Both the position numbers and the translations under genes were made by a program. Under the pieces are notes generated by a model that was given only the letters and a program-made list of their open reading frames with translations, made no database searches and had not been told where the DNA came from. DNA of 64,000 nucleotides, taken from contig CAYOML010000004.1 of assembly GCA_964405095.1 (NCBI GenBank), positions 5,080 to 69,079 of the forward strand, read 5' to 3'. This document shows, piece after piece, positions 1-64,000 of this stretch (positions are counted from its first letter, which is position 1; each line of letters opens with the position of its first letter). This DNA comes from an uncultured Candidatus Saccharibacteria bacterium. Lineage in GTDB: Bacteria > Patescibacteriota > Saccharimonadia > Saccharimonadales > EFPC-124.

Positions 1-2800
1 ACATCACTAATGCATTGGCTATAGGTGCACATGCCATAACTGGTACTAACTTCAGCGTGACTGGCGCAGGGGCTGTAACTGCCGTGGGTGTTAATGCCGG
101 TGCTGGCTTGCTGCAAGGCGCCGCGGGCTTGACCGTGAGTGGTGCAACTGCCAGCATTAACACGAGTAGCAACTTTGCCACGAACATCAATACTGGTACG
201 TCAACAGGTACGGTGACAATCGGTGGTGGTAGCTCGCCGCTCGTTATCGATTCCACCAACTTTGATGTCACAAGCGCGGGAGCCGTGAGCGGGGTCACAA
301 CTCTGTCCACAAGCGGTAATATTACCGATGGCGGTGACATAGCGGTCAACGGTGGTGATATAACAAGTACTGGAGCCCTTAATATAACGCCAACTGGAAC
401 GCTGACCGCTGGTTCCACTGGCCGGACCTTGACTTTACAAGGCAATGCCAGCACGACACTTAGCGCCACAGATACTGGCAACACTACTACTCTAAGCTTC
501 CAAGTGCCAACTGCAAACGTAACCTACCGCTTGGCCACCGCAGCTGCCGGCACCTACGACGTCTGTACTACCGTTGGTAACTGCTCGGGTACTGGATCAA
601 CAAATACACTGCAGGCAGCATACGACGCCGGTAACACAATCTTAACAACTGATGGACGAGATATTGCGTTTACACTGGCTAATACCACGACCGACCCTAA
701 CTTCACTATCAACACAGCTACAGGCAGCACCGGGTTTACCTCCATAACTCGGGCTGATGGTGCTGGAACAGCTGACCCGGCTCAACTCTTACTGGTTAAA
801 AATAATGATACTGATCGGGTATTACCAATAGGTATATCAGTTCAAAGCGCTGGCGGTGGCGTAACCACTGCCTTCGACGCTTCGGGGGCTAATATAACTA
901 ATGCACTAGCAGTTGGCGCTAACGCCATAAGTGGAACGAACTTCAGTGTTACTGGTGCCGGGGCTGTAACCGCAGTCGGGGTCAACTCCGGCACTGGCTT
1001 AATCCAGGGTACAGGTGGCTTAACCGTTAGCGGCGCGACTGTAAGCCTGAACGCCAGCAGTAACTTTGCTACAAATATCAATACCGGTACATCAACCGGT
1101 ACCGTTACGATTGGTGGCGGTTCTGCTCCACTAGTGATAGACAGCACCAACTTTGATGTGACTTCGGCTGGGGCTGTCAGTGGTGTTACTACACTCAGCA
1201 CATCAGGCATCGTAACTGTCGGGACCCTAGGTGCTAACACTGGCTCCAGCAGTATCTGTCGCAACTCATCTAACCAGATTTCGACCTGTTCGGGTTCTGG
1301 CGGCATAGACGCCGCAGTGACTCTGCAGAACGCCTACGCTAACGGCAACAGCATCAGCACAACTGACGCTCGTGACGTTAGCCTCACCCTGGCCGACACC
1401 ACCACTGATGGTAACTTTACTATAACCACGGCCACCAACAGTACCGGTTTTACCAGTTTCCTACGTGCTGATGGCGGCGGGACGGCCGACCCAGCTCAAC
1501 TAGTGCTAGTTAAGAACAATGATACTGATCGTGTGCAGCCCCTAGGCATTTCGGTGCAATCGGCTGCGGGTGGTATTACTACGGCCTTCGATGCATCAGG
1601 TGCTAATATCACCAACGCACTAGCGATTGGTGCGCATGCTATAACCGGTACTAACTTTAGCGTCACAGGTGCTGGAGCTGTCACGGCTGTGGGCGTAAAC
1701 GCTGGCGCTGGTTTGTTGCAGGGTGCCTTAGGTTTGACTGTGACTGGCGCGGCTGTCAGTTTGAACGCCAGCAGTAACTTTGCGACGAACATCAATACAG
1801 GTACATCAACAGGTACAGTTACCATCGGCGGCGGTTCTGCTCCATTAGTAATAGATTCGACTAACTTTGACGTCACTTCGGCCGGGGCAGTATCAGGTGT
1901 AACCACTCTTAGTACATCAGGTAATATCACCGATGGCGGAGACATTGCTGTCAACGGCGGTGATATAACTAGCACCGGCGCGCTAAATATAACACCTACA
2001 GGTGCATTAACTGCTGGGTCAGCGGGCCAAACACTGACACTACAAGGCAACGCTTCTACCAGCCTTAGTGCAACCGATAGTGGAAGTACAACCAGTCTTG
2101 TCTTCCAAACACCTACAGCTAACGTTAACTACCGCTTAGCTACTGCCGCGGCCGGAACCTATGACATTTGCACAAGTATCGGTAACTGTTCCGGAGCGGC
2201 TACCACTCTGCAAACAGCCTACGACGCTGGTAATACCATATTAACCACCGATGGTCGCGACATCGGGTTCACTCTGGCCAATACAACCACCGATCCTAAC
2301 TTAACTATCAACACAGTCACAGGCGGTACAGGTTTCACCTCCATAACTCGTGCTGATGGTGCTGGAACAGCTGACCCGGCCCAGCTACTACTTGTCAAAA
2401 ACAACGATACAGACAGAGTGTTGCCAATTGGCGTGTCGGTACAGAGCGCTGGCGGTGGCGTAACAACGGCCTTCGATGCCAGTGGCGCAAATATTACCAA
2501 TGCTTTGGCGATTGGCGCCAATGCTATAACAGGTACCAACTTTAGCGTGACTGGTGCTGGTGCGGTAACAGCTGTGGGTGTCAACTCAGGCACCGGTCTT
2601 ATACAAGGCACCGGTGGTTTAACAATTAGCGGGGCAACTATAAGCTTGAACGCCAGTAGCAACTTCGCCACTAACATCAATACTGGTACATCAACCGGTA
2701 CCGTTACGATTGGCGGCGGTAGTGCACCACTTGTTATCGATTCGACTAATTTTGATGTAACTAGCGCAGGGGCATTGAGTGGGATAACAACCATTTCTAC
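1..2800 (+). repeat. in-frame A/B super-repeat of the giant gene (A1 <1-887, B1 888-1601, A2 1602-2486, B2 2487-~2800)
   Basis: Each unit opens with ANITNALA(I/V)GA(H/N)AI(T/S)GTNFSVTGAGAVTAVGVN. A units carry an extra NITDGGDIAVNGGDITSTGALNITPTG insert. The A1B1 to A2B2 period is about 1.6 kb. More copies may lie upstream. Confidence 0.85.
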
Positions 2801-5800
2801 CAGCAGCACAATCAATTCTCAAACCATTTCTAGCACTGCTAACTTTACTGGTACAGTTACGATCCAGGGTGCAAATGCGTTGACTCTGGGTGTAACCAGT
2901 ACTAGCACTGGCGCAGTCTTATTCAAGGGTTCCACGGCTGCCAGCGGCACACTAACTTTGATTGGCCAGGCCAATCCGACGACTAACACCATCACGCTGC
3001 CGAACGAAACCGGCACAATCTGTACCAGTGCGGCCAGCTCACCCGCTAACTGTACAAACTTTGCCCCGGCAACCGGCAGTACTGTGTATGCAACCAAGGC
3101 CTTGGATAATTTATTGAGTGTAAACATTAACACCGCACTCAGCTTCCAGAACAACCAAACTGCTACCATCAACTTTGCGTCGGCCGCTTCTGCTGGCGGC
3201 AATGCTTTGAACATCACAGGCCAAACAGCTGGTGGTACGGCCAACAACGGTGGAGCCATCACCATCCAAGCTGGTACGGCAACAACTACGGGAACAGGTG
3301 GATTACTCACCCTTAGCGGTGGCTTGCCCACGGCCACGGGCGTAGATGGCAGTGTCAGTCTAGATACTGGCCATGTCTTTGGCGCTACAGCCGGTACGAT
3401 AGACATCGGTAATGGCGCTTGGGGCCACACTGTTAACATTGCCACTAGCGGCGCTGCCCTTCAGACCATAGCTATTGGTAGTAATGGTAACTCTGGCGAT
3501 ACTGTCACCATCGAAGGTGGCACTAGTGGCTATACTATTTTCATAGGCAATGGCAACAGCGACCACGGCATCAAGATTGGCACTGGTACCGGTACGCAGA
3601 CTGTCATTGTCGGTTCAACCTCTGGCTCGAGCGGATCCGCCATGCAAGGCGGTACAGGTGGGGTGAGCCTCACCACCGGTGGCAGCTTGGTAGCCAATAC
3701 CGGAGCCATAAACTTAACGACTGGCGATCAAAATGGTACCTCGCTAAACTCAGGCTCTATAACTATACGCACAGGTGACAACGGCGGCACCGACAACAGT
3801 TCTGGATCAATTAATCTTCAGACCGGCTTTAAGAGTGGTACTGGTGTCGTCGGTGCCATTAACCTCAACACCACTAACAACGGTGCAATTAATACTGGTA
3901 CCGGCTTGATGACGGTCGGTGGTGCCTTGACAGTCAACGGAGTAGGTACCTTCAATACTGACGTTGACTTCACTCTGGCCGGAACTGAGAATGTAGCTGT
4001 CACCCACGACCTAGCTGGCACAATAAACGTTTTTGCTATCACTGGCACACCTAATGCGTCAGCTAACACTGCCAATGGGCTGTACATAGACCAAGTCAAC
4101 TCAGCCAACACTAACGGCTTTGACTCTGCGATAGTAATCAACAACTCCGATACCAATTTAGTAATTGGTAACGGCATTCTGTTTAGCAGCAGTGGTGGTG
4201 GCTTTACCAATTTCATCGACACACCAAGCTCGGTCTTCAAAGTCGACGGTTCGGGTAACACTACAGTTGCCGACCTGATCTGTAGTTCGGCGTCATGTAT
4301 TTCGACCGGTGAAATCACCGACGGTACTATTACTGGTGACGACGTAAACTCCAACATAGCCGGCCTGGGCTTAGTAAAAAATACAGCTACCACACCAGAT
4401 TCACTCGATGTCGACTTACTTGGCAGCCAGGACGGATCGGGCAGCACCTTTAGCTTCTCGGGTTTGGAATTCCAGGGTGCAAGCAGCGACACACTAACCT
4501 TGCTGCAAGGCTGTTCGGATAACCAAATCCTTAAGTGGGACGATGAAACCGGTGGCAACGGTCGCTGGGACTGCGCGGCGGATAATGGCGGTTCTATGAT
4601 TGTCCGCGAATCGGACGGCTCACCTTCTGTAAGCTCAGTTTCAACACTCGAGTTTGGTCCAGCCTCAACTTCTAGTGAAGAGTTCATTGTTACAGACCAA
4701 ACTGGCGGTGTGGCTCGGGTAGTCATTGGCACCATGGTTGGCAAGCTTAACGAGGCCGAATCGGTCACAGGCGGTTGGACGTTTGGCACCGGTGCCACGG
4801 TCTTTAACAGTCTAGCCACCTTCAACACCGATGTTGATATGATCTTCGGTGGCACCGAAAATCTCGCCGTAACATCAGACTTAGCGGGAACAGTGAACGT
4901 CGCGTCAATCATTGGGACACCATCAGCATCGGCTGGCACAACCGCTGGTCTGTTCATCCAGCAGGCCGCCAGTGCTAATACTAACGGCATCGATAGCGGT
5001 ATCGTGATTGATAATGCCGACACCGACTTAGCGCTGGCCACCGCCATAGAAATAACCAATACAGGTGCGTTCGCAACGGGTATCACCAAGGGTATCGACT
5101 TCAATGCAACAGGTATCGTAACGGACATTGAGCTACAAAATGGCGAACAGGTAGATAACAACACCGACGACCTGATAACCCTAACTGGTACTGGCGGTAC
5201 TAACAACGAAACACTGGTCATCGACCTCGACTCAGTTGGTGCTTCGGGTGTTACCTTATCTTCTGGCGGTACCCACGTGCTTGTTAACGATAACTTATCC
5301 GTTGGTATTGACGGTGCGACAACCGAAAATATATCTTACGCGGGCTTTGCCTTCTCTGGTAACGACCTTTACACAGACGATATGTTAGGCGTAAATGGTA
5401 ATGCCTTTATAGATGGGACATTGTCGGTATTGGGTACATCCACCTTTGACGGCTTGGCCACCTTCAACACAGACGTCGACATGACCTTTGCCGGCACAGA
5501 AAACCAGGCAATAACCTCTGACCTCGCTGGCACTGTCAACGTCTTAAGTATCATCGGCACACCATCGGCATCGGCTGGCACAACCCGCGGTATCTTTATC
5601 CAACAAGCAGCTTCAGCTAGCACCAACGGTATAGACAGCGGCATAGTAATAGACAACGCTGATACCGACCTGGCCCTGGCCACGGCTATTGAAATCACCA
5701 ATTCCGGGGCATTCGCAACCGGTATCACCAAGGGTATCGACTTTAATACCACTGGAATAGTTACGGATATTGAGCTACAAAACGCCGAACAGATAGATAA

Positions 5801-8800
5801 CAACACCGATGACAACGTAACCTTTACAGGCACCGGTGGTACTAATAACGAAACATTTACTATTGACCTTGATTCTGTAGGCTCATCTGGCGCAACCTTA
5901 TCTTCTGGTGGCACATTCGTGTTGGTTAACGATAACTTGTCAGTTGGTATTGACGGTGCCACAACCGAAAACATCTCCACTGCTGGCTTTGCCTTCAGCG
6001 GTAACGACTTGTACGTCGACGATATGTTTGGCGTTAACGGCAACACCTTCCTAGACGGCACAGTCAACTTCGGTGCTATGATAACTGACGCTAACGCTGT
6101 ACTGTATACCGACACTAATGGATTAGTAACCAGGGTAGTCGAGACCGAGACCGGTTCACAGTGTCTGCTTTCAGGTGCTGGTGCTAGTGGCATACCGGTG
6201 TGGGGCTCATGTGCAGGCGGTTCCTCACCGTTCACCTCTGACGGCACGACGATAACTAAGACTACAATCGGTGATGTCCTTAGCCTGCGCTACGGCGACG
6301 CGGCTGACACACAGCTGACTATCGAGAACACTACAAACAACGTTATACCAACCAGCGATGCGGCGGTGATAGATCTATCTGGCAATACCACAGGCATTAT
6401 AACCGACGGTGTTGACGGGCTGTACATACATACAGAGTTCGGTGATGAAGGCAGCACCACTACCACTTCGGCTCTGCACTTAGACGTCGACCCTGTGGCT
6501 ATCACAACTTCGGGTGACAACTTCTATGCTCTTAACATTGACGGGTTAAGTGCCACCAGCGCGACCGAATATGCCATCAATATCGGCAGCAACTGGGATC
6601 AAGCCATAGTCGCCAACGGCAAAGTTAGCATCGGCAGTAGCGTCGGTACCTCACAGCTATATGTCTTAGGAGCTTCGGGCTTGGGTGCCACGGACGGTCT
6701 GATAGTAAGGGGCGGTGACGCGACCGGTGATACTGCCCAGGGTGGCGAGGGGCTTAAAGCTACCGGCGGTGATGGCGCTGATATAGGCGCGGGCATAACC
6801 CCTGGCCTGGGCGGTATTATTGAGTTGATTGGTGGGATTGGTGGAGCCGGCGACTTAACCAATGACGCCGCAGCTGGCGGCGGCATATCTATAACAGGTG
6901 GCGCTGGCGGTAATGCGGCGGGCGCAAACGCCGGCAACGGTGGCAATGTTGTCATTACCGGTGGCGCGTCAGGTACTGGAGGCAGTGCTACGGCGGGGAG
7001 TGTAATCATCAGTGGTGGTACGGGTACTGGCACAGGCCAGGGCGTGGTAATAGTTAGACCGAACTCAGATGCCAGCAACATATTCCAGGTACAAACCAAC
7101 GGTACTACAGCAATCTTTACTGCCGACACCGAAACAGCCGTCGATCCGCTTAAGATTAAGATTGGTGACACTTCAACAGCTAACGCGCCTGTTCTGTTAG
7201 TGCTCGACCAAGAAGATGCTGACCCGACCGGCGTGACTGGAGCGATGTACTTCCAAACTGGTAGCAACACGTTCCGCTGTTACACAACCAGCTGGGGTGC
7301 CTGTGCGGGCAGTGGCAGCGCGCCACGACTCGACCAAATAACTGCCGCTACCACCAACGGATCAGCTCAGAACAGCGCCAACTTCACCATCGAGTGGGAC
7401 TGGAACTCGTTGACTACCCAACGTGGGTTGACCATGAACTCTACGGCTACCGGCTTAACTACGGGTGGTCTGTTGGCCTTGGGTAGCACGTCCAGTACTT
7501 ACAACCATGCTAACGGTGAGACTGGCAGCTTGTTCACACTTGGTGTGAAAGATGGTACGACAACGTCTGGTGCGGTCACGTCAACGACTAATGCGTTAAG
7601 CATATCTGCAACCCTGGCAGCCACAACCAGCACCTCTGGGGTTAAGACGCTCAATGCGATTAACGCCAACGCTCCGACCTTTACTTCCTGTAGCGGCGGC
7701 GGTACTTGTGTGTACAACGCTTTCCTAGGCACACTGACTGCGCCAGCCGCCGGCATCACTACCGTCAATGGCATTAACATAGTTGGTGCCGCTAACACCG
7801 TTGCTGCAACAACGCAGAGCCTGATCTTCCTTGATCCAGCTGCCTCGGGCAACTCAAACGGTACGTTGGTTGGGCTAAATATCGACTCTATTACCACTGG
7901 AGGTGTAGCGACCGAATACGGCATAAATGTCGGCAGTGGCTGGGACCAGGCGATCGTAGCTGACGGCAAGGTCAGCATTGGCAGCACAATTGGCACTGCC
8001 CAGTTAAGAGTAACGGGTGCGAATGGCTCAAGCTCGGCAGGCACTGACGGCATAGTGGTTGTTTCTGGAAACGGCTCGGGAGCTTCTAGCTTCGACGGTG
8101 GCGCCAATACCATTACAAGCGGTACTGGTGCCAGTAACTCTAGTGGTGCTACAACCGCCGGCAAGGGGGGGTTGATAACACTCACGACTGGAACTGGCGG
8201 TGCGACCAGTGGCACTTCTACGGCTGGTGGTGGTGCCGGTGGTGCATTGAGTTTAATTGCTGGCAATGGTGGTGCGGGTAGCACAAGTGCTTCTTTGCCC
8301 GGCGGTACCGGTGGCAGCATCATTATTACCGCAGGTAATGGTGGTGATACTAATGGCACAGCCGCTCAAGGTAATGGTGGATCGATCACCCTAACTGCAG
8401 GTGCAGCTGGCACCATTGTTGATACACCGGGAGTTTCCGGCAACATTAACTTCCTTACCGCTTCTACTGGCCAAGGTTCTGCTGGCTCGGTTATCGCCAA
8501 GTCGGGCATAGATTCGGATACCTTCTTCCAAATTCAGCGCAACTCTGGCGTGGCGATATTAACTGCAGATACCGAATCCACAAACAATCCGCTTAAGATC
8601 CAGATTGGTGACACTTCGACAGCTAACGCGCCTGTCATGTTGGTGCTAGACCAAGAAGATGCCGACCCATCCACTGGTTTGCTCAACGGTATGATGTACT
8701 ACAATACGACCACCAACAAGTTCAAGTGCTATGAGAACACTGGCTGGACAAACTGTATTGGATCAGGTGGCAGTACTACACTGCAACAAGCGTATGATGC

Positions 8801-9770
8801 CGATGCTGACGGCTCCGAAGTAATTATTTCCCTGACAGCAGCCGATGACGGCTTGATTTTCCGCAACCCGTTGACAACTGGTACCAACCTATCAGCATAC
8901 ATACTGACGATCGACCAGCTTGAGACTAGCGGCACAGGCTGTGCCGGTAGCCCAGGTTGTGGTGGCCTATTGATCCAAAGCGTTGGTACCGGCCCCTTGC
9001 TTAAGATTACCGACAACACAAGTGTCGCCAGAGACGTACTGACCATAGCCGACGGTGGAGCAACTACCTTCCGTAACCAGAGCGACAGCACCGCAGCGTT
9101 CAAGATCATGACAGCAGCAGGCACCGATGTCTTCAACGTCGACACTAGCAACTCCAAGTTCATACTCGGCACCAGTACCAATGGCATGGTATTCGATACC
9201 GATGCCGGCACCGGACCGACATATGTGGGTACTGGCCGCCCAACCAAGCGCATAACACTAGTGCCAGAATACCCTGGAGCAGTACTATCTGGCGACAGTG
9301 ACGGCAGCAACACCGGTACTATGACCTCAGACTTCTGCTCGAACAGTGCATTACTCAACATTAACTCCGCAGCCGCCTGTGCGACGTCTGGTGATCAGCA
9401 CAACTACTACACCTGGGTTACAACATCCGGAAACGACTACGATATATACATTACCTACAGAATGCCAAGCGACTTCGACGGGTTTACTTCCAGCACATCT
9501 ATTCAAATGTATGCTTGGCGTACAGACAGCACGGCTACAACAGAAGTAAAACTCGCGCTATTTGAGGGTGCTACAGAGTGTGGCACTGGATCGACCACAA
9601 ACATTGCGACTGGCACAGCTACATGGACGGAAAATCCACCAGGGGGAGACGAATCGGCTTGTTCGGGTATAGTCGCCAACGACATTGTAACCTGGAGAAT
9701 CAACATGGAAGCTAACAACAAGACCGTTCGCGCTGGCGAAATCCGCTTTGATTACTATAGTAAGTTCTAG
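1..9770 (+). CDS. giant repetitive surface/fibre-like protein (C-terminal >3,251 aa; true start upstream of window)
   Basis: One open frame runs from nt 3 to the TAG at 9768-9770. The codons before the listed TTG(15) read ITNA and continue the internal ANITNALAIGAHAITG repeat, so the gene begins outside the window. The protein is Gly/Thr/Ser/Ala/Asn-rich, has three internal repeat families, and ends in a unique C-terminal region of about 330 aa. Confidence 0.85.
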   Translation, partial: ITNALAIGAHAITGTNFSVTGAGAVTAVGVNAGAGLLQGAAGLTVSGATASINTSSNFATNINTGTSTGTVTIGGGSSPLVIDSTNFDVTSAGAVSGVTTLSTSGNITDGGDIAVNGGDITSTGALNITPTGTLTAGSTGRTLTLQGNASTTLSATDTGNTTTLSFQVPTANVTYRLATAAAGTYDVCTTVGNCSGTGSTNTLQAAYDAGNTILTTDGRDIAFTLANTTTDPNFTINTATGSTGFTSITRADGAGTADPAQLLLVKNNDTDRVLPIGISVQSAGGGVTTAFDASGANITNALAVGANAISGTNFSVTGAGAVTAVGVNSGTGLIQGTGGLTVSGATVSLNASSNFATNINTGTSTGTVTIGGGSAPLVIDSTNFDVTSAGAVSGVTTLSTSGIVTVGTLGANTGSSSICRNSSNQISTCSGSGGIDAAVTLQNAYANGNSISTTDARDVSLTLADTTTDGNFTITTATNSTGFTSFLRADGGGTADPAQLVLVKNNDTDRVQPLGISVQSAAGGITTAFDASGANITNALAIGAHAITGTNFSVTGAGAVTAVGVNAGAGLLQGALGLTVTGAAVSLNASSNFATNINTGTSTGTVTIGGGSAPLVIDSTNFDVTSAGAVSGVTTLSTSGNITDGGDIAVNGGDITSTGALNITPTGALTAGSAGQTLTLQGNASTSLSATDSGSTTSLVFQTPTANVNYRLATAAAGTYDICTSIGNCSGAATTLQTAYDAGNTILTTDGRDIGFTLANTTTDPNLTINTVTGGTGFTSITRADGAGTADPAQLLLVKNNDTDRVLPIGVSVQSAGGGVTTAFDASGANITNALAIGANAITGTNFSVTGAGAVTAVGVNSGTGLIQGTGGLTISGATISLNASSNFATNINTGTSTGTVTIGGGSAPLVIDSTNFDVTSAGALSGITTISTSSTINSQTISSTANFTGTVTIQGANALTLGVTSTSTGAVLFKGSTAASGTLTLIGQANPTTNTITLPNETGTICTSAASSPANCTNFAPATGSTVYATKALDNLLSVNINTALSFQNNQTATINFASAASAGGNALNITGQTAGGTANNGGAITIQAGTATTTGTGGLLTLSGGLPTATGVDGSVSLDTGHVFGATAGTIDIGNGAWGHTVNIATSGAALQTIAIGSNGNSGDTVTIEGGTSGYTIFIGNGNSDHGIKIGTGTGTQTVIVGSTSGSSGSAMQGGTGGVSLTTGGSLVANTGAINLTTGDQNGTSLNSGSITIRTGDNGGTDNSSGSINLQTGFKSGTGVVGAINLNTTNNGAINTGTGLMTVGGALTVNGVGTFNTDVDFTLAGTENVAVTHDLAGTINVFAITGTPNASANTANGLYIDQVNSANTNGFDSAIVINNSDTNLVIGNGILFSSSGGGFTNFIDTPSSVFKVDGSGNTTVADLICSSASCISTGEITDGTITGDDVNSNIAGLGLVKNTATTPDSLDVDLLGSQDGSGSTFSFSGLEFQGASSDTLTLLQGCSDNQILKWDDETGGNGRWDCAADNGGSMIVRESDGSPSVSSVSTLEFGPASTSSEEFIVTDQTGGVARVVIGTMVGKLNEAESVTGGWTFGTGATVFNSLATFNTDVDMIFGGTENLAVTSDLAGTVNVASIIGTPSASAGTTAGLFIQQAASANTNGIDSGIVIDNADTDLALATAIEITNTGAFATGITKGIDFNATGIVTDIELQNGEQVDNNTDDLITLTGTGGTNNETLVIDLDSVGASGVTLSSGGTHVLVNDNLSVGIDGATTENISYAGFAFSGNDLYTDDMLGVNGNAFIDGTLSVLGTSTFDGLATFNTDVDMTFAGTENQAITSDLAGTVNVLSIIGTPSASAGTTRGIFIQQAASASTNGIDSGIVIDNADTDLALATAIEITNSGAFATGITKGIDFNTTGIVTDIELQNAEQIDNNTDDNVTFTGTGGTNNETFTIDLDSVGSSGATLSSGGTFVLVNDNLSVGIDGATTENISTAGFAFSGNDLYVDDMFGVNGNTFLDGTVNFGAMITDANAVLYTDTNGLVTRVVETETGSQCLLSGAGASGIPVWGSCAGGSSPFTSDGTTITKTTIGDVLSLRYGDAADTQLTIENTTNNVIPTSDAAVIDLSGNTTGIITDGVDGLYIHTEFGDEGSTTTTSALHLDVDPVAITTSGDNFYALNIDGLSATSATEYAINIGSNWDQAIVANGKVSIGSSVGTSQLYVLGASGLGATDGLIVRGGDATGDTAQGGEGLKATGGDGADIGAGITPGLGGIIELIGGIGGAGDLTNDAAAGGGISITGGAGGNAAGANAGNGGNVVITGGASGTGGSATAGSVIISGGTGTGTGQGVVIVRPNSDASNIFQVQTNGTTAIFTADTETAVDPLKIKIGDTSTANAPVLLVLDQEDADPTGVTGAMYFQTGSNTFRCYTTSWGACAGSGSAPRLDQITAATTNGSAQNSANFTIEWDWNSLTTQRGLTMNSTATGLTTGGLLALGSTSSTYNHANGETGSLFTLGVKDGTTTSGAVTSTTNALSISATLAATTSTSGVKTLNAINANAPTFTSCSGGGTCVYNAFLGTLTAPAAGITTVNGINIVGAANTVAATTQSLIFLDPAASGNSNGTLVGLNIDSITTGGVATEYGINVGSGWDQAIVADGKVSIGSTIGTAQLRVTGANGSSSAGTDGIVVVSGNGSGASSFDGGANTITSGTGASNSSGATTAGKGGLITLTTGTGGATSGTSTAGGGAGGALSLIAGNGGAGSTSASLPGGTGGSIIITAGNGGDTNGTAAQGNGGSITLTAGAAGTIVDTPGVSGNINFLTASTGQGSAGSVIAKSGIDSDTFFQIQRNSGVAILTADTESTNNPLKIQIGDTSTANAPVMLVLDQEDADPSTGLLNGMMYYNTTTNKFKCYENTGWTNCIGSGGSTTLQQAYDADADGSEVIISLTAADDGLIFRNPLTTGTNLSAYILTIDQLETSGTGCAGSPGCGGLLIQSVGTGPLLKITDNTSVARDVLTIADGGATTFRNQSDSTAAFKIMTAAGTDVFNVDTSNSKFILGTSTNGMVFDTDAGTGPTYVGTGRPTKRITLVPEYPGAVLSGDSDGSNTGTMTSDFCSNSALLNINSAAACATSGDQHNYYTWVTTSGNDYDIYITYRMPSDFDGFTSSTSIQMYAWRTDSTATTEVKLALFEGATECGTGSTTNIATGTATWTENPPGGDESACSGIVANDIVTWRINMEANNKTVRAGEIRFDYYSKF
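3948..6065 (+). repeat. TFNTDVD...GTEN module: one degenerate copy (3948-~4200) plus two tandem 642-nt (214-codon) copies (4815-5456, 5457-~6065)
   Basis: ATFNTDVDM(I/T)F(G/A)GTEN...DLAGTVNV.SIIGTPSASAGTT.G.FIQQAAS...GIDFN.TGIVTDIELQN...VGIDGATTENIS is repeated almost residue for residue. The offset 5457-4815 equals 642 nt. Confidence 0.85.
6567..8756 (+). repeat. two distant homologous modules (6567-7304 and 7914-8756) of the giant gene
   Basis: Both start EY(A/G)IN(I/V)GS.WDQAIVA(N/D)GKVSIGS and contain a Gly-rich low-complexity core. Both end ...PLKI.IGDTSTANAPV.LVLDQEDADP...Y(F/Y)(Q/N)T...(F)(R/K)CY...W..C. Confidence 0.8.
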
Positions 9771-9788
9771 GATGATTAGGGTATAGGA

Positions 9789-12074
9789 ATGCTCAAACTC
9801 CCAAAACACAAGCGCCAACTGCGTATCAGAATTTTGCGCGAGCTCCTACTTTGGCTATTAATTTTGCCTGCGGCATTCGCCGTTACCTGGGTTGGCACGT
9901 ATTACACAAACAACAAAGTTTTGGCGGATTCCTTCACCATCGACGACTTGGGCAACTTGTATTATGCCGACACCACTAACGCCGGGGTTATGCGCGTTAA
10001 CGAACTTACCAATACTACACCAGTCTTTGCTGGACAATTTAACGGTATCAGTGGTTCAGCAAGCAACATAGTTTGGATACAAGCTCAATCAGCACCCACC
10101 CGGGAAGAACAAATGATTGGGAGTTTGCGTGTTAATGGCGAGCTGCAAATAGAATCATGCACAACTGACTGCAATGCAAACGGCGATTACACTAACCAAT
10201 GGGCAAACGCCGGTACCACAGCCACACAAGATTGTGATGCCGCCCCAGGCTCTGGCACCTGCGTGAGAGCGTTTGATATAGCTTATGAACAACTAAAAGG
10301 CAGGGCATTTGTGGCTTATGCAGACAGCGCAGCCGATAAGTTTTACTATGCCCTGTGGGACAACTCTGCTTGGTCGCCGGATTCCTCGCCTGCCTCGCCG
10401 AGTACTACAAACGAGGTAGACTTTGACACTGGCGGCACTGGTGGAACACCACATTGGATACGTGCGGTCGCACAAGGAGAAGACTTCGACACAACCAGGA
10501 CTAACAGAGTAATGGTTCTAGTGTCAGACAGCAACGAAGACCTGTGGGCTTGTTATTGGGACGGGGTTTCCTTTAGTTGCACATCATCGGCGCTCGAAAC
10601 AATCCTGCAAAACTGCACGTTCGGCCAATGTTTCGACGGAGCTTGGCAAGATGAGAACACTTTCATTGCTGTTTATTATGATACCGGCGCATCAACCCTG
10701 CGTTACCAAAAGTATACTGTGGGTACTGGGTGGAGCGGCGAGCTAACTACCCCCACACCAGTTAGCCTGAGCTCGGCTGGGCTTTGGGTTACTGCCCTCC
10801 ATGCCGCGGGAAGCACCAGAGTACTCGTCACAACCACGGAGAGCGGTGACGACACAAGAATGACAGTCTGGCGAGCTGATAACTCCACCGATGGTTGGAC
10901 AACCTGCGCAATCACCGACTGCCCTGATACTGGAACCGAGACTGCGGGTGCCCCCCAGTCCGCCGTTGGCTGGTCGAGATTAGCTGGTACAGGTTTACAA
11001 ATGTATAACGACTCAGCTAACGGGGGCGACCCAGTAGACTATTCAAAATATACACCAACCAGTACATGGGCTGCTGTGGCCAGCACTGCTACCTCTGGAA
11101 GTGATGATGGGCTAAGCATGCGGGCCAGAAGCGAACCAGGTAATAATTCTATCGTCAATATGAAAACAGATGTCGACTGTGACTTATACTTCTCTTTCTG
11201 GACCGGCAACGCCTGGAACGGAACAGCAGCCGATTTGAGTACGGCCCTCTCGAATTATGGAGTCACGTGCCCAGAGCAAGGCACCCCGGCAGGCGGCCTA
11301 GGTATAAACTACGATTTTGCCTGGAACTATCTTAAGATATGGCAGCGTAACTGGCGGTTTTATAACGGCACCGACACAGCCTCAGTCCCAACCACAGCCT
11401 TGGCAGGCGAGAACATGCGACCGACAGGCTTCAACCGTACTAACGGAGTATTCAGATTACGCATGAATTATGGCGAACTCAGCCATACAAATGGCAGCTC
11501 AGACGACAGAAGAAAACTGCAATATACTACCGATTGTAGCCCTAACGTAGCGTTAGAATCCACCTGCACATGGACAGACGTCGACAACACTGGCGGTGCG
11601 GGTATCTGGCGCTACAAGGACATAACCTGCACACCTACAGATTGCGCCGACAACACAAAATTAACTGCCTCCTCAGGCCTAACTGGCACCGACGTTAACT
11701 GCGCTGGTGGTGATGGTTGTGGCACTTGGATAATGAGCAAAGACTCTGCCACAAAAACCAATATGGACCTGAACGGCACTGTAGGTGGCGATTTGATTCA
11801 AGAAAGTGAATGGGTAGTCGAAGCTAACGGCGCAACTGCCGGCAAAGTATACTATTTTAGAATGTACGATGTAACTTACTCTATCCCCTACTACCGCCAA
11901 CAGGATTCTTTAGCTTGTACCAACAACAATACCGTTGGAGGTAATAGTTGTACCTATCCCTCTCTGGTCACAGATGGCATCAATGCCCCTTCGAGTACCG
12001 ATGACTTTATGCGTCATGGCAACTGGTTTAGTGGCGGCGCCGAACAGAACTTCTTCTTCTGGGCAGACTATTAA
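9789..12074 (+). CDS. hypothetical membrane-anchored extracytoplasmic protein with six blade-like repeats (beta-propeller-like), Cys/Trp-rich
   Basis: The ATG lies 19 nt after the giant gene's stop. The N-terminal hydrophobic helix is LLLWLLILPAAFAVTWVG. Six recurring segments have the form hydrophobic strand-D/S...aromatic...W, for example FVAYADSAADKFYYALWDNSAWS, VMVLVSDSNEDLWACYWDGVSFS and SIVNMKTDVDCDLYFSFWTGNAWN. I recognise no family. Confidence 0.7.
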   Translation: MLKLPKHKRQLRIRILRELLLWLLILPAAFAVTWVGTYYTNNKVLADSFTIDDLGNLYYADTTNAGVMRVNELTNTTPVFAGQFNGISGSASNIVWIQAQSAPTREEQMIGSLRVNGELQIESCTTDCNANGDYTNQWANAGTTATQDCDAAPGSGTCVRAFDIAYEQLKGRAFVAYADSAADKFYYALWDNSAWSPDSSPASPSTTNEVDFDTGGTGGTPHWIRAVAQGEDFDTTRTNRVMVLVSDSNEDLWACYWDGVSFSCTSSALETILQNCTFGQCFDGAWQDENTFIAVYYDTGASTLRYQKYTVGTGWSGELTTPTPVSLSSAGLWVTALHAAGSTRVLVTTTESGDDTRMTVWRADNSTDGWTTCAITDCPDTGTETAGAPQSAVGWSRLAGTGLQMYNDSANGGDPVDYSKYTPTSTWAAVASTATSGSDDGLSMRARSEPGNNSIVNMKTDVDCDLYFSFWTGNAWNGTAADLSTALSNYGVTCPEQGTPAGGLGINYDFAWNYLKIWQRNWRFYNGTDTASVPTTALAGENMRPTGFNRTNGVFRLRMNYGELSHTNGSSDDRRKLQYTTDCSPNVALESTCTWTDVDNTGGAGIWRYKDITCTPTDCADNTKLTASSGLTGTDVNCAGGDGCGTWIMSKDSATKTNMDLNGTVGGDLIQESEWVVEANGATAGKVYYFRMYDVTYSIPYYRQQDSLACTNNNTVGGNSCTYPSLVTDGINAPSSTDDFMRHGNWFSGGAEQNFFFWADY

Positions 12075-12913
12075 AGATTCCTCAGTTGGGCTGCAAACGG
12101 GTTGAGTTTTTCCTTAGCCTTTTGTAATACCAGCTTGATTGATGGGTAATTAGCGTCCCAAAAATTATTGCGGTTAGCTAGAATTGCCTTTTGAGCCTGA
12201 AGAATCGCTGTAATATAGGCACCCCTCTCGTAACCGTGAATAGCGTTTTCATTTGCCGCTTCAGCGTAAATTGACCTGGCTTTTTGTACATCCTCAACCT
12301 GACTTATAACAATATCCAGCGAGTCATCCTTAACCCTTGGTGCAGCCTTAAGACGACTTAGTGTTTTGTCTATACCAGTTGCAGCAGCCTGAAGATTAGA
12401 TTTAACCAACTCGGCTTTGTCGCTGTTGGTATCTTCGGCAGGGTTGTATTCCAGCAGATTTCCAAGAGCCAACATAACGTTACGATGGTAAACGATAAAC
12501 CCCTCGGCACTATTAACTGCATCCATCGCCTGATTAACGGCTGGAGCGTAATCTTTGCCTTTAACAATATTGTTATAATCGACAATTTTCTTCTCTTGCC
12601 ATAACTGAATCGTGGGTTTTGCTTCTTCCGGTCGGGCAACGTTAAAAACTGGTACTGCAGCCTCTACATCTCGAATATAAGTCCTTAATGAGCCGTTAGT
12701 CTGTAGCGCAATCTTGGTTACGGGTATTGCAGCTAACTGCGCTTGGCCGTTGTCTATAGCTTTAATAATTGCCCCTACGCTGTCTGTCTGCCGATCAATA
12801 GTGCTGAGCGCTTGCTGTTTGGGGGATAGCACCAAAAAGTATAGGGCCGAACCTGCGATGGCCAAACTCACGGCGATTCTTATGAACCACAAAATTGCCT
12901 GTCTCATTAACAC
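12071..12913 (-). CDS. hypothetical N-terminally membrane-anchored protein
   Basis: A 280-aa ORF with an N-terminal TM helix (AILWFIRIAVSLAIAGSALYFLVL). The rest looks helical and soluble. Its stop overlaps the stop of the convergent 761-aa gene (shared TTAA at 12071-12074). Confidence 0.6.
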   Translation of the reverse strand: MLMRQAILWFIRIAVSLAIAGSALYFLVLSPKQQALSTIDRQTDSVGAIIKAIDNGQAQLAAIPVTKIALQTNGSLRTYIRDVEAAVPVFNVARPEEAKPTIQLWQEKKIVDYNNIVKGKDYAPAVNQAMDAVNSAEGFIVYHRNVMLALGNLLEYNPAEDTNSDKAELVKSNLQAAATGIDKTLSRLKAAPRVKDDSLDIVISQVEDVQKARSIYAEAANENAIHGYERGAYITAILQAQKAILANRNNFWDANYPSIKLVLQKAKEKLNPFAAQLRNL

Positions 12914-13111
12914 TACTATACAGAAAAGTAGGCTGCTAAGTTGCTTGCTGGGCGTAAACTATATAAACTAGTAACAGTATAAACGAGGGGCAAGGATATT
13001 GACTTTACACCTGGGCGCTCGCCGTATCGGGTAACCAACACACCCCAGAGGCCAGCGCCGGCAGCACCAGCGCCAGTTCAACCCCGTCCGGTAACGCCGG
13101 CACCTGTTTCG

Positions 13112-13546
13112 GTGACTCCTAAGCCCATGCTAAAAAAAGATAAACCTGGTTTTGTCCGCTTCTTACAGCGTAAGTGGTGGCTGATACTAATAGTTGTAGT
13201 ACTTCTTGGTATAACTGGGTACTTTGGCTACAAATACTATACCGAGCGCAGTAAGCCAGGCGTGCAGGGTGCGCAGACCAGCCAACAAATGGCGGCAACA
13301 CCCAAAGAACTCGTCGATGAAATCAGTAAGTTTATTGTTTTGCCAAATGAAGAGCCTCAGGTTGCCACAATCAGTAACGTAGACATATTAAAGGGCGGTG
13401 ACGGAAGTGAATTCTTTAAAAACGCCCAAAACGGCGATGCCGTGCTGATTTTTACAAAGGCTGGGCGTGGGCTTTTGTACCGACCATCGACCCACAAAAT
13501 TATCGAATATACTAAAATTGTCTTTAAAGGCAACTTAACGCAGTAA
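13112..13546 (+). CDS. small membrane-anchored hypothetical protein (paralog of 50695-51132)
   Basis: GTG at 13112 or ATG at 13127. TM helix WWLILIVVVLLGITGYFGY. The C-terminal FFKNAQNGDAVLIFTKAGRGLLYR matches FFGKAQNGDYILIYTKAKLALLYR in the 50.7-kb gene. Confidence 0.65.
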   Translation: MTPKPMLKKDKPGFVRFLQRKWWLILIVVVLLGITGYFGYKYYTERSKPGVQGAQTSQQMAATPKELVDEISKFIVLPNEEPQVATISNVDILKGGDGSEFFKNAQNGDAVLIFTKAGRGLLYRPSTHKIIEYTKIVFKGNLTQ

Positions 13547-13810
13547 CTAACCAGGTTTTTCGGGGTTGGACTCGGCCAAACGATCAATCTTCTGTGCTAA
13601 AGCGTAATCTTTTTCCGTGACTTTACCAGCCGAATGAGTCGTTAACCAAATCTCGACGGTATCGTACGAATTTTTCCAAACCGGATGGTGATTCATTGTC
13701 TCGGCCTCAGCAGCCACCGAAACCATAAAGCCAAAGGCGTGCACAAAGTCTTTAAATACGAATTTGCGGTAAATTGAATCGGCTTCAGGTTTCCAGTTGG
13801 CATTTTCCAT
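13547..13810 (-). CDS. pterin-4-alpha-carbinolamine dehydratase (PCD/DCoH family)
   Basis: 87 aa. FKDFVHAFGFMVSVAAEAETMNHHPVWKNSYDTVEIWLTTHSAG carries the family's HHP...W.N.Y..V core and is the typical size. Confidence 0.75.
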   Translation of the reverse strand: MENANWKPEADSIYRKFVFKDFVHAFGFMVSVAAEAETMNHHPVWKNSYDTVEIWLTTHSAGKVTEKDYALAQKIDRLAESNPEKPG

Positions 13811-13835
13811 ATAGCTAAGGTAAAAAGTTTTAACT

Positions 13836-13912
13836 TGGTACCAGGGGTGGGTATCGAACCCACGACCTCGGGCTTATGAGTCCCGCGCTCTAACCGTCTG
13901 AGCTACCCTGGC
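13836..13912 (-). tRNA. tRNA with anticodon CAT (elongator Met or Ile2/lysidine type)
   Basis: The reverse complement reads GCCAGGG-TA-GCTC-AGACGGTTA-GAGC...CTCATAA...GTGGG-TTCGATA-CCCAC-CCCTGGT-A-CCA. It forms a cloverleaf with encoded CCA and a G1:U72 pair. Confidence 0.85.
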
Positions 13913-14045
13913 TTGTTTACAGATTGCAATTGTAGCAAAAAAAGCCGCATCTGAACAGGGGCGGGGCAAACTTGCACCGCTACCTGAATTACAGTAGACT
14001 AACACTTAGCACTAGCATAACTAGATGGAGGGAGTGAGGCTTTTT

Positions 14046-14540
14046 ATGGATCCAAAGAACAACCAAATGCCGAGTGGGGCACCGCAGCCAACTGCACCGC
14101 GCTTTTCTGGTGGCAAATCAGGGGGATTGAATATGAATCGCAATAGAAAAATGATGTTCGGCGTTGTCGCCGTATTAGTAATTGTACTAGCCGTAGTCGG
14201 TTTCTTTGCCTGGAAGCAGATGAGCGGCGCTAGCGGCGCGCTCAAGGGCGGCCAGTACCAGGCTCTGTTTTTGACCAACGGCCAGGTATACTTTGGCAAA
14301 CTATCTAACGTCGACGACAAATACGTCCGCTTGACCGACATTTACTACCTGCAGGTACAGCAAAATGTCCAACCAGCCGACACCAAGGCCCAACCACAGG
14401 TTAGTCTGGCTAAACTAGGGAGCGAGCTACACGGCCCAGAAGACCAAATGGAAGTTAACCGTGACCAAGTTTTGTTCTGGGAAAACCTCAAGAACGATGG
14501 CAAGGTCGTAAAGGCTATCCAAGAGAACCAAAAGAAATAG
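14046..14540 (+). CDS. hypothetical membrane-anchored protein
   Basis: The ATG at 14046 is preceded by GGAGGGA (14027-14033). An alternative ATG lies at 14025. TM helix MMFGVVAVLVIVLAVVGFFAW. I recognise no family. Confidence 0.6.
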   Translation: MDPKNNQMPSGAPQPTAPRFSGGKSGGLNMNRNRKMMFGVVAVLVIVLAVVGFFAWKQMSGASGALKGGQYQALFLTNGQVYFGKLSNVDDKYVRLTDIYYLQVQQNVQPADTKAQPQVSLAKLGSELHGPEDQMEVNRDQVLFWENLKNDGKVVKAIQENQKK

Positions 14541-14556
14541 TCTGTAAACAAAATTT

Positions 14557-14587
14557 AAAAAACCGCTCACACCTCGGGCGGTTTTTT
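14557..14587. terminator. bidirectional Rho-independent terminator between convergent genes
   Basis: AAAAAACCGCTC-acacctc-GGGCGGTTTTTT: a GC stem flanked by an A-run and a T-run. It overlaps the stop of the ATPase gene. Confidence 0.7.
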
Positions 14588-17306
14588 AAACCCCGGGTTT
14601 TGCCGGCAGATCGCCGTATTCGGGGCCAAACTTATCGAACAATGGATTGAGGAGCTTCATTACCCCAAATAACCCCAACATGCCAGCGAGTATTACTAAC
14701 CAGTCTAGGCCGCTAATTGGTGTGACTTTAAAGAGGTTCGCCAGTGGTGGCAGGTACACAATGGCCAGTTGTATGCCAATCGAAACCAGCAGGCTTAATG
14801 TAATTAGTGGGTTAGACCACCACTTCATGCCGTAGTCGCTGCGAATGTCGGCCAGGCGCACAAATTCGTAAAGAACCATGGCGATAAACACCACCGAACT
14901 AGCTGCGGCAGCACCTTGGCTGCCGACAATAGCCGAATAGTGCCAAAGAATCAGCAGACTCATCAGCCCACCAAACACAAATATTTCCAGCCAGACACGC
15001 CTGTTTATTATGGATTGTTGGTAGTGGTGTGGTTTTAGCTTCATGACATCTTTGGCAGTCGGGTCATTACCCAGAGCAATGGCCGGCAAACCGTCGGTGA
15101 CAATGTTTATAAACAATATCTGAGCGGCAGTTAGTAATAGGTTTTGGTGTATAAGAACACCCAGCAAAATAGTTATGACTTCGGCGATGTTGCAAGATAG
15201 TAAGAAATTAACAAATTTACGAACGTTGTCGAAGATACCGCGCCCCTCTTCGATAGCATTGATGATAGTTAGGAATTGATCATCCAACAAAATCATATCG
15301 CTGGCTTCTTTGGCAGCGTCGGTGCCTGTTATGCCCATGGCAATACCTATATCGGCGGCTTTGATGGCCGGGGCATCGTTGACGCCGTCACCGGTCATCG
15401 CCACTTGGTGGCCATGGTACTTTAGGGCGCGAATTATGCGCATTTTATGTTCGGGATTGACTCGCGCGTAAACGCCTATACTTTCGACGCGGGCCGCAAA
15501 AGCATCATCGTCCAAATCATCTAACTCTATGCCAGTAAACGCTTCGCCGATTATACCGACTTCGCGGGCTACGGCTTTGGCAGTTTCGACATTGTCGCCG
15601 GTAATCATAATCACTCGCATGCCGGCTTCGGTCTGTACCCGCTCGATAACCTCTTTTACTTCGACCCGTGGCGGGTCCATCATGGCTTGCAGCCCAACAA
15701 AGATGAGTTTTTCCTCCATCGATTCTTCACCAGGTTTTTCATCGAACGTGCGGTACGCAAAACCCAATACCCTGAGGGCTTTGGCTGCCATTGCATCGTT
15801 ACGGGCCATTATTTGGCGCTTGGCCTCGACTGTCAGCGCAACCTCTTTGCCGCGCTGTAACAATTTATCGCAGTGCCCCAGTAACACATCTGGTGCTCCC
15901 TTTACTGCAACCATGTAACCATTACCAGATTCATGCAGCGTGCTCATCATTTTGCGGGCAGAGCTAAAAGGAACTTCGTTGACGCGCGTGTATTTATTGT
16001 CGACTCTTGCACGCACTAGGCCGACCTTGGCCGCCGACACTATCAAACAACCTTCTGTCGGATCGCCAAGCACTTGGTCGTCTTTGAGCCGCGAATTGTT
16101 GCATAGCAATCCAATGGTTAATAGCTGAGTGATATCGGCCGAGGCAGCGACTGTTTTTTGGTTGAGGGTCAACTTGCCCGTCGTACCATAACCCGAACCG
16201 GCGAGTTCATAGGCATCGTTACCAGCAAATAATTCGCGAACTGTCATTTCGCCAGCGGTTAATGTACCGGTTTTGTCGGAGCAAATAACGTCGGTCGATC
16301 CCAAAGATTCGACGGCGGCTAAGCGGCGAACCAACGCGTTCTTGGCGGCCATTCGCCGGGCGCCAAGCGCCAGACTAATCCGCACCACAAACGCCAACCC
16401 CTCTGGTATAGCCGCTACAGCTAGGGCGACAGCGGCTGTAAAGGCCAACAGTATTTTTTGGGTCATATTGGCCCCAGCCAGGTCGTGATCGAGAAATAAA
16501 ATCGCGACAAACATGGCAGCACAAATCACCAAGATGACCAAACCAAGCTTACGCCCAAGATCGTCGAGTTTGCGCTGCATAGGTGTTTGTTCTGATTCGA
16601 CCGAGCTCACCAGGTGAGCAATATGGCCAATTTCGGTTTCGGCGCCAGTGGCCACCACAATACCTTCGGCAGTACCGGTGGTTACAAGTGTACCAGAGAA
16701 CAGCATGTTGTTTTGGTCGGCTAGTGCCAAGTTGCCAGTTAGCGGCTCGATCGTCTTATTAACCGGCAGCGACTCCCCTGTTAGGCTGGCCTCGTTGGCC
16801 TGCAGGTGGTTGGCCTGCAGAATACGGATGTCGGCCGGGATTTTTTTGCCTTCTTCCAGGAGTACGATGTCGCCTGGTACTAATTCTTCGCTGGGTACTT
16901 CCAGCACCTCACCGCCGCGCCTCACCCGACAGGTTTGAGCGACTAGCTTTCTAAGAGCATCAACTGTTTTCTCGGCTTTATACTCATTGAAAAAACCAAC
17001 AATGGCGATGGCAACCACGCTGGAATATATCAGCAGCGCCTCGGTTGGTATCGCGTCGTGCTCGATAAAACTAACACCCAGCGATAGCGTCGCGGCGACT
17101 ACCAACACCATAATCAACACATCTTTAAACTGCGATAACAACAACTTAAATGCCGATAATTTTGGGCCAGACGGCAACTGATTAAGCCCGAATTTAGCGC
17201 GGCGTTGTTCGACCTGGCTAGCCATTAAACCAACATCGGTCCGAGCACCCAACGTGTCGGCCACAGTCTGGCCACTTTGACTATAGAAGCTGTTTGTTTT
17301 TGACAT
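14586..17306 (-). CDS. cation-transporting P-type ATPase (type II, Ca2+/SERCA-PMCA-like)
   Basis: 906 aa. It has the phosphorylation motif ICSDKTGTLT, the hinge MTGDGVNDAPAIKAADIGIAMG, TGES (LTGESLP), and about 10 TM segments. Confidence 0.9.
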   Translation of the reverse strand: MSKTNSFYSQSGQTVADTLGARTDVGLMASQVEQRRAKFGLNQLPSGPKLSAFKLLLSQFKDVLIMVLVVAATLSLGVSFIEHDAIPTEALLIYSSVVAIAIVGFFNEYKAEKTVDALRKLVAQTCRVRRGGEVLEVPSEELVPGDIVLLEEGKKIPADIRILQANHLQANEASLTGESLPVNKTIEPLTGNLALADQNNMLFSGTLVTTGTAEGIVVATGAETEIGHIAHLVSSVESEQTPMQRKLDDLGRKLGLVILVICAAMFVAILFLDHDLAGANMTQKILLAFTAAVALAVAAIPEGLAFVVRISLALGARRMAAKNALVRRLAAVESLGSTDVICSDKTGTLTAGEMTVRELFAGNDAYELAGSGYGTTGKLTLNQKTVAASADITQLLTIGLLCNNSRLKDDQVLGDPTEGCLIVSAAKVGLVRARVDNKYTRVNEVPFSSARKMMSTLHESGNGYMVAVKGAPDVLLGHCDKLLQRGKEVALTVEAKRQIMARNDAMAAKALRVLGFAYRTFDEKPGEESMEEKLIFVGLQAMMDPPRVEVKEVIERVQTEAGMRVIMITGDNVETAKAVAREVGIIGEAFTGIELDDLDDDAFAARVESIGVYARVNPEHKMRIIRALKYHGHQVAMTGDGVNDAPAIKAADIGIAMGITGTDAAKEASDMILLDDQFLTIINAIEEGRGIFDNVRKFVNFLLSCNIAEVITILLGVLIHQNLLLTAAQILFINIVTDGLPAIALGNDPTAKDVMKLKPHHYQQSIINRRVWLEIFVFGGLMSLLILWHYSAIVGSQGAAAASSVVFIAMVLYEFVRLADIRSDYGMKWWSNPLITLSLLVSIGIQLAIVYLPPLANLFKVTPISGLDWLVILAGMLGLFGVMKLLNPLFDKFGPEYGDLPAKPGV

Positions 17307-17383
17307 AATCTGTTACTACGTGTTATACACTATAGTAAACACAAGCGTCAAACAGTGTAAAACAAAAATAAGTAGAAACGCGC

Positions 17384-18100
17384 GTGGGCATGGACAGTTC
17401 TTACTTTACAATCATCAGTCTAGTCATTATAGCCGCTGCCACTGGCGCCATCAGCCTTTACAGTTTGAGTCTTCAGATCATACTGGCTACTTTTAACTTT
17501 GGTCGCGGTGCCCGTAGCCGACGAGTGGCATTATTAAGTCTGACGTACGCTTTAAGTATTTTTGTCTTGTGGACGGCGGCCGGCCTTGGACTGCTTTACT
17601 TAATTTCAGTATTCAACACTACGGCCTACATATATATCTTGGCGATTGCCAGCACTGGAGCCGCGGTAGCAGGCGTGTTAAAGATCATGGCTTACGTCCG
17701 GCACAGCGAAGCTCGTTCGCCACAAATAACCCATTTTTTGGTCAGTCTCGCCCATCGGCTGGCCATTAAAACCAAAGATGCGCGGGGTGTTGCCAAACTT
17801 GGCGCGCTGGTAATCGGCATAGAATTTATGTGGACAGGTGCTTTGTATACAGCAGTTATCGTCATGCTATACATGCAAATGGCATCGACTGCGCCAATGT
17901 TGATAGGCCTTTATAGTCTTGTTTTGGTTGTTCCGCTTGTTGGCATTACTGTCCTAATCGTCAGTGACGTAAAGATCAGTGCTATACAAAGGTGGAGGGA
18001 TAACTACGCCCGATTGATGCAGCTATCCATGGGCTTGTTGTTGATTGCGCTGGGTGTGTATGGCATCGCACTAGCTAACGGAGCTCTTAACCTTGAGTAA
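17384..18100 (+). CDS. polytopic integral membrane protein, unknown family
   Basis: 238 aa with about 6 hydrophobic helices and no Cys. It is the first gene of an apparent three-gene unit with the ATP-cone protein and the flavoprotein reductase. Confidence 0.6.
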   Translation: MGMDSSYFTIISLVIIAAATGAISLYSLSLQIILATFNFGRGARSRRVALLSLTYALSIFVLWTAAGLGLLYLISVFNTTAYIYILAIASTGAAVAGVLKIMAYVRHSEARSPQITHFLVSLAHRLAIKTKDARGVAKLGALVIGIEFMWTGALYTAVIVMLYMQMASTAPMLIGLYSLVLVVPLVGITVLIVSDVKISAIQRWRDNYARLMQLSMGLLLIALGVYGIALANGALNLE

Positions 18101-18377
18101 ATCACCTGCCCACGTAGTAAAACGCATGGCTGGCCATACCGAACCTTACGACGAACGCAAGCTCTACGCCAGCGTTTACGCCTCCTGCTTAGCCGTCCGA
18201 ACCCCGGCTGGCGAGGCTGAGTTGACTGCCGCCAGAGTCTGCCAGGATGTGCTACCATGGATCTTGAGTAAGGCAGAAGTTACATCGCTCGATATCCGTG
18301 CCCGAGCCACCACCCATCTTAAGCTTTATAACCCCGATGCAGCATATATGTACGCACATCACCGCGTAAGCGGATAA
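18093..18377 (+). CDS. stand-alone ATP-cone domain protein
   Basis: 94 aa. HVVKRMAGHTEPYDERKLYASVYASCLA resembles the V.KRDG..E.FD..KL..S. opening of ATP-cone domains. The TTG start overlaps the upstream gene by 8 nt. Confidence 0.6.
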   Translation: MSKSPAHVVKRMAGHTEPYDERKLYASVYASCLAVRTPAGEAELTAARVCQDVLPWILSKAEVTSLDIRARATTHLKLYNPDAAYMYAHHRVSG

Positions 18378-18388
18378 AGGAAAAAGAA

Positions 18389-19762
18389 ATGTCGAAACAA
18401 AAATTTGATTACGACCTCATCGTCCTTGGTAGTGGTGGCGGTGGCAGTGTAGCCGCACAAATCAGCAACAGCCTTGGTAAACATGTAGCCATTATCGACC
18501 AAGCCGACTCGATGGGCGGTGAATGCCCTAACTGGGGCTGTGTACCAGCCAAATCTTTATTACACGCCGCCGAGATCTATGACGCCGCCCGCCATGGTCA
18601 GACCTTCGGCATTCGTGGCGCTACTCTTAGTTACAACTATCCGTCAATCAAAGCCTGGAAAGACCTAGCCGTTCACCGCACAGGTACTTATCAGGCCGCC
18701 AAAGTATTTAAAGCTGAGGGAATTGATGTTATTGACGGCGACGGCCACTTTATTTCGCCGCACGAAATCACAGTTAATCGGCGCCATTTACGTGCCGAGC
18801 ACTTTCTGGTTGCCACCGGCACCCGTAACTTTATTCCCCCGATCGAGGGGCTCGAAAAAGCCGGCTACATCACTTTTAAAGAGGCTGCTAATTTGACTCG
18901 GCCACCAAAATCGCTGTTTATAGTCGGCGCTGGTTCTGTGGGCTGCGAATTTACCGAATTATTCAGCATATTCGGCAGCAAGATCTACCTTGCCGATATC
19001 ACACCGCGTATTCTCATGAAAGAAGACCAAGAAGTCGGCGAGCTAATGCGCCGGTTGTTCGAAGAACACCGCGGCGCCACGGTACTGATGAATACCAAGG
19101 TTATGAAGGTCGAAAAAGACGGCCTGGCCAAACGTGTTTACTTCCAGCAAGGCCGCGAAATGAAGTCGGTAAAAGTCGATGAGGTCATGATTGCTGCTGG
19201 AAAACTAGCCAACGTCGATATCGGTCTCGAAAACGCCGGGGTCGAATACACTCCCAAAGGCATTGTTGTAAACGACTACCTGCAAAGCAGCGCCAAACAT
19301 ATTTACGCTGCTGGCGATGTGGCTGGACCATACATGTTCGCCCATACCGCAATCTACCAGAGCCGCGTGGTTGCCCACAATTTGTGGAGTAAAAAGAAGA
19401 TTGCCGCCGACTACCATGCCGTTCCGCGCTGTGTCTTTACGAACCCCGAAATCGCGGCGGCTGGCCTAACCGAAGATGAATGCATTAAGCGTGATATTAA
19501 GATCAAAAAAGCCCTAGCCCCGATCTCGATTATCGGCCGCTCTAATATTACCAACACCGACGACGGCTTTGTAAAAGTTATTGCCGAAACCGATGGCACG
19601 CTACTTGGTGCGACAATAGTCAGCCCACACGCCGGCGAGATGATCCATGAGCTCACCCTGGCCATCCAATACGGTTTAACCGCCCAAGAAGTAGCCAACA
19701 CGATACACGCCTTCCCGACTTGGAGCGAGGCTGTACGCATCGCCTGCGCAAAGATTAGATAA
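18389..19762 (+). CDS. class I FAD-dependent pyridine nucleotide-disulfide oxidoreductase (dihydrolipoyl dehydrogenase / mercuric-glutathione reductase family)
   Basis: N-terminal GSGGGG dinucleotide fold, redox-active GGECPNWGCVPAKSLL (CxxxxC), a second GAGSVGCEF Rossmann motif, and a C-terminal HAFPTWSE dimer-interface motif. Confidence 0.85.
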   Translation: MSKQKFDYDLIVLGSGGGGSVAAQISNSLGKHVAIIDQADSMGGECPNWGCVPAKSLLHAAEIYDAARHGQTFGIRGATLSYNYPSIKAWKDLAVHRTGTYQAAKVFKAEGIDVIDGDGHFISPHEITVNRRHLRAEHFLVATGTRNFIPPIEGLEKAGYITFKEAANLTRPPKSLFIVGAGSVGCEFTELFSIFGSKIYLADITPRILMKEDQEVGELMRRLFEEHRGATVLMNTKVMKVEKDGLAKRVYFQQGREMKSVKVDEVMIAAGKLANVDIGLENAGVEYTPKGIVVNDYLQSSAKHIYAAGDVAGPYMFAHTAIYQSRVVAHNLWSKKKIAADYHAVPRCVFTNPEIAAAGLTEDECIKRDIKIKKALAPISIIGRSNITNTDDGFVKVIAETDGTLLGATIVSPHAGEMIHELTLAIQYGLTAQEVANTIHAFPTWSEAVRIACAKIR

Positions 19763-19778
19763 CCGATTTGCTCGCGAA

Positions 19779-19863
19779 CTGGTAACTTTCATTTTGTCCT
19801 CCACTCCGGCATAGGAAAATGCCTGCGTTTAAAGTCGGGAAAGGACAAAATGAAAGTTACCAG
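19779..19863. other. perfect 22-bp inverted repeat with 41-nt structured loop
   Basis: CTGGTAACTTTCATTTTGTCCT (19779-19800) is the exact reverse complement of 19842-19863. The loop contains an inner GGCAT-aggaaa-ATGCC hairpin. No T-run follows. Confidence 0.8.
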
Positions 19864-19908
19864 TTTGCTACCCTGCCGCTATTTTCGTAAACGAGTTACA
19901 ATTAGCGC

Positions 19909-20166
19909 ATGGCAGACATAGGTTTGATGAACCTGACAACCAAAGATGAAAAACATCTTGCTGAAATCGGAGTGACAACCAAAGCTCAGTTTGAGAAACT
20001 CGGTGCCGACAAAATACATCTGTTAATGCAGGAAAATGGCATCGAACTTGACGATGAACTTATCTACCGTCTGCGCGGTGCCGAACGCGATATCGACTGG
20101 CAAATCCTGGCCGATCGTGCCAAACGCCGAGCTAAATCACGTTTTGCCGACGTCGACGAGCCATAA
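19909..20166 (+). CDS. small hypothetical protein, possibly helix-hairpin-helix (TfoX C-terminal-like)
   Basis: An 85-aa ORF. HLAEIGVTTKAQFEKLGADKIHLLM resembles HhH DNA-binding modules. This is a weak call. Confidence 0.4.
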   Translation: MADIGLMNLTTKDEKHLAEIGVTTKAQFEKLGADKIHLLMQENGIELDDELIYRLRGAERDIDWQILADRAKRRAKSRFADVDEP

Positions 20167-20174
20167 GACTTTCG

Positions 20175-21503
20175 TTAACTCAAGTTTGGGATTTGACCCT
20201 GTGGGTAAATAAACAGACCTTTGGCACTAGCGGACCATAGTTTTAAAATTGGATTGACTAACCGCCAGCAAGTCAGCACCTCTTGGCTAGTTGTAAACAA
20301 AGCCTGATGGGATTGTATGGCGTCGACGAAAATCCGCTGGTAATCATCAATGCTCGAGGAAAAATGATTCTCGTACGACAACTCTAGTGGCAACCCACTT
20401 AACTCAGGGCCATACCCCGGACGCTTCACCCACACTTGCAAGACTAAACCCTCCCTAGGCTGGATACGCATAACTAATTCGTTGGTGTGTGTAGCTGCGC
20501 CCTGGCGATAGCGGATTCGAACTTCGGTATACTTTATGCCCGTAGCCTTACCAGCTGTTAAAATAATCGGCACACCGCCCCAGCGTCGATCTTTAGAATG
20601 TAAACGTAAAGATACAAATGTCTCGATACTGCTATTGGGATTGCCGACAGCCTCTCGATAACCTTGGTATTGCCCGCGCGCAACACTGTGTCCCACCGGT
20701 TTGACTAATTCGAGTAGCTTTAATGCCCTCAGTCGTGCTAGCGGAATATCCCGCCACTCATGCTGCAACGGCAGGTCCATTAAAACCAGGGCGGCAAGTT
20801 GCAACAAGTGACTCTGTAAAACATCTCGCATAGCACCGGTTTGTTCATAAAAAGACGACCTGCCCTCGACGCCAATAGACTCGTAGGCACTGACTTCAAT
20901 CTGTTCGATGAAATCTTTATTCCATGTACCCATGATTAAGGAGTTACTGCCCCTAAAGATCACCAAATTCTGCACCATTTCTTTAGCCAAATAGTGGTCT
21001 ATCAGGTAGAGTTGTTGTTCCTCGAAATATTTATTCAAGCAAAGCATCAATCTTTTGGCCGACGATAAATCGTAACCAAAGGGTTTCTCGACTAGCAGTT
21101 TACTATTGCGACCTAGCATGCCGCCCCCGCCTAGCGCCTCGATAACCGGCTGCATGGTCTGAGGCGGCACAGATAAGTAGAACAATGTCTGAGTTTTAGA
21201 TCCAAAACCTTGCTCGATTTTTTTCAGACGAACGGCCAGTTTATGACGGGCTTTTTTGTCGCTCAGGTCAATCTGCAGTGTTTCGATCTTGTTGCGGAAT
21301 ACTCGTTTGTCACCAGCTGGCAATAAATCGGTAATTCGGCGTTTATGCCGGCTAATCCCAACAATCCGAAAGTGCTCTGGCAACATGCCTTCGACAGCAA
21401 TATTCCGCAGCGCCGGTAATAGTCGACGCCGTGCCAAATCTCCAGAGATACCAACAATGACAATAATCGTGGATAATATGCTCTGTTTTGTGATATCAGC
21501 CAA
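20175..21503 (-). CDS. zwf: glucose-6-phosphate 1-dehydrogenase
   Basis: N-terminal G.SGDLARRRLLPAL NADP motif. The active-site signature DHYLAKEMVQNL corresponds to DHYLGKE. Confidence 0.85.
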   Translation of the reverse strand: MADITKQSILSTIIVIVGISGDLARRRLLPALRNIAVEGMLPEHFRIVGISRHKRRITDLLPAGDKRVFRNKIETLQIDLSDKKARHKLAVRLKKIEQGFGSKTQTLFYLSVPPQTMQPVIEALGGGGMLGRNSKLLVEKPFGYDLSSAKRLMLCLNKYFEEQQLYLIDHYLAKEMVQNLVIFRGSNSLIMGTWNKDFIEQIEVSAYESIGVEGRSSFYEQTGAMRDVLQSHLLQLAALVLMDLPLQHEWRDIPLARLRALKLLELVKPVGHSVARGQYQGYREAVGNPNSSIETFVSLRLHSKDRRWGGVPIILTAGKATGIKYTEVRIRYRQGAATHTNELVMRIQPREGLVLQVWVKRPGYGPELSGLPLELSYENHFSSSIDDYQRIFVDAIQSHQALFTTSQEVLTCWRLVNPILKLWSASAKGLFIYPQGQIPNLS

Positions 21504-21612
21504 TGGCTATGCTCCCCAAGCACCACTATATGGCACAGATCTGAAAGCCACAAGTCGAGCCGCACATACGGGCGGCAAACGCGCAGGAGACGCATGGTAT
21601 AGTAGCCACATA

Positions 21613-22029
21613 ATGAAGAAAAAGCTGACAATTGCATTTGTCGCGGGGCTCCTAATCGCTGGCGGAATAATAATTTTGGGGACGACTCTGGCTGCCAATC
21701 ACTACCTATCAGCCCGTGATAGCACTGCTCAACAAGCAAATTGTAAAGGTATTCATACGACACACCAGGTGTCAATCAGCCGTGGTGAGGCGGTCCCAAA
21801 ACACACCTACGCCATTCTTTGTGACACGCTTACTATCTCTAACCGTGACGATAGATCGTATCTAGTTGCTTTTGGCGAACACGGCGAACATGACACCTAC
21901 GATGGCGTCACCGAAAGAGCGCTTAGTAAAAACGAGAGTTTAAGCGTCGAGCTTATACAGACAGGTACATTTGTCTTCCATGACCACTTACAAGACAAAG
22001 TTCACGGCGACTTCACCGTTAAGCAATAG
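21613..22029 (+). CDS. hypothetical membrane-anchored small protein
   Basis: The ATG at 21613 (MKKKLTIAFVAGLLIAGGIIILG) is the plausible start. The longer listed ORF (from 21256) runs antisense through zwf. Confidence 0.55.
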   Translation: MKKKLTIAFVAGLLIAGGIIILGTTLAANHYLSARDSTAQQANCKGIHTTHQVSISRGEAVPKHTYAILCDTLTISNRDDRSYLVAFGEHGEHDTYDGVTERALSKNESLSVELIQTGTFVFHDHLQDKVHGDFTVKQ

Positions 22030-22103
22030 TGGTTATTGTTTGTAGGCAAACTATACAGCTCCGACCACCTTAAAGAGTACAATGGACTTTAAAGGAGCAG
22101 TCT

Positions 22104-23267
22104 ATGAGAAAATATAAAGTTATCGTTGGCGCGGTGTTACTTATTGCAGCGCTGAGCGTAGGTTGGGCTGGACTAGCCAATGCCTACAATTTTAAGACGG
22201 GGATGAATGTATCGCTGGGACAAAGTCAAAAAATCGACAACACCGTATTTGCGGCCGGCAACACAGTAGATATCGCCAGTGAAGTGTTTGGTGATGTGTT
22301 TTGCGCCGGACAAACAGTGACAGTTAGTGGTACCGTGCATGGCGACGTTATTTGTGCCGGCCAAACAGTGGTGATTACCGGTCACGTCACCGGCGATGTA
22401 CGCGCCGCTGGCCAGGCCGTGAGTGTGGGTGCCAATGTTGACGGTAACGTATCTGTTGGTGGCCAGTCATTTAATCTGACATCTGACTCTAAAATTGCCG
22501 GTGATTTAAGCGTCGGTGCAGCCACCGCCACCTTAAATGGCCGCGTCGGGCGCGATCTGGCTGCTGCCGGCGAAACTGTGATTATTGCCAGCCAAGTTGG
22601 GCGTAACGTGCATGGTATAGTAAACCATCTGCAACTGACTTCTGGTGCGCGCGTTAATGGCAACATCGACTTTAGTAGCGACCTCGAGGCCGATAAAGCT
22701 AGTGGCGCCGTCGTTAGCGGCAAAATAACTCGCAGTGATCTGCCGCGCGAATCCCGGCCCGATCTACGGTCTGGACTTGCCTGGCGTGTCTATTGGTTTG
22801 CGGCCATGCTATTTATGGCTTTAGTATTCACACTCCTCTTCCCCAGCGTGCTACATCAAGTCAGCGAACAAGCCGTGCGCCGACCATGGCGAGTACTAAT
22901 GATTGGCTTCTTGGCCAACATCGCCGCACCGGTTGTTATGCTCCTGCTGGCGGTAACCGTTATAGGGCTACCTCTGGCGCTGGTATTGGGATTGCTGTGG
23001 ATAGTAGCAATATTGCTCAGCTGGTTGTTCTTTGGCTACTATTTAGGGCGTCTGATACTCAACGATTCGCGCCGGCCGCTGTTGATCATACTCACCGGCG
23101 CCAGCCTGTTGATCATCGTCTGCCAACTGCCAGTCATCGGCCTAATCGCTTTTCTCTTGGCTCTATGGTTTGGCACGGGCATGGTCTTACTAGAAGCCAT
23201 GCGCCGCCTGCCGCGACCGGTCTATAAATTGCCTGTGGATAAAGTAGGATCAAAAACTACAAAGTAA
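22104..23267 (+). CDS. membrane protein with N-terminal bactofilin-like beta-helical repeat domain and C-terminal polytopic region
   Basis: Signal/anchor helix, then about 9 iterations of G(D/N)V..AGQ.V.V.G.V motifs, for example GDVFCAGQTVTVSGTVHGDVICAGQTVVITGHVTGDVRAAGQAVSVGANVDGNV. Four to five TM helices follow. Confidence 0.6.
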   Translation: MRKYKVIVGAVLLIAALSVGWAGLANAYNFKTGMNVSLGQSQKIDNTVFAAGNTVDIASEVFGDVFCAGQTVTVSGTVHGDVICAGQTVVITGHVTGDVRAAGQAVSVGANVDGNVSVGGQSFNLTSDSKIAGDLSVGAATATLNGRVGRDLAAAGETVIIASQVGRNVHGIVNHLQLTSGARVNGNIDFSSDLEADKASGAVVSGKITRSDLPRESRPDLRSGLAWRVYWFAAMLFMALVFTLLFPSVLHQVSEQAVRRPWRVLMIGFLANIAAPVVMLLLAVTVIGLPLALVLGLLWIVAILLSWLFFGYYLGRLILNDSRRPLLIILTGASLLIIVCQLPVIGLIAFLLALWFGTGMVLLEAMRRLPRPVYKLPVDKVGSKTTK

Positions 23268-23317
23268 GACTCGGAACACAAGATCCGAAAAGTATAGCAA
23301 ATAACTATCATCGCAAA

Positions 23318-23342
23318 CAAAAAAACCCTGAAACAACTTCGG
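23318..23342 (-). terminator. Rho-independent terminator (minus sense) downstream of the GH10 gene and repeat F1
   Basis: Minus sense reads CCCGAAG-ttgtt-TCAGGG (one bulge) followed by TTTTTTT. Confidence 0.65.
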
Positions 23343-23352
23343 GATCTTTCCC

Positions 23353-23391
23353 ATGGATAATTTTGGTAGCCCAAGTACATTCGAACTGGAA
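23353..23391 (-). repeat. F1: tRNA-3'-end-like direct repeat (...TTCGAA..N12..ACCA in minus sense)
   Basis: TGGATAATTTTGGTAGCCCAAGTACATTCGAACTGGAAC aligns with F2 at about 32 identical positions of about 40 (shared blocks TGGA/TAATTT/TGGTAG/TTCGAA/TGGAAC). It ends in ...CTACCA in minus sense. Confidence 0.6.
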
Positions 23392-23479
23392 CGTGCTTCT
23401 TGAGGAGCTAAGTAGGTGGAAGAGTTTATCTAGAGGAGTCTCGGTAGTAGGTTGCTCGACTAACTAGGGATGGAACAGA

Positions 23480-25234
23480 CTATTTTCTAAGCGTACCCTG
23501 GAGTGCAGTGTAAGCTGGTTTAGGCTTCATATCCTTATCCCATAATAAACTACTCCCAAGTAGCAGCGGATATCTATCCGAAACCGTTGTCGAGCCATAA
23601 AGGTCCGATACGCCCCATGTAGTATATGAAGTACAGCTTGGCATAGTGATGCATAAGAATAAGGCGCCAGAGTATTGGTCGCTCTGGAACTTAGGGTCTT
23701 TGCCAGTAACATCAATTTCTGAAATCCTGACACTTAGTCCTAAATCTGATATTGCTTTGATGTGTGCTCGTAAAACTTCAAAGTCAATCTTATCCGTTGT
23801 TTGATACACATGAGATTCAAAACCAATACCATCAATCGGAACATTACGGCTTTTTAAACGTTTCACAAGCGCTAGAAAAGCGTCCCAGCGTTGCCCATAG
23901 TGCTCTATACCATAATCATTGAGGTACAGTTTTGCTGAAGGGTCAGTAGCTCGTACAGCAATGAATGCCTTATCAATATAAGCTTCGCCCATTGCTTCTT
24001 CCCAGAAAGATGTTCGTAGACCAAGCCCTCCTCCCTCATAATCTTCATCCTTTTCTGACATTGGTTCGTTGACTACATCCCAGGTATTAATTCGACCCTT
24101 AAAATGTCCTACGACATTGGTAATGTGGTCCGTCATTATTTTGGGCAAGTCGGCCTTTGGTGCGTCTGTCATCCATGACGGATTAGACTTGGCAAACACT
24201 AACGTATGTCCATGGACAGATTGCTCGTTTGCTTCTGCCGTATCTACGATGTTATCCGCATCTGTAAAATCATATCTATTTACGGATGGGTGAACGAACT
24301 GCGCTTTAATACTGCTTTCAAGTGTAATTACGTTAAACTCGCTCATTGCAATATTTTTATAGCGCTGGTCAGTAAATAATGGGTTTGCCGAAACTGCCGT
24401 ACCAATCTGAATCTTACGAGGTAACTTATCGGCTAGATTGCGAAGTGAGTTTGGCTCACTGTGATTCACGCCGAGTTCCTGCACATCTAGAATTTCCAGC
24501 TTTCCTTTGCCTAATGACCGTGCTTGTAGGTTGTGGAGTAACCAGCCATCGCCCTTGTCATTTCCATCAGCCCCAAACCAAATTGTACCGTCATTAAAAA
24601 TGTTGTGGTCAGGCATAGAACCCAAAGTATTACCATTGAGTGTGAAAATTAGTTTTCCATTTTTTCGTTCCATATTTAATACAGCATCGTTCTTTAGATT
24701 GACATTGTAACTTCGTATATCCATTGAGGTTGCTGAGTTTCCATCCCAAATACGTGTTTCTACACGCTTGCTGGAAACATCAATCCTGATGCTAGGTCTT
24801 TCCTGGCGCCACTCGTCATAAATAATGGGAACTTGTCCATAGAATTGCAGTGAAGCGCCATCTTCTATGCCCTGCATAATTGTCTTTACTTCAAAATCTC
24901 CAGAAACCACAAGGTGCGGACCACGAACATTAACGGGGGGATTAAGTTGTGCCATGGAACCGTCTTGATGAATGATATTCTGGTTCAGTGGTGTTATCCG
25001 CACACCTTCTTTTGTTACCGTCGCGCCTGATAAGTGCGACCAGTCATGACCAGATAGTAAGCTATTAAAACCTCTGTCTTTATTGAATTGGTTAAGTCCA
25101 AGTTTGAACAAAACTACTAAGACTGCTAGTAAGACTATGATAAAAACGAATTTTGAGAGTGTAATTCGCCACTTTCGCTCTGATCCCACTTTCTTCATAT
25201 AAATAAGTTTGGTCCAATCGAGCGTAGATAGCAA
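23480..25234 (-). CDS. membrane-anchored glycoside hydrolase family 10 (endo-1,4-beta-xylanase-like) with about 250-aa N-terminal domain of unknown type
   Basis: GH10 hallmarks appear in order: GHTLVF, WDVVNEP (acid/base Glu), LNDYG, GIGFESH, ISEIDV (nucleophile Glu). TM helix FVFIIVLLAVLVVLF. The start is TTG 25234 or ATG 25198. Sampled 60-nt lines hand-count to about 37% G+C, against about 50-55% in neighbouring genes. Confidence 0.8.
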   Translation of the reverse strand: MLSTLDWTKLIYMKKVGSERKWRITLSKFVFIIVLLAVLVVLFKLGLNQFNKDRGFNSLLSGHDWSHLSGATVTKEGVRITPLNQNIIHQDGSMAQLNPPVNVRGPHLVVSGDFEVKTIMQGIEDGASLQFYGQVPIIYDEWRQERPSIRIDVSSKRVETRIWDGNSATSMDIRSYNVNLKNDAVLNMERKNGKLIFTLNGNTLGSMPDHNIFNDGTIWFGADGNDKGDGWLLHNLQARSLGKGKLEILDVQELGVNHSEPNSLRNLADKLPRKIQIGTAVSANPLFTDQRYKNIAMSEFNVITLESSIKAQFVHPSVNRYDFTDADNIVDTAEANEQSVHGHTLVFAKSNPSWMTDAPKADLPKIMTDHITNVVGHFKGRINTWDVVNEPMSEKDEDYEGGGLGLRTSFWEEAMGEAYIDKAFIAVRATDPSAKLYLNDYGIEHYGQRWDAFLALVKRLKSRNVPIDGIGFESHVYQTTDKIDFEVLRAHIKAISDLGLSVRISEIDVTGKDPKFQSDQYSGALFLCITMPSCTSYTTWGVSDLYGSTTVSDRYPLLLGSSLLWDKDMKPKPAYTALQGTLRK

Positions 25235-25287
25235 ACGACCATACAGGACTCTAACCTAAATAGCAGAGGTAGTAAATTTCGTGAATC

Positions 25288-25318
25288 AAAAAAGAGACTG
25301 GTCTTGGAACCAATCTCT
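25288..25318 (-). terminator. Rho-independent terminator (minus sense) downstream of repeat F2
   Basis: Minus sense reads AGAGATTGG-ttccaaga-CCAGTCTCT (one mismatch) followed by TTTTTT. Confidence 0.6.
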
Positions 25319-25321
25319 ATC

Positions 25322-25365
25322 TGGAAATAATTTCTTGGTAGAGCAGGTGGTTTCGAATTGGAACC
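25322..25365 (-). repeat. F2: tRNA-3'-end-like direct repeat, partner of F1
   Basis: TGGAAATAATTTCTTGGTAGAGCAGGTGGTTTCGAATTGGAAC. Its layout matches F1: an ATAATTT spacer and a terminator on its low-coordinate side. Confidence 0.6.
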
Positions 25366-25421
25366 TAATTTCTGCTGAAATTATCCGTTGGAAACATGCG
25401 TTGGCCGAAAAGCCTATCGCT

Positions 25422-25446
25422 TGGTCCAGCAGGTAGGACTCGAACC
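25422..25446 (-). repeat. F3: tRNA 3' fragment (T-loop, T-stem 3' half, acceptor 3' strand, discriminator, CCA) without a 5' half
   Basis: Minus sense reads GGTTCGAGTCCTACCTGCTGGACCA, with canonical spacing after the T-loop (5+7+1+3). The upstream sequence cannot form the acceptor, D or anticodon arms. It abuts the stop codon of the HAD-like gene. Confidence 0.65.
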
Positions 25447-26118
25447 TTAAGCTGCAACTTCTAAGAGCTTATGTCCAAAAGCCGCACCCGCATCTTCCGA
25501 GTATGGCTGTAGGGGAGTAACATGCAACGTTAGTGCTTCTGCTTCAAGACGAAAACCTATTATTGCAGCTGGTCCAACACCGCTTGCGAATTCGGTTACA
25601 AATAGATCACCAGTGGTTCTAGCCTTGGCTTGTTCGACTAGCCTTTCTATATATTCTTGGCTGCGACCATGTGATACGACACCTAATACAATAGGATGAT
25701 GTGTTGCTTCAGGATGTTGCAAGGGTTCAGTCAATGCCCCTAACAATATAGCACCAAGCTTGTGGGGCTTATCCTCAAGCATTCCTACTGTAGTTTGTCG
25801 GCTCTGCTCAGCAATGAATCTGCCCTTAGCTGCCTCGCTACCCTTATGAACGATTTGTTCGGATCGGCTAAAGAAATTAGCAAATCCAAGTTTTGTTATT
25901 GAACGAGCTGTTGCCATTCTGCGAATAAAAATATCAGGACGTCTAGATACTACTCCTGCAATTTCTACACCAGTTGACTGTACGCCCTTGAGGAAATCGG
26001 AGTAACCAGCTAAGCCGCGTAAAGGATATTTAGACCAATTACGTGGATCGGACTTTCTAGCAATTACTACAGCAGTGCCATCAAAGTCACTCCATAATCG
26101 AGGTGTTTGCTCGCTCAT
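25447..26118 (-). CDS. HAD-superfamily-like hydrolase (hypothetical)
   Basis: 223 aa. The N-terminal WSDFDGTAV matches HAD motif I (DxDGT). The rest is not recognised. Confidence 0.5.
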   Translation of the reverse strand: MSEQTPRLWSDFDGTAVVIARKSDPRNWSKYPLRGLAGYSDFLKGVQSTGVEIAGVVSRRPDIFIRRMATARSITKLGFANFFSRSEQIVHKGSEAAKGRFIAEQSRQTTVGMLEDKPHKLGAILLGALTEPLQHPEATHHPIVLGVVSHGRSQEYIERLVEQAKARTTGDLFVTEFASGVGPAAIIGFRLEAEALTLHVTPLQPYSEDAGAAFGHKLLEVAA

Positions 26119-26203
26119 TTACACTACCATATCACTTTTTAGAAAATCTACTAACTATAGTAAACAAAAGACCCCTTTTTACGGAGGTCATTACGCTTAT
26201 GCT

Positions 26204-26234
26204 TGGTAGCGGGGAGAGGACTCGAACCTCGCCA
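26204..26234 (-). repeat. F4: diverged copy of the T-arm/acceptor/CCA end of tRNA-fMet, no 5' half
   Basis: TGGTAGCGGGGAGAGGACTCGAACCTCGCCA compared with the tRNA's TGGTAGCGGGGGTAAGACTCGAACTTACGAC. The first 11 nt and the ACTCGAAC block are identical. Confidence 0.6.
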
Positions 26235-26281
26235 CCCTTGCTTAGTAAAAATGCAAGCATTTTTACTACGGCCCAGCAAGG

Positions 26282-26311
26282 AAAACATGAAGCCAAGACT
26301 TTGGCTTCATG
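26282..26311 (-). terminator. Rho-independent terminator (minus sense) about 70 nt downstream of tRNA-fMet
   Basis: CATGAAGCCAA-agtc-TTGGCTTCATG is a perfect 11-bp stem. TTTT follows in minus sense. Confidence 0.65.
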
Positions 26312-26316
26312 CCTAC

Positions 26317-26335
26317 GGTCGTAAGTTCGAGTCTT
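26317..26335. repeat. 19-nt inverted copy of the tRNA-fMet variable-loop/T-arm segment (anti-T-arm)
   Basis: GGTCGTAAGTTCGAGTCTT on the plus strand is the exact reverse complement of 26396-26414, which lies inside the minus-strand tRNA. Confidence 0.85.
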
Positions 26336-26345
26336 CATCTCCAAC

Positions 26346-26383
26346 AAGATAATAAGACCACCTGAAGGTGATCTTATTATCTT
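26346..26383. other. 17-bp hairpin abutting the 3' end of tRNA-fMet
   Basis: AAGATAATAAGACCACC-tgaa-GGTGATCTTATTATCTT (one C/T position). The last nt coincides with the tRNA's terminal A. Confidence 0.75.
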
Positions 26384-26457
26384 GGTAGCGGGGGTAAGAC
26401 TCGAACTTACGACCTCTTGGTTATGAGCCAAGCGAGCTGCCACTGCTCCACCCCGCG
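26383..26457 (-). tRNA. tRNA-fMet (initiator-like, anticodon CAT)
   Basis: The reverse complement reads CGCGGGG-TG-GAGC-AGTGGCA-GCTC-G-CTTGG-CTCATAA-CCAAG-AGGTC-GTAAG-TTCGAGT-CTTAC-CCCCGCT-A-CCA. It has an unpaired 1:72 position (C:U) and a 5' half nearly identical to E. coli tRNA-fMet as I remember it. Confidence 0.9.
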
Positions 26458-26520
26458 GCGTATTTGTGACCTAGTTACTATACCTTAACTTGCTTTTTAT
26501 GTCAAAGATGTCGCTATTGC

Positions 26521-26943
26521 CTAAGTGCGCTTGCTGCCAAACAAAAAATACATCCACTGTGCAAAGTTACTGCGATTAGCTATTGGCGTTTCGATTGGCA
26601 ACTGTTCTTCTGGTGTGGCTGCGATGGTATTTGGTGGTAGAATCAACAGGTTTTCTCCCGGCGAAGCCTTGCCTAGGCGTTCGCGGGCGCTAAGTTCCAG
26701 ATATTCACTGGTCTGATAATACTTATTCTGCAGCGCCTGGCTTTTGTTTTCGAGCTCCTGCACGGCAATTTGTTGGTTGAGCGCGTCCACCTGCTGCTGA
26801 AGTTCAAAGTTTCGCTGAATTGCCGCCACTGTGCTCCACGCCCAAGTCGAGCCGATTAGTAGCGCTACCAGCAATACGCCATTATTCAACGTCAGGTGCG
26901 GGCGGACATGATTATTTATGAATCGCCGAACAGTTATTTCCAC
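26521..26943 (-). CDS. septum formation initiator family protein (FtsB/DivIC-like)
   Basis: 140 aa. One TM helix (GVLLVALLIGSTWAW) is followed by a coiled coil and the ...YLELSARERLGKASPGE motif typical of FtsB/DivIC. Confidence 0.7.
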   Translation of the reverse strand: MEITVRRFINNHVRPHLTLNNGVLLVALLIGSTWAWSTVAAIQRNFELQQQVDALNQQIAVQELENKSQALQNKYYQTSEYLELSARERLGKASPGENLLILPPNTIAATPEEQLPIETPIANRSNFAQWMYFLFGSKRT

Positions 26944-28502
26944 TTCAGATCTTCCTCATGCAACAGTGCGAGTAGCACACCGTTCGTCCAACCAAAACCG
27001 TCTTGTAATGGGTACTCGCCGCCCCCGGCTGCCCGGCTGGGTTCAACCACATTATATTTTTCGACTAACTTACCTTTGGCGTGATAGACGGCCTTGACGG
27101 TGGCGATCCAGCGTTTCTTAATCTCTTCGGCTAGAGCGTTGTGGCCGTAATTACGCAGCCCCTGGATGGCAACCCACTGCAGTGGCGCCCAGCCATTTGG
27201 GGCGTCCCATTGCTGCCCAGTATCCATAAGCGTGCTTGGCAACCCACCCTTCTGCAAGAAATCCCTTTGCAGCACCTCAGCCACCGCGTCGGCCTGAGCC
27301 TGTGAGGCAATACCTACATAAAGTGGAAAAGCGGCGGCCAACGATTTAATTGGCGTCCGCTGGCTAGCCACTGCATCGTAGTCGAAGTAAAAGCCCTGTT
27401 CTTCATCCCAACAGTAAGTATTAACGGCCTTGGCGCGTTTTTCGGCTAGAGCAGTGTAACGCGCCGCAGCGAGAGGGTTGCGCAGAGCTTTGTAAGCTTC
27501 GGCAATGGTTTGTTCGAGCACCACCAACAGACAGTTAAGGTCGACTGGTACTATGTCGGTGGTGTGAACGCTGGCTAAACTATTGGGATCTTTACACCAT
27601 CTGGCGCTGAAATCCCAGCCCGATTCAGCCGCAGCGCGTAGGTCACGATGCAGGTCACCAGCTTGGCGTGAACCTGCTGCCAATACCATGCTAACGTCTT
27701 CGCGGTAACCCTCGGGCCGGGGAGTACTTTTATCGTCGTAATAGCGGTTTAATATTTCACCACCCGGCATACGCACCACTCGCTTATAAGCTATACCTGT
27801 GCGAAGTTTACTACTGCCCTTAATCCAGAAATGATGTTCCAGTAACAGATATGGCAGGTAGAATATCATTGTGCGGCGGCCTTTGCGGTGAGCAAGTAAA
27901 CGAACCATCAGCGCAAAAAATGGTGGGTGTGAACGGCTAACAAAATAGGTACGGTTGCCATTGGGGACGTGACCGAACTTGCGCAGTAAAAAGGCACAGT
28001 TCCGGGTCATATCCTCGACGAGCTGCCATTTACCCGACACTGCGAGACCTAGCATTGTAAAATAACTGTCCCAGTAAAACATGGCATGAAAGCGTCCTCC
28101 CGAAACGATATATGGCTCGGGCAGACCAATGAGTGAACCCTTACTGCGTTGCTGGTTACGCTCCAAAACTGTCCAGACTTCTTCAATGTGTTCTTCGATG
28201 GTATGCCGCGGATTAGTCACGTAGGTCTCGTTCAGCACAGGTAGTTTGAAGTATTGTTGGACAAACGCCGCCAGATTAAAATCCGGGTCGTGGCGGTGGT
28301 CTTGATAGGCCTTCAAGATGCGGCTGAGGCGGGCGGCAGGCACCATATCAACAAACGCCATGCTATCTGAATATAATTTGCTGAATTGCACCTCTTGCAG
28401 TAATTCGCCTAGTAATTCGTCGGGTGGTCTGCGGCGAGGCTCGAGTTCAGCACGCAATCTGTTAACGTGGCGGCGCAAGTGTCCTACAAGATTTTTCATC
28501 AT
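26934..28502 (-). CDS. treA: alpha,alpha-trehalase (GH37)
   Basis: Both trehalase signatures are present: SGGRFHAMFYWDSYFTMLGL and QWDAPNGWAPLQW. The ATG-ATG at 28502/28499 is preferred over the upstream TTG (28574). A TATAAT-like box lies just upstream. Confidence 0.85.
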   Translation of the reverse strand: MMKNLVGHLRRHVNRLRAELEPRRRPPDELLGELLQEVQFSKLYSDSMAFVDMVPAARLSRILKAYQDHRHDPDFNLAAFVQQYFKLPVLNETYVTNPRHTIEEHIEEVWTVLERNQQRSKGSLIGLPEPYIVSGGRFHAMFYWDSYFTMLGLAVSGKWQLVEDMTRNCAFLLRKFGHVPNGNRTYFVSRSHPPFFALMVRLLAHRKGRRTMIFYLPYLLLEHHFWIKGSSKLRTGIAYKRVVRMPGGEILNRYYDDKSTPRPEGYREDVSMVLAAGSRQAGDLHRDLRAAAESGWDFSARWCKDPNSLASVHTTDIVPVDLNCLLVVLEQTIAEAYKALRNPLAAARYTALAEKRAKAVNTYCWDEEQGFYFDYDAVASQRTPIKSLAAAFPLYVGIASQAQADAVAEVLQRDFLQKGGLPSTLMDTGQQWDAPNGWAPLQWVAIQGLRNYGHNALAEEIKKRWIATVKAVYHAKGKLVEKYNVVEPSRAAGGGEYPLQDGFGWTNGVLLALLHEEDLKWK

Positions 28503-28634
28503 TACAGTTATTATATTACAGTATGATGCTACATCTGTTATACTCGTCAATGTAAATATTTTGTTATGCGGCAACTTTTACACTTCTCCTCTCGTTCGGC
28601 TTTGAAGCCTCCACTCGAGCGTTAAGTAGGAAAA

Positions 28635-28659
28635 CGTAAGTTGCCACAGGCAACTTACG
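28635..28659. other. perfect 11-bp hairpin abutting the 5' end of the tRNA at 28659
   Basis: CGTAAGTTGCC-aca-GGCAACTTACG. The last G is nt 1 of the tRNA. Confidence 0.75.
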
Positions 28660-28734
28660 GGGGCGTAGCTCATCGGCCAGAGCAGGCGGCTCATAACCAC
28701 TTGGTAGATGGTTCAACTCCATCCGCCCCCACCA
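28659..28734 (+). tRNA. tRNA with anticodon CAT (elongator Met or Ile2/lysidine type)
   Basis: GGGGGCG-TA-GCTC-ATCGGCCA-GAGC-A-GGCGG-CTCATAA-CCACT-TGGTA-GATGG-TTCAACT-CCATC-CGCCCCC-A-CCA. There is one C:A mismatch in the anticodon stem. Confidence 0.8.
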
Positions 28735-28761
28735 TTTGATCATCAGTTGTGTTATCCATTC

Positions 28762-29742
28762 ATGAAAAAAGCAGCTAAACTCAAGCTACAAAAAACCCTA
28801 AAAGTAGCGCCACGAAAGCCGTTTGCTTTTGACGCTACTTTTCATAAGCCCGACCATTTTACTTCGGGTGATAAACAGTGGGAACCAGGTACCCGTTGGC
28901 AAACTTGGAACTGGCGAGGCGAATGCGTGGGCATTAAATTTTCTAATATAGGCACAGTTGAAAGCCCACTAGTCGAGATTAATGTTTACGCCAAAGATAA
29001 ATTATCGGTCGATTTTTCTGATTCGCTGTTAGCAGAAATCAAATATCTCTATAACTTCGACTTAGACCTGTCGGATTTTTACAAAACTTTTAGCAAAGAT
29101 AAGGTACTTGCCCCGATTTTGGAAAAGTGGCGCGGCATGCGCCCCGGCCACCCCAGCTCGCTTTACGAATACCTGATTATCGGCATCGTTTTACAAAATG
29201 CTACGGTGCGAAGATCGGTCCAAATGTTTACGGCACTTTTGGAAAATTATGGGACACTGCTCGAATTTGACGGCCAACAACTGTGGTGTTTTTGGAGCCC
29301 AGGCAGATTACTTAATGTAAGCGTCGATGATTTACGAGCCCTTAAAGTTGGCTACCGCGCCAAATCTATTAAAAAGATGGATGACGCCTTCTCGCAAGGT
29401 CTGATCGACGAGTATGAACTGCGCAAAAAAGACCGAGACACCCAAATGGCAGAATTACTAAAACTATACGGAGTCGGCCCGGCGACCGTTTGGTATCTCC
29501 TGTTTGACGTTTTCCATCATTGGGACTTTTTTAATCATATTTCGCCGTGGGAGCAAAAAATCTACTCCAAACTTTTCTTTAACCGTGACCCAGAAAACCC
29601 CGTGCCGGTTCAAGAGATTCTTAAACATTTTGAACGTTACGGCAAATACAAACAGCTGGCCGTACATTATATCTGGGAAGATTTGTGGTGGAAACGAAAA
29701 AACGAGCATATTCCGTGGTTAGAAAAAGAAATTAGGCTTTAA
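28762..29742 (+). CDS. HhH-GPD superfamily DNA glycosylase (AlkA/Ogg-like)
   Basis: The ATG at 28762 (MKKAAKLKL) avoids overlap with the tRNA. LIIGIVLQNATVRRS...LKLYGVGPATVWYLLFDVF fits the helix-hairpin-helix Gly/Pro-rich loop. Confidence 0.6.
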   Translation: MKKAAKLKLQKTLKVAPRKPFAFDATFHKPDHFTSGDKQWEPGTRWQTWNWRGECVGIKFSNIGTVESPLVEINVYAKDKLSVDFSDSLLAEIKYLYNFDLDLSDFYKTFSKDKVLAPILEKWRGMRPGHPSSLYEYLIIGIVLQNATVRRSVQMFTALLENYGTLLEFDGQQLWCFWSPGRLLNVSVDDLRALKVGYRAKSIKKMDDAFSQGLIDEYELRKKDRDTQMAELLKLYGVGPATVWYLLFDVFHHWDFFNHISPWEQKIYSKLFFNRDPENPVPVQEILKHFERYGKYKQLAVHYIWEDLWWKRKNEHIPWLEKEIRL

Positions 29743-29837
29743 CATAGGTCAGGTTAGCACCATCTGTCAGCTTGTAGCCCAGAATTACCAGGTGTATATT
29801 GAAGATACTACTTAACAATACTAACTTTGGGGGAAGT

Positions 29838-30278
29838 ATGTTAAAAAAACTAGCAATGGTGGTTGGGGCAGCATTCCTGCTCCTGGGTGTCCTTGGCTTT
29901 GTGCCAGGTGTCACAACAACAGACGATAGCGGTATGCAAAGCCTGCTGGGTTTGTTTATGGTCGATTGGATGCATAATAGCGTACATATCTTGACGGGCG
30001 TGGTTGCCCTGCTGGCAGCCAGCTCAGAGATGTATGCCAAGTGGTTCTTTTGGATCTTTGGTGGAATCTACGCGCTGGTAGCTGTAATCGGCTTCATGGA
30101 CGGTAGCAGCGTGCTTGGCCTGTTCCCGGTCAACATGGCCGACAATTGGCTACACGTTGTCTTTGCAGTCGTACTGCTTGGTATTGGCTTGATGGTCAAA
30201 CCAATGGGGATGGGCTCTGATAGCAAGCCCATGGGCAACCAAATGCCACCGACCATACCGACTAAACCGACAATGTAA
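29838..30278 (+). CDS. DUF4383-like small membrane protein
   Basis: GGGGGAAG SD before the ATG at 29838. LGVLGFVPGV...NSVHILTGVVAL...DNWLHVVFAVVLLGIG is the pattern I associate with DUF4383. Confidence 0.6.
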   Translation: MLKKLAMVVGAAFLLLGVLGFVPGVTTTDDSGMQSLLGLFMVDWMHNSVHILTGVVALLAASSEMYAKWFFWIFGGIYALVAVIGFMDGSSVLGLFPVNMADNWLHVVFAVVLLGIGLMVKPMGMGSDSKPMGNQMPPTIPTKPTM

Positions 30279-30299
30279 GAAGTCGCCTCCGTCGGTTGT

Positions 30300-31406
30300 T
30301 TATTCCCAGCGAAAGACGCGAAAGGCTATGAAATAAATTACGACCATCCAAAGACCGATAAGACCGAGTTGAGGTAAGAGATCGATCAAGTTTTTACCTT
30401 CGGTGGCAATCAGGCGGATACCGTCGATTACCGGTGTTAGCGGCAAAAAACCCGAGGCCGATTGCAGCCATTCAGGCATCAGGAAGCGCGGGAAGAAAGT
30501 ACCGCTTAAAAACATCATCGGGAATACCACCAAGTTGGTCAGTGGCGCAGCCTGACGAGCATTTTTAGCCCAACCACCCAGCGCCAAGCCAATACCTAAC
30601 ATCATCACAATACTTACTACAATCCAGGCCGCTAATTCGATGTAATTACCAACAACGTTCAGATGGAAAACTAGCATTGCAAACACAAACAATACACTGA
30701 TCGCAAACAACCCGACAACCGCCTGAGTACTGACATTAGACAAGAAATACTGCCAGACACGAATTGGCGTAGTGCTAAAACGCCGCAACACGCCTTGGCG
30801 TTTGAGCTCAGGAAAAACATTAACCGGACCAAAAATACCTAGCCCAATAATTGAAAACCCTAGTAAACCCGAGAAAGTGTAATCAATCGGTTTAAGGCTT
30901 TTATCTCTGGTTTGTTCGGCTCGGACTGTAAACGGTGTGTCGGTTTTTACAAACTGAGCGTTGATCTGTTTGAACTGAGCCTCGAGCACTGTAACCAAGG
31001 TCTGAGCAGCCTGCTCATTGTTTTGGGTATAATACACCACTGCCTGGCCCGTCGGGTGCGATTGGTCTCTAACGTCGCCAAAGCCGTTTGGCAACACCAC
31101 CGCGGCGTCTAGCTCACCACGATTCATTTTTTCTTTGGCCTGATCCAGCTTGGTAACTTCGCTATTAACTTTAAACACCTTGGCGTTTTTGGCTTCCTTG
31201 ACAAAGTTTTGGGCAAATTGGCTGTTGGATTGGTTAAGCAGGGCGACTTTGAAAGACAGGTCGTTGCTATTACCAAAAATGCCACCAAACACAAACAGGA
31301 AGATCAGCGGAAAGGCTACGGTAAAGAATATAGCAATTGGGTCGCGAAAGTAGCGTTTGGTGTTGGTTTTAGAGAAAACGTAGACCGTATAAAGTTTTTT
31401 GTACAT
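30300..31406 (-). CDS. ABC-2 type transporter permease
   Basis: 368 aa. An N-terminal TM helix and a large extracytoplasmic loop are followed by 5 C-terminal TM helices. It sits immediately downstream of the ATPase gene. Confidence 0.75.
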   Translation of the reverse strand: MYKKLYTVYVFSKTNTKRYFRDPIAIFFTVAFPLIFLFVFGGIFGNSNDLSFKVALLNQSNSQFAQNFVKEAKNAKVFKVNSEVTKLDQAKEKMNRGELDAAVVLPNGFGDVRDQSHPTGQAVVYYTQNNEQAAQTLVTVLEAQFKQINAQFVKTDTPFTVRAEQTRDKSLKPIDYTFSGLLGFSIIGLGIFGPVNVFPELKRQGVLRRFSTTPIRVWQYFLSNVSTQAVVGLFAISVLFVFAMLVFHLNVVGNYIELAAWIVVSIVMMLGIGLALGGWAKNARQAAPLTNLVVFPMMFLSGTFFPRFLMPEWLQSASGFLPLTPVIDGIRLIATEGKNLIDLLPQLGLIGLWMVVIYFIAFRVFRWE

Positions 31407-31407
31407 A

Positions 31408-32166
31408 CTAATCCCTCAGGCCCTTTCCGGTCAGGTCGATGAACACATCTTCCAGGTTGGCTTGCTCGACGTGCTGTTCTTTCTTAAAACCTTTGGCCAG
31501 TAGTTGTTTGACGAGGTTTTTGGGGGTGTCGAGGGCAATTATTTTGCCGTCGTCCATAATTGCTACGCGATCACAGAGCACCTCGGCCTCTTCCAAATAG
31601 TGTGTGGTCAGAATAACTGTGATGCCTTTGTCGCGAATGGCTTTAATGAGATCCCATAGGTGACGGCGAGCTTGCGGATCGAGCCCAGTGGTTGGTTCGT
31701 CCATAAAAAACACCGTTGGGCTGTGCACCAGAGCCGCTGCTATGCTAAAGCGTTGGCGCTGACCACCAGACAGGGTTTCGACAAAGCTATTAGTTTTTTC
31801 GGTCAGATCAACATCTGCCAAAAATTCGGCGGCATTCACCTTTTCGCCGTAAGCCGCAGCGAACATTTCTATAAGTTCCTTAAGCCTGGTTTTGTCCTGA
31901 AAGGCCGGCGTTTGTGGCTGCACGCCAATCATGTACTTTATTTTCTGCGGTTCCTTAGCGACGTTGATACCGCCAAGAATGGCTGTGCCTTTATCAATCG
32001 GCCTGAGCGTCTCGATCATCTCGAGTGTGGTTGTTTTGCCTGCTCCGTTTGGCCCGAGAATACCAAAAATCTCGCCCTTCTTTACTGAAAAAGAAATGCC
32101 TTTGACCACAGCCTCACCATCATAGATCTTGGTTAAGCCATCTACGTTTAAAATCATATCTGCCAT
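31408..32166 (-). CDS. ABC transporter ATP-binding protein
   Basis: Walker A GPNGAGKTT, signature LSGGQRQR, Walker B FFMDEPTTGLD. The ATG at 32166 is preferred. Confidence 0.9.
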   Translation of the reverse strand: MADMILNVDGLTKIYDGEAVVKGISFSVKKGEIFGILGPNGAGKTTTLEMIETLRPIDKGTAILGGINVAKEPQKIKYMIGVQPQTPAFQDKTRLKELIEMFAAAYGEKVNAAEFLADVDLTEKTNSFVETLSGGQRQRFSIAAALVHSPTVFFMDEPTTGLDPQARRHLWDLIKAIRDKGITVILTTHYLEEAEVLCDRVAIMDDGKIIALDTPKNLVKQLLAKGFKKEQHVEQANLEDVFIDLTGKGLRD

Positions 32167-32278
32167 ATTTACCCTATACAGATTAACACACAAAAGACCC
32201 AGGTCTTGGTAAGCCTGGGTCTTTTTCTCCCTGTTTGTTTGCCTATAACTTTAGCATTATGGGAGCCGTAAAGGCAAA

Positions 32279-32491
32279 TTATACCTTGACGGTTTTCTTG
32301 AGTGTCAGGAAGCCGTTGCGAACGTTTTCGATTACTTCGTAGCCGACTGGGAGTTCGGTCACAGCATCAGCTGGGCGCTCGTCCTTGGCGAAGAAGTAAA
32401 TGCGTTGCTGTTTGCCACCGCGTAGGGTTACCATCTTGGAGTGCAAGAAGTAAGTTTGACCCTTTGAGTTAGTGTGAGAGTAAGCTGCCAT
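32279..32491 (-). CDS. small conserved-looking hypothetical protein (70 aa)
   Basis: A strong AGGAGG SD precedes the ATG. Lys/Arg-rich, no TM helix. Confidence 0.55.
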   Translation of the reverse strand: MAAYSHTNSKGQTYFLHSKMVTLRGGKQQRIYFFAKDERPADAVTELPVGYEVIENVRNGFLTLKKTVKV

Positions 32492-32573
32492 ACTAGAATA
32501 TTCCTCCTTTTACTTGCTTACTAGTGATTTTACCATACGACGGGCCGTTACTCTTTGTCAACAGTTTACGGCT

Positions 32574-33197
32574 CTATAGATGCGAGCGAAGTATGGCCCT
32601 GACGGCCAGATATGTAATGCTGCGACTGACAATAACGACTGTGACTACTACTGTTAAAAGGACTGTCAGGCCAGCCAAATCGGGACTCCACAGTGGTGAT
32701 ACATAGTTGTAACGAAATAAGTCCGTCGAGGGAGCCGAAAACTTCGCTAGCGGGTCCTGGCCGGGCGCCAGTGTACTGAGCTTGTCGTGAGCACATTGAG
32801 TGTAGGCCGGGAAGGAATGGGTGCGTTTAAACACTGCTCGACACTCCAGCTCGACCTGTGTGTAGAACTGGCTGTTCGGGTTAGAGGTGTTTAGGCTATT
32901 TTGCAACGCGGTGTTGTAGGCGCGCTGGTAGGCATTCTGGAGCACCAGACCATCGCCAAGACCAGTGTTCATATGTTCACTGACGTAATGCTGCAGATTA
33001 AGTAGTGACTGCTTAACATCGCCGTTATCTTCGTCAGCAGCTTTGACAGCATCGCGGCGTTCAATCATACCTAAGTTATTTTGGCGCAGCAGATAAGCCG
33101 AGGCGCCAGCCAGCAAAATCACAATTATTATCAACTGCCATGTCTTCACTCGGCGGATAATCCTAAACCAATGATGCAAATGATGTTTAAATGCCAC
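32574..33197 (-). CDS. hypothetical bitopic membrane protein
   Basis: 207 aa with an N-terminal TM helix (WQLIIIVILLAGASAYLL) and a C-terminal TM helix (LAGLTVLLTVVVTVVIV). Confidence 0.55.
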   Translation of the reverse strand: MAFKHHLHHWFRIIRRVKTWQLIIIVILLAGASAYLLRQNNLGMIERRDAVKAADEDNGDVKQSLLNLQHYVSEHMNTGLGDGLVLQNAYQRAYNTALQNSLNTSNPNSQFYTQVELECRAVFKRTHSFPAYTQCAHDKLSTLAPGQDPLAKFSAPSTDLFRYNYVSPLWSPDLAGLTVLLTVVVTVVIVSRSITYLAVRAILRSHL

Positions 33198-33231
33198 CCT
33201 ATTAAACCTTTACTCCAGTATAACTCACCAG

Positions 33232-33813
33232 TTAAATGATGCGCACTGCGCCAGGCCTTAGAACTTTGGGCTTATTGTTCTCGACAGTTACAACAGTTGA
33301 AGGACGATGGGCCGTTAGCGGACCGACATCGAGATAACCGTCGATCTGTTCACCAAAGTAGGCTTGCGCCTCGGCGATGGTTGTTGCTGGAGCTTGACCC
33401 TCCGGGTTGGCGCTAGGCGCAATCAATGGCCCCGTGGCCTCCAGTAACTTACGCAGTTCCGGATACGACGGGATGCGATATGCCAAAGTATATGTAGAGC
33501 GGTGTAAATACACCGGTGTTTGGTCGGTGACGGGTGTCACCAAGCTCATTGCGCCAGGCCAGTAGCGCTTGGCTAGTTGTCGGTGTAAGAGGCTCCAATG
33601 CGATGTATCAGTCATCTGCCATATGCCGGCCGCCAGCACGATACAGGGCTTATCGGGCGCTCTGCCGCGTAGTTTGTAGACTCGCTCGACGGCCTTTTGG
33701 TCGGCCGCACGGGCCATAACACCATACAAAGTATCGCTGGGTATAACGACTACACCTCCATTATTGAGACAGACGATAAGCTGTGGGTCGGTGAGTGATT
33801 TAAACATTCGCAC
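33232..33813 (-). CDS. tsaC: L-threonylcarbamoyladenylate synthase (YrdC/TsaC domain)
   Basis: VIPSDTLYGVMARA...AVERVYKLRGRAPDKPCIVL...SANPEG matches the YrdC/Sua5 fold motifs. The size, 193 aa, also fits. Confidence 0.8.
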   Translation of the reverse strand: MRMFKSLTDPQLIVCLNNGGVVVIPSDTLYGVMARAADQKAVERVYKLRGRAPDKPCIVLAAGIWQMTDTSHWSLLHRQLAKRYWPGAMSLVTPVTDQTPVYLHRSTYTLAYRIPSYPELRKLLEATGPLIAPSANPEGQAPATTIAEAQAYFGEQIDGYLDVGPLTAHRPSTVVTVENNKPKVLRPGAVRII

Positions 33814-33833
33814 GGTGCTATACTAACAGAGAT

Positions 33834-34679
33834 ATGTGGTGGCAAGCTATACAAACCTGGATATACGAGAATTGGTGGGTTGTGCTGCTTATTCTACTGG
33901 GAGCCTACCTAACCCGCCGGTTTGGCACGATGGCCATTGAAGTTATAATACGCCGGACAGTCACCCACCACACCCACGGCGATCTGACCAGCGACGACAT
34001 CAAAAAGCGTCAGAATACGCTAATTAGCATGGCCTCGGCCATTCTGCGCGTCCTAGTGTGGCTGGTTGCCGCCTTCACAATTTTAGGCCTGTTTCACCTA
34101 AATCTTACGCCTCTACTCGCTAGCGCCGGCATCCTAGGCGTGGCCATCGGTTTTGGTGCCCAGTCGATTATTAAAGATTTCTTGACCGGTATATTTATTA
34201 TTTTGGAAAACCAATACCGCGTCGGCGATGTCGTAGAGCTTGATGGCGCCAGCGGCAAGGTGGAACAGATCGGCATTCGTTCCACAGTGGTACGTGACAA
34301 CGACGGCAGCGTTCACTACATACCCAACGGCGCTATACAGCACACCATAAATAAAACTATGGGGCATGCGCGACTTAATTTGACCATAGCCGTGGCCCCT
34401 AGCACCGATGTCGATAAACTCACAACTGTCATTAACGATATCGGCCTTGCTATGGCCAACGACGAAAAATGGAAAACAAAAATCCTAGAACCACCCTATT
34501 TCTTAAATATTAGTAATTTCTCGAACACCACAATGGAAGTAAAAATTTCCGGCAAAATGCAAGCCTCGGCCCAATGGAGCGTCACCGGTGAACTGCGTAA
34601 ACGCCTACTTTCGGCCTTAAACAAAGAAGGCATTGGCCTGGCTGCGGGAGCCGCCCAAACGCCTGTAAAGAAGAAATAG
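33834..34679 (+). CDS. small-conductance mechanosensitive channel (MscS family)
   Basis: Three TM helices, then GVAIGFGAQSIIKDFLTGIFIILENQYRVGDVVELDGASGKVEQIGIRSTVVR. Confidence 0.85.
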   Translation: MWWQAIQTWIYENWWVVLLILLGAYLTRRFGTMAIEVIIRRTVTHHTHGDLTSDDIKKRQNTLISMASAILRVLVWLVAAFTILGLFHLNLTPLLASAGILGVAIGFGAQSIIKDFLTGIFIILENQYRVGDVVELDGASGKVEQIGIRSTVVRDNDGSVHYIPNGAIQHTINKTMGHARLNLTIAVAPSTDVDKLTTVINDIGLAMANDEKWKTKILEPPYFLNISNFSNTTMEVKISGKMQASAQWSVTGELRKRLLSALNKEGIGLAAGAAQTPVKKK

Positions 34680-34706
34680 TTGATTACTGCCTGCGAAGCA
34701 GAAAAA

Positions 34707-34800
34707 AAGGGGTGACGCGCGGCGGGGTTGCCCCAAAGTTTCTTTAAGGTATTTTCCATAAAGAATCTTTAGGGGCGGACCGCGGGGCAGGACCCGGCCA
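34707..34800 (+). repeat. palindromic intergenic element, copy A (core only, lacks outer CAAAACCC/GGGTTTTG ends)
   Basis: AAGGGGTGACGCGCGGCGGGGTTGCCCCAAAGTTTCTTTAAGGTATTTTCCATAAAGAATCTTTAGGGGCGGACCGCGGGGCAGGACCCGGCCA. It lies between convergent gene ends. Confidence 0.85.
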
Positions 34801-34814
34801 TCCTGGATGAAAAG

Positions 34815-35189
34815 CTAGTTCGAAATCTGCAAATCCTCGTCACTCAAACTCGTATCCCGAAAATCACCATAAGCCTGCAGATCGCTCTGACGGGCATCAA
34901 ACTCCTGCAAAAACTCATTAATAGTCGCAGCGGTAACAGGGCTAGCTGTATCGTAAGTCTTCTCTGGTGTCGGCTGCGAAATCTCGCTGCGCTCGCGTTC
35001 ATAACCGGGGCGGCTGAGGTCAAAACGGTAAAAACCCGTCCCGTAGTACAGGCTAACACTAGTGATAACCAGACCAATAGCCACCAACACCACCAAACTC
35101 AGAGCAACAAACAGCCGGTGGTGAGCCACTAAAACTCTAATGCGTTTAATGGTGGGATGCGTGCGAACTTTAGCGATTAGCTTTTTCAT
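34815..35189 (-). CDS. hypothetical membrane-anchored protein
   Basis: 124 aa. TM helix LFVALSLVVLVAIGLVITSVSLYY. Its start overlaps the upstream gene's stop (35189). Confidence 0.55.
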   Translation of the reverse strand: MKKLIAKVRTHPTIKRIRVLVAHHRLFVALSLVVLVAIGLVITSVSLYYGTGFYRFDLSRPGYERERSEISQPTPEKTYDTASPVTAATINEFLQEFDARQSDLQAYGDFRDTSLSDEDLQISN

Positions 35190-35719
35190 TAGTTACCTCC
35201 ACCCGAAGGCTTGGGCAAAGTAGGTTGAAGGGCTAACAACGCCTTACGGAATTGGCCGAGTGCTTTTTCGCCCTTAGTTACCTCAACACCTACACCCGCC
35301 CGCAGCACCCTAACCTTCTCGAGTGACTGAGCAAAGTCGGAGGCACGGTCGTTACAGTCAATTTGGCGCAAGGCCGACATGCTATCGTCATAACGCACAT
35401 AGGCATCACGGAATGCCAGCACTGCGGCTCTGAAGTCGGCAACAGACACATCAAATGTAGTGCTGGATAGGTTGTTGTGGTGCAGACGCGTAATTAAGGC
35501 GCTAATTTGGCGATTAACGTTTTCGTACTCGCGGCCGCGGTTGGTGCGCGCCACAAGATCACGGCGTTGTAGTTGATCGAGGCTGGTTTGTAACACCGTG
35601 CAACGCTGTTGGATTGCCGCCAAACGGCTGGCATCCAAAATATCTTGAGAGTGCGCAACGAGCGGCACAGCCAAAAAGGCCACAACAACGGTCATAACGA
35701 GGAAGCGTTTAAAAATCAT
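35189..35719 (-). CDS. hypothetical secreted helical protein
   Basis: 176 aa. Signal-peptide-like N-terminus (FLVMTVVVAFLAVPLVAHS). Confidence 0.55.
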   Translation of the reverse strand: MIFKRFLVMTVVVAFLAVPLVAHSQDILDASRLAAIQQRCTVLQTSLDQLQRRDLVARTNRGREYENVNRQISALITRLHHNNLSSTTFDVSVADFRAAVLAFRDAYVRYDDSMSALRQIDCNDRASDFAQSLEKVRVLRAGVGVEVTKGEKALGQFRKALLALQPTLPKPSGGGN

Positions 35720-35763
35720 CTATATCTAGGCTAGGCTAGGCAGATGGCCATGTCAAATCCTGT

Positions 35764-35918
35764 AGATCTGAATCTCAAAACCCTAATACATATGGCTGGG
35801 TCCTGCCGAGCGGTCCGCCCCTAGTTTGTATTTTTTTGGAAAATACCAAAAAAATAAAACCTGGGGCCGCCCCGCCGCTCGTCACCCCCTTGTTTATGGG
35901 GTTTTGAGAGTCAGATCT
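35764..35918 (-). repeat. palindromic intergenic element, copy B (full length, opposite orientation)
   Basis: Terminal arms AGATCTGAATCTCAAAACCC / GGGTTTTGAGAGTCAGATCT (1 mismatch). The core matches copies A, C and D when reverse-complemented. Confidence 0.85.
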
Positions 35919-35940
35919 GTAGCATATGGCCCATTGGTCG

Positions 35941-37830
35941 TTAATTAAGCGCAAAATATCCTGGCGGTGAGACGAAGGCATTCACAGGCACACTGACGTT
36001 GGCTATCTTCTTCGGTTTGCCGCCAAGGAGAGACAGAGCATAATCGGCTGTCTGGCCGCCGTCTGCCACCCGAAAGACAATCGTATTCCCCACCCAGTGA
36101 AGTGGTCCGCGGATTGCTGCCGAGCTATACAATCTGCGTTCTTGGCCGGTCGCCACGTTTTTTACCAGCAATGTTGTGACACCGTCGATCTTATCAACCA
36201 ATAGTCGTGTCTGGCCGTCAGTACTTGGCGATGACAAATAAACCCGGCTAGCACTACCTGGCGCCACGCTGTTCTTTACCTGGCCAGTATTGGCGTTGTA
36301 TTCGTGCCAATCACCAGAGCCAGTTTGATAGGCAAACCTATCGAAATCGCTTTGGGTCAGCTGCAAAAGACCATAGCCCAGATTTTTTTCGGTGCCGCCT
36401 TTTACCGGTACAACTCGTAATTCTGGGCCAGTGTCGTAGCCCTCTTCGCCAACAGTAAAACCGTAAGAATACACCACATTGCCTAGTGCCACCCGTGCAA
36501 TATCGAACCGCGACCCAGTACTTAGATCTTTGCGCTTGCCAGTCACCACATCAACGCTAACCAAGCGCTGCGAGCTCGCTGTACTTTTCGGCAACCGCTC
36601 GCCAACCGTATACACTAGCGACTCACCCGACCAATCTATAAAGCCAAACCATTGGCCGGAGTCGACTGCTATTACCTTTTTACTGGTCAGATTAATTACA
36701 TATAGCTTTTGTAACAGTGTACCCTGTGTATCGTGCGTGCCGTCACGGGTCGTGGCTACCACGGCGTATGTACCACCGGGATTATAGGTAACATTCAGAC
36801 CGGCGGTTTCTAGGGTACTGGCACTCATCACTTCACTAGGCAGGCTGCCATCGAGTCGGCTGCCATACACCACAGGACTGCCTGAACGCTGGCTAATAAA
36901 GTAGTGGCGGCCGCTAGGCACAAAGGTCACAGTTTGGACACCGCCAAGTGTAAGCTCAAATTCTTTATCTGTGTAAGCACCGCCGAACACAGCCTTGATT
37001 TTAGCCACCTTAGCCTCGGAGGCTGGCAGGCGTAGACTGACCATACCTTTATCATCTGGCGTGGTCACTGTGTCACCTACGCTGAACTTACCAAAGGTTA
37101 TGGGCTGGTCGCTCAACCAGTCACGCACTTGGAATTTGAGAGGCACACCAACGGCTTTAAGGTGGATTTTGACCTCCCGGACAGCCGTGTCTTGTTTGGA
37201 GCCGCCGAGCAGGTGGAAGAAAGGGTCAAAATCGAGATCTACCTCTGTTGTGACTGGTTCGTAGCCGGTTTTTTTGGCAGTGATTTGTAGTGTGCCGTAT
37301 TGCTGTTGGGTATCTAGCTTACCTTCATCGTTGGTCTGCTTTGTCGTGCCATTGAGCTCGACAGTCACCTTCTTAATAATGGCGCTGGGTTGGCCTGGCT
37401 CGACCTGGGTGTCGGTTGTTATGTGCACCGTTGTGCGCAAACCAACCAGATTCACCAGGAATATCCGGCTTGGAGTTATGAACCACGCTAGTAACAAGAT
37501 GGCTATGCTAGCGGCAGCCGTCAGCAGCCAAAATTTTGGGCGCTTAAAAAACGGTGGGCGGTCTTGGGGATGGAGTTCGACGTGCAGCGAGCTATCTGAC
37601 GGCACAGCCACGTCTTCGGCCTCGGCCGTATCAGTAGCATTGGCGGCCTGTCGTAACTCGTCATCACTGGCACCAATATCATCGGTCTCGGCACCGGGTT
37701 GACGCGGATCAGGCGGTGTCTCGGGCTGACTCTCAACATCCACCACCTCTGGCTTAAGTTCTTCAGCATCCAGTTCTTCTTCTAGTTCATCGAGGGTTCT
37801 CGGTGGTTTTGTCTCGTCATCTTCGGGCAT
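35941..37830 (-). CDS. hypothetical membrane-anchored extracytoplasmic protein (acidic N-terminus, Ig-like/propeller-like C-terminal region)
   Basis: 629 aa. Asp/Glu-rich first 90 aa, TM helix FWLLTAAASIAILLLAWFI, then a beta-rich region. No motif recognised. Confidence 0.6.
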   Translation of the reverse strand: MPEDDETKPPRTLDELEEELDAEELKPEVVDVESQPETPPDPRQPGAETDDIGASDDELRQAANATDTAEAEDVAVPSDSSLHVELHPQDRPPFFKRPKFWLLTAAASIAILLLAWFITPSRIFLVNLVGLRTTVHITTDTQVEPGQPSAIIKKVTVELNGTTKQTNDEGKLDTQQQYGTLQITAKKTGYEPVTTEVDLDFDPFFHLLGGSKQDTAVREVKIHLKAVGVPLKFQVRDWLSDQPITFGKFSVGDTVTTPDDKGMVSLRLPASEAKVAKIKAVFGGAYTDKEFELTLGGVQTVTFVPSGRHYFISQRSGSPVVYGSRLDGSLPSEVMSASTLETAGLNVTYNPGGTYAVVATTRDGTHDTQGTLLQKLYVINLTSKKVIAVDSGQWFGFIDWSGESLVYTVGERLPKSTASSQRLVSVDVVTGKRKDLSTGSRFDIARVALGNVVYSYGFTVGEEGYDTGPELRVVPVKGGTEKNLGYGLLQLTQSDFDRFAYQTGSGDWHEYNANTGQVKNSVAPGSASRVYLSSPSTDGQTRLLVDKIDGVTTLLVKNVATGQERRLYSSAAIRGPLHWVGNTIVFRVADGGQTADYALSLLGGKPKKIANVSVPVNAFVSPPGYFALN

Positions 37831-37876
37831 ATTGGTTATCCTTAAAAACTAATCCTAGTATAAACTACTTAGTGTA

Positions 37877-38497
37877 ATGACCGCACAATCAACCACCCAC
37901 CTTGCCACCCACGATCAAGTTCTAGCTCGGCTGATCGCCACACATGGCCCCTTCACACCTAGGCCGCACACCGATTACTACTGGGAGTTGGTTGATTCGA
38001 TCATCAGCCAGCAGCTGAGCATTAAGGCCGCGCGCACCATCGTACAACGCTTTTTAGCACTATTTAATGGGGAAGTTCCGAATGCCGAACAACTGCTAGA
38101 TAAAACACCTGAGCAGTTACGCGCTGTGGGCATGTCAGGTGCCAAAAGCCGCTATGTTCTAGACCTTGCACAGCACGTGCACGACGGCAGATTACAAGTC
38201 AAAAAACTACCAGAACTCAGTAATGAAGAAGTTATCAAGGAGCTGGTGGCGGTTAAAGGCATTGGCGAGTGGACCGCCCACATGTTTTTAATCTTCGCAC
38301 TGGGGCGGCTTGACATTTTACCAGTTGGCGACCTTGGTTTTCGGGCTGGCTTGCAAAAACTCTATGCTTTTGACCACCTGCCAAGCGCCGCCGAAATCCA
38401 CCAGCTGGCCACTGACCATCACTGGCACCCTTACGAAAGCGTCGCTACCTGGTATATCTGGCAGTCACTCGACAACGCACCAAAGGTTGGAACATAG
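37877..38497 (+). CDS. alkA: DNA-3-methyladenine glycosylase II (AlkA-type HhH-GPD)
   Basis: SIISQQLSIKAARTI...LRAVGMSGAKSRYVLDLA...LVAVKGIGEWTAHMFLIFALGRLDILPVGDLG is the canonical HhH-GPD with the catalytic Asp. Confidence 0.8.
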   Translation: MTAQSTTHLATHDQVLARLIATHGPFTPRPHTDYYWELVDSIISQQLSIKAARTIVQRFLALFNGEVPNAEQLLDKTPEQLRAVGMSGAKSRYVLDLAQHVHDGRLQVKKLPELSNEEVIKELVAVKGIGEWTAHMFLIFALGRLDILPVGDLGFRAGLQKLYAFDHLPSAAEIHQLATDHHWHPYESVATWYIWQSLDNAPKVGT

Positions 38498-38640
38498 AAC
38501 TCATTTCAAAACCCATCAAAAAGGGGGTGACACGCGGCGGGGCTGCCCCAAAGTTTTTTATGGTATTACCCCATAAAAAATCTTTAGGGGCGGACCGCGT
38601 GGCAGGACCCAGCCATAAGAATTAAGGTTTTGAAATAAAC
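38498..38640 (+). repeat. palindromic intergenic element, copy C
   Basis: ATTTCAAAACC...GGTTTTGAAAT ends with the same core as copies A and D. It lies between convergent gene ends. Confidence 0.85.
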
Positions 38641-38657
38641 TCTAGAAACCACGATCA

Positions 38658-39398
38658 TTAACTTAACAGTAAGATCAGCCCCGACACACAAATAGTTACC
38701 GCCAGAGCTATTTTCACGAATGCCGCTCCCTGTTTTATGGCTATTCGGCTGCCTATGTATGTCCCAATCGTCGAACCGATTAAACTGGCCACACAATGAG
38801 ACCACACCACTAAGCCTTGGATTGCCAGCAGAACGGCCAGAACGACTGCTTGAACGGCCTGAGCAACACGTTTGGTGGCCGTGGCCTCAAGAGCATTGAG
38901 CCCAAAAGCAAACATTAGAACCAACACTAGAACGATACCTATACCACTACCAACAATGGTCTGAGCAAAGGAAATAAGTGCGTAAACTATAAACCCAAGT
39001 GACATCCAATGATGCGCCCTGGGCCCGGGCTTCAGCGCCCGTTTGTTAATGAACATTAGTGGGGTCATTAGAACTAGAGCCACACCAATCAGTTTTTGGA
39101 ATAGCTCAGGGTCGAGCCTAGGAATCGCCCAGGCCGCAAAAATCGAGCAGACCAGTGTAATTATCATCAGCGGAACGACAAGTTTGCGGTTTACCATCCC
39201 CTCACCCTTAAATGCAGCTACTGAACCGGTAGCTACCCCGAGAGCGCCAAACTTCGAGGTAGCCAAAGCGCTCGCCGGTGCCATACCTAGAAAAATATAA
39301 TATGGCACAAACACCGCTCCACCACCGCCGCCACCGATGCCGGTTAATATGCTCACTGCCAGACTCAACCCAAATGTCAACAATACCAACCAGTCCAT
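38658..39398 (-). CDS. TauE/SafE (TSUP) family anion exporter-like membrane protein
   Basis: 246 aa, about 7-8 TM helices, GIGGGGGGAVFVPYYIFLGM...ATSKF motif. Confidence 0.75.
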   Translation of the reverse strand: MDWLVLLTFGLSLAVSILTGIGGGGGGAVFVPYYIFLGMAPASALATSKFGALGVATGSVAAFKGEGMVNRKLVVPLMIITLVCSIFAAWAIPRLDPELFQKLIGVALVLMTPLMFINKRALKPGPRAHHWMSLGFIVYALISFAQTIVGSGIGIVLVLVLMFAFGLNALEATATKRVAQAVQAVVLAVLLAIQGLVVWSHCVASLIGSTIGTYIGSRIAIKQGAAFVKIALAVTICVSGLILLLS

Positions 39399-39443
39399 GA
39401 TGGTCTCCTAAAACTAGTACCTATAATAGCTCAGTCGATTAGT

Positions 39444-39815
39444 TTAATCTGCTAGCAATTTCTTGATTCGGTCCATGAGTTCTTGAAGCGAGACATCAGA
39501 TTTAACTATAAAATCAATCGCGCCTAGCTCCCTGGTTTCTTCAGCGTCAGTGGCTTGACTCAGGTTAGACAGAATGAGCACCGGGATATTGGCAAGTGCT
39601 GGGTCGGCTTTCATTTCTTTTAGCACGCTAAAGCCGTCTTTTTTGGGCATAATCAAGTCTAGTAAAACTAAGTCGGGCTTGTGAGCCTTAATCTGTTCTA
39701 AGGCCTCCACGCCGTCGTTAGCCACAAAGACTTGGTAGCCAGCGCGGGTTAAACCGTCGTTGTAGGCCAGGGCAATAAACTGTTCGTCGTCGGCAAGTAC
39801 TATTTTTTTAGTCAT
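39444..39815 (-). CDS. stand-alone response-regulator receiver protein
   Basis: 123 aa. DD...D(LLDLIMP)...SNLS...K pattern. No output domain. Confidence 0.85.
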   Translation of the reverse strand: MTKKIVLADDEQFIALAYNDGLTRAGYQVFVANDGVEALEQIKAHKPDLVLLDLIMPKKDGFSVLKEMKADPALANIPVLILSNLSQATDAEETRELGAIDFIVKSDVSLQELMDRIKKLLAD

Positions 39816-39823
39816 AAGTCTCC

Positions 39824-42319
39824 TTAGCTTAGCGTTTTTTCACCTTTTTTAGCTTTCATACCGGCCTCAGGTATAGTGACGTAAAAGGTCGTGCCCTTAC
39901 CTGGCTTAGTTTCGAAACGGGCTTCACCACCAGTGGCATCAATAATTAATTTAACCAAGTATAGTCCCAAGCCAGTGCCCTCACCCTCGACAGCAATGGC
40001 ATTCTCGGCACGGTAAAAGCGCTCAAAAATGTGAGGTTGATCGTCAACTGGGATACCAATGCCATTGTCTTTTACAACCAGCACATGACCACTAGCCTGT
40101 TCCTTGAAGCTGACATCAACCGCACCCTTGCCCTCGACGGTATAACGGATAGCATTGGCCAGCAAGTTATGTATTACCTGACCAAATATTGCTGGGTCAA
40201 GATTAACCTTGGCCTGGCGGCTGTCACGCGTAAAATTAATCGTTACCCGCTTAATATCGGCCATTGGCCTGAGCTCTTCGATGTGTGATTGGATCAGCTC
40301 GTTAATATCGGTTGGTTCGGGTACAACTCGCACTCGGCCTAATTCGACGCGCGATACGTTCAAAATATCACCCACCAGTCGAATCATGCGTGATGTCGAA
40401 AGTTGGATTCGCTGCATGTATTCGTACTGTTTGTCATTAAGCGGCCCGACCTGTTTTTTGACCAACATCTCGCTGAACAGCCTCATGGCAGTCAGCGGCG
40501 TCCGTAGTTGGTGTGAAACTATCGAGATAAACTCATCTTTGGCCAAATCGAGCTGTTCTTGTTGAGTCACGTCGCGGAAAACCACAATTACTCCACGCTG
40601 CTTGCCGTCGGCATCAAACACTGGCGACGCCGAGTCGGCCACCGAGAGTACCACGCCATCCTTGCGAGTCAAAATAGTACCGTGTGCCATCTCGGCCTGA
40701 GACCCACCGAGCGCCCGGCCAATAAACCCGTCGTGTTGGGCCTTAGGATCATCACGGCTACCAAACTTTAAGATCTCGTTGTAGTGCTTACCCAGTACCT
40801 CCGAGCTGACATAGCCACTAAGTTGCTCGGCCTTTCTATTGAACAGGATTATCCGGCTAGCTTCGTCTAGAACAAACACACCATCACCAATGCTCGATAG
40901 GATGGCCTCGTCTTTACTCTTGGTGGCAACTGCTTCATCACGTTCATTCTGCAGGTCTTCGGTCATGGCGTCAGCTAGCTTGAGTGTCCGATCCCTAGCC
41001 CGAATCTGCTGCCAGAAAAGCATAAGCAGCAGCGTTGCCACAATAATCGAGCTGGCAATCGTCGTGCGGATTTGCCGTTGCTCGGTTGCCGTCAACCCAA
41101 AACCCACCGGCACACGACTATCTAGCGTCCAACTGTGACCGGCAATCGTCAATGGTTGCATGTTGGTCAGTGAAACATCAATACTTGTTTGGTCGCCTTG
41201 ACCATACACCAAGCGCGATTCGTCAATTACCCGTAGTGAGTTCTGGCTGGAAGCACTATTGAAAACTGCTTTAAAAAAGTTCTGGTAACTGAAGATTCCG
41301 TTTACGAAGCCGGTGAGTTGTTCGCGTCGTTGATCGACTGTACCGGGTACATTGTGGCGGTAAACCGGTACAGTAACCACAAAGCCCTTAGCCTGGTCAC
41401 CGCGGCTGTCTTTAGTGGCAAGCTCAATGGTGTGGCTGGCTGTGGGCTGTCCACTGTCACGAGCAGCTTGCAGGGTAGCTAACCACACCGGATCAAGCGA
41501 CCGATCAGTACCCTTGGATACCGTTTTTGCGGGCGCGCCAACATAAGTCACTAAGTAATGGTCATTACCTTTAGCATCCGCCACTCGGCGCACATAGTTT
41601 ATAGTTTCTATACCTGGGTAGCGATTGAGAGTATTAAGGGATGAAAAGTAGGTTGTAAACTCACTCTCCTCCACAGCATTACTGGAATCAAACAGGCCTC
41701 TAAAACCAATCAGGGCGTCGATGTAAGCCTGCACTCGATCTTTTAGTGATTCGTGCAGACTGGTGAGTTCCTTGTCGAAATTAGTTTGGGCTTGGTTATC
41801 AAGCCTATCCTGTGCCTGCTGCCAGGAGTTATAGGCCGAAAACCCAACCAGCATCAATACAATGAGGATAACCCAGCCAGACACCGAAATACGGCGCAAG
41901 CGTTCAATCAGGCCACTTTGAACCCGGCTCCCGGCCTTGGGGTCGCTTAACCATTGCAGCGCTTTCGTAGCTTTCGTAAAATAATGAACCTTTGTGCCCA
42001 CACCAGTAATCCGTAAAACATAAGACACAATTGGTCGCAAATAACGGTTGCCGACCACCGCAACGGCATCAAAGTCGGTGCCTAAGAACTCCTTGGCCTG
42101 GCTGCGCGTAGCACTATCAGTACTTTTAACTTCGCTAAGATCAATGAAAATCGCTACCCGTTTGCCCTCGCTCCGGAATTTAGCTACTAACGGCTTGTTG
42201 GCCTCACGCATCGCAACAATCGTGCCGGCTGTCTGACGGCCGTGTAGTACATGGCGAATAATCCCCTGTTCGTCGATGTATATCTGGTTATCCTGCAGGC
42301 TCGACAAGTCTTTGGCCAT
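39824..42319 (-). CDS. sensor histidine kinase (N-terminal STAS-like module, TM-bounded extracytoplasmic domain, PAS, HisKA, HATPase_c)
   Basis: H-box SIVSHQLRTPLT, N-box LLANAIRYT, G-boxes DNGIGIP / GTGLGLYL. TM helices lie near aa 150 and 420. A PAS-like segment covers aa 470-580. Confidence 0.85.
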   Translation of the reverse strand: MAKDLSSLQDNQIYIDEQGIIRHVLHGRQTAGTIVAMREANKPLVAKFRSEGKRVAIFIDLSEVKSTDSATRSQAKEFLGTDFDAVAVVGNRYLRPIVSYVLRITGVGTKVHYFTKATKALQWLSDPKAGSRVQSGLIERLRRISVSGWVILIVLMLVGFSAYNSWQQAQDRLDNQAQTNFDKELTSLHESLKDRVQAYIDALIGFRGLFDSSNAVEESEFTTYFSSLNTLNRYPGIETINYVRRVADAKGNDHYLVTYVGAPAKTVSKGTDRSLDPVWLATLQAARDSGQPTASHTIELATKDSRGDQAKGFVVTVPVYRHNVPGTVDQRREQLTGFVNGIFSYQNFFKAVFNSASSQNSLRVIDESRLVYGQGDQTSIDVSLTNMQPLTIAGHSWTLDSRVPVGFGLTATEQRQIRTTIASSIIVATLLLMLFWQQIRARDRTLKLADAMTEDLQNERDEAVATKSKDEAILSSIGDGVFVLDEASRIILFNRKAEQLSGYVSSEVLGKHYNEILKFGSRDDPKAQHDGFIGRALGGSQAEMAHGTILTRKDGVVLSVADSASPVFDADGKQRGVIVVFRDVTQQEQLDLAKDEFISIVSHQLRTPLTAMRLFSEMLVKKQVGPLNDKQYEYMQRIQLSTSRMIRLVGDILNVSRVELGRVRVVPEPTDINELIQSHIEELRPMADIKRVTINFTRDSRQAKVNLDPAIFGQVIHNLLANAIRYTVEGKGAVDVSFKEQASGHVLVVKDNGIGIPVDDQPHIFERFYRAENAIAVEGEGTGLGLYLVKLIIDATGGEARFETKPGKGTTFYVTIPEAGMKAKKGEKTLS

Positions 42320-42350
42320 AATCCTTATGATATCAAACCCGCTTAAGCTT

Positions 42351-42719
42351 CTAGCTGATTAATTCCCCAATCTTCTCAACTAGTTCATGCAAGGCAATAT
42401 CGGTTTTAACTACAAAATCGACTGCACCGTATTTTTTCGCTTCCTCGACATTGGATGGTTGGCTAAGGTTAGAAACCATCAATACAGGGATAGCCTTGAG
42501 TTCGGGCACAGCTTTAAGCTCTTTTAACACCGTCAGGCCATCCTTATGCGGCATGATGATATCGAGCACCACAATATCGGGCATCACCTTCTTGATGAGC
42601 GGTATGGCTTCTTCGCCGTCCCTAGCCACCGAAACAGCATAGCCGGCATGTGTCAGAGCGTCAGTGTAGGCAATTGTGGCGAATGGTTCGTCATCTACCA
42701 ACACAATTTTCTTGGGCAT
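42351..42719 (-). CDS. stand-alone response-regulator receiver protein
   Basis: 122 aa. Close paralog of the 39444-39815 protein (KKIVL.DDE....AY.D.L..AGY.V...DG.EA...). Confidence 0.85.
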   Translation of the reverse strand: MPKKIVLVDDEPFATIAYTDALTHAGYAVSVARDGEEAIPLIKKVMPDIVVLDIIMPHKDGLTVLKELKAVPELKAIPVLMVSNLSQPSNVEEAKKYGAVDFVVKTDIALHELVEKIGELIS

Positions 42720-42781
42720 ATTAGCTCCTCTATACCCAGCTTAGCATAATGGTTTTGTTTTTGTTGATGGGCCAGAGACGC

Positions 42782-43176
42782 TTATTCGCGGCTGGTTTTT
42801 TTACTATGCATCTGTAACCAAATGGTTATCTCGTGAACAGATGTATGATCTGTCGCAATCAGTATCGCAAAATCTTCCAGTTCTTTTGATGTGGCAGTTA
42901 GCCCGCTACCATTACGCATTAAAAAGATACCGCAGACCGTCACAGCCGTACGTTTATTCCCATCGACAAATGGATGGTCAGCGATGATATTACGTAGATA
43001 AACCGCAGCTTTTTCATATATACCTTTGTACTGTTCTTCACCAAACACCGCCTGCTTTGGGGCACCGACAACCGATGCCAGCCGTCCCTCATCACGCACA
43101 CCGTGTGAGCCACCAAAAGCCTCAACCACCTGAAAATGTAACTCAGTATTTCTTCCAAATCAAGATAGCGAGTCAT
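42782..43176 (-). pseudogene. doc: Doc (Fic-fold death-on-curing) toxin gene interrupted by a 1-nt frameshift
   Basis: The ATG at 43176 overlaps the antitoxin stop (ATGA) and encodes MTRYLDLEEILS. The Doc body (HFQVVEAFGGSHGVRDEG...HPFVDGNKRT) continues in another frame from about 43135. Adding one T in AGTTACAT would restore ...EEILSLHFQVVEAFGG. Confidence 0.7.
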
Positions 43177-43394
43177 TTGTTGGCAAGATTTTTGAGTGTT
43201 TGACCATACTGACTAACGAAACGATCATACTCTTTCATTAGATTGTCGTGTTTTTTCTGCCCTGCCACTTCAATCGTAACTCGAATCTCATCACCATAAG
43301 TGATATTTTCGCGTTTTAACTCCTTGGCTGGAATGGTTACTCCGCCGCTGGAGCCAATCTTAATGACTTTTTGGATGCTTTGAATCATGCTCAT
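43173..43394 (-). CDS. AbrB/SpoVT-type antitoxin (Phd-like partner of Doc)
   Basis: 73 aa. IKIGSSGGVTIPAKELKRENITYGDEIRV is a looped-hinge-helix (SpoVT-AbrB) motif. It sits immediately upstream of doc. Confidence 0.7.
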   Translation of the reverse strand: MSMIQSIQKVIKIGSSGGVTIPAKELKRENITYGDEIRVTIEVAGQKKHDNLMKEYDRFVSQYGQTLKNLANK

Positions 43395-43429
43395 ATTATA
43401 ACAACCTTATAATATTTTTAACACCCGCT

Positions 43430-44626
43430 TCACCGGATACTTAAGCTGAAGACAAACAACGTAACGTCATAAGTTGCTAACACGCGACCTTTGTTCGAGT
43501 TATGTAGAGGGGCTTTCGAGCAAACCGGCAGATATACTGTAGCGGGTGGGGGGCCATAGGCGTGCTGCGCTTGCTCGTAGTTATATAAATGGCAGGCTAC
43601 AGGTGGTATATCGATTGGCGGAGGAGTTGGAGGCTGGGCTGGTGGCAGCTGGGGAGGGTCTGTTTCGGGCGCTGGCAAATCTGAAGGTGGTAATTCTGGA
43701 GTTTGAGGTGGCTCTGTGGTTGGGGGAATAGGGGCAGGGGCCGGCTCAGGCGTGGGTTCAGGCACAGGCACTGGATCCGGTATAGGCTCGGGTGTTTGAG
43801 TGGGTTCCACCGGCGGTTCGGTGGAATCAACTGGTGGTTCGGTAGTTGGTTCCGGGTCCGATGGAACAGGCGGCTGAGACGGTTCGCTGGGTGGAATCTC
43901 GGGTGCAGGGGCGGGTCCTGGGTCAGGTGTCTGTGACGGGTCAGGCACGGGCTCGGGGTCAATTGGAGGGTCAGCTGGAGCCGGTTCTGGTACAGGGGTT
44001 TCCTCGGCCGGTGGTATCTGGGGGTCAGATGGTGGTACTGTCGGCGGCTCCTCGACCGGCATTTGGCGCGGGCCAGTTTGGGGGTCTGGCTGGCCAGTTA
44101 CAAAATCGGTAGCATTAACATCCGTGTCTTTAAACAGGTCGATTGGGTTACTTTCGCGTCGCAAAGTTGAACCTTTGGCCGGGCTAGCAACGACTAACCC
44201 TTCGGGTGCGACAGCCGTACCCCAGCCTAAAAGATCTATGACTTGCTTGCTGGCATCAACAATCCGCACATGCCCGCCAGCCTCAGCCAAGCCGGCGCCA
44301 AAGAAGTAGTCGGCAACGGCTAGAAAACCGGTGCGACTTAAAAGCACAAAACTATGGCCCGCAACCGAACCACTCAATGTGGCAAGGGCTGTGGTTGTGC
44401 CACCACTGGCAGTGACATATTCTACCTTCCAGCCAGTCACATCAACGGCGCTTGGCGAACGGTTGTAGAGCTCAACAAACTCCTGAGTCTGGCTCGTCGC
44501 ACTTTGCGTCTGCACCTCGCTCACAACCAAGCTGCTACTAAACGCGCCAGCGGGTTTTGGCAGCAATACAAAACCCAGCACTAGAAATGTGAGAACCATT
44601 AGTTTTTTCATCATGAGCGCGATCAT
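43430..44626 (-). CDS. secreted lamin-tail-domain (LTD) protein with about 150-aa Pro-rich linker
   Basis: Signal peptide. LVVSEVQTQSATSQTQEFVELYNRSPSAVDVTGWKVEY fits the LTD opening. PEP/PxP low complexity covers about aa 190-330. Confidence 0.65.
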   Translation of the reverse strand: MIALMMKKLMVLTFLVLGFVLLPKPAGAFSSSLVVSEVQTQSATSQTQEFVELYNRSPSAVDVTGWKVEYVTASGGTTTALATLSGSVAGHSFVLLSRTGFLAVADYFFGAGLAEAGGHVRIVDASKQVIDLLGWGTAVAPEGLVVASPAKGSTLRRESNPIDLFKDTDVNATDFVTGQPDPQTGPRQMPVEEPPTVPPSDPQIPPAEETPVPEPAPADPPIDPEPVPDPSQTPDPGPAPAPEIPPSEPSQPPVPSDPEPTTEPPVDSTEPPVEPTQTPEPIPDPVPVPEPTPEPAPAPIPPTTEPPQTPELPPSDLPAPETDPPQLPPAQPPTPPPIDIPPVACHLYNYEQAQHAYGPPPATVYLPVCSKAPLHNSNKGRVLATYDVTLFVFSLSIR

Positions 44627-44701
44627 AGCCAGACCTGGCTGGCAAAGTCAACGCCAACTTTTCCACAGGTCTACTACTGTAATTATGAAGCGAGCAATGT
44701 T

Positions 44702-46012
44702 TTATGGCGCCAGTCGGTTTATATCACGCGGGAAGAGACTGGCTTCTTTAATGTTGGCAAGACCGATAAACTTCTGAACAACGCGCTCGAGACCCATCCC
44801 AAAACCGCCAAGCGGTGGCATACCGGCTTGCATAGACATTAGGAAGTACTTAAAGCCAGGTGCCTCGGGGTCGCCGCCGGTCATTTCGATTAGCTGTTTC
44901 TTGAGCACCTCGTAGTTGTTTTCGCGCATACTGCCGGTGACAATCTCTACACCTCGGAACAAAAGGTCAACGCGGTCGGCAAATTCTGGTCGGCCGGGTT
45001 GGGCTTTGTGGTAAAAGCGCATTTCGCTGGCAGGCCAATCGGTTACAAACACGGCTTCAGACTTTAGATGTTCGGCGGCGTATTCGCAGGCCCAGCGTTC
45101 TTCATCTGGGCGCAGGTCTTTTTCGCCCACCGCGTTTTCGCCTGTGGCTGCAGAATATTTTTCGTGGATTTCGGCCATGGTCACGCTGGGAATCGTCTCG
45201 GGTAAAACTGGCTTGGTGGCACCCCACTCGTTTAGCTCGCCTTCGCAGTATTGCCAAACGTCATCCGATACAGCATTCAAAACTCCACTCAATAGTTTCT
45301 TGATGTCTTCGATGGTTACAAAGCCCATTTCGGCATCCACACTAACATATTCGGTCATGTGCCGGGTTGTGGCGCTTGGCTCAGCGCGGTAAACCGGGGC
45401 GATTTCGAACACGCGCTCGAACACACCGACCATCATCTCTTTGTAAAATTGCGGGCTTTGGGCTAACGTAGCTTCTTTGCCAAAGTAATCAAACTTAAAA
45501 ACTTCAGCGCCGCCTTCGGTAGCTGCGGCTAGCAGTTTTGGTGTTCGAACCTCGGTAAAATCTTGAGCTCGTAGATATTCGCGGATGGCCCGACCAACTT
45601 CGCTCTGTATCTTAAATACAGCTTGTTCGCGCGGGCTACGCAAACCAACTACTCGGTATTCAAATAGGGTATCCAGGTTCTCGGCTTCGTGACTGAGGGG
45701 CTTATCGATTTCGATTGGTGGTTCCAGTTCGACTGGCACATCAATTTTCAAACTGGTTTCGTGAATTTCTACACCACCTGGGGCGCGGTCATCGGTAGCA
45801 ACAACGCCGGTAATTTCGAGCACAGTGCCAACTTGCAAGCCGCGCAATTTCTCGACTTCGCCTTTATCTTTAACTAGGGCCTGAGCTACGCCAGAGCGGT
45901 CACGCACCACAATAAAAGTCAGGCCGCCGAGCAAGCGTTTTTTATGCAGCCAGCCGGCAATCGTGGCAGACTCACCAATATGTTCTTTAAGCTGCCTTGT
46001 TAGGGTTCTCAT
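44702..46012 (-). CDS. aspS: aspartate--tRNA ligase, archaeal/eukaryotic type (class IIb; possibly non-discriminating)
   Basis: 436 aa. OB-fold N-terminus, motif 1 FTEVRTPKL, motif 2 YRAEPSATTRHMTEYVSVDAE, motif 3 GMPPLGGFGMGLERV, C-terminal FPRD..RL.P. Confidence 0.75.
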   Translation of the reverse strand: MRTLTRQLKEHIGESATIAGWLHKKRLLGGLTFIVVRDRSGVAQALVKDKGEVEKLRGLQVGTVLEITGVVATDDRAPGGVEIHETSLKIDVPVELEPPIEIDKPLSHEAENLDTLFEYRVVGLRSPREQAVFKIQSEVGRAIREYLRAQDFTEVRTPKLLAAATEGGAEVFKFDYFGKEATLAQSPQFYKEMMVGVFERVFEIAPVYRAEPSATTRHMTEYVSVDAEMGFVTIEDIKKLLSGVLNAVSDDVWQYCEGELNEWGATKPVLPETIPSVTMAEIHEKYSAATGENAVGEKDLRPDEERWACEYAAEHLKSEAVFVTDWPASEMRFYHKAQPGRPEFADRVDLLFRGVEIVTGSMRENNYEVLKKQLIEMTGGDPEAPGFKYFLMSMQAGMPPLGGFGMGLERVVQKFIGLANIKEASLFPRDINRLAP

Positions 46013-46973
46013 AGGGTTGTACTTTCTTTGAATCAGTTGATAGGTAGTTCTGGATGGGCGGGGCTGAACCCAGGAGCTTTACCAATGCGTCGCGCAAGGT
46101 AACCAGCCCCGTTATATTGCCATTATCGCCGACTACTATAAACAGTTGCCGACCAGATTGCAAACTGGAGCTAAGTACAACCGCGAGAGGTGCGGATTCG
46201 GGCAGATAGTATACACCTGGCCGCAGTGCGTCTTTGACTTTAGTAACTTCCGGTGCAGGCTCGAGAATATCGCGCACGTAAAGCAGCCCCTGTAAACTAT
46301 TCAGGTCCTTTTTAACTACCGGGTAGACGTTGAAACCAGATTTATGCAGCCTATCAAGTAGGACTGGGCCGACCGTTTCGTCGGCATCGACGGTTACAAT
46401 CCGGCTGCGAGGTACCATAATTCCGGCGATCGTGTGGTCACTGAAATGAAGTGCGCCGAGCACCCGTGCTTTATCTTCGCTATTCAGCACATGGTCGTCG
46501 GCCGCAATCAGTTGCTGCAATTCACTACGCGAACTTAAGTGAATGGTATGAGCCCGAAACTGTGGCGCGAATGGCCGGACAACCGATGCGAATTTGGAAG
46601 CCGGTTGCACCATTCGTTTTTCGATTGCTCCCTGTAGATAACCGGCTATTGACGTTACCCAGCCCCGAGCGGCAGCCAGTTCGGCAATCAGCAGATAGCC
46701 AGCACATAATAACAACCCAGCCCATGCCTCGTGGGTACCAAGCAACAGCGTTGCAAGCAAAGCCACCAAGAGCACCTCCTTGAGGCGTTGCAGAGCAATC
46801 AGAATAGGCAACATGTGGTGACGTTGTAATTCGGCCTGCGCCCTAGTGTCACCCTGCTCAGCCAGACGGCTCAGTTCGAAGTCGCTGGTCTTGGCCGGAA
46901 CGTAGTGCAGGCTCTTTACCACCGCCAAAAATAAGGTGATGAGCAACGCTAAACCTTGTATAAACCATTCCAT
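45987..46973 (-). CDS. CNNM/DUF21 + CBS-pair membrane protein (CorC/HlyC-like)
   Basis: Four N-terminal TM helices, then tandem CBS (IMVPRSRIVTVDADETV...VYPVV...L.GLLYVRDIL...ITGLVTLRD). Confidence 0.7.
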   Translation of the reverse strand: MEWFIQGLALLITLFLAVVKSLHYVPAKTSDFELSRLAEQGDTRAQAELQRHHMLPILIALQRLKEVLLVALLATLLLGTHEAWAGLLLCAGYLLIAELAAARGWVTSIAGYLQGAIEKRMVQPASKFASVVRPFAPQFRAHTIHLSSRSELQQLIAADDHVLNSEDKARVLGALHFSDHTIAGIMVPRSRIVTVDADETVGPVLLDRLHKSGFNVYPVVKKDLNSLQGLLYVRDILEPAPEVTKVKDALRPGVYYLPESAPLAVVLSSSLQSGRQLFIVVGDNGNITGLVTLRDALVKLLGSAPPIQNYLSTDSKKVQPYENPNKAA

Positions 46974-46997
46974 ATATTTCTATTGTATTATGGAATA

Positions 46998-47681
46998 ATG
47001 AACAAGACGAAATGGATTATTTTTGTAGTGGTGGTCGCCGCCCTGTTTGGCGGTGTTGTTTGGCTGAGTAAAAGCAGTGAAAAACCGTTTGAAGGCGATG
47101 CCACAAAAGCAATTGACCAAGGCGAAATCAAAGATCATATCTTTGGTAACACCGAGCAAAAAGTAGTTTTGATTGAGTACGGTGATTACCAGTGCCCAGG
47201 TTGCGGCGCGATTTACCAACCACTTCGGGATTTAACTGAAAAATATAAAGACAAACTAACCTTTATTTTCCGTAACATGCCGCTTACCAATAACCATCCT
47301 AATGCCCTGGCCGCTGCTACGGCCGCCGAAGCTGCTGGTCTGCAAGGTAAGTACTACGAGATGCACGACAAGCTATACGAGGCTCAGGAGGCCTGGAGTG
47401 GTGCTACACTCGACCAGCGCACAGCCATCTTTGAGGGCTATGCTAGCGATATCGGCCTAGATGTAGCCAAATTTAAACAAGATCTATCCTCAAAAACCAT
47501 TAGCGATAAGATCAGCCGTGACAAATCAACCGGGTTGAAAACATTTGGTGTCGATAGCACTCCCACATTTGTACTCAATGGCACTGTTATAAAGGGTCAA
47601 GATGCTGTCACAGCCGAGACATTGACCAAAAAGGTCGAGGACGCCCTGAAAGCAGCCTTCGGCCAAGACGCTCTGAAATAA
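46998..47681 (+). CDS. DsbA-family thiol:disulfide oxidoreductase, membrane-anchored
   Basis: TM anchor WIIFVVVVAALFGGVVW. Active site YQCPGCG. The ATG at 46998 is preferred over 46956. Confidence 0.8.
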   Translation: MNKTKWIIFVVVVAALFGGVVWLSKSSEKPFEGDATKAIDQGEIKDHIFGNTEQKVVLIEYGDYQCPGCGAIYQPLRDLTEKYKDKLTFIFRNMPLTNNHPNALAAATAAEAAGLQGKYYEMHDKLYEAQEAWSGATLDQRTAIFEGYASDIGLDVAKFKQDLSSKTISDKISRDKSTGLKTFGVDSTPTFVLNGTVIKGQDAVTAETLTKKVEDALKAAFGQDALK

Positions 47682-47711
47682 AATAACCCCCGTTGTTTCG
47701 GGGGTTATTTT
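47681..47711. terminator. bidirectional Rho-independent terminator
   Basis: AAATAACCCCC-gttgtttc-GGGGGTTATTT with flanking A/T runs. Confidence 0.75.
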
Positions 47712-47714
47712 AGG

Positions 47715-47807
47715 CTAGTAGAGCAAGTAATCCTGCCACTCAGCCGGAACAATCTCCACCGCAACTTTTCGCGCCTTAGAAGGCACCTTGCGGATGTCAA
47801 TTGGCAT
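47715..47807 (-). CDS. candidate 30-aa small protein (MPIDIRKVPSKARKVAVEIVPAEWQDYLLY)
   Basis: It is below the ORF-track cutoff. AAGGAG lies 6 nt upstream of the ATG (47807), and the stop is directly followed by the 47681-47711 terminator. There is no homology evidence. Confidence 0.3.
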   Translation of the reverse strand: MPIDIRKVPSKARKVAVEIVPAEWQDYLLY

Positions 47808-48074
47808 TGCTAACTCCTTGACGCGTTTACCCACCCCTTGCTGAGGGAGTACAAAAACAGTACTTATGAGCGTCTTTGTTAATGTGGTGGCCATACGACC
47901 GGCTCTGACCTACACCGGCGTAACACACAACTAGAACCTTACCAAAGCTTACCGAACAGATCAAGCATAAGCTGCTTTCGATGTGTACAATATGTGTATA
48001 AACCTCCTGTGGAGGTTTATTAAAAGAGTGTGCTCGGTGAGGGGGAGGGTGTGGAGTGGTTCGGATTTATCAGA

Positions 48075-49004
48075 CTAGATAATCCGGCGTTTCTTGGCTA
48101 AAAGATACACACCAACGCTGAGAATTATAGAACTGGCGAATATTGCGGCAAATATCCAGCCAGCATGCTGGAATGGCAAACTAATGTTCATGCCGTATAG
48201 CCCAAACAAAACGTTTGGCAGAGTGATCATAATTGTGACGACTGTCAGGATTTTAATAGTCTGGTTCAGATTATTAGAACTGATGGTGGCGTAGGCACCA
48301 CGGATGTTGGTGATCGATTTAACGTGTGAGCGACAGCCTTCAATTGACTGCTCAGTATTTAGTAGCAGGTCTTCCACCACATCTTGATCCTGCTCAAACA
48401 GTGGTATGTGCCGCCCAAGTAGCAGGCGACGCAAAATAGCCGTGCTCGGCAGCATAGCTGACAAGAATTCATTCAGTTCGTCCTCGATCAGTACAAAATC
48501 GACAAAATCCTGGTTACTAATGTCGTGGCCTTTAAGCCGCGAGCGGATGATTTTGATCTGGCGGCCAACATTGTTGATGAAAACCTCGTATTGGTCGGCG
48601 ATCTGATCCATGATCATCAACGCTAGACGGGTGCGCTGCGTGGTAGCAAAATCCAAACGGCCATTCAAAAAACGCTGCAAACGCGGCAATTCGCCGGTAG
48701 AAATAGTCATGAACAGTTCGGGACCGATAATACAGAGCAGCGGGGCAGTGTCGAGCTCCAATTCGTCGCTGGTGAAAGCATAGCGTACAAAGATATAACT
48801 TAGCTCACCCTCGCGCTCCAGACGCGGCATTTCGTCGGGATCGAGCGCGTCCTGTACATGACCAGTTTCGAGTTTGAATCGTCGCACTAAAAAATCGACT
48901 TCTTCACTCGTCGGCGATTCAACGTAAACCCAACAACCCGGCTTATATGCTTCGAGTTCACTGAGTTTTTTGGTACGTAGGTTTTTATGGTAATAACGGA
49001 TCAT
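48075..49004 (-). CDS. corA: CorA-family magnesium/cobalt transporter
   Basis: 309 aa. Two C-terminal TM helices with the YGMNI (GMN) motif. Confidence 0.85.
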   Translation of the reverse strand: MIRYYHKNLRTKKLSELEAYKPGCWVYVESPTSEEVDFLVRRFKLETGHVQDALDPDEMPRLEREGELSYIFVRYAFTSDELELDTAPLLCIIGPELFMTISTGELPRLQRFLNGRLDFATTQRTRLALMIMDQIADQYEVFINNVGRQIKIIRSRLKGHDISNQDFVDFVLIEDELNEFLSAMLPSTAILRRLLLGRHIPLFEQDQDVVEDLLLNTEQSIEGCRSHVKSITNIRGAYATISSNNLNQTIKILTVVTIMITLPNVLFGLYGMNISLPFQHAGWIFAAIFASSIILSVGVYLLAKKRRII

Positions 49005-49018
49005 CAGGTATTAGTATA

Positions 49019-50452
49019 TCAGCCATTGGCCACGGCTGATGCTTCAACCTCCCGACCAGTACCCTTTTCCACAAAATACCGTTTTGTACCACCCACTACC
49101 AATCTTTCTTTGGCTATCATCTCGCTGCCGTTTGGTAGAATAATACGCTCGCCTGGTCTTAGCTGAACAGTGGTGGCTATTTTGCGCTTAACCATATTGC
49201 GACGGGCTTGGATTGCCCGTTGGCCTAAAGCCTGTCGGTACTTTTTGACGTCGTTGCCATATGGTCCACATTCGGAACATTTAGGTTCGCAAGGATCATA
49301 ATCGACTATCGAATCACAGAAAGGGCATGGGCCTCTCACTTTTTGCCTAACGCCATAACCCAAGGCCTCGAACTGGCCCTGGGCGGTGGTGGCGCTGGCG
49401 TTAAATCCACAACCGTTGAAGCTCTCGCCAGAAGCTGTAGCCTCACCGACGGCTGCACCGCGCTCACTGGCTATGTCTGCGTGTTTAGTCGTCCATTCAG
49501 TACCAAGCTCGTAGCGGCGCCTTAAGGCGGCAGCCGTGCCGTATCGAATAGCTTCCGCTTGGAGAGCAATGCCTTTGTCTTTGCTCCCCCGTTTTTGGCT
49601 CAAGACATACGGCGCAATCCGCCACAGATGGTCCTTGATAAGATCGGCCTGGTTTAGGGTGAACTGCCATGTGTCACCTCCGGCCTGGTGGCGGCCGGCG
49701 CGATGCGCACCCCCGTGTATGTGGTCCATAGCGGTGTCATAAATACCCATCACTATGTCTGGCAGGGCCGCCTGTTCCTCGGCCGTCAGGTTGATTGCGA
49801 CCCTCTCACCCAGCATTTCGTCATTCGTCGTCGAAACATCAGGGGCAGGGCGGCCAAAATAAGTGTAGATAGCATTGTAGGCTTCGCGTTCGTCGCCGTC
49901 GAGTGATTGGGAACAAATAGTTATATCACCGGTAGCATCGTCGCGAGTAATTATCCGGCTCCAGCCAAGGCCCCGCGAGGCCTGATAGCCATGGATGTCC
50001 TCTTCTAGACCGGCTAAAATAGCCGAGTTGACGACTACAGTGTTGGGGGTACTGCGATCATGGGCCATGTTATCCATAATCAAAAATTCTTCCCACTCGA
50101 CATCTGTTCGCATGACTTCGCCTTGCATCCGAGAATCCCGGCCGGCTAGTGTCTGGGCCCGCTCCTTGCTGTTTTCGAAAATTCCCCTGAGCTGTCGTCC
50201 GTCCTTGGCCGTCAGCTCGCCATCAACCAACCTGAAAGTAAAACGGCTGCGCATCGAACCATTCAACGTTTCGGCCAGCCAGGTTGTTTCGTCTTCGTAT
50301 AAACCAGCCAGCTCACGGCGCTCACGTTCTAGGGCACGGCCGTAATCTTCAAATCGTTCCCGTTCAATTCGGGCACGCACATCTTTTATAGACCATGTAG
50401 GTGTTGTTACGCGGGCTCGGCCAGACATTAAAACTACCCTGCTTTTTTCCAA
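49019..50452 (-). CDS. hypothetical cytoplasmic protein with C-terminal CxxC...CxxC zinc-ribbon
   Basis: 477 aa, no TM helix. CPFCDSIVDYDPCEPKCSECG near aa 385-405, followed by a basic tail. The start is TTG 50452 or ATG 50428. The stop lies 15 nt before the corA start. Confidence 0.6.
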   Translation of the reverse strand: MEKSRVVLMSGRARVTTPTWSIKDVRARIERERFEDYGRALERERRELAGLYEDETTWLAETLNGSMRSRFTFRLVDGELTAKDGRQLRGIFENSKERAQTLAGRDSRMQGEVMRTDVEWEEFLIMDNMAHDRSTPNTVVVNSAILAGLEEDIHGYQASRGLGWSRIITRDDATGDITICSQSLDGDEREAYNAIYTYFGRPAPDVSTTNDEMLGERVAINLTAEEQAALPDIVMGIYDTAMDHIHGGAHRAGRHQAGGDTWQFTLNQADLIKDHLWRIAPYVLSQKRGSKDKGIALQAEAIRYGTAAALRRRYELGTEWTTKHADIASERGAAVGEATASGESFNGCGFNASATTAQGQFEALGYGVRQKVRGPCPFCDSIVDYDPCEPKCSECGPYGNDVKKYRQALGQRAIQARRNMVKRKIATTVQLRPGERIILPNGSEMIAKERLVVGGTKRYFVEKGTGREVEASAVANG

Positions 50453-50694
50453 GCAGAGTAGTTATGTTTTTAAAAACGTGCACCTATAAAATCAGAGGTG
50501 TCCACTTTTCCTGCTCGGGATTAACGTCAAAGCGGATGTATCGGGCTCAGTCCCTTTCTAAGGAACATTACCGTTGCGGCACAGCTGACGAATTACACGT
50601 CATTCCATACACGCTCAGACGGACAAATTGTTAATACACTAAGTATACACACTACGGATAGCGGCAGATGATGTAGAATCTACGCTAACAGTAA

Positions 50695-51132
50695 TTACGG
50701 TTTCGTGGTGTCGGTGGGCGTAGTTGTATCGGCTGGCTTGGTCTGCGACGTGTCGCTAATATTTACCGGACCAACGTTGATCAGCTTGTTCTCTTTTTCG
50801 CGGTACAAGAGTGCCAGTTTGGCTTTGGTGTAAATCAAGATGTAATCACCATTTTGAGCCTTGCCGAAGAATGCTTGGTCTTTGAGCTTGTCTTTATCTG
50901 AAATTTGGGCGATAGTTGGATCCTCATCGTTCGGCAGCGCGTATAACTTGCCTACTTCTGTTTTCAGGCGCTGGGTCGTTTCTTGAGTGGCCAGCGATGG
51001 GTCATTCTTGAGTCTCATGTACTGCCAGAAGTAATAACCAGCCGCTGCCGCTAAGCCCACCAAAATCAGAACGCCAACAATAATAAGAATTCGATTGCGC
51101 ATTTTCCTCCCTGTTCCCTCCACTTCAATCAT
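50695..51132 (-). CDS. small membrane-anchored hypothetical protein (paralog of 13112-13546)
   Basis: The likely start is ATG 51102 (MRNRILIIVGVLILVGL). See the paralog alignment under finding 13112-13546. Confidence 0.65.
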   Translation of the reverse strand: MIEVEGTGRKMRNRILIIVGVLILVGLAAAAGYYFWQYMRLKNDPSLATQETTQRLKTEVGKLYALPNDEDPTIAQISDKDKLKDQAFFGKAQNGDYILIYTKAKLALLYREKENKLINVGPVNISDTSQTKPADTTTPTDTTKP

Positions 51133-51228
51133 ATGTAGCTATGGTACGGCAAAAGCCTGATGTCGGTCAAGTTTTGGGGAACAGGCGAGGTTTTTGCAAT
51201 CGTGTCGCAGGAATAATATAGTTGAGCT

Positions 51229-51642
51229 ATGGACAGCGGCATCCAGAAAGTCAAAACGACCCTCAAAGAGGCACATTTCAGCGCCACCCGCAGCCGCTTG
51301 CTAGTTTTTACTAACCTGGCAAACACTGGCCCAAAAAGCGTCGGGGCACTAGCCGAGGCTTTGCAAAAAGACATCGACCGCGCCACAGTTTATAGAACTA
51401 TCGAACTCTTCGAGCGCTTAGGCATTGTTAATCGTATATGGCAGGGCTTTAAACACCAGGTCGAGTTGAGTGAGATTTTTACACCGCATCATCACCACGC
51501 CCTATGCCAAAATTGCGGTCGGACGATCGATATCGCCAGCCCAGAACTGGAGGCTGCTCTTACAACCCTGGCCAAAAAACATCGTTTTTTGGCCCTCAAC
51601 CACTCCGTAGAATTGAACGGCTACTGCCCTAATTGCCAGTAA
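51229..51642 (+). CDS. Fur-family metalloregulator (Fur/Zur/PerR)
   Basis: 137 aa. Winged-helix N-terminus, HHHHALCQNCG...CPNC metal sites. Confidence 0.8.
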   Translation: MDSGIQKVKTTLKEAHFSATRSRLLVFTNLANTGPKSVGALAEALQKDIDRATVYRTIELFERLGIVNRIWQGFKHQVELSEIFTPHHHHALCQNCGRTIDIASPELEAALTTLAKKHRFLALNHSVELNGYCPNCQ

Positions 51643-51658
51643 TTAGTGTGGCTCAGAC

Positions 51659-51749
51659 CAACACTGTGGCATTCTGAGCAGACTTAGCTTCCCGCGGACG
51701 AGGCCGCTGCTTGCGGCCGAAGTCGTCTGCAAAGAATGCCATAGTGTTG
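51659..51749. other. long imperfect hairpin H1 (25-nt arms)
   Basis: CAACACTGTGGCATTCTGAGCAGAC (51659-51683) pairs with GTCTGCAAAGAATGCCATAGTGTTG (51725-51749) at 22/25 positions. The inner GGCCGC-tgctt-GCGGCC tip continues the stem. Confidence 0.75.
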
Positions 51750-51758
51750 ATCGGGCAT

Positions 51759-51898
51759 CAACGTATGCCTGCACCATCCCCACTTGTTACTTCAACGGCA
51801 CATTCCGCGCGGGGCAGCCCTTGGTGGGGCTGCTCCGGCTGCACTCGGCATCCAGACCGTTGGAGTAACAAGTGGGATGGTGCAGGACCTATACGTTG
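51759..51898. other. long imperfect hairpin H2 (about 40-nt arms)
   Basis: 51759-51798 pairs with 51857-51898 through blocks of 8, 13, 10 and 6 nt, with small bulges. The inner GCAGCCC-ttggtg-GGGCTGC tip continues the stem. Confidence 0.75.
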
Positions 51899-52033
51899 TA
51901 ATCTTTTACTATCTGTGCTCTAATGTAGGACAGCAGATACTTGCTACGGATTTGGTTTAGATGTGCCTTGACTGCCTTCTACGACCCAAGTGGTAAGTGG
52001 TCGTTCTGCGCCATTTTAAGATAAGGAAGTAGC

Positions 52034-52333
52034 ATGGCAGTCAAACTATATGTCGGCAATTTGCCGTATAGCACGACCGAAGACGACCTGCGCGAAATGT
52101 TCGCAGCGCACGGTACCGTCGAGTCAGCCGCAGTCATTTCTGACCGCGACACTGGCCGATCCAAAGGCTTTGGCTTCGTTGAAATGAGCACCCCAGAAGA
52201 GGCGAAAGCCGCTATGGACGCTCTCAACGGCAAAGATTTTGGTGGTCGTGGCTTGGTAGTCAACGAAGCTCGCCCACGCGAAGATCGCCCCCGTTCAAAC
52301 GACGGTGGTGGCAATCGCCAACGCAGCTGGTAG
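52034..52333 (+). CDS. RRM-type RNA-binding protein with Arg/Gly-rich tail
   Basis: RNP-2 LYVGNL, RNP-1 KGFGFVEM. 99 aa. AAGGAAG SD. Confidence 0.85.
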   Translation: MAVKLYVGNLPYSTTEDDLREMFAAHGTVESAAVISDRDTGRSKGFGFVEMSTPEEAKAAMDALNGKDFGGRGLVVNEARPREDRPRSNDGGGNRQRSW

Positions 52334-52354
52334 ATAATCCAGTCAACTATAAGA

Positions 52355-52385
52355 AATAACCTCCCATCTGGGAGGTTATTTTTTG
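52355..52385. terminator. bidirectional Rho-independent terminator
   Basis: AATAACCTCCC-atct-GGGAGGTTATTTTTT. It overlaps the stop of the convergent gene. Confidence 0.75.
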
Positions 52386-52795
52386 GCGTGTCTCCTGGCG
52401 ATATGGTGCTTTATCAGTTCTGCTTGGCGATCAACAAACTCTTGGCGCAGAACATGGAAATCTTCTTGGAACATATCTAGCTCTTCGTCAGTCAGTTCCT
52501 CAAGACCCATTAGGTCGTTGCGGGCGCTTTGCTGTGATTTGATTAGTCCGTCGAGCTTCAGTTGCATAGCGCGGTTATGCCGGTTCTGAGTGTTCTGAAT
52601 TAGGAAAACTATTAAGAACGTTATGATCGTACAAATTGTATCAATAGTCAGTAGGGTCTGTTCGGTATAGTTGTTGGGAAAATTGGTAGCCGCCCAGGTT
52701 AATATAAAAACAACGGCAATAATAAATAACCAGGACGAGCCTACGAACTTGGAGGCTCTGAAGGCAAAGCGGCGGAAGATTTCGTTAGTTGGCAT
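52376..52795 (-). CDS. low-affinity iron permease family (PF04120-like) membrane protein
   Basis: Two TM helices, then FLIQNTQNRHNRAMQLKLDGLI. The ATG at 52795 is preferred because the longer ORF reads into repeat copy D. Confidence 0.65.
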   Translation of the reverse strand: MPTNEIFRRFAFRASKFVGSSWLFIIAVVFILTWAATNFPNNYTEQTLLTIDTICTIITFLIVFLIQNTQNRHNRAMQLKLDGLIKSQQSARNDLMGLEELTDEELDMFQEDFHVLRQEFVDRQAELIKHHIARRHAKK

Positions 52796-52840
52796 AACCT
52801 TGGTTTTATTATAACGGTTATGTCTGGGGATGAATAGTGA

Positions 52841-52991
52841 GCAATCAAATCTCAAAACCCCATAAACAAGGGGTGGCGCCTGGCGGGGCTGCCCCAAAGT
52901 TTCTTTATGGTATTTTCCATAAAGAAATCTTTAGGGGCGGACCAGGCGGCAGGACCCAGCCATTAGTATTAGGGTTTTGAGATTTGATTGC
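52841..52991 (+). repeat. palindromic intergenic element, copy D (full length, perfect 20-nt terminal inverted repeats)
   Basis: GCAATCAAATCTCAAAACCC ... GGGTTTTGAGATTTGATTGC, with the shared core in between. It lies between divergent gene starts. Confidence 0.9.
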
Positions 52992-53092
52992 CTAAGGCGT
53001 CTGACCGTTGACCTAGCCTCGCCCCCAACTGTATGATTAAACCTGCTCTTATCTTATAAAACGGTGGGTTCCACAGCCAATCGAGGAGAAAT

Positions 53093-54727
53093 ATGCTACA
53101 TCACCTAAGTCAGCGGCAAAAGATTATTGTAATGCTAGCCGTTATGTCGGGGTTGTTTTTGGCCGCCCTCGACCAAACAATTGTTGGTACTGCTCTACCC
53201 AAGATCCTCAACGAATTCAACGCCCTCAAAGAACTGAGCTGGGTAGTCACCGCTTACCTATTAACCTCGACGATTGCCGTGCCCATTGCTGGTAAACTAT
53301 CGGATCTTTACGGTCGTCGTCGGTTGCTGATGATTGGAATAGTTCTGTTCGGCATCTCGTCGTTGCTTTGTGGGGCCGCCCAAAATATAGAACAGATGAT
53401 TGCCTTTCGCGCCTTGCAAGGTATCGGCGGCGGTATTCTATTTGCCAATGCCTTTGCAATTATTGGTGACTTATTTGATGCCCGCGAACGCGGTAAATGG
53501 CAGGGAATTTTTGGGGCTGTTTTTGGTTTGGCCTCTTTGGTTGGGCCGCTGCTCGGCGGTTATTTAACAGATGGAAATGTGCTCTTTGGCCTGACCACCA
53601 GCTGGCGATGGACCTTTCTGATTAACATTCCGGTGGGTATAGTTTCGTTTGCTCTTATAGCCCGTTTTATGCCGGCCATTGTTACCCATAAAGACAAGGT
53701 TATCGATTACCTTGGCGCAGCATTAATGTCGGTGGCTCTGGCTTGTTTGGTGCTGGCCACATCGCTTGGTGGCACAGATGGCTGGGCCTGGGATTCGGCC
53801 CAGATTATTAGTCTATTTGTTGGCTCGGCGACTGCAACCATGCTGTTTGTGTGGGCCGAGCTACGTGCCAAAGATCCGATCCTGCCGCTACGCTTTTTTA
53901 AGAGTTCAGTTTTTTCGCTTATCAGTATTTTATTCCTACTGTTCGGTATGGGCTTCTTTGGAGCCATAATTTATATCCCAACCTTTGCCCAACAGGTGCT
54001 CAATTTTAGCGCCACTAACTCGGGCATCATTCTCCTACCAATGATTCTAGGTTTAACAGTTGGTAGCATTGTGGTCGGCCAAATTGTTAACCGGACTGGC
54101 AAATACAAGGTGTTTATTGTGGCTGGGTTGCTTATGGCCACAATCGGCGTTTTTACCTTGGGCAGCCTCGATGTTAACAGTAATTATGTTGATCTGGCCT
54201 GGCGTATGGCAATCGCTGGCCTCGGGTTGGGTATGGCCCTGCCGATCTTTACACTAGCTGTTCAGAACGCCCTGCCACAGCAAGATTTGGGTACGGCTAC
54301 AAGTTCAGTTCAGCTATTTCGTAGTATCGGCGGTACAGTAGGCCTAGCGATCATGGGCGGTATACTGAACAATTTGTTAGCCAGCAGATTAACAACAATT
54401 AGCAGCGAACCTTTTGTTAGGATTGCCGAGGTCAGTGGCCATGGCGATAAATTCAGTAAAATTGATATTAATGCTATCCAGGGTATCGTGTCCCCGCAGG
54501 CACAAACGGGCATTATCAGCCAACTGCATTTGCCAGCCCAGGTACAGCCAGGGGCAGTTGATGCGCTGCATCACTTGGTTACCACCCTGCAAACTGCGCT
54601 AGCCAGTTCGATCACTCATGTATTCTTGATTTCAGCGTTTGTAATGGGCGTGGCTTTTGTCATCAGTTTCTGGGTCAAAGAACTCCCCCTGCGCAAGCAC
54701 GGCGAAGTACCGCCGGCCAAAAACTAG
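53093..54727 (+). CDS. MFS transporter, 14-TMS DHA2 (EmrB/QacA-like) drug:H+ antiporter family
   Basis: 544 aa. LDQTIVGTALP opening, GKLSDLYGRRR motif A, about 14 hydrophobic segments. Confidence 0.8.
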   Translation: MLHHLSQRQKIIVMLAVMSGLFLAALDQTIVGTALPKILNEFNALKELSWVVTAYLLTSTIAVPIAGKLSDLYGRRRLLMIGIVLFGISSLLCGAAQNIEQMIAFRALQGIGGGILFANAFAIIGDLFDARERGKWQGIFGAVFGLASLVGPLLGGYLTDGNVLFGLTTSWRWTFLINIPVGIVSFALIARFMPAIVTHKDKVIDYLGAALMSVALACLVLATSLGGTDGWAWDSAQIISLFVGSATATMLFVWAELRAKDPILPLRFFKSSVFSLISILFLLFGMGFFGAIIYIPTFAQQVLNFSATNSGIILLPMILGLTVGSIVVGQIVNRTGKYKVFIVAGLLMATIGVFTLGSLDVNSNYVDLAWRMAIAGLGLGMALPIFTLAVQNALPQQDLGTATSSVQLFRSIGGTVGLAIMGGILNNLLASRLTTISSEPFVRIAEVSGHGDKFSKIDINAIQGIVSPQAQTGIISQLHLPAQVQPGAVDALHHLVTTLQTALASSITHVFLISAFVMGVAFVISFWVKELPLRKHGEVPPAKN

Positions 54728-56019
54728 AACGTGTTTAAGTTGTCACGCAGCCATTCATCCAGCGAGCCCGCGCCGCTGGCACCCATCGCCACGACCATGT
54801 CGCCAGCCCGTAGATGATTGCGAATGGTTCGCATCAACTTGTCATCCAAGTGTGCAGGTTCGGCGATACTGGGATCATCTAGAGCTTGTATTAGTTCCTT
54901 GGGCTCCAACATACGCAAGTTAGGATCTTCGCGCGCCAGATAGGTACGCACCCAGTACAGTTTTTTGGCACCGCTAAAACAATCTTTGTAATCCTGACGG
55001 ATGGCATGCTGGCGTCGATTGGTAAGTGGCTCGTAGATTACCACTACATCCTGTTGGTTGTAGGCGGCGATTTCCAGCGCAGCATTCATACCGCCCCGAA
55101 TTTTTTCGGGCGTGTGGGCGTAGTTTGTGTAAAGACTGGGCGCCAGCTGTTCCATGCGCTGTTTGAGTCCGGGGAAGCTGTTGATATGGGCAATCAGCTC
55201 ATCGATAGGCGTATCGGTCAGCTCATGGACGGCTCGTACTGCCTGCCAAGCATCCTGGCGATTTTCCAGGCCGGCCAGTGTAACGCGAGCGATGTGTGGA
55301 TCGTCTGCCTCAAGCACCGAAACGTGGTCGCTTGGTTGCAGTGCCAACTGGTCACCGTCCTCACGCCACAAGATCGTCCACTTGCTTTGACCAATAAAGT
55401 CGGCGAAGGCCTGGTTATAATCGCCGCGGGTCGGAAAGACTTCGTGGTGGTCCCAGCCAATACCCGTAATCAGGCTGAGATATGGGTGAAATGCCAGGAA
55501 GTTGCGGTCGAATTCATCGCATTCATACACGAAATATTCGGTGTCTGGCAGGTATTGGCCCATTGGGCCGAACGGAATTTTGGCACCAACCGAATAGCTG
55601 ATAGTAATGCTCAGCTCTTGAAATAGCCAAATTACCATCGCAGTAGTAGTGCTCTTGCCATGCGTGCCGGCAACACCAATCAACTTGAGGTGGTGTTCTG
55701 TGATTATCAGATTAAGCAGTTCGTCACGCTTGGTATGTTTTATACCCTTGGCCTCGGCAAACGATATTTCGGCGTGATTAGGATTTTCGAGTAGCAAGGC
55801 CGACGAATAAACCAGCCAGTCAATCGGCTTGCGGTCGTGGACAGCTGCGATCTGTTTTCTAGTCTGGCCAATATACAGCTCGATGCCTAGTTGTTGGAGC
55901 TGCTCAGTATAGCTGGAGGCCTGCTTGTCAGAACCAGAAACCTCATGGCCGGCCTGTCTGGCAATCAGAGCCAGCGGCCCAATCGCCGCCCCGCCGATGC
56001 CGCTAAAGAAAATATGCAT
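54724..56019 (-). CDS. murC: Mur ligase, UDP-N-acetylmuramate--L-alanine ligase-like (MurC/Mpl type)
   Basis: HIFFSGIGGAAIGPLA N-terminal Rossmann fold, P-loop GVAGTHGKSTTT. About 431 aa from ATG 56019. Confidence 0.7.
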   Translation of the reverse strand: MHIFFSGIGGAAIGPLALIARQAGHEVSGSDKQASSYTEQLQQLGIELYIGQTRKQIAAVHDRKPIDWLVYSSALLLENPNHAEISFAEAKGIKHTKRDELLNLIITEHHLKLIGVAGTHGKSTTTAMVIWLFQELSITISYSVGAKIPFGPMGQYLPDTEYFVYECDEFDRNFLAFHPYLSLITGIGWDHHEVFPTRGDYNQAFADFIGQSKWTILWREDGDQLALQPSDHVSVLEADDPHIARVTLAGLENRQDAWQAVRAVHELTDTPIDELIAHINSFPGLKQRMEQLAPSLYTNYAHTPEKIRGGMNAALEIAAYNQQDVVVIYEPLTNRRQHAIRQDYKDCFSGAKKLYWVRTYLAREDPNLRMLEPKELIQALDDPSIAEPAHLDDKLMRTIRNHLRAGDMVVAMGASGAGSLDEWLRDNLNTF

Positions 56020-56103
56020 GTTACTAGCATACCTCACGCGTGGCCGGCCTTGCGTGTCCAACCCCGCTCAGCGTACAATCAAGGCATAAATGAGGGGTAG
56101 GTC

Positions 56104-56508
56104 ATGGACGTTCTGACGAATGTAAACTGGTGGGCGGTTTTAGCTGGGATGGTTGTTACAATGGCGGTTGGTTCGGTGTGGTATTCGTCAATGTTGTTTG
56201 GTGGGGTCTGGCAGCAGGAGCTTAAGATCAAGGCCAAAGAAATGGGCGGCGCCGACCCGACGGCCGCTATGATCGGCGCAGCTCTGCTGACGCTGATTCA
56301 GGCCACGATCTTAGCCATTCTGATTAGCGGCGGCGGCGTCATGGAGGGTGTTCGTATGGGCGCGCTTACCAGTATCGGCCTGATCGCAGCCGCAATCGGT
56401 GTGCAGTATTGCTTTGAAGGGCGAAGCCTGCGGCTCTTTTTGGTCAACGCCGGTTACTTGGTGGTTACGGTTGTCAGTATGGGCGCAATTATCGGTGCCT
56501 GGCACTAA
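56104..56508 (+). CDS. DUF1761-like small membrane protein
   Basis: 134 aa, 4 TM helices, WWAVLAGMVVTMAVGSVWYSSMLFG opening. Confidence 0.6.
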   Translation: MDVLTNVNWWAVLAGMVVTMAVGSVWYSSMLFGGVWQQELKIKAKEMGGADPTAAMIGAALLTLIQATILAILISGGGVMEGVRMGALTSIGLIAAAIGVQYCFEGRSLRLFLVNAGYLVVTVVSMGAIIGAWH

Positions 56509-57094
56509 ACTCGTATCAGACCAAATAAACAAACGCGAACTCGACGTCATATTGCGCGAGCTAGATTTGGTGTTAAAAAGTGGCTGTATCGGCGATGTGG
56601 TTGAATTAGGATGCTATGTCGGCACAGCGTCGTTGTTTTTACAACGCCGGCTGAGACAAACATCAACGACTCTACATGTTTACGATTCGTTCCAGGGTTT
56701 ACCCAGCAAGTCACCGCAAGACCACAGCCCGGCCGGCGAACAGTTTAAAGCTGGCGAGCTGGTGGCAACCAAAGCTCAGTTAATTAAGAATTTCCGCCAG
56801 GCCGGTCTGCCACTGCCCGTCATACATAAAGGTTGGTTCGAAGATTTTACACCAGATGACGTTCCAAACCAGATCTGTTTTGCCTTCCTGGATGGTGATT
56901 TTTACCGCTCGATTCTAACCAGCCTGCATTTAGTCTGGCCACGTCTGCAACCCGGGGCCGTGGTTATTGTCGATGACTACCAAACTGAGTCGTTGCCGGG
57001 CGTACGGCGAGCACTTGAAGAGTGGTCTCAGGACCACCACTTTAGTTTACGCATCGAAGCCAGTCTGGCCATTATAAAACCTAAGCCAAAGTAA
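56399..57094 (+). CDS. TylF/MycF-like class I SAM-dependent methyltransferase (start codon uncertain)
   Basis: GDVVELGCYVGTASLFL (SAM motif I) and FLDGDFYRS (TylF-family metal/Asp motif). There is no in-frame ATG anywhere. Candidate starts are GTG 56399 (110-nt overlap with the upstream gene), TTG 56552/56567 and GTG 56570. Confidence 0.6.
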   Translation: MCSIALKGEACGSFWSTPVTWWLRLSVWAQLSVPGTKLVSDQINKRELDVILRELDLVLKSGCIGDVVELGCYVGTASLFLQRRLRQTSTTLHVYDSFQGLPSKSPQDHSPAGEQFKAGELVATKAQLIKNFRQAGLPLPVIHKGWFEDFTPDDVPNQICFAFLDGDFYRSILTSLHLVWPRLQPGAVVIVDDYQTESLPGVRRALEEWSQDHHFSLRIEASLAIIKPKPK

Positions 57095-58439
57095 GCCAGG
57101 TATCTTTTATTGGCAAAGTCAGAACAAACGTTGTGCCTATGCCCTCCGTCGAATGGAATGTGATATGCCCGTGGTGCTGGCTCATAATCACCCGGGTCAG
57201 ATACAGACCAAGGCCAGTGCCACCGACGCCCGTCGCCTTGGCGTTGCTAGCGCGGTAGAAACCGGCAAAGACACGGTGTTGCTCGAGTTTGGGGATACCG
57301 ATACCGTGGTCGGTCACTGATATGTGGTGGCCTTTGGGTGTTAGCAAATAATGCAAAATAACATCAGTGTTACTGCGGGTATATTTAATGGCGTTGGAAA
57401 CTACATTATGCAGCGCCCGGCGCATACGTACCGGGTCACAATTAACGTTTAGATCGGCAGGAACAGAATCATCGACTACCAATTTGACGCCTTTCTGTTC
57501 GGCCACCAAGCGCTGGGCATCGCAGATTTCGGTCATCAAAGCTCTAAGGTTTGTCGGTTCCTTGGTAAGCTTGTCGCCGCGCTGGGTTAAGGTTGTAAAT
57601 TGCAAGATGTCGTCGGTACCAGCTTGCAGGTGAATTATGCTGTCGTAAACTGCCCGCATAGTTTCTTCGCTGTCGCTGCCCTTGTGGCGCTTGAGAAAAC
57701 TCTCGAGTGCCCAACGAACACCAACCAACGGAGATCTCAGCTCGTGCGAGGCAATCGACACTAACTCGCTGCGCAACTGCAACAAACGCTGGTCTTGACG
57801 GCGCGTCCATTCATAAGCTAGAACGATAATCGCCAGCACCAGACCACCACCCAATGGAAGGGCGACAGCACCGAGTAGGTTTTGACTAAAGTTAATGGCA
57901 TCAATATCGATCCCCACAACCGCAACAACCCGGCCGGTTTGCCTGTCGATGATGGGCGCCAAGCCCGATACCCAATTACCATATGAATCCGACAGCGGCC
58001 CCTCAACAACGGGGAACGGTGCACTAAAGAAGATGTTTTTAAAGACGCTGCTGGCTTCGGGATAGGCTTCGCCTGGGGGTGAATAATAGGTGGTGTCGGG
58101 TTTTTCGGAATCAACGTAGAAGAAGAGCTCGCCATTACGCGCCCCTGTTAAATAAATCGTTCGCGCATCTGTGTTGACCTGGCGGAGTACACTCAGTTTG
58201 GTTTTTAGTTCACGATACTCACTAGAGTTGAGATCGGAACTGTTACCCTTAAGTTTCATGATCGTCGCCGCGTCCAGCGCCGCCGCAATCGTAGCCGTCC
58301 GTTCTTCGAGAGCCGACCGGTTACGATCGTTAGCTATTTGGACACTGTAGTAAGACAGCAGGAAAATGCCAGTGACAATAATTGTAATGAGCAACAGAGC
58401 TGTGCTTGATCCGCGTTCCCTATGGCTCGGCAGATACAC
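57081..58439 (-). CDS. sensor histidine kinase (two TM helices, extracytoplasmic domain, HisKA, HATPase_c)
   Basis: H-box SIASHELRSPLV, N-box VVSNAIKYT, DHGIGIP, GTGLGLYL. Confidence 0.85.
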   Translation of the reverse strand: MYLPSHRERGSSTALLLITIIVTGIFLLSYYSVQIANDRNRSALEERTATIAAALDAATIMKLKGNSSDLNSSEYRELKTKLSVLRQVNTDARTIYLTGARNGELFFYVDSEKPDTTYYSPPGEAYPEASSVFKNIFFSAPFPVVEGPLSDSYGNWVSGLAPIIDRQTGRVVAVVGIDIDAINFSQNLLGAVALPLGGGLVLAIIVLAYEWTRRQDQRLLQLRSELVSIASHELRSPLVGVRWALESFLKRHKGSDSEETMRAVYDSIIHLQAGTDDILQFTTLTQRGDKLTKEPTNLRALMTEICDAQRLVAEQKGVKLVVDDSVPADLNVNCDPVRMRRALHNVVSNAIKYTRSNTDVILHYLLTPKGHHISVTDHGIGIPKLEQHRVFAGFYRASNAKATGVGGTGLGLYLTRVIMSQHHGHITFHSTEGIGTTFVLTLPIKDTWLTLA

Positions 58440-58451
58440 TCGTCAGGTCCT

Positions 58452-58844
58452 TTACTCGCCGCCGATTTTCAAGCGGTTCTGAACAAGTTCGACGACTTTG
58501 TCGACGCTAAAATCAGACTTCATAACATAGTCGGTCACACCGGCTTCCAGCGATTTGTTAAGAGTATCGGCGTTGTACATGTTAGTCATAATTATGACCG
58601 GAACTTTTTTGCCCCAATCGTCTTGGCGCAGCTTAGCAATCATATCGACACCATTGAGGATTGGCATAAGATTATCGGTGAGAATTAGGTCGGGGTGACC
58701 CTGGAGCGCTGTATCCAGCCCTTGTTTACCGTCGCGGGCTTGTAAAACTTTGTAACCGGCGTCGGTCAAGACCTGCGTGATACTGTTCAGCAACAGCGTG
58801 TCATCCTCGGCCACTAAGATTGTTTGTGGTGTGTCGTCTGCCAT
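58452..58844 (-). CDS. stand-alone response-regulator receiver protein
   Basis: 130 aa. EDD...DLILTDNLMP...TN...K. No output domain. Confidence 0.85.
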   Translation of the reverse strand: MADDTPQTILVAEDDTLLLNSITQVLTDAGYKVLQARDGKQGLDTALQGHPDLILTDNLMPILNGVDMIAKLRQDDWGKKVPVIIMTNMYNADTLNKSLEAGVTDYVMKSDFSVDKVVELVQNRLKIGGE

Positions 58845-58921
58845 ACTTCCTCGCTTTTACGTGGGTTAATTTCACTTTAGCACATTCGAGTCTAAACGGG
58901 TCACGATGTGACCAGCTGCAT

Positions 58922-59239
58922 TTACTTATAAATGACAATGCCTATAACTATGCTTACCTCAACAGTTAGATATAAAGAATTGGCAACAATTAGTGGCAGG
59001 ATTTTGTGCTTAAAAGCATATATAAACCACACTGTGCTAGATAGCATGAAAAAACTCCAGGTAATGACCGAGACTTCCCGGGCACTGCGCAGATGATAAA
59101 TGTTATATGCCTGAGGCAATTCCGCCAGAGGTGTAGCAATCATGAAGAAGCGCACGATGTAGTCGATTGCTTCCATCTTGCCCTTTTTAACTTTACGAAT
59201 AAAATGTTTGTGTTGATGATGTACCATGTACGTCTTCAA
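58922..59239 (-). CDS. SemiSWEET-like PQ-loop sugar transporter (3 TM helices)
   Basis: From ATG 59176 (MEAIDYIV...), the sequence F.MIATPLAELPQAYNIY....REVSVITWSFFMLSSTVWFIYAF.....LPLIVANSL aligns by eye with bacterial SemiSWEETs (LPQ ... W..Y ... LP.I.AN). Confidence 0.65.
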   Translation of the reverse strand: MKTYMVHHQHKHFIRKVKKGKMEAIDYIVRFFMIATPLAELPQAYNIYHLRSAREVSVITWSFFMLSSTVWFIYAFKHKILPLIVANSLYLTVEVSIVIGIVIYK

Positions 59240-59279
59240 GCACCATCATATACCTATCTGGCCTCAGAGGTCAAACCGG

Positions 59280-59687
59280 TTATTTAGGTAAGGACATTTT
59301 GGCGCGGACTTCTTTGACTAAGTCGTCGATTTCCCAGTTGGATTTCACCAGGTAATCGAACACACCATTGCTCATGGCGTCGTAGACCTTTTCGGTATCA
59401 CTGAGGTTGGTAAGTAAAATGACTTGGGCTTTCTTACCATCTTCGTGCTCACGCAGTTTATGTAGCATGGTCATGCCATCCATTTTGGGCATAACAATAT
59501 CTAGCAGTATGACGTCTGGTCGCCAGTTAATAGCCTGCTTCAGGCCTTCTTGACCATCGGTTGCCAGCACAACTTCGAAGCCGTCAGCCCGAAACTTATC
59601 AGCCAGCAAGCTACTCAGCGCTTGGTCATCTTCGACAATTAACAACTTACTACTCACCGACGGAGTCTGCGCTTTCTGGTCGTCCAT
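59280..59687 (-). CDS. stand-alone response-regulator receiver protein
   Basis: 135 aa. EDD...DVILLDIVMP...TNLS...K. No output domain. Confidence 0.85.
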   Translation of the reverse strand: MDDQKAQTPSVSSKLLIVEDDQALSSLLADKFRADGFEVVLATDGQEGLKQAINWRPDVILLDIVMPKMDGMTMLHKLREHEDGKKAQVILLTNLSDTEKVYDAMSNGVFDYLVKSNWEIDDLVKEVRAKMSLPK

Positions 59688-59704
59688 AGTGATTTTCTAC
59701 CCCT

Positions 59705-61045
59705 TTAGTTAGGCTTATTAACTTCTACTTTTGAGGGAATTATAACATAGAAAACGGTGCCATGTTTTTCGGTCGATTCGAAGCTGATTTTGCCGCGCGC
59801 GCGTTCCACCATGGCCTTTGTAATATATAGCCCTAGGCCCGAGCCATCGGTCGAGACTGTGGTCGCATTGCTAGCTCGGAACAGTTTGGTAAAAATTTTG
59901 CGTTGGTCAACGTCCGGGATACCCACACCCTGGTCGCGTATCTCGATCACGGCATCAGAAACCTGTTGCTGCATAGAAATACTAATTTCCTTACCTTTAG
60001 GCGAATACTTAATCGCGTTTGATACCAGGTTTTGTAAGATAATATGCATGGCATTAGGGTCGATCAAAGCTGGCAGCAAGTGTTTGTTGGCGCTGGTCGT
60101 TACTGTTAATGACTTGGCCCGGATTTCAACATCCAGATCTTTCAACACATTACGCAGTACGGCCTTAATGTCGACGGCTTCGGGTGTCAGATTCAGCGTG
60201 CCAAGGTCTATGCGCGACACATTCAGCAAGGCATCTACCAGCCGTACCATATGATTATTAGAGTCGTATACCTGCTGCAAGTATTTAGTGCGTTGTTCGG
60301 CGGTCAGTTTCTTATCGTCGATCAGCGTTTTGATATACCAGCGGATGGCAGTTAGTGGTGTGCGTAGTTGGTGCGAGGCTATCGAAATAATCTCGCTTTT
60401 GGCCCGGTCCATGTTGCTTTCATCGGTTATATCACGTATAACCACCGCCGCGCCGGTGACTTTGCCGTCCCGGGTGGTGGGTGTGATTGTCATGCCTACC
60501 CGCCGGTGGTGCAGGCCGATGCTTTTGACAAAATAGGCTGGGCCCATTGTCATACCAAACGCCACACGGCGTTTACGGATGATAGCCGTGCGTATCGGGT
60601 GGTGCTCGATAGCGATGCGCCTGCCGTCGACATCTTCCAGCCCAACGATTTGGGTAGCATCCTGGCTGAGAATCCGCGCTCTCTCGCCGAGCAGCGTGAC
60701 GGCTGGCTCATTCACATAAGTCGTGTGCCAGTTGTTATCTACGGTCAACACACCCTCGCCCAAGCTATTGAGGATGGCCTCAACACGGACTTTTTCGTTG
60801 GCAATTATGTCGTTGGCGGTCTTAAGTTCGCGCACTGAAGTTTCGAACTCGGCCACTTTTTCGCGGACTGTGTCTAACATTGTTTGAATACCAACAAAGA
60901 ACTCAGTAAGTTCATCTGCTGGCTCGGTAACCGTAACCCTGCCCGAAAAATCACCGACTGCCGCCTTAGCAAACACCGGTGCGAGCTCATGGAGGCGTTT
61001 ATTCAGCCACTGTTGATATTGTTCGAGATCGCCTGGCGCCGCCAT
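59705..61045 (-). CDS. cytoplasmic sensor histidine kinase (HAMP-like helix, PAS, HisKA, HATPase_c)
   Basis: No TM helix. H-box SIASHQLRTPLT, N-box LVSNAIKYS, DQGVGIP, GSGLGLYI. Confidence 0.85.
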   Translation of the reverse strand: MAAPGDLEQYQQWLNKRLHELAPVFAKAAVGDFSGRVTVTEPADELTEFFVGIQTMLDTVREKVAEFETSVRELKTANDIIANEKVRVEAILNSLGEGVLTVDNNWHTTYVNEPAVTLLGERARILSQDATQIVGLEDVDGRRIAIEHHPIRTAIIRKRRVAFGMTMGPAYFVKSIGLHHRRVGMTITPTTRDGKVTGAAVVIRDITDESNMDRAKSEIISIASHQLRTPLTAIRWYIKTLIDDKKLTAEQRTKYLQQVYDSNNHMVRLVDALLNVSRIDLGTLNLTPEAVDIKAVLRNVLKDLDVEIRAKSLTVTTSANKHLLPALIDPNAMHIILQNLVSNAIKYSPKGKEISISMQQQVSDAVIEIRDQGVGIPDVDQRKIFTKLFRASNATTVSTDGSGLGLYITKAMVERARGKISFESTEKHGTVFYVIIPSKVEVNKPN

Positions 61046-61130
61046 TATTTATCCTTTAACGATTATCCTTCATAGTGTTTAGTGTAACAAAACGTATAAT
61101 GGTACTAAAAGGTGGGAACATAAAACCGAA

Positions 61131-62657
61131 GTGACAACAACAGCTCATGACAACTGGCAATCGCTCGAACTGGCCGAACGACAAAAGATAATTCGGGAGT
61201 TTATTGCGACCAATAGTAAGGAGACCCGTGATCGGTTTATCTCGCACGTCCGCGCGCCCAAGGGTTATGGTATATTTGCCAGTACCGGACCGAACTACCA
61301 GGCGGCCGTCTTTGGCCGCGACTCGATCGAAGTTGCCGAAGATCTGTTGCATATTTTGCCTGAGCTGGTCGAAGAAATTATCCTGACACTGGCGCACTTT
61401 CAAGGCAAAGTGTTCACCCACACAAATGAAGAGGAGCCAGGCAAAATCCATCACGAATACCGCAGCCGGGTTTGGGACGGCCACACCGCGCCGCACGCTG
61501 CTCAAATTGTTTTCGACCACATCAAGAATAAATGGGGCGGCAATGACCACGAACTGCGTTACTACGGCACCTACGATGCCAGCGCACTGTTTGTGCGCCT
61601 GGTGGGCCGCTACTGCGCAATGCACGGTAAAGATATCCTGGGACAAATGGTCACAGGCTACGACCATGTTAAAATGCCGCTGCGCGAATGTGTACGGGCG
61701 GCGGCAATGTGGGTGGCGACCCGTGTTACAGCCTCCCCCTGGCAACTCTTTGAGTATAAACGCATTAATCCCCAGGGTATTTATCACCAAGCCTGGGAAG
61801 ACTCCGACATGGCCTATCTGCACACCGACGGCACTGTGGCCCGCGCTGAGACTGGCCTGGCCGCCGTTGAACTGCAGGGTTATGCCTACGATGCGCTTTT
61901 ATCGGCCGCTGACATTGTAGCCACCAGCGAAGAAGAAGCTGCAGCCTGGCGTGAACTGGCCGGCGCCATCCAAACTCAGACCCAAAAAGAGCTATGGATG
62001 GAAAAAGAACATTACTTTGCGATGGGCCTAGACCGCGACCCAGAGGGCCACCCTCGGCAAATCCAAACCCTGAATTTGAACTCTGGCCTGCTGCTAGAAA
62101 GCGGCCTGCTCCGTAATCTTGACGACGAACAACGTCATAACTATCTGGAAAACCTTGCTTATACCATTTTTAGCGAAGACTTCTTAACACCCGCCGGCCT
62201 GCGACTGCGGGCCAAGCGTCACGCCGACCTGGTAAAATTTGCCGACTACCATGGCTGCGAAGTCACCTGGCCTAAACAAACTTTCGACATCGCCAAAGGC
62301 TTTCGCGCCCATGGCCTGCCGCAACTTGCCGATCTGTTAGAGGCCTGTATTCTGCATAGTGTGACTGAAGCCGGTGAATTTTACGAATTCTTCTTTGTCG
62401 ACTCCAGCGGCCAACCTAAATACCACTACCGTAACGAACGGCCTGATGAACCTACATTCCACGAATTTGGTGCCGCCAATATGCCTGACCCCGGTCAAGC
62501 CTGGACGATTTCGGCAGTGCTGAGTATTGTTGCCAATCACCACGACCGTCCCCATGCGAGCAAACCGGCAGATGCCTTGCAAGAAGCTGTTTTTAACCAA
62601 CCATATGTCCAGAAAATTGCTAAAATCATCGGCTTCAATACTCATACGCAGCCATAA
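61131..62657 (+). CDS. amylo-alpha-1,6-glucosidase / glycogen-debranching-enzyme-like (alpha/alpha)6-barrel glycosidase
   Basis: 508 aa. YGTYDASALFV...AAVELQGYAYDALL...FLTPAGLRLR resembles the GDE_C family pattern. GTG start with AAGGTGGG upstream. Confidence 0.55.
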   Translation: MTTTAHDNWQSLELAERQKIIREFIATNSKETRDRFISHVRAPKGYGIFASTGPNYQAAVFGRDSIEVAEDLLHILPELVEEIILTLAHFQGKVFTHTNEEEPGKIHHEYRSRVWDGHTAPHAAQIVFDHIKNKWGGNDHELRYYGTYDASALFVRLVGRYCAMHGKDILGQMVTGYDHVKMPLRECVRAAAMWVATRVTASPWQLFEYKRINPQGIYHQAWEDSDMAYLHTDGTVARAETGLAAVELQGYAYDALLSAADIVATSEEEAAAWRELAGAIQTQTQKELWMEKEHYFAMGLDRDPEGHPRQIQTLNLNSGLLLESGLLRNLDDEQRHNYLENLAYTIFSEDFLTPAGLRLRAKRHADLVKFADYHGCEVTWPKQTFDIAKGFRAHGLPQLADLLEACILHSVTEAGEFYEFFFVDSSGQPKYHYRNERPDEPTFHEFGAANMPDPGQAWTISAVLSIVANHHDRPHASKPADALQEAVFNQPYVQKIAKIIGFNTHTQP

Positions 62658-62687
62658 AGTTTATAGTGTGCTACCATACGGCGTAAG

Positions 62688-63458
62688 ATGACAGTCAAAC
62701 TCGACGAGCCCAACCAGTCAGAACTCACCCGAGCCTACGCTGCGGCTACAAAGCGGCTATTACTCCTCGACTACGATGGAACACTAATAAAGTTTGCGCC
62801 AACACCCGACGAAGCTACTCCAACACCATCTGCACTGGGTATATTAATGGCTTTGGGTAGTGACACTAGAAACACGGTTGTTCTTATCAGTGGCCGACCG
62901 GCACACGTCCTGGATGAATGGTTCGGCCACATACCTATCCGCCTTGTCGCCGAACATGGCGCCTTTACCAAGGACGACCATGGCTGGCAGACAGAGGGCG
63001 TACACAGCAGCGATTGGAAAAAACTGGTTAAACAGTTAATGGCCAAGGCCGCTAAGGCATCACCGGGCATGTTTGTCGAAGATAAAATCACGGCGCTCGT
63101 ACTCCACCACAGAGCAGCTGCTAACCATGATGACGGTCTGTCTGCCGTCAGGCAAACCATCCACCAATTACCACCACTGCTGGCCAAATATAACTTGCGA
63201 TACAACCACATCGATGAAGCCCTCGAGGTCCGTCCAATGCATATTAGCAAAGGTAAAAACGCCCTCAATTGGTTGCAGGCTGATAAATACGGTTTTGTAT
63301 TGGCGGCCGGTGATAGCGCCACCGACGAAGATATGTTCGAGATACTGCCGGCTTCAACCTTCACCATAAAAATCGGTAAAGGCCCGACCGCCGCTCGCTA
63401 CCGCACGGCTTCGCCATCGAGTTTCGTGCAGTTTTTGCAGCAACTCTCTACTTATTAA
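62688..63458 (+). CDS. otsB: trehalose-phosphatase (HAD-IIB)
   Basis: LLLLDYDGTL (motif I), VLISGRP (motif II), K + GDSATDEDMF (motifs III/IV). Confidence 0.8.
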   Translation: MTVKLDEPNQSELTRAYAAATKRLLLLDYDGTLIKFAPTPDEATPTPSALGILMALGSDTRNTVVLISGRPAHVLDEWFGHIPIRLVAEHGAFTKDDHGWQTEGVHSSDWKKLVKQLMAKAAKASPGMFVEDKITALVLHHRAAANHDDGLSAVRQTIHQLPPLLAKYNLRYNHIDEALEVRPMHISKGKNALNWLQADKYGFVLAAGDSATDEDMFEILPASTFTIKIGKGPTAARYRTASPSSFVQFLQQLSTY

Positions 63459-64000
63459 GTTGATTCATGAGTACCAGTTCGTCGCGCAGCAGCCTCGGTA
63501 CCAAAAAGTTCTTCCGGATATGTTCGTGACCAGCATTTCCTAGCCGCCTGGCAAGAGCTGGATCACGAATTAAAGCCACAATCTTTTCGGCACACTGCTG
63601 GGCGGTATCGACCAAGTAGCCAGTCTGGCCATCAATAACTTGCAAACGAATACCGCCAACATCACCACCAATCACCGGTATACCAGCCCATAGAGATTCC
63701 GAAATTGTTAGCCCAAATCCCTCGCGGAGTGACTTTTGCAAAACCACGTTGCTGAGTGAAATAATCGCCTTAACCTCGCCATTATCGGTTTGGTTTGAGA
63801 AGACCATGGCATCTTTGTGGCCGTTAATAGCCGCCAAAACTGCTTTTTGAATCCGTAAACCTTGCTGGTCGCGGGGTGAAAAATCGGCGATTAGTACCAG
63901 TTGCAAACCAGGTATTTGTTCAGCCGCTAGCCGCCAAGCTTCGACAACCCCAAGATGGTCTTTCCAGGGGTCAAAACGCGAAACCTGAGTGATAAGCGGC
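63448..64000 (-). CDS. GT4 glycosyltransferase, TreT-like trehalose synthase (C-terminal part; 5' end beyond window)
   Basis: The frame stays open to nt 64000 (…ITQVSRFDPWKDHLGVVEAWRLAAEQIPGLQLVLIADF…). LQKSLREGFGLTISESLWAGIPVIGGDVGGIRLQV is the E-x7-E GT4 core as in TreT-type enzymes. Confidence 0.6.
   Translation of the reverse strand, partial: PLITQVSRFDPWKDHLGVVEAWRLAAEQIPGLQLVLIADFSPRDQQGLRIQKAVLAAINGHKDAMVFSNQTDNGEVKAIISLSNVVLQKSLREGFGLTISESLWAGIPVIGGDVGGIRLQVIDGQTGYLVDTAQQCAEKIVALIRDPALARRLGNAGHEHIRKNFLVPRLLRDELVLMNQLNK

Follow-up and report, generated by a model that had tools for sequence, protein, structure and literature searches.

The tandem units of a giant gene at the start of the window, the 64,000-nt stretch of DNA analysed here, encode closely similar proteins from heavily diverged DNA. 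This pattern is probably the result of very old duplications that were kept under housekeeping-grade purifying selection, without ongoing DNA homogenisation, and not of deliberate scrambling. The quantity that sets the array apart is its low dN, which is comparable to that of the aminoacyl-tRNA synthetase AspRS, and not its high dS.

The giant ORF occupies positions 3-9770; it and all features described below lie on the forward strand. According to the ORF list and its translation, it represents the 3′ part of the gene: 3,255 codons plus the stop at 9770, open at the window's left edge, with codons beginning at positions divisible by 3. Further units probably lie in the 5′ part, beyond that edge. 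The protein is rich in T, G, A, S, N, and V. Searches of Pfam and NCBIfam with the whole 3,255-residue protein yielded zero matches, as did a PDB sequence search, and no significant PDB fold match was found. Homologous proteins are present in Saccharimonadales and Patescibacteria, some of them annotated as "beta strand repeat-containing protein". The giant protein is probably a cell-surface protein, and its surface location and fibre function are inferred. Its conserved C-terminal domain of ~237 residues (9057-9767; last residues AGEIRFDYYSKF) is 50% identical to the C-terminus of a syntenic 2,592-residue protein in the relative L158 and 32-37% identical to counterparts in L006 and L009. The downstream gene (9789-12074) encodes a 761-residue protein for which a family search found no match. 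In L158 the synteny is conserved, with a 53% homologue directly 3′ of the giant gene there.

Repeat families (D1/D2) and protein alignment defined the units, whose order in the window is A-B-A-B(partial). Unit A1 (3-893; 297 residues) comprises an N-module of 104 residues, an A-specific middle and a C-module of ~96 residues. In unit B1 (894-1607; 238 residues), the N- and C-modules are joined by a short Cys-containing linker. Unit A2 (1608-2492; 295 residues) is the protein-level twin of A1, and B2 (2493-2804) consists of the N-module only, that is, the first 104 codons. On the 3′ side of the B2 N-module, the repeat ends and the next segment is 72-73% identical to single-copy segments of other Saccharimonadia (L006, L008, and L009). 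A separate tandem pair, C1 (4803-5444) and C2 (5445-6086), spans 4803-6086.

A1 and A2 are 90.2% identical in amino acids over 295 codons versus 74.2% in nucleotides and 40.7% at third positions. The preliminary description had reported units that encode nearly the same protein with scrambled wobble positions, and these values confirm it. For this pair, pS was 0.74, dN was 0.083, and ω was ~0.03-0.05. The dS was ~2 (range 1.5-3), as estimated from a simulation matched to the observed identical-codon fraction of 0.40. Specifically, 107 of the 266 same-residue sites have identical codons, versus 88-92 expected from a random synonymous draw (P = 0.005, observed ≥ expected). Similarly, B1 and B2 share 93% amino-acid and 74.5% nucleotide identity. 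B1 is 76% identical in amino acids to A1 and A2, with pS of 0.71-0.78. All four copies (A1, B1, A2, B2) share 94 of the first 104 residues. The C1/C2 pair, a 642-nt tandem already said to show the same pattern, indeed does so and is less old than A1/A2: amino-acid identity is 82-84%, pS 0.70, dN 0.146, and dS ~1.1. At positions where the two copies have the same residue, the identical-codon fraction is 0.51 versus 0.39 expected (91 vs 71). Overall, the nucleotide identity of units is 72-78%. The array shares the nearly flat codon usage of the other window genes.

The longest exact match between units, a measure proposed at the outset, is 29 nt in 9.8 kb of gene. Two direct repeats have this length: 753-781 in A1, with its second copy at 2352-2380, and 1086-1114 in B1, with its other copy at 2685-2713 in B2. 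The former falls in the only stretch of the A1/A2 alignment where codon identity is raised (A1 684-780; 20 of 27 codons, 74%). The example stretch 264-326 in A1 has its A2 partner at 1869-1931. Both encode DVTSAGAVSGVTTLSTSGNIT, and, as originally stated, 15 of the 21 codons differ, four of them through AGY↔TCN serine switches. The two stretches are 63% identical in nucleotides. This stretch is the most extreme part of the A1/A2 alignment. Over the whole alignment, 7 of 20 conserved serines switch between AGY and TCN, five of the seven within residues 77-104.

The same property was found in at least 10 homologous A/B units on L080 (Ga0097621_100000001), a 632-kb metagenome contig. The order of 10 of these units is A'-A-B-A-A-B-B+-B'-B-partial. 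The giant gene of L158 has the same C-terminal domain and zero A/B units, and unit number and order vary across the three lineages (window, L080, L158). Silent divergence of the units was comparable within and between the two genomes: whole-unit pS was 0.74 for pairs in the window, likewise 0.74 for those in L080, and 0.78 for pairs across the two. The corresponding values were 0.083, 0.140, and 0.143 for whole-unit dN, and 0.90, 0.874, and 0.871 for N-module amino-acid identity. The genes flanking the L080 array encode ATP synthase subunits and are without counterpart in the window. The L080 AspRS was absent among the best 120 AspRS matches, all of which had ≥70% identity. This absence suggests that L080 and the window organism may be distantly related. 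A GTDB genome scan revealed no relative closer than an 82% module match, and no same-species genome carrying the array was found.

The age of the array was calibrated using neighbouring genes. Between the window and its nearest sampled relatives, syntenic orthologues have already reached pS of 0.60-0.83. AspRS, compared with those of the nearest relatives (90-92% amino-acid identity; Logan SRR26290502 at 92%, ENA ERZ1759591 at 90%), had a dN of 0.049-0.065 and an identical-codon fraction of 0.54-0.58. The A1/A2 split predates those species splits, because these units combine 90% identity with an identical-codon fraction of 0.40 versus 0.54-0.58 for AspRS; the constraint on them is at least that on AspRS. 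Moreover, the nearest relatives are already at dS ~1, and therefore time alone explains the scrambling. The preliminary description had offered very old duplications under intense purifying selection as one possible cause. This proposal is supported: silent sites are near saturation in all unit comparisons within the window, within L080, and between the two, with dN among units of 0.08-0.14 and ω of ~0.03-0.05, similar to AspRS.

L020, a more distant Patescibacterium, carries the same kind of array. At the protein level its repeats share 90-98% identity, and their dS values start at 0.45. Most of the least-diverged pairs had ω of 0.02-0.07; for the full set of 271 pairs with dS < 1.5, the median ω was 0.10. 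Exact tracts of 233-248 nt occur inside the L020 repeats, and patchy homogenisation is clear. The arrays form an age continuum, from dS 0.45 in L020 through ~1.1 for C1/C2 to ~2 for A1/A2. No pairs with dS < 0.45 were found in the three arrays (window, L080, L020). A steady birth-and-death process would be expected to yield some young duplicates. Their lack may be an ascertainment effect of short-read assembly, because such assemblies cannot retain DNA-identical repeats.

Based on these data, we propose that the array stems from internal duplications that took place long ago in a giant fibre protein, probably located at the cell surface, of a Saccharimonadales bacterium. DNA-level homogenisation of the copies would have ceased after each duplication, and silent sites would then have drifted to near-saturation (A1/A2 dS ~2). 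Under the near-flat genome-wide codon usage, such saturation would come to resemble deliberate scrambling. Each copy would have remained under selection as strong as that on a housekeeping enzyme (ω ~0.03-0.05). Approximately two-thirds of module positions are frozen and the rest toggle among two or three conservative residues (I/V, S/T, A/S, A/T, I/L). In 14 units from two genomes, 68 of the 104 N-module positions are invariant, and the variable positions use two to four similar residues. Exact matches of at most 29 nt would be a poor substrate for homologous recombination, leaving the array effectively frozen and, presumably, its recombination competence lost. This frozen state is a consequence of age and is not evidence of selection for scrambling. 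Rare short-tract exchange between units may account for a mosaic structure and for a handful of residue changes shared across a lineage.

The AGY↔TCN serine switches probably passed through threonine intermediates that were tolerated at particular positions. Outgroup modules carry Thr at three of the serine positions, 77, 84, and 104. At position 90, the window has an ACN-encoded Thr, and L080 has Ser encoded by both TCN and AGY.

Four-taxon informative sites revealed different groupings along the N-module. In the 3′ third, residues 77-104, the pairs are A1 (231-314) with B2 (2721-2804) and B1 (1122-1205) with A2 (1836-1919), whereas the 5′ two-thirds unite A1 with A2 and B1 with B2. Since the 5′ and 3′ groupings differ, the N-module is a mosaic. 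The split of A1A2 from B1B2 has 11 informative sites, all at or before module nt 219. That of A1B2 from B1A2 has 19, 12 of them beyond nt 225. The contrast gave a Fisher P of 0.0006 using a post hoc cut and 0.007 using a cut at 150. Serine-family patterns over the four copies were ATTA in three cases and TAAT in one. Lineage-wide differences between the window and L080 were limited to 3 of ~200 positions: A22/G22, T90/S90, and A/S at C-module position 95. Outgroups suggest that G22 is derived in L080. These lineage-wide residues constitute a weak signal that would require either homogenisation after the split or parallel change.

Both the mosaic and the lineage-wide derived residues at three positions are consistent with slow concerted evolution, the view of polyubiquitin put forward by Sharp and Li, in which occasional gene conversion or unequal exchange maintains the protein and silent differences reaccumulate. 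Long exact runs point in the same direction, being in excess in 2 of 6 and 7 of 44 within-genome pairs versus 3 of 40 between genomes, as do the A1/A2 tract with 74% identical codons, the patchy homogenisation of L020, and an A1/A2 dN (0.083) below the between-genome A-type dN. We nevertheless consider this explanation unlikely. Silent similarity within genomes is barely above that between them: the excess of codon identity over random was 0.10 within the window, 0.07 within L080, and 0.056 between genomes. A-type units of L080 are further from one another (dN of 0.17-0.19) than from the window units (0.12-0.16). A neighbour-joining tree, which is based on few differing sites and a mosaic module and in which W2 and W4 cluster together, interleaves the units of both genomes (W1 with L4, W3 with L9), and L008/L009 units pair across genomes. 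Conversion sufficient to maintain 90% protein identity would also keep silent sites well below saturation. Finally, the low ω was measured directly at unsaturated dS in L020.

The small within-genome excess of codon identity and of long exact runs is a point against the proposed history, as the copies have not evolved in strict independence.

A second alternative places selection at the level of lineages. In such "frozen periscopes", lineages with silently diverged stalk modules would be favoured as their arrays could neither shrink nor expand, and recombination-proofing would thus be selected between lineages. We hold this to be distinctly unlikely. The reading is set in reduced-genome epibionts and is compatible with the lack of a visible scrambling excess within the gene. 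In a related reading, all modules would co-evolve at the protein level (A22G, T90S) with a common partner, without DNA exchange.

The preliminary description had also raised selection against nucleotide identity, that is, natural codon scrambling in which silent differences between units are selected so that the array can neither recombine nor slip. The end state, with no exact repeat above 29 nt in the 9.8 kb, fits this explanation, as does the lack of pairs with dS < 0.45 in the arrays examined. Moreover, codon diversification stops recombination in engineered repeats (PMC12365220, PMC13642069), which likewise end up as identical protein repeats with dissimilar, recombination-stable DNA. However, engineered designs minimise shared DNA, and in the natural array such sharing is not reduced below the random level. 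Identical codons exceed the random expectation in every pair, A1/A2 and C1/C2 included. The longest runs were significantly shorter than those from random recoding in 0 of 30 pairs and than those from column shuffles in 0 of 90, and several were longer. In L020, runs reached 248 nt; of 33 pairs, 23 had runs exceeding the shuffled length and 0 had runs below it. Elevated dS between units had been put forward as a test, and it was not observed: pS was 0.70-0.78 for the A/B units versus 0.67-0.83 for the other internal repeats of the giant gene, which are far more divergent as protein. Ordinary orthologues are near saturation in the nearest relatives, so time suffices, and the missing young pairs are what short-read assembly bias would give. 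Scrambling by selection is thus very improbable.

Least probable of all, to the point of being scarcely credible, is an assembly artefact, either a chimera of reads from different organisms or the assembly of an unrepresentative scrambled part: although the source is a metagenome assembly (sample SRR9179563) and assemblers fail on DNA-identical repeats, the frame is intact through 3,255 codons, unit order and junctions are regular, codon usage fits the remainder of the contig, the architecture and statistics recur in two further contigs from independent assemblies, and a chimera would require several genus-level relatives in one sample, fused exactly in frame. The independent Logan contig L001 matches window positions 2691-13892 at 100% identity and begins within the array, inside the B2 copy of the 29-nt repeat. 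Accordingly, independent support within positions 1-2800 covers 2691-2800, and positions 1-2690 come from one assembly.

Four further candidates were rejected. Compositional bias does not account for the protein identity, as 90% over 295 residues far exceeds a composition effect. Special codon usage was dismissed as the array's usage is the same as that of other genes. Wobble saturation speaks against a constraint on the units from functional antisense ORFs or from RNA structure. A diversity-generating retroelement or similar targeted mutagenesis does not fit changes that are silent and spread over all four bases.

The favoured explanation, old duplications under purifying selection, has precedents. 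For polyubiquitin and histone repeats, purifying selection with birth-and-death has been debated against concerted evolution (Sharp & Li 1987; Nei, Rogozin & Piontkivska 2000; reviewed in PMC10457151). Like polyubiquitin, the giant gene contains head-to-tail coding repeats that are near-identical as protein and differ heavily at silent sites, and the same diagnostic applies, namely silent divergence within versus between genomes. Unlike polyubiquitin, a universal protein of 76 residues with ~100% identity between repeats, the units described here are 240-300 residues long, belong to a bacterial giant protein, are 82-93% identical, and are not known to be cleaved apart. Polyubiquitin repeats are also clearly more alike silently within species than between, whereas the present units are barely so.

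Periscope proteins provide a second comparison (PMC8201768). The giant protein resembles them in being a large, presumably surface-exposed bacterial protein with a long array of highly similar modules, and in the repetition of neighbouring modules at the protein level, which is normally disfavoured. Periscope arrays are, however, defined by high DNA identity, which permits intragenic recombination and length variation. At ~74% DNA identity and a maximum match of 29 nt, this mechanism is unavailable here. The preliminary description had called the pattern unusual for surface arrays. This holds with respect to DNA-homogenised arrays of the periscope type; it does not hold more broadly, as the pattern is classic in polyubiquitin (PMC10457151) and is also present in L080 and L020, the only other arrays examined from this module family.

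Other systems share parts of the pattern. In the giant extracellular proteins Giant4a/5a of Apilactobacillus kunkeei, high dS and low dN were taken to reflect escape from homogenising recombination together with strong purifying selection (PMC12863079). Those comparisons involved between-strain alleles or paralogous genes (dS 0.8-1.3), not tandem modules, in unrelated proteins of a different phylum. Persi, Wolf & Koonin 2016 (PMC5120217) reported that fixed repeats are conserved over long spans with dN/dS < 1, as are the giant-gene units. They also found that the repeats of one protein typically diverge from each other at an accelerated rate, through relaxed or positive selection. Contrary to that trend, the giant-gene repeats are as constrained as an aminoacyl-tRNA synthetase.

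These results have practical consequences for sequence analysis. Flat codon usage combined with saturated silent sites mimics designed codon scrambling. In addition, metagenome assemblies are biased towards scrambled arrays because DNA-identical arrays fail to assemble.

The array thus shows the pattern of polyubiquitin and histones, in which purifying selection acts while the DNA is not homogenised, in a protein family that is new and uncharacterised. With silent sites near saturation, the protein identity does not stem from homogenised DNA, and the array offers a clean case in bacteria of tandem modules kept ~90% identical through purifying selection alone. It runs counter to two usual pictures, that of surface arrays homogenised at the DNA level and that of repeats diverging under relaxed selection. 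The constraint implies a sequence-specific job for each 240-300-residue module, which could be a binding surface or an obligatory inter-module contact within the fibre. It also marks a widespread module of Patescibacteria as functionally important and worth structural work.

The giant ORF is already open at the left edge of the window, with codons starting at positions divisible by 3, and ends at 9770, giving 3,255 codons inside the window. Its first 2.8 kb comprise four forward-strand units: A1 (3-893), made up of an N-module, an A-type middle and a C-module; the B-type unit B1 (894-1607); the A-type unit A2 (1608-2492); and B2 (2493-2804), present only as its N-module, the fourth copy. A-type units are 295-297 aa long and B-type units 238 aa; both contain a C-module of ~96 residues and differ in the middle part. 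The N-module of 104 residues is common to all four units, 94 of its residues being invariant over them. The tandem pair C1/C2 (4803-5444 and 5445-6086, forward strand) was included in the repeat comparison. The remainder of the giant gene (3192-3950 and 6684-8717) also consists of old internal repeats, with 30-48% amino-acid identity and pS of 0.67-0.83, inside which G/T/A-rich segments recur three to four times.

Comparison of the giant protein with Pfam, NCBIfam and PDB sequences yielded no match. Two AlphaFold models (pLDDT 69 and 77) were nearly without regular secondary structure and matched none of the solved folds. Homologues carry the NCBI name 'beta strand repeat-containing protein', and the giant gene of L080, an array-bearing relative, opens with a membrane-spanning segment; together with the composition, these features suggest a cell-surface fibre. 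The C-terminal domain (9057-9767, the last ~237 residues, with terminus AGEIRFDYYSKF) is conserved, at 50% identity in L158, a relative with a syntenic giant gene, and at 32-37% in the Saccharimonadia contigs L006 and L009. The body of the protein is exchanged between lineages: L158 has Kelch-like repeats in place of the A/B units. Immediately 3' of the giant gene lies a 761-aa ORF (9789-12074, forward) with no family match, accompanied by a convergent ORF of ~280 aa (12071-12913, reverse). Both hold the same place beside the differently built giant gene of L158 (53% identity) and may be a conserved pair with a partner or export role. Elsewhere, three CAT-anticodon tRNA genes lie within 15 kb (13836-13912, reverse; 26383-26457, reverse; 28659-28734, forward), presumably encoding the initiator, elongator Met and lysidine-modified Ile tRNAs, and a 398-aa ORF (43430-44626, reverse) matches the Lamin Tail Domain (PF00932, E = 1e-10). 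The organism is a Candidatus Saccharimonadales bacterium, whose AspRS gene (44702-46012, reverse) matches 'Candidatus Saccharimonas sp.' at 85% identity.

The preliminary description had reported repeats alike in protein and different at wobble positions, and this was confirmed: A1 and A2 share 90.2% amino-acid, 74.2% nucleotide and 40.7% third-position identity, with pS of 0.74 and dN of 0.083. Its example of 21 codons was exact, 15 of them differing over the same 21 residues, four by AGY<->TCN switches. Corresponding values were 93% amino-acid and 74.5% nucleotide identity for B1/B2, and 82-84% amino-acid identity, pS of 0.70 and dN of 0.146 for C1/C2. In a simple simulation, the identical-codon fraction of A1/A2, 0.40, corresponded to dS of ~2 (range 1.5-3), and a fraction of 0.51 to ~1.1. 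The longest exact direct repeat in the whole 9.8 kb is 29 nt, with two instances (753/2352 and 1086/2685). All other internal repeats of the giant gene are also saturated in pS, at dN of 0.4-0.9; the A/B units are exceptional by their low dN, not by a high dS.

The divergence was calibrated against L159, L161 and L160, the closest relatives sampled, whose syntenic orthologues are already near silent saturation (pS 0.60-0.83). AspRS showed 90-92% amino-acid identity, dN of 0.049-0.065 and an identical-codon fraction of 0.54-0.58, as compared to 90%, 0.083 and 0.40 for A1/A2; dN of other neighbouring genes was 0.09-0.9. Thus, A1 and A2 predate those species splits, under constraint at least equal to that on AspRS.

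Two causes had been proposed: very old duplications under intense purifying selection, and selection against nucleotide identity. The near-saturated silent sites and low dN support the former. Codon usage in the array is that of the window's other genes and nearly flat (GC3 ~0.5), so that silent saturation resembles deliberate scrambling. All tests that were run go against the latter cause. At same-residue positions, A1/A2 had 107 identical codons versus 88-92 expected by random synonymous draw (P of observed >= expected = 0.005), and C1/C2 had 91 versus 71. The longest exact run in A1/A2, 29 nt, compares with a median of 14 nt under random synonymous recoding (P = 0.007). Runs were shorter than under such recoding in 0 of 30 pairs and shorter than under column shuffling in 0 of 90; with the latter, long exact runs were in excess among within-genome pairs. 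The DNA is no more scrambled than time alone gives, and selected codon scrambling is not needed to explain the array, being an unlikely though possible historical force.

A chain of long antisense ORFs (842-9361, minus strand; e.g., 3818-5221, 467 aa) overlies the giant gene. Its sense codons are RNY-like (78% A+G at position 1, 67% C+T at position 3), so the antisense frame has few stops; the wobble saturation seen from unit to unit speaks against a function of these ORFs.

The serine switches are clustered. Over the full A1/A2 alignment, 7 of 20 conserved serines change codon family, five of them in residues 77-104. The grouping of the window's four N-modules shifts along the module: all 11 sites splitting A1A2|B1B2 lie at or before nt 219, and 12 of the 19 splitting A1B2|B1A2 lie beyond nt 225 (Fisher test, P = 0.0006 for this post hoc cut and 0.007 for one at 150). 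Because of this mosaic segment, the four switches of the 21-codon example are mostly one old haplotype difference rather than four independent recent events. All 14 units of the window and L080 use AGY codons for serines 18 and 56. Outgroup modules have Thr at serine positions 77, 84 and 104; at position 90, the window has Thr (ACN) and L080 has Ser from both codon families. These residues fit a route TCN<->ACN<->AGY via a tolerated Thr intermediate, which is based on the genetic code and on earlier work on serine codon-set switches.

The pattern recurs in related arrays. L080 (Ga0097621_100000001, 632 kb), found in a metagenome scan, has a giant ORF of >5,159 aa with at least 10 A- and B-type units. 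Within the window, within L080 and between them, respectively, whole-unit pS was 0.74, 0.74 and 0.78, dN was 0.083, 0.140 and 0.143, N-module amino-acid identity was 0.90, 0.874 and 0.871, and the identical-codon excess over random was 0.10, 0.07 and 0.056. In a neighbour-joining tree, window and L080 units were interleaved (W1 with L4, W3 with L9), and those of L008 and L009 paired across genomes. Of the 104 positions of the N-module, 68 are invariant across the 14 units; the others toggle between 2-4 similar residues. Unit 7 of L080 (12497-13456) carries an additional partial N-module (320 aa versus the usual 238); therefore, duplication boundaries are not tied to whole units.

The same N-module occurs in a giant ORF of >6,508 aa in L020, a more distant relative (JAGORL010000003.1, Patescibacteria Gw_Eff_bin_264, 1121-20644). 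Its ~255-aa repeats share 90-98% protein identity at dS from 0.45 upward, and for the majority of the least-diverged pairs omega is 0.02-0.07 (median over the 271 pairs with dS < 1.5, 0.10). Exact tracts of 233-248 nt within DNA otherwise ~15% diverged clearly mark patchy gene conversion; of 33 pairs, 23 had longer exact runs than after shuffling and none had shorter ones. Thus, silent divergence varies continuously across the family while omega stays low throughout, with patchy gene conversion and without avoidance of DNA identity.

An independent assembly, Logan contig L001 (SRR9179563), equals window positions 2691-13892 at 100% identity and, as it begins at 2691, gives independent support to no more than the final 110 nt of the flagged stretch 1-2800. 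This start falls inside a 29-nt exact repeat (2685-2713, identical to 1086-1114); the assembly graph probably branched within the array, and more copies may lie upstream of the window. Because DNA-identical repeats cause metagenome assemblies to fragment, the lack of young duplicates in all three arrays is possibly an ascertainment effect.

Under the favoured explanation, ancient duplication, the units would have arisen early and then lost homogenisation at the DNA level, silent sites drifting to near-saturation while purifying selection of housekeeping grade acted on every copy. Rare short-tract exchange would account for the N-module mosaic, a single tract (684-780) where A1 and A2 share 74% of their codons, and three lineage-wide residue differences. 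The array's present inability to recombine would be a consequence of age. The same pattern is debated for polyubiquitin, as purifying selection with birth-and-death evolution versus slow concerted evolution (PMC10457151), and a similar inference was made for the Giant4a/5a genes of Apilactobacillus kunkeei (PMC12863079). In contrast, periscope-type arrays rely on high DNA identity (PMC8201768), and repeats inside one protein generally diverge at an accelerated rate (PMC5120217), from which the array deviates. This uncharacterised module family of Patescibacteria adds a new, well-replicated case to a known evolutionary pattern.

Follow-up and report, generated by a model that had tools for sequence, protein, structure and literature searches.

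The four sequences A to D, found in the 64-kb stretch of DNA analysed here (the window), are probably copies of a non-autonomous mobile family of palindromic repeats that is specific to Saccharibacteria (TM7). These bacteria, like other Patescibacteria, have very small and streamlined genomes that are thought to be poor in repetitive DNA. The element, one imperfect palindrome of 86–155 nt, is a new family within a known kind, the non-autonomous palindromic repeats.

Four copies in the window

A covariance model recovered the cores of all four copies where a preliminary description of this DNA had placed them, with E-values of about 1e-12 to 1e-13, and found no fifth copy in the window at E ≤ 1. 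The core matches lie at 34704-34801 on the plus strand for copy A (69 bits, E = 4e-12), at 35792-35893 on the minus strand for copy B (76 bits), and on the plus strand at 38519-38616 for copy C (76 bits) and 52865-52963 for copy D (72 bits). With refined limits, copy A (34710-34795, plus strand) is the core hairpin alone, running from GGGTGAC to GGCAGGACCC, and is devoid of the outer TCAAAACC stem. The inverted termini ascribed to the full copies are present in the other three, where an outer TCAAAACC/GGTTTTGA stem encloses the core: copy B at 35771-35911 (minus strand, core 35798-35887), copy C at 38503-38636 (plus strand, core 38525-38610, outer stem ATTTCAAAACC/GGTTTTGAAAT) and copy D at 52841-52991 (plus strand, core 52871-52957, 45-nt inverted-repeat outer stem). 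Each copy folds end to end into one long hairpin, as had been proposed, and does so on both strands, with z-scores of −3.7 to −9.7 relative to shuffles (A, −46 kcal/mol, z = −3.7; B, −62 kcal/mol, z = −6.5; C, −57 kcal/mol, z = −5.8; D, −77 kcal/mol, z = −9.7). The alignment of the copies also bears out the shared core with its complementary variable box. One 15-mer with three mismatches is insignificant alone, as four matches were reached in 10 of 100 shuffles; the ~90-nt alignment is significant.

The genomic contexts differ in the way first described, and none of the four copies lies inside a gene. Copy A occupies a 135-nt spacer between the converging MscS and 124-aa genes. Copy C, between the converging HhH-GPD and TauE genes, starts 5 nt past the HhH-GPD stop codon. 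Copy B has co-directional genes of 629 and 176 aa on either side, and copy D separates the diverging starts of an iron-permease-like gene and an MFS gene. The open reading frames 34496-34759, 35775-35981 and 38584-38805, already suspected to be spurious, appear among the listed ORFs, and each overlaps an element; in the protein database, domain-free ORFs of 43–93 aa have been called over such elements.

Hairpin structure and strand asymmetry

The unit of the family is a hairpin of 80–100 nt, to which some lineages add an outer stem that brings it to about 155 nt. Stem P1 (CGGGU/ACCCG with a variable extension) is separated from P2 by an invariant asymmetric internal loop, GA / GCAGG. P2 has 7 bp, of which the four middle pairs vary freely, and a second invariant asymmetric loop, CGGGGCA / GGA, separates it from P3 (GCNCC/GGGGC); P4 is a variable hairpin. 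Across 108 copies, 84% of the cells were paired against 71.5% in shuffles, and two-sided changes affected 404 cells against 156 ± 10. Double changes were seen in 16 of the 26 pairs, and slid controls gave a covariation score of at most about one third of that observed. The ends (CTGA)ATCTCAAAACCC/GGGTTTTGAGAT(TCAG) are common to copies B, C and D and to several lineages; copy A and most family members carry a variable P1 extension instead of shared termini. The conserved part of the element is the interior of the hairpin, not its termini.

The two strands of the hairpin are not equivalent. Among 36 different P2 box pairs we counted 41 G·U against 2 A·C, together with 41 tandem GA/AG, and these G·U and tandem G·A pairs are tolerated on one strand only. 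With RNA parameters, the G-rich strand folds more stably than its complement in 89 of the 108 cores, and with DNA parameters in 107. P3 and P4 show the opposite trend, folded G·U being commoner on the other strand (50 versus 96), and the asymmetry is restricted to P2 and the loops. Given the invariant asymmetric loops and the one-strand-only pairing in P2, a single-stranded hairpin of the G-rich strand is most likely. The element would probably be recognised, and then copied or moved, in this form, the hairpin strand being either an RNA copy or DNA that becomes exposed during replication.

The elements point at random with respect to the genes around them. Where the flanking genes are co-directional, the sense orientation was found 16 times and the antisense 14 times; 15 further copies lie in spacers between converging genes and eight between diverging genes, and eight of the copies found within genes are antisense.

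Distribution of the family

That further copies should exist had been anticipated, and covariance-model and pattern scans gave more than 130 of them beyond the window, nearly all from Saccharibacteria genomes and metagenomes. Family copies score 59–100 bits with the covariance model. The pattern scans, which favour intact copies, returned 40 exact-pattern loci from at least 25 Saccharibacteria species, Nanosynbacter being among the carriers, and at least 120 metagenome loci. The number of exact-pattern copies per genome is low, from one to five. In one genome (L070), two copies are located between dnaN and recF.

The suggestion that this is no described family agrees with all the collections we consulted. 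Rfam gave nothing at the gathering threshold in the window or at 13 loci of the family, and at E ≤ 10 it returned weak matches only, far under the gathering scores of their families; with no Rfam covariance-model match, we rejected a known RNA family, including self-cleaving ribozymes and SRP RNA. Phage and plasmid collections did not match the element. The literature searched held no description of it, and the MITE papers found there were unrelated. The family is apparently undescribed so far.

Copies inside genes

The element had been described as intergenic. This holds for the window but not for the family, in which about one copy in five is in a gene: 21 of 115 clean copies (about 18%) lie within long ORFs and are read through in frame. 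Their hosts, as identified with Pfam, are ValRS, GluRS, DnaX, an ABC ATPase, Dus, TopA and MnmA, and the element interrupts the host domain in four of them, ValRS, GluRS, TopA and MnmA, leaving it as two stretches. Each such copy adds a loop of 25–35 residues rich in Gly, Ala, Arg and Pro, and across these genes translation of the element uses two or more sense-strand frames and also the antisense strand. The frame is kept open in all 21, and there is a stop in one frame of three in each half of the element. Gene splitting is rare, since five closely flanked intergenic copies each lie between two different genes. In two genomes (L127 and L129), fpg is split into two reading frames at the element, with frame offsets that differ between the genomes; the C-terminal half is under strong purifying selection (dN/dS 0.036 at dS 0.37).

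Empty sites and mobility

We compared the window with a syntenic relative (L162/L163) at 74% protein identity. The spacer that holds copy A (34680-34814) is 4 nt there, the spacer of copy B is 59 nt and has no element, and at site C the two converging genes overlap without an element in L162, L163 and L164. Copies A, B and C were gained after the split from this relative, or lost there; they are insertions or losses, not conserved regulatory RNAs. A CTGCGAAGCAG mini-hairpin (34691-34701, plus strand) lies just 5′ of copy A, within the DNA absent from the relative. In genes, the ValRS insert is missing from four orthologs and the ABC-ATPase and GluRS inserts from one each. Of the copy in the dnaX linker, L087 retains a decayed remnant and L135 has no trace.

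A check for target-site duplications, as suggested at the outset, showed flanking repeats at two copies of the window and none at the other two. Copy B lies between TAGATCTG (35763-35770, read on the plus strand) and CAGATCTG (35912-35919), which pair with each other; at the empty site of L162, CAGATATG occurs once. This 8-bp repeat is itself palindromic and could represent either a duplicated target site or merely a prolonged inverted repeat. Copy C is flanked on both sides by the 5-bp AACTC (38498-38502 and 38638-38642). There is no flanking duplication at A and D, and the other copies have no consistent repeat.

Orthologous insertions in the ABC ATPase and in DnaX have core blocks with 100% identity, whereas the flanking coding DNA is visibly more diverged and P4 has been swapped for a different paired sequence. 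Such invariance requires either gene conversion between copies or selection acting on every one of them, and it counts against a selfish insert, since a dead insert should decay; the pattern used for retrieval does, however, favour intact copies. The element also appears to mediate rearrangements between its copies.

The absence of a transposase or RAYT gene from the window was confirmed: its ORFs include no transposase, HUH, integrase or reverse-transcriptase domain, and about 20 have no Pfam match of any kind. In 1.09 Mb of flanking DNA we found no IS200-like or Y1-like match, which is a weak negative. A longer, gene-bearing version of the element was not seen, and the genes between paired copies are pth and a FemAB-type gene. 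The mobilising enzyme would act in trans and be encoded outside the window. The family inserts between genes in either orientation and also within genes, where the copies that persist leave the frame intact, a behaviour known from Rickettsia palindromic elements.

Comparison with known repeats

The palindromic elements of Rickettsia (RPE; Ogata et al. 2000, 2002) are found in frame within housekeeping genes and read through, according to a later account (PMC10969869). RPEs and the present element are both palindromic repeats of about 100–150 bp in reduced genomes, both occur between genes and in frame within unrelated housekeeping genes, both are translated there as a conserved peptide, both have orthologous insertions common to different species, and a transposase is known for neither. 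The likeness is one of behaviour; the host phylum is unrelated, and the loci from the pattern scans all come from Saccharibacteria or metagenomes. The present element differs in its invariant asymmetric internal loops within the hairpin, in a stem with one-strand-only G·U and G·A pairing, and in being translated in two or more sense frames and antisense. The share of copies in genes is about 18% here but nearly half in some RPE families.

The preliminary description likened the element to REP, Correia and MITE-type repeats. It is indeed a novel palindromic repeat, but strict MITE membership is not established. Like the Correia MITEs of Neisseria, it is short, non-coding and multi-copy, differs in presence between relatives, has inverted-repeat ends (here in B, C and D) and has copies that nest or adjoin. 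In the strict sense, a MITE carries terminal inverted repeats that all copies share, duplicates a target site of fixed length and has a parent insertion sequence with the same ends, whereas here no parent is known, the duplication is not constant, and many copies are without conserved termini, conservation peaking in the interior. With REP/RAYT (HUH Y1) and the ends of IS200/IS605 it would share imperfect hairpins recognised on one strand, an orientation tied to replication rather than transcription, and a trans-acting enzyme. REPs, however, are strictly extragenic, 20–40 nt long and have a conserved GTAG; we rejected this class given the 80–100-nt core without a conserved GTAG, the copies in genes and the failure to find a RAYT/Y1 gene in the window and 1.09 Mb of flanking DNA. 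In IS608, the placement of the folding strand is described as opposite to the C-rich-strand placement observed here. Integron attC sites are likewise single-strand hairpins with conserved unpaired bases, strand selectivity and a variable terminal structure of variable length. Here, however, the ends are TCAAAAC/GTTTTGA rather than RYYYAAC/GTTRRRY core sites, and instead of a one-orientation cassette array we found mixed orientations, ordinary housekeeping genes between copies, and copies in genes; attC was rejected on these grounds.

Alternative explanations

The structural conservation could also point to a function for the host. The element might be a structured RNA or an RNA–protein binding site, spread or retained for its usefulness, with a role at transcript ends, in stability or as an insulator and with the conserved loops as a protein-binding surface. 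Invariant loops with co-varying stems across many species would fit, as would orthologous cores that stay invariant while flanking codons and P4 change, the one-strand-only G·U and tandem G·A of P2, and the position of A, B and C, each downstream of a same-strand gene 3′ end. We nevertheless consider this unlikely: with random orientation (16 sense and 14 antisense, and eight antisense in genes), about half of the copies would show the wrong strand in mRNA. Close relatives also have no copies at A, B and C, some copies decay, there is no U-tract terminator, and core-only copies are too small for a promoter. An intrinsic terminator was rejected, as the preliminary description had already doubted a simple terminator role: no terminator-like site or U tract coincides with copies A–C, and orientation relative to genes is random. 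If the elements are mobile repeats, effects on neighbouring genes would be secondary, as a barrier between converging transcripts (A and C) or a leader structure (D). It seems rather unlikely that the core is more than a handle by which a transposase recognises it, namely an active structured nucleic acid kept by selection at each site, for example a small RNA or ssDNA module that draws in a host enzyme for its own copying or repair (a homing-like gene conversion), or a segment removed or bypassed in expression. Such a core would jointly explain why the loops are perfectly invariant where orthologous insertions are ancient, why P4 is replaced by new paired sequences, and why the frame-broken fpg is under purifying selection.

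Bypass or removal may be put more narrowly, as an untranslated intervening sequence that is excised from mRNA (a mini-intron) or skipped by the ribosome, making insertions in genes harmless. The highly structured, conserved core and the fpg frame broken at the element, with its C-terminal half still under purifying selection, agree with this, but either half of fpg has a start codon of its own, and the two may function as a split protein. The open frame in all 21 other in-gene copies is what selection for read-through predicts, not splicing; both orientations occur in genes; and 80–100 nt is far under the size of known self-splicing introns, with no match to a ribozyme family. We hold this to be very improbable. 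A DNA site for a chromosome-handling protein (in replication, nucleoid organisation or recombination), fork-oriented like polar sequences or the BIMEs bound by gyrase or IHF, would account for a bias in strand placement: the G-rich strand coincides with the locally C-rich strand, the one with negative GC skew, in 50 of 68 copies (p about 1e-4), although the bias does not exceed about 74% and copies at orthologous sites are non-independent. Third-codon-position skew agrees (46 of 67 copies), the two orientations with respect to gene strand are balanced (35 versus 33), three of the four window copies obey the skew rule, and the dnaN–recF spacer holds two copies. Yet better survival of asymmetric hairpins on one template strand gives the same bias, copies are few and irregularly spaced, and a host site is unexpected in essential coding sequences or missing from close relatives; this reading is quite unlikely. 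Assembly or binning artefacts or chance similarity are hardly credible: one Logan contig of the same organism stops within the element, where assemblers break, but the copies come from independent assemblies of many studies and habitats, on long contigs, with co-varying differences and intact ORFs.

Implications

As the element breaks assemblies and seeds spurious ORF calls, masking or modelling it is advised in annotation. Its insertions have written loops of 25–35 residues into topoisomerase I, the clamp loader and aminoacyl-tRNA synthetases, all of them essential enzymes. Culture on a host is feasible for some Saccharibacteria, Nanosynbacter among them, so the mechanism by which palindromic elements are mobilised might become testable. 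If the family is mobile, it would be a second, independent case of selfish DNA in coding genes besides Rickettsia.

Four copies of one palindromic repeat

The preliminary description had claimed four copies of a novel palindrome that resembles REP/Correia/MITE elements and for which a simple terminator role cannot account in every context. Our results support the palindromic repeat, and add that copies also occur inside genes and that the element is widespread in Saccharibacteria. Copies A (34710-34795, + strand), B (35771-35911, - strand), C (38503-38636, + strand) and D (52841-52991, + strand) share an alignment of about 95 nt that contains long invariant blocks. A lone 15-mer with up to three mismatches is not significant, but the whole alignment is. 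A repeat finder also picked up these sequences, both among direct repeats (families D4 and D6) and among inverted ones (pairs I1-I5). A covariance model built from 39 family members gave them scores of 69-76 bits, with E about 1e-12 to 1e-13, and detected no fifth copy in the window at E ≤ 1. On either strand, each copy is predicted to fold into one long hairpin, much more stable than shuffled sequence (z from -3.7 to -9.7). The box, i.e. the variable paired part of stem P2, differs between the copies yet stays complementary: ACGCGCGG/CCGCGGGG in A, ACGAGCGG/CCGCTCGG in B, ACACGCGG/CCGCGTGG in C and GCGCCTGG/CCAGGCGG in D.

The gene contexts initially named for these copies are correct. A lies between the converging genes for MscS and a 124-aa protein, B between co-directional genes for proteins of 629 and 176 aa, C between the converging genes for an HhH-GPD glycosylase and a TauE permease, and D between an iron-permease-like gene and an MFS transporter gene whose starts diverge. 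A terminator scan found no terminator-like site at A, B or C. Secondary effects are possible at all four places: A and C fill gaps between converging genes, a TTGACA-type box (conserved in a relative) precedes the 176-aa gene directly downstream of B, and D is within a divergent promoter region. A Logan contig identical to the window (L161, 2392-2426) stops inside the position of copy B, showing that the repeat breaks short-read assemblies.

Other features of the window

The window has other repeats and fragments. On the - strand, a complete tRNA-Met gene is followed downstream by two tRNA 3' halves, each consisting of T arm and acceptor end (25419-25447, 26201-26244 and 26383-26457); ARAGORN and Rfam call a complete tRNA only at the tRNA-Met region. 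The halves flank a 223-aa ORF lacking a Pfam match, as if a small element had integrated here and left attachment-site remnants. Another ORF without a Pfam match (3-9770) is giant, at more than 3,255 aa; it runs past the window start and holds internal repeats of about 714-890 nt with 66-78% identity (families D1-D3, D5 and D7). A 27-nt inverted repeat (19774-19868; 96% complementary, 41-nt loop), unrelated to the element family, directly follows a pyridine-nucleotide-disulphide oxidoreductase gene. Two histidine-kinase genes (40485-40909 and 60345-60781) share stretches of 77-80% DNA identity (repeats D10 and D14) and belong to paralogous two-component systems.

Distribution of the family

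Searching a one-genome-per-species collection for the exact pattern TAGGGGCGGACC-N4-GGCAGGACCC gave 40 stretches, from at least 25 species and with at most five copies per genome. Nearly all carriers are MAGs labelled Saccharibacteria, Saccharimonadales or Nanosynbacter. The homologs of the 629-aa protein are named Saccharimonadales, hence the window is Saccharimonadales-like. A slightly shorter pattern retrieved at least 120 stretches from metagenomes and had zero matches in viral contigs; the element also had no match in phage and plasmid records. Retrieved family copies score 59-100 bits with the covariance model. Rfam, with its ribozyme, SRP and terminator-like families, gave no relevant match whether the gathering score or E ≤ 10 was applied, and full-text literature searches returned no description of the element. 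No longer form bearing a gene within P4, the innermost hairpin of the element, turned up, and the genes between paired copies are ordinary.

A hairpin with invariant loops and covarying stems

We derived the layout of the core, the conserved hairpin of 80-100 nt, from 115 clean copies set in register. The outermost stem, P1, pairs 5' (C)GGGU with 3' ACCC(G), and its outward extension is variable and often complementary. An invariant outer internal loop (5' GA, 3' GCAGG) leads to P2, a stem of 7 bp (5' C-NNNN-GG, 3' CC-NNNN-G) for which we counted 36 different box pairs. It is followed by an inner internal loop, also invariant (5' CGGGGC(A), 3' GGA), by P3 (5' GCNCC, 3' GGGGC) and by the hairpin P4, which ranges from essentially none (locus L037) to more than 60 nt and often has a UAAU loop. 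By inspection, the GA/GCAGG loop does not have the canonical G.A/A.G arrangement of a kink-turn.

The pairing was quantified in 108 model-aligned copies, an alignment that is itself fitted to the model. Standard pairs fill 84% of the cells, against 71.5% in shuffles, changes on both sides occur in 404 cells (156 +/- 10 in shuffles), and 16 of the 26 pairs show double changes. When the partner columns are slid, pairing drops to 26-48%.

Some copies carry additional modules. In GC-rich species, a second conserved hairpin lies directly 3' of the core (L002, L004, L020, L021, L034, L035, L040 and L147) with the form AGCGACCTACGT...(often GCGAAGC)...ACGACGGGAGCG; inside genes it translates as S-D/E-L-R...D-G-S. 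The unit is thus composite in those lineages. In other loci, an unrelated palindromic element of about 90 nt (...CTGCAGCCCCGAAACTTCACGATTGACAGC...GAACTGCCACTGGCAGTTCTCACCC) is nested in the core (L050, about 2221-2405; L072, 1670-1854; L080, 6099-6282; L015, about 7300-7420). It is at the same point, after CGGGG and before P3, in either orientation, which makes this spot a target for another small mobile element.

Empty sites and decay

A syntenic relative (L162, with a second assembly, L163) encodes a 628-aa protein 74% identical to the 629-aa protein of the window. The gene order of its contig is that of the window (response regulator, histidine kinase, response regulator, TauE, HhH-GPD, 628 aa, 176 aa, 124 aa, MscS), and the covariance model finds no element in it. 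At site C, 160 nt separate the genes in the window and the two converging genes overlap in the relative; the spacers are 221 nt against 59 nt at site B, and 135 nt against 4 nt at site A. Site C is also empty in the more distant L164 (57% identity). The element represents an insertion, not a regulatory site that is conserved. On the - strand, copy B has CAGATCTG on one side and CAGATCTA on the other, against a single CAGATATG at the empty site; copy C has GAGTT on either side. A and D have no flanking repeat of this type, and no consistent target duplication was found among 22 copies with an outer stem, the extra terminal stem of some copies. One locus, L043, combines the left flank of the L013 copy with the right flank of the L039 copy, both from one Nanosynbacter MAG, which suggests rearrangement by recombination between copies.

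At sites common to several species, the conserved blocks are identical. The coding DNA around them has visibly diverged further, and P4 is swapped for different, still paired sequence. These patterns fit poorly with a purely dead selfish insert. Decay is also observed: L078 has a decaying copy upstream of dnaX, and of the copy inside dnaX a remnant is left in L087 and nothing in L135. This either-intact-or-decayed picture, drawn from an exact-pattern retrieval that favours intact copies, suggests either gene conversion, with other copies as donors, or selection on structure.

Some bacteria have the SRP RNA gene upstream of dnaX. The copy just upstream of dnaX is an ordinary family member, decaying in one species and without match to any SRP model, and we rejected an SRP-RNA origin. 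Between the element and dnaX lies a conserved non-coding stretch (L078, 5537-5702; L087, 4285-4448), with a promoter-like pair TTGACT...TATACT and then about 110 conserved bases. It has no match in Rfam and could represent a leader or small RNA missed in annotation.

Copies inside genes

A simple longest-ORF gene model assigned the context of the 115 copies. Between co-directional genes we found 16 copies in the same sense and 14 in antisense, 15 lie between converging and eight between diverging genes, and 41 have an unclear context. The remaining 21 are inside long ORFs that read through them (13 sense, 8 antisense). Pfam identifies the host genes as ValRS, GluRS, an ABC ATPase, DnaX, Dus, topoisomerase I, Fpg, MnmA and a CobW-type GTPase; in ValRS, GluRS, TopA and MnmA the catalytic domain is matched as two stretches. 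A profile of the element-encoded peptides retrieved only ten short orphan ORFs from the protein database and is uninformative on host genes.

The 3' half translates as L-G-A-D-R-A-A-G-P in most sense copies (the sense copy of L014 uses another frame), and the 5' half as G-D-A-R-R-G-S or R-V-T-x-G-G-A-A-P. Antisense copies give S-G-P-A-x-R-S-A-P ... G-A-A-P-P-R-V-T. Each half has a stop codon in one frame of three (TGA in GGGTGA, TAG in TTAGGGG), hence the survival of open frames looks selected. The 35-residue segment of ValRS is missing from four orthologs, and the insert is missing from one ortholog each of the ABC ATPase and GluRS. Same-site insertions recur across species in the ABC ATPase (L117, L124, L145, L040), the DnaX linker (L078, L118, L140, L159, L075), GluRS (L002, L089) and Dus (L120, L021 and, with weak homology, probably L004). 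This in-gene, in-frame behaviour matches that of Rickettsia palindromic elements (RPE), as summarised in PMC10969869.

One case speaks for an intron- or bypass-like element: an antisense copy breaks fpg (MutM) of L127 (4853-6029) and L129 (7057-8219) into two reading frames, with both halves conserved and the C-terminal half under strong purifying selection (dN/dS 0.036 at dS 0.37). A split protein is an equally possible reading of this case. The two genomes have different frame offsets, and L071 has the same insertion in frame. Five closely flanked intergenic copies have unrelated genes on each side (e.g. DnaG and ABC, DnaN and RecF, KsgA and MetRS), so split genes are rare.

Strand asymmetry, orientation and proposed mechanism

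P2 contains 41 G.U pairs and only 2 A.C, and G.U occurs in about ten distinct box variants, A.C in two. Tandem G.A/A.G, for which the other strand would give C.T/T.C, is part of the commonest box (CGCGAGG/CCGAGCG), and the internal loops are asymmetric as well as invariant. With RNA parameters, the G-rich strand gives the more stable fold in 89 of 108 cores; with DNA parameters, it does so in 107 of 108. In P3/P4 the excess of folded G.U pairs is reversed, with 96 on the opposite strand and 50 on the G-rich one. The P2 bias is not reproduced there, which limits the G-rich-strand inference: that only this strand matters is supported in the conserved centre but does not extend to the hairpin as a whole.

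Orientation relative to the gene strand is even. Of 68 copies, 50 have their G-rich strand on the locally C-rich strand (p about 1e-4, indicative only since orthologous copies are non-independent), as do 46 of 67 by third-position skew. This points to a link with replication; it could lie in the mechanism, or asymmetric hairpins could survive better on one of the two templates.

The element is structured, conserved and multi-copy, is gained or lost between relatives, is tolerated in frame in genes, and has an orientation independent of transcription. Among the alternatives to a mobile palindrome, a host RNA element would agree with the covarying stems. For half of the copies, however, the 'wrong' strand would enter the mRNA, and together with the missing terminators at A-C this is evidence against a cis-acting mRNA element as primary role. 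A DNA site for chromosome handling would agree with the skew-linked orientation, and has the empty sites to account for. For a mobile palindrome, a trans-acting enzyme would recognise the single-stranded hairpin that the G-rich strand forms. It would use the invariant loops as its handle, leaving the stems open to covariation. The searches made found no mobilising enzyme, parent element or fixed target duplication. The element lacks the defining features of attC and REP sequences, and a Correia-type assignment was rejected as well, terminal inverted repeats and flanking duplications being present in some copies only. It is a new RPE/REP/MITE-like family of palindromic repeats, likened to RPEs by their description, with conserved asymmetric loops, partial strand asymmetry and replication-linked orientation as its less usual features.

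Follow-up and report, generated by a model that had tools for sequence, protein, structure and literature searches.

How can four copies of one palindromic element come to differ from one another within their stems and yet remain complementary, each within itself? The question is raised by a 64-kb stretch of DNA (the window) in a metagenome-assembled genome from Saccharimonadales, within the candidate phyla radiation (CPR), in which the element is present as four diverged, non-coding copies (A–D; Table 1). The original prediction was that a 7-nt box in the left arm and its partner in the right arm vary between copies yet stay complementary within each copy, apart from one mismatch in copy A, and every one of these strings proved to be in place.

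Table 1. Positions in the window of the four copies of the palindromic element and of their boxes, central stem-loops and outer arms
Feature	Position	Strand	Details
Copy A	insert 34680-34814; core 34707-34803	+	135 nt; CM score 106 bits
Copy B	35760-35922	-	full length; MFE -74.5, z -8.5
Copy C	38495-38644	+	full length
Copy D	52841-52991	+	full length, all helices perfect; MFE -84.8, z -12.1; CM score 119 bits
Copy A boxes	left 34716-34722; right 34780-34786	+	CGCGCGG / CCGCGGG; one uncompensated right-arm change, G.G mismatch
Copy B boxes	left 35875-35881; right 35807-35813	-	CGAGCGG / CCGCTCG; fully paired
Copy C boxes	left 38531-38537; right 38595-38601	+	CACGCGG / CCGCGTG; fully paired
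Copy D boxes	left 52877-52883; right 52942-52948	+	CGCCTGG / CCAGGCG; fully paired; mirrored dinucleotide change
Copy C central stem-loop	38554-38580	+	TTTTTTATGG (38554-38563), 7-nt loop, CCATAAAAAA (38571-38580)
Copy D central stem-loop	52900-52927	+	TTTCTTTATGG (52900-52910), loop TATTTT, CCATAAAGAAA (52917-52927)
Copy D left outer arm	52841-52860	+	GCAATCAAA + TCTCAAAACCC; first 9 nt copy-specific
Copy D right outer arm	52972-52991	+	GGGTTTTGAGA + TTTGATTGC; perfect complement of left outer arm, 20 bp

The core of the element is 97 nt long (GGGGTGAC...CCAGCCAT), and in three copies (B, C and D) it is enclosed in an extra layer consisting of terminal inverted repeats of 11–12 nt (TCTCAAAACCC) and outermost arms that are specific to the copy. 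In copy B these outer arms read AGATCTGA-C-TCTCAAAACCC and GGGTTTTGAGA-T-TCAGATCT, and in copy C TTTCAAAACC and GGTTTTGAAA, followed by a degenerate extension with three C.A oppositions; copy A is core only, without the TCTCAAAACCC outer arms. The orientations are mixed, and one long bulged hairpin can be formed by either strand (z-scores -3.5 to -12), the two strands folding about equally well. Non-Watson–Crick oppositions likewise favour neither strand, there being one G.T (forward, in copy B) and three G.U that are possible only on the reverse strand of copy C. Stem quality declines from D, which is perfect, through B and C, with one to three mismatches, to A, with three (the G.G in its box and, at the centre, an A.A and a T.T). 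No ORF is conserved, the reading frames differing between copies because of indels, and a small conserved ORF or type I toxin was rejected on that ground.

The quoted central stems of C (TTTTTTATGG/CCATAAAAAA) and D (TTTCTTTATGG/CCATAAAGAAA) are present, that of D having one C/G pair more than that of C, which amounts to a compensated indel. So too are the quoted outer arms, those of D (GCAATCAAATCTCAAAACCC/GGGTTTTGAGATTTGATTGC) forming 20 perfect base pairs and those of B being AGATCTGA/TCAGATCT. The accompanying statement that the sequences flanking the boxes are invariant is almost correct: it holds for the right arm, where GGGGCGGA and GCAGGACCC are identical in all four copies, but the left-box neighbour GGGGTGA becomes GGGGTGG in copy D, and the loop CGGGGCT has changed to CGGGGTT in A and to CGGGGCG in B. 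What all four copies do keep, while the intervening helices change, are the asymmetric internal loops (GA versus GCAGG, and CGGGGCT versus GGA) and the A and T bulges.

Double changes that preserve pairing in three separate stem segments, as predicted, are well above shuffled expectation, in figures that rest on four sequences and on a structure derived from those same four. In an alignment blind to structure (MAFFT, A2), eight of the 31 pairs differ in both partners (shuffles, 2.5 ± 1.3) and no pair differs in one partner alone, and 94.3% of pair cells pair, compared with 87.9% in shuffles; none of 500 shuffles matched the observed values. A model-fitted alignment (A4), which leans to the structure, gives 11 such double changes, again with no single-sided one and with none of 500 shuffles as high, and has 98.4% of its cells paired; sliding the partner by one to three columns removes most of the signal (0–5 double-sided pairs, 35–61% of cells paired). 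Within the box, each of the four left-arm substitutions is accompanied in its own copy by the exactly complementary change in the right arm, for which the probability under independence is, as a rough estimate, about 1e-5. The conserved 16-mer GGCAGGACCCAGCCAT occurs four times at up to three mismatches, against 0.48 occurrences expected. The cores are 77–89% identical across copies, while 94–98% of pair cells pair, so that pairing has been maintained through real sequence change. Whether this reflects selection on secondary structure, as the original prediction had it, is a more delicate matter: the compensation is real and the loops are constant, but four copies cannot separate such selection from arm-to-arm template switching. 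Constant asymmetric loops between changing helices do have the look of a structure-recognised element, and speak against one arm having been copied as a whole from its partner.

The prediction did not mention that the copies are insertions absent from relatives. Three syntenic relatives (L019/L020, L023 and L024), in which the adjacent 629-aa protein is 57–74% identical, have no copy A, B or C, and the gene order between the copies is syntenic with that of these element-free relatives. Copy A is the entire gap between the stop codons of a convergent MscS-like gene (33834-34679, +) and a 124-aa gene (34815-35189, -); in L019 and L020 there are 0 nt between the two stop codons. Copy B has the stop of the 629-aa gene (35941-37830, -) on one side and, on the other, the conserved TTGACA promoter of a 176-aa gene (35189-35719, -); the gap in which it sits is 221 nt here versus 18–59 nt in relatives, and the promoter downstream of it (TTGACATG...CCTAGCCTAGCCTAGATATAG) is conserved in the element-free L019. 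Copy C is situated between convergent genes for an HhH-GPD glycosylase (37877-38497, +) and TauE (38658-39398, -), which overlap by 9–38 nt in three relatives, and its outer arm overlaps the glycosylase stop codon. Copy D occupies the divergent promoter region between an iron-permease-like gene (52376-52795, -) and an MFS transporter gene (53093-54727, +), with a -35 hexamer (TTGACC at 53008) 16 nt downstream of it; in two relatives the site is instead taken up by an 85-aa MazE-like gene. Because the A, B and C junctions are tight in relatives (overlapping, abutting or 18–59 nt), these copies are lineage-specific insertions, their mobility being something that we infer from presence and absence against relatives of 57–74% identity. 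The closest relative found (MFS protein 88% identical, on a 26-kb JGI contig) has gaps of 123–167 nt where the window junctions are tight. The possibility that the flanks of copy D are remnants of the MazE-like gene was rejected, since tblastn detected none around that copy. About 35 kb of the relatives' DNA contains ordinary short terminator hairpins only. The host genome's own terminators (e.g. 47679-47712 and 52351-52384) look different from the elements.

The reading that we prefer, and hold with moderate confidence, is that the four copies represent a new family, specific to this lineage, of palindromic insertion elements that are short, non-coding, REPIN/MITE-like and non-autonomous, and that are spread or kept up by way of a folded single strand. 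In REP/RAYT systems, at IS200/IS605 ends and at integron attC sites, proteins read loops and bulges, and the helices need only pair. By analogy, the element may be copied or moved in trans via a folded single-stranded intermediate, on which a protein would read the conserved loops and bulges and would require of the helices only that they pair; element lineages losing their pairing would then cease to spread, so that the copies that do become inserted would carry compensated changes. After insertion the copies would decay, as the series from the perfect D, through B and C with their one to three mismatches, to A, with three mismatches and its outer arms lost, suggests. The copy-specific outer arms were probably gained at or after insertion, either through extension of the inverted repeat into the flank by template switching, or through insertion of the element into a small pre-existing palindrome. 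Since the outer arms of copy D are perfectly complementary, its flanks are inverted and not direct repeats, and such a perfect inverted pair, with no direct duplication, is more in keeping with an HUH-type or structure-directed mechanism than with DDE MITEs. Against the REPIN/MITE-like reading, there is no mobilising gene in the window or the 5 kb beyond it, and the known copies number four. Moreover, at 77–89% core identity the copies have diverged further than is typical of MITE or REPIN populations with recent activity, a level of divergence that would fit in-place selection just as well.

Such in-place selection is central to an alternative that we consider unlikely: the element would have spread by insertion, but the pairing of each copy would be kept by its function as a cis-acting structured RNA (for example a 3'-end hairpin that halts or stabilises the transcripts of neighbouring genes, or a protein-binding RNA), making the covariation that of paralogous RNA structures. 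Constant loops and covarying helices at 77–89% identity are the classic pattern of a structured-RNA family; and, as A and C come directly after the stops of convergent genes and B after that of the 629-aa gene, these three would be transcribed as 3' UTRs, the convergent genes in relatives being without any spacer or terminator. On the other hand, D is upstream of a promoter between divergent genes and not in a 3' UTR, the strands fold equally well with non-Watson–Crick oppositions split between them, and the drop in stem quality from D to A is as expected of in-place decay. A simple scan called no terminator-like site with a T-run within any copy. Nor was there an Rfam match: only three tRNAs in the window pass the gathering thresholds, and a relaxed search of the elements gave at best 15–25 bits, against thresholds of 47–100, with generic hairpins.

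It is also possible, though to us doubtful, that there is no structural selection, and that the arms have been kept complementary, and extended, by quasi-palindrome template switching or by hairpin or cruciform repair, short patches being copied as their reverse complement. This process is documented: it homogenises and expands inverted-repeat arms and gives rise in one step to apparent compensatory substitutions (PMC8794818, PMC13100816, PMC7202029), and short-patch switching between arms both makes compensated multi-nucleotide changes and extends inverted repeats (PMC8794818, PMC13100816). It accounts for the mirrored dinucleotide change in the D box and for the mirrored one-base indel that distinguishes the central stems of C and D, and it is especially good for the outermost arms, which are inverted unique flank (9 nt in D, 8 nt in B) and of which it is the simplest explanation. 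The left flank at site B, ACAGATCTG, is similar to ACAGATATG in the relative, and the right flank TCAGATCT is without a counterpart there, as would be expected if it had been copied from the left flank. However, in no copy has any of the four asymmetric loops and bulges become symmetric, though they abut changed helices; conversion tracts would have had to end inside the 7-bp box in three independent copies; and the bases on either side of the box in copy D are not complementary to the bases opposite them. With loops left unconverted and tracts ending in the box, purifying selection on the loops would be needed as well, and function is then already implied.

A bolder proposal, which we think improbable, would make the element the substrate of an undescribed structure-reading ssDNA recombination or transposition system in Saccharibacteria, with the loops as protein handle, the 7-bp box as a lineage-specific 'address' matching the ends, and the inverted flanks as an insertion by-product (an inverted target duplication); such an address would keep the two ends of one element matched. 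That a few related inverted repeats coincide by chance, or that the assembly is at fault, is very improbable, for although only four sequences are concerned and the source is a metagenome-assembled genome, no shuffle reached the observed covariation, and the arms of B, C and D recur exactly, as far as the contigs extend, in Logan's independent assembly of the same run. CpG deamination or restriction-site avoidance was rejected as the source of the box variation, two of the four compensated pairs being transversions.

A covariance model (R1) was applied, with its filters off, to the window and to 87 kb of loci from the genome itself and from relatives, and only the four known copies were detected. 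Searches for the exact pattern GGGGCGGACC-N5-GGCAGGACC in 185,579 GTDB species genomes gave 15 single hits, all by chance and in unrelated high-GC genomes; a 20-base pattern had one match in the JGI metagenomes, an unrelated tandem repeat; and right-arm and left-arm patterns had 0, 2 and 13 matches in three scans of IMG/VR, none of which fit the covariance model. There was no blastn match to copy D in phage and plasmid collections, and stop-free six-frame peptides of the four copies matched nothing at E <= 1 among 5.8 billion proteins. Independently assembled Logan contigs of the same sample (SRR9179563) break off within three of the copies (B at window position 35859, C at 38581 and D at 52931), and, since assemblies break at repeats, these ends hint at further copies or variants in the sample. 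As to a mobilising gene, Pfam revealed no transposase, RAYT (Y1/HUH) or recombinase among the ORFs of the window or in the 5 kb beyond, and there is no IS element in the window.

The genomes of Saccharibacteria and other candidate-phyla-radiation bacteria measure about 1 Mb, with the genes densely packed, and a full-text search found no literature on interspersed palindromic repeats in these bacteria. A self-propagating structured element in such a genome, if that is what we have here, would be a marker of recent genome dynamics, and also a possible source of change at gene ends and promoters (it has moved apart genes whose counterparts in relatives overlap, runs into one stop codon and stands where two relatives have a MazE-like gene). 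The family would further provide a compact natural test case for hairpin-structure selection versus arm-to-arm template switching.

How, finally, does the element compare with known systems? A cyanobacterial repeat, which the GC content had suggested, was rejected because the proteins assign the window to Saccharimonadales. The candidates integron attC, retron, CRISPR and DGR were rejected, the needed genes and architecture being absent, and a resemblance to Tn3-like 38-bp ends (GGGGT..GACGC) is superficial, there being no 5-bp duplication and no terminal TAAG. There is a functional analogy with attC sites and IS200/IS605 ends, which are likewise imperfect palindromes with conserved bulged or extrahelical bases, short boxes and variable pairing stems; but the R/L box consensus, cassette array, uniform orientation and integrase of integrons are all lacking here, and no TnpA or TnpB gene is nearby. 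Mutation by template switching at quasi-palindromes, which is a process and not an element, likewise gives multi-base changes mirrored in the two arms and inverted repeats that grow outwards (PMC8794818, PMC13100816), but leaves unexplained why asymmetric loops beside changed helices never convert.

The bacterial MITE-type repeats (Neisseria Correia, pneumococcal RUP/BOX, enterobacterial ERIC and Rickettsia RPE) are, like the present element, non-coding, 100–170 nt long and bounded by terminal inverted repeats (here TCTCAAAACCC/GGGTTTTGAGA in B and D and TTTCAAAACC/GGTTTTGAAA in C, absent in A); they too are inserted at gene ends or near promoters and can alter the end of a neighbour, as in the overlap of copy C with the glycosylase stop. 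Unlike them, the element has its peak of conservation in internal loops and not at the termini, shows no sequence similarity to Correia, RUP/BOX, ERIC or RPE, and has no known parent IS. There is also no direct target-site duplication: the flanks of D (GCAATCAAA/TTTGATTGC) are inverted, none was seen in A or C, and copy B is ambiguous because AGATCT is itself palindromic.

A REP unit is an imperfect palindrome of 20–40 nt preceded by a conserved GTAG-type tetranucleotide, and genomes with REPs or REPINs have a RAYT gene (a Y1 HUH transposase, PF01797), typically flanked by the repeats, and tens to hundreds of extragenic copies. The 64 kb of the window hold four extragenic copies. The arms here are not two copies of a self-palindromic REP: no GTAG-type tetranucleotide is conserved across the four copies, and a small 11-nt palindrome (GGGGCTGCCCC) is found in the left arm only, the right arm keeping half of it (GGGGCGGACC), both of which tell against canonical REP arms. 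Other differences from REPINs are that no RAYT gene was seen within the window and the 5 kb beyond; that the conserved arm contains a second variable helix (the 7-bp box) and the outermost arms are copy-specific; that the copies, at 77–89% identity, are far more diverged than typical REPIN populations; and that the host belongs to the CPR and its genome is small. The likenesses are nevertheless considerable in number. The element is short, non-coding and extragenic, with no obvious target-site duplication; it consists of inverted conserved units round a less conserved segment that keeps only its pairing (the arm blocks GGCGGGGCTGCCCCAAAG and CTTTAGGGGCGGACC...GGCAGGACCCAGCCAT, with the variable, compensated central stem between them); and it could form either a long hairpin or a 'clover' of local hairpins (CCCC-N8-GGGG on the left, CCC-N14-GGG on the right). 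REPINs are inverted REP doublets mobilised by RAYT (TnpA-REP), and compensatory changes on both sides of the hairpin or in the spacer have been explicitly described for them (Bertels & Rainey, 2011; PMC3116915), a precedent for compensated spacers that had been missed when the prediction was made. Compensated change in palindromic repeats is thus already known from REPINs, and what is new is the family in its unusual host, not the principle; the element resembles known REPIN and MITE-type repeats more than it does a new kind of system.

The palindromic element occurs at four places in the window, as the diverged copies A to D listed in the table. The 16-mer GGCAGGACCCAGCCAT has four matches in a scan of the window at up to three mismatches (0.48 expected), and the other conserved blocks of the element lead to the same four places. 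When a covariance model made from the copies was run on the window with filters off, only these four were found (102-119 bits), the next-best matches being the reverse strands of the copies themselves. The box, stem and arm strings quoted in the original prediction were all located, by direct look-up, at the positions assigned to them.

Window positions of the copies of the element and of other features discussed in the text
Feature	Position	Strand	Extent	Unique outer arms	RNA-parameter MFE, two strands
Copy A	34707-34803	+	core only		-48/-41
Copy B	35760-35922	-	full length	AGATCTGA/TCAGATCT	-75/-79
Copy C	38495-38644	+	full length	degenerate, 7/10 match	-57/-58
Copy D	52841-52991	+	full length	GCAATCAAA/TTTGATTGC	-85/-79
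Long intergenic hairpin	51768-51885		about 118 nt
Single-copy intergenic hairpin	51656-51752		about 95 nt
Single-copy intergenic hairpin	19774-19868		about 95 nt
tRNA-Met	13836-13912
tRNA-Met	26383-26457	-
tRNA-Met	28659-28734
T-arm region of tRNA-Met	26396-26414
Inverted T-arm copy	26317-26335		19 nt
Hairpin beside tRNA-Met	26345-26384		19 bp
Giant ORF	15-9770		at least 3251 aa

The common core of about 97 nt, which starts with GGGGTGAC and ends with CCAGCCAT, folds as one strand into a long hairpin. Its outermost pairing is GGGT/ACCC (4 bp). An asymmetric loop, with GA on one side and GCAGG on the other, separates this from the 7-bp helix formed by the box, and a second such loop, in which CGGGGCT faces GGA, lies between the box and the GCCCC/GGGGC pairing. 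Further in come a bulged A, the AAAG/CTTT pairing, a bulged T and, at the centre, an A/T-rich stem of 10-11 bp with a loop of 6-7 nt. In B, C and D, an extra shell surrounds the core, made up of A-rich and T-rich internal loops and then terminal inverted repeats of 11-12 nt (TCTCAAAACCC / GGGTTTTGAGA), outside which lie arms unique to each copy; all that copy A has of the shell is an A-rich remnant on its left side. Folding is about equal on both strands, with z-scores from -3.5 to -12 across the copies.

Compensated change between the two arms, as originally predicted, is real. In a structure-blind MAFFT alignment, eight of 31 pairs were changed in both partners and no pair in just one, counts that rest on four sequences, from which the structure itself was also derived. 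They were equalled in none of 500 shuffles; 94.3% of cells were paired (87.9% in shuffles), and most of the signal was lost when the partner was shifted by one to three columns. An alignment fitted to the covariance model, which is tilted towards the structure, gave 11 double-sided pairs and 98.4% of cells paired. The box (a 7-nt segment of the left arm and its partner in the right) aligns unambiguously and without gaps, and has double changes in four of its seven pairs. Two of these, side by side, are in D; in the others, A-T has replaced G-C in copy C and C-G in copy B. The box of A has one change without compensation. As pairwise identity of the cores is only 77-89%, the pattern is one of general divergence in which paired positions change together, and not that of a family that expanded recently and varies mainly in the box. 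Both the sequence and the asymmetry of loops and bulges are kept in all four copies.

Other identities were considered for the element and rejected. A known RNA family was one, only tRNAs exceeding Rfam thresholds in the window (relaxed matches on the elements were to generic hairpins and scored 15-25 bits, where the thresholds are 47-100). It is not coding, as a frame that is open in one copy is out of register or interrupted in others; nor is it a simple terminator (no terminator-like site was called within any of the four copies) or an integron cassette site (the copies do not share one orientation, and the genes are in the same order as in relatives without copies). No transposase, RAYT or recombinase gene was found in the 64-kb window or in 5 kb of sequence outside it. 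Chance matches were all that scans for the conserved-arm pattern yielded in GTDB species genomes, JGI metagenomes and IMG/VR, and nothing in the phage and plasmid collections matched. Logan contigs from the same sample end inside B, C and D (at 35859, 38581 and 52931), which is consistent, as a hint only, with more copies or variants in the sample.

The window also holds other intergenic hairpins. One long hairpin, with outer arms of about 35 bp (CCTGCACCATCCCCACTTGTTACTTCAACGG / CCGTTGGAGTAACAAGTGGGATGGTGCAGG), has a GC-rich centre with the motif GGGGC(A/T)GCCC twice, inverted, and contains CCGCGCGG and then GGCAGCCC, resembling the right arm of the main element (CCGCGCGGCAGGACCC); a same-sample Logan contig ends at its centre (51820). 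This hairpin may be a hybrid, or a relative of the main element. Two single-copy hairpins have near-perfect outer arms of 27-28 bp and a GC-rich centre holding a small hairpin; with unique long arms round a GC-rich core, they parallel the main element and its copy-specific outer arms. Just ordinary short terminator hairpins were seen in the relatives' DNA (about 35 kb examined).

The only tRNA genes of the window are three for tRNA-Met (CAT anticodon) within 15 kb, presumably the initiator, elongator and tRNA-Ile2 (lysidine) species. The T-arm region of one has a perfect inverted copy about 50 nt past the 3' end of the gene, with a hairpin in between; this copy could be a tRNA fragment from an integration or rearrangement event. 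The giant ORF fills the first 9.8 kb and is followed by one of 761 aa, the product of which has no match in the precomputed Pfam listing; for the giant ORF, a truncated part of 2359 aa is absent from that listing.

Homologues of the 629-aa protein encoded beside copy B are annotated as Candidatus Saccharimonadales, and the same DNA as that of the window is present in Logan contigs of run SRR9179563. Syntenic contigs of three relatives (57-74% identity in the 629-aa protein) are without the elements, so that, by parsimony, all the copies are gains in the window's lineage. At site A, convergent stop codons are adjacent (TAA|CTA) in the relatives' contigs L019 and L020, and 135 nt lie between them in the window. 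At site B, the gap is 221 nt, versus 18-59 nt in relatives, and the promoter downstream (TTGACATG...CCTAGCCTAGCCTAGATATAG) is kept in L019, which has no element there. At site C, all three relatives have overlapping TauE and HhH-GPD glycosylase genes (by 9-38 nt), which are 160 nt apart in the window; the glycosylase stop codon falls inside the outer arm of copy C, the insertion of which appears to have remodelled the 3' end of that gene. The last four residues of the glycosylase (KVGT*, 38483-38497) are unlike the tails in the three relatives. At site D, two relatives (in one of which the MFS protein is 88% identical) have an 85-aa MazE/AbrB-like gene that separates the iron-permease gene from the MFS gene; in the window (52796-53092, compared with L025:756-1106) this gene is absent, with no detectable remnant, and copy D lies in a shortened spacer. 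The MFS promoter (TTGACC-18 nt-TATGAT) is conserved.

What was inserted is a bulged palindrome without coding function, with covarying helices and conserved loops. We give about an even chance to structure-dependent propagation of a mobile element. The element would spread via a single-stranded folded form, with a trans-acting protein reading the conserved asymmetric loops and the stems needing only to pair, which is the logic of REP/RAYT, of IS200/IS605 ends and of attC/IntI. Selection would be between lineages of the element: a variant would cease to spread once its pairing was lost, and copies would bear compensated differences at insertion and then decay in place. The gradient of stem quality from D (perfect) through B (one or two defects) and C (three C.A oppositions in the outer arm) to A (three mismatches, no shell) agrees with decay after insertion. 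Likewise, D is flanked by two perfectly inverted sequences, and the consequent lack of a direct target duplication agrees with propagation through a folded single strand, as does the precedent of REPIN hairpins, in which compensatory changes are common (PMC3116915). Four copies are too few to fix the mechanism; the covariation itself is real and clean.

It seems rather improbable that the element is instead a cis-acting RNA under selection in place, given that neither strand is favoured in folding, that D is upstream of a promoter and that stem quality resembles decay, even though transcripts would include A, B and C as 3' UTRs and a family of paralogous RNAs could well be diverged to this level. 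Template switching between the arms, in the absence of selection (PMC8794818, PMC13100816, PMC7202029), accounts for mirrored dinucleotide and indel changes, and best explains the outer arms unique to each copy, to which it probably contributes whichever main explanation holds. At site B, ACAGATATG of the relative is matched by the left flank ACAGATCTG, and the relative has nothing that corresponds to the right flank TCAGATCT. We doubt that template switching is the main cause, as it leaves unexplained why the four asymmetric loops abutting changed helices have never been converted, and in D the converted tract would have to reach both ends of the 7-bp box and go no further. Chance or artefact is excluded by the shuffles and by independent assembly, and the remaining probability belongs to explanations other than propagation, a cis-acting RNA and template switching.

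Among known systems, the closest match to the element is the REPIN, which it resembles in its inverted conserved units, variable spacer that keeps pairing, extragenic position and lack of target duplication. Membership is not established, because its arms, when tested, were not self-palindromic REPs with a GTAG-type tetranucleotide, no RAYT was seen for it within the 64 kb examined, and four copies are known. From classical MITEs it differs in being without a direct target duplication. To our knowledge, a second covarying helix inside a conserved arm, asymmetric loops that are more constant than any other part, and inverted flanks that differ from copy to copy have not been described for families of the REPIN or MITE type. 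The element belongs with the small palindromic interspersed elements; its host is unusual, and the underlying principle is one already known.
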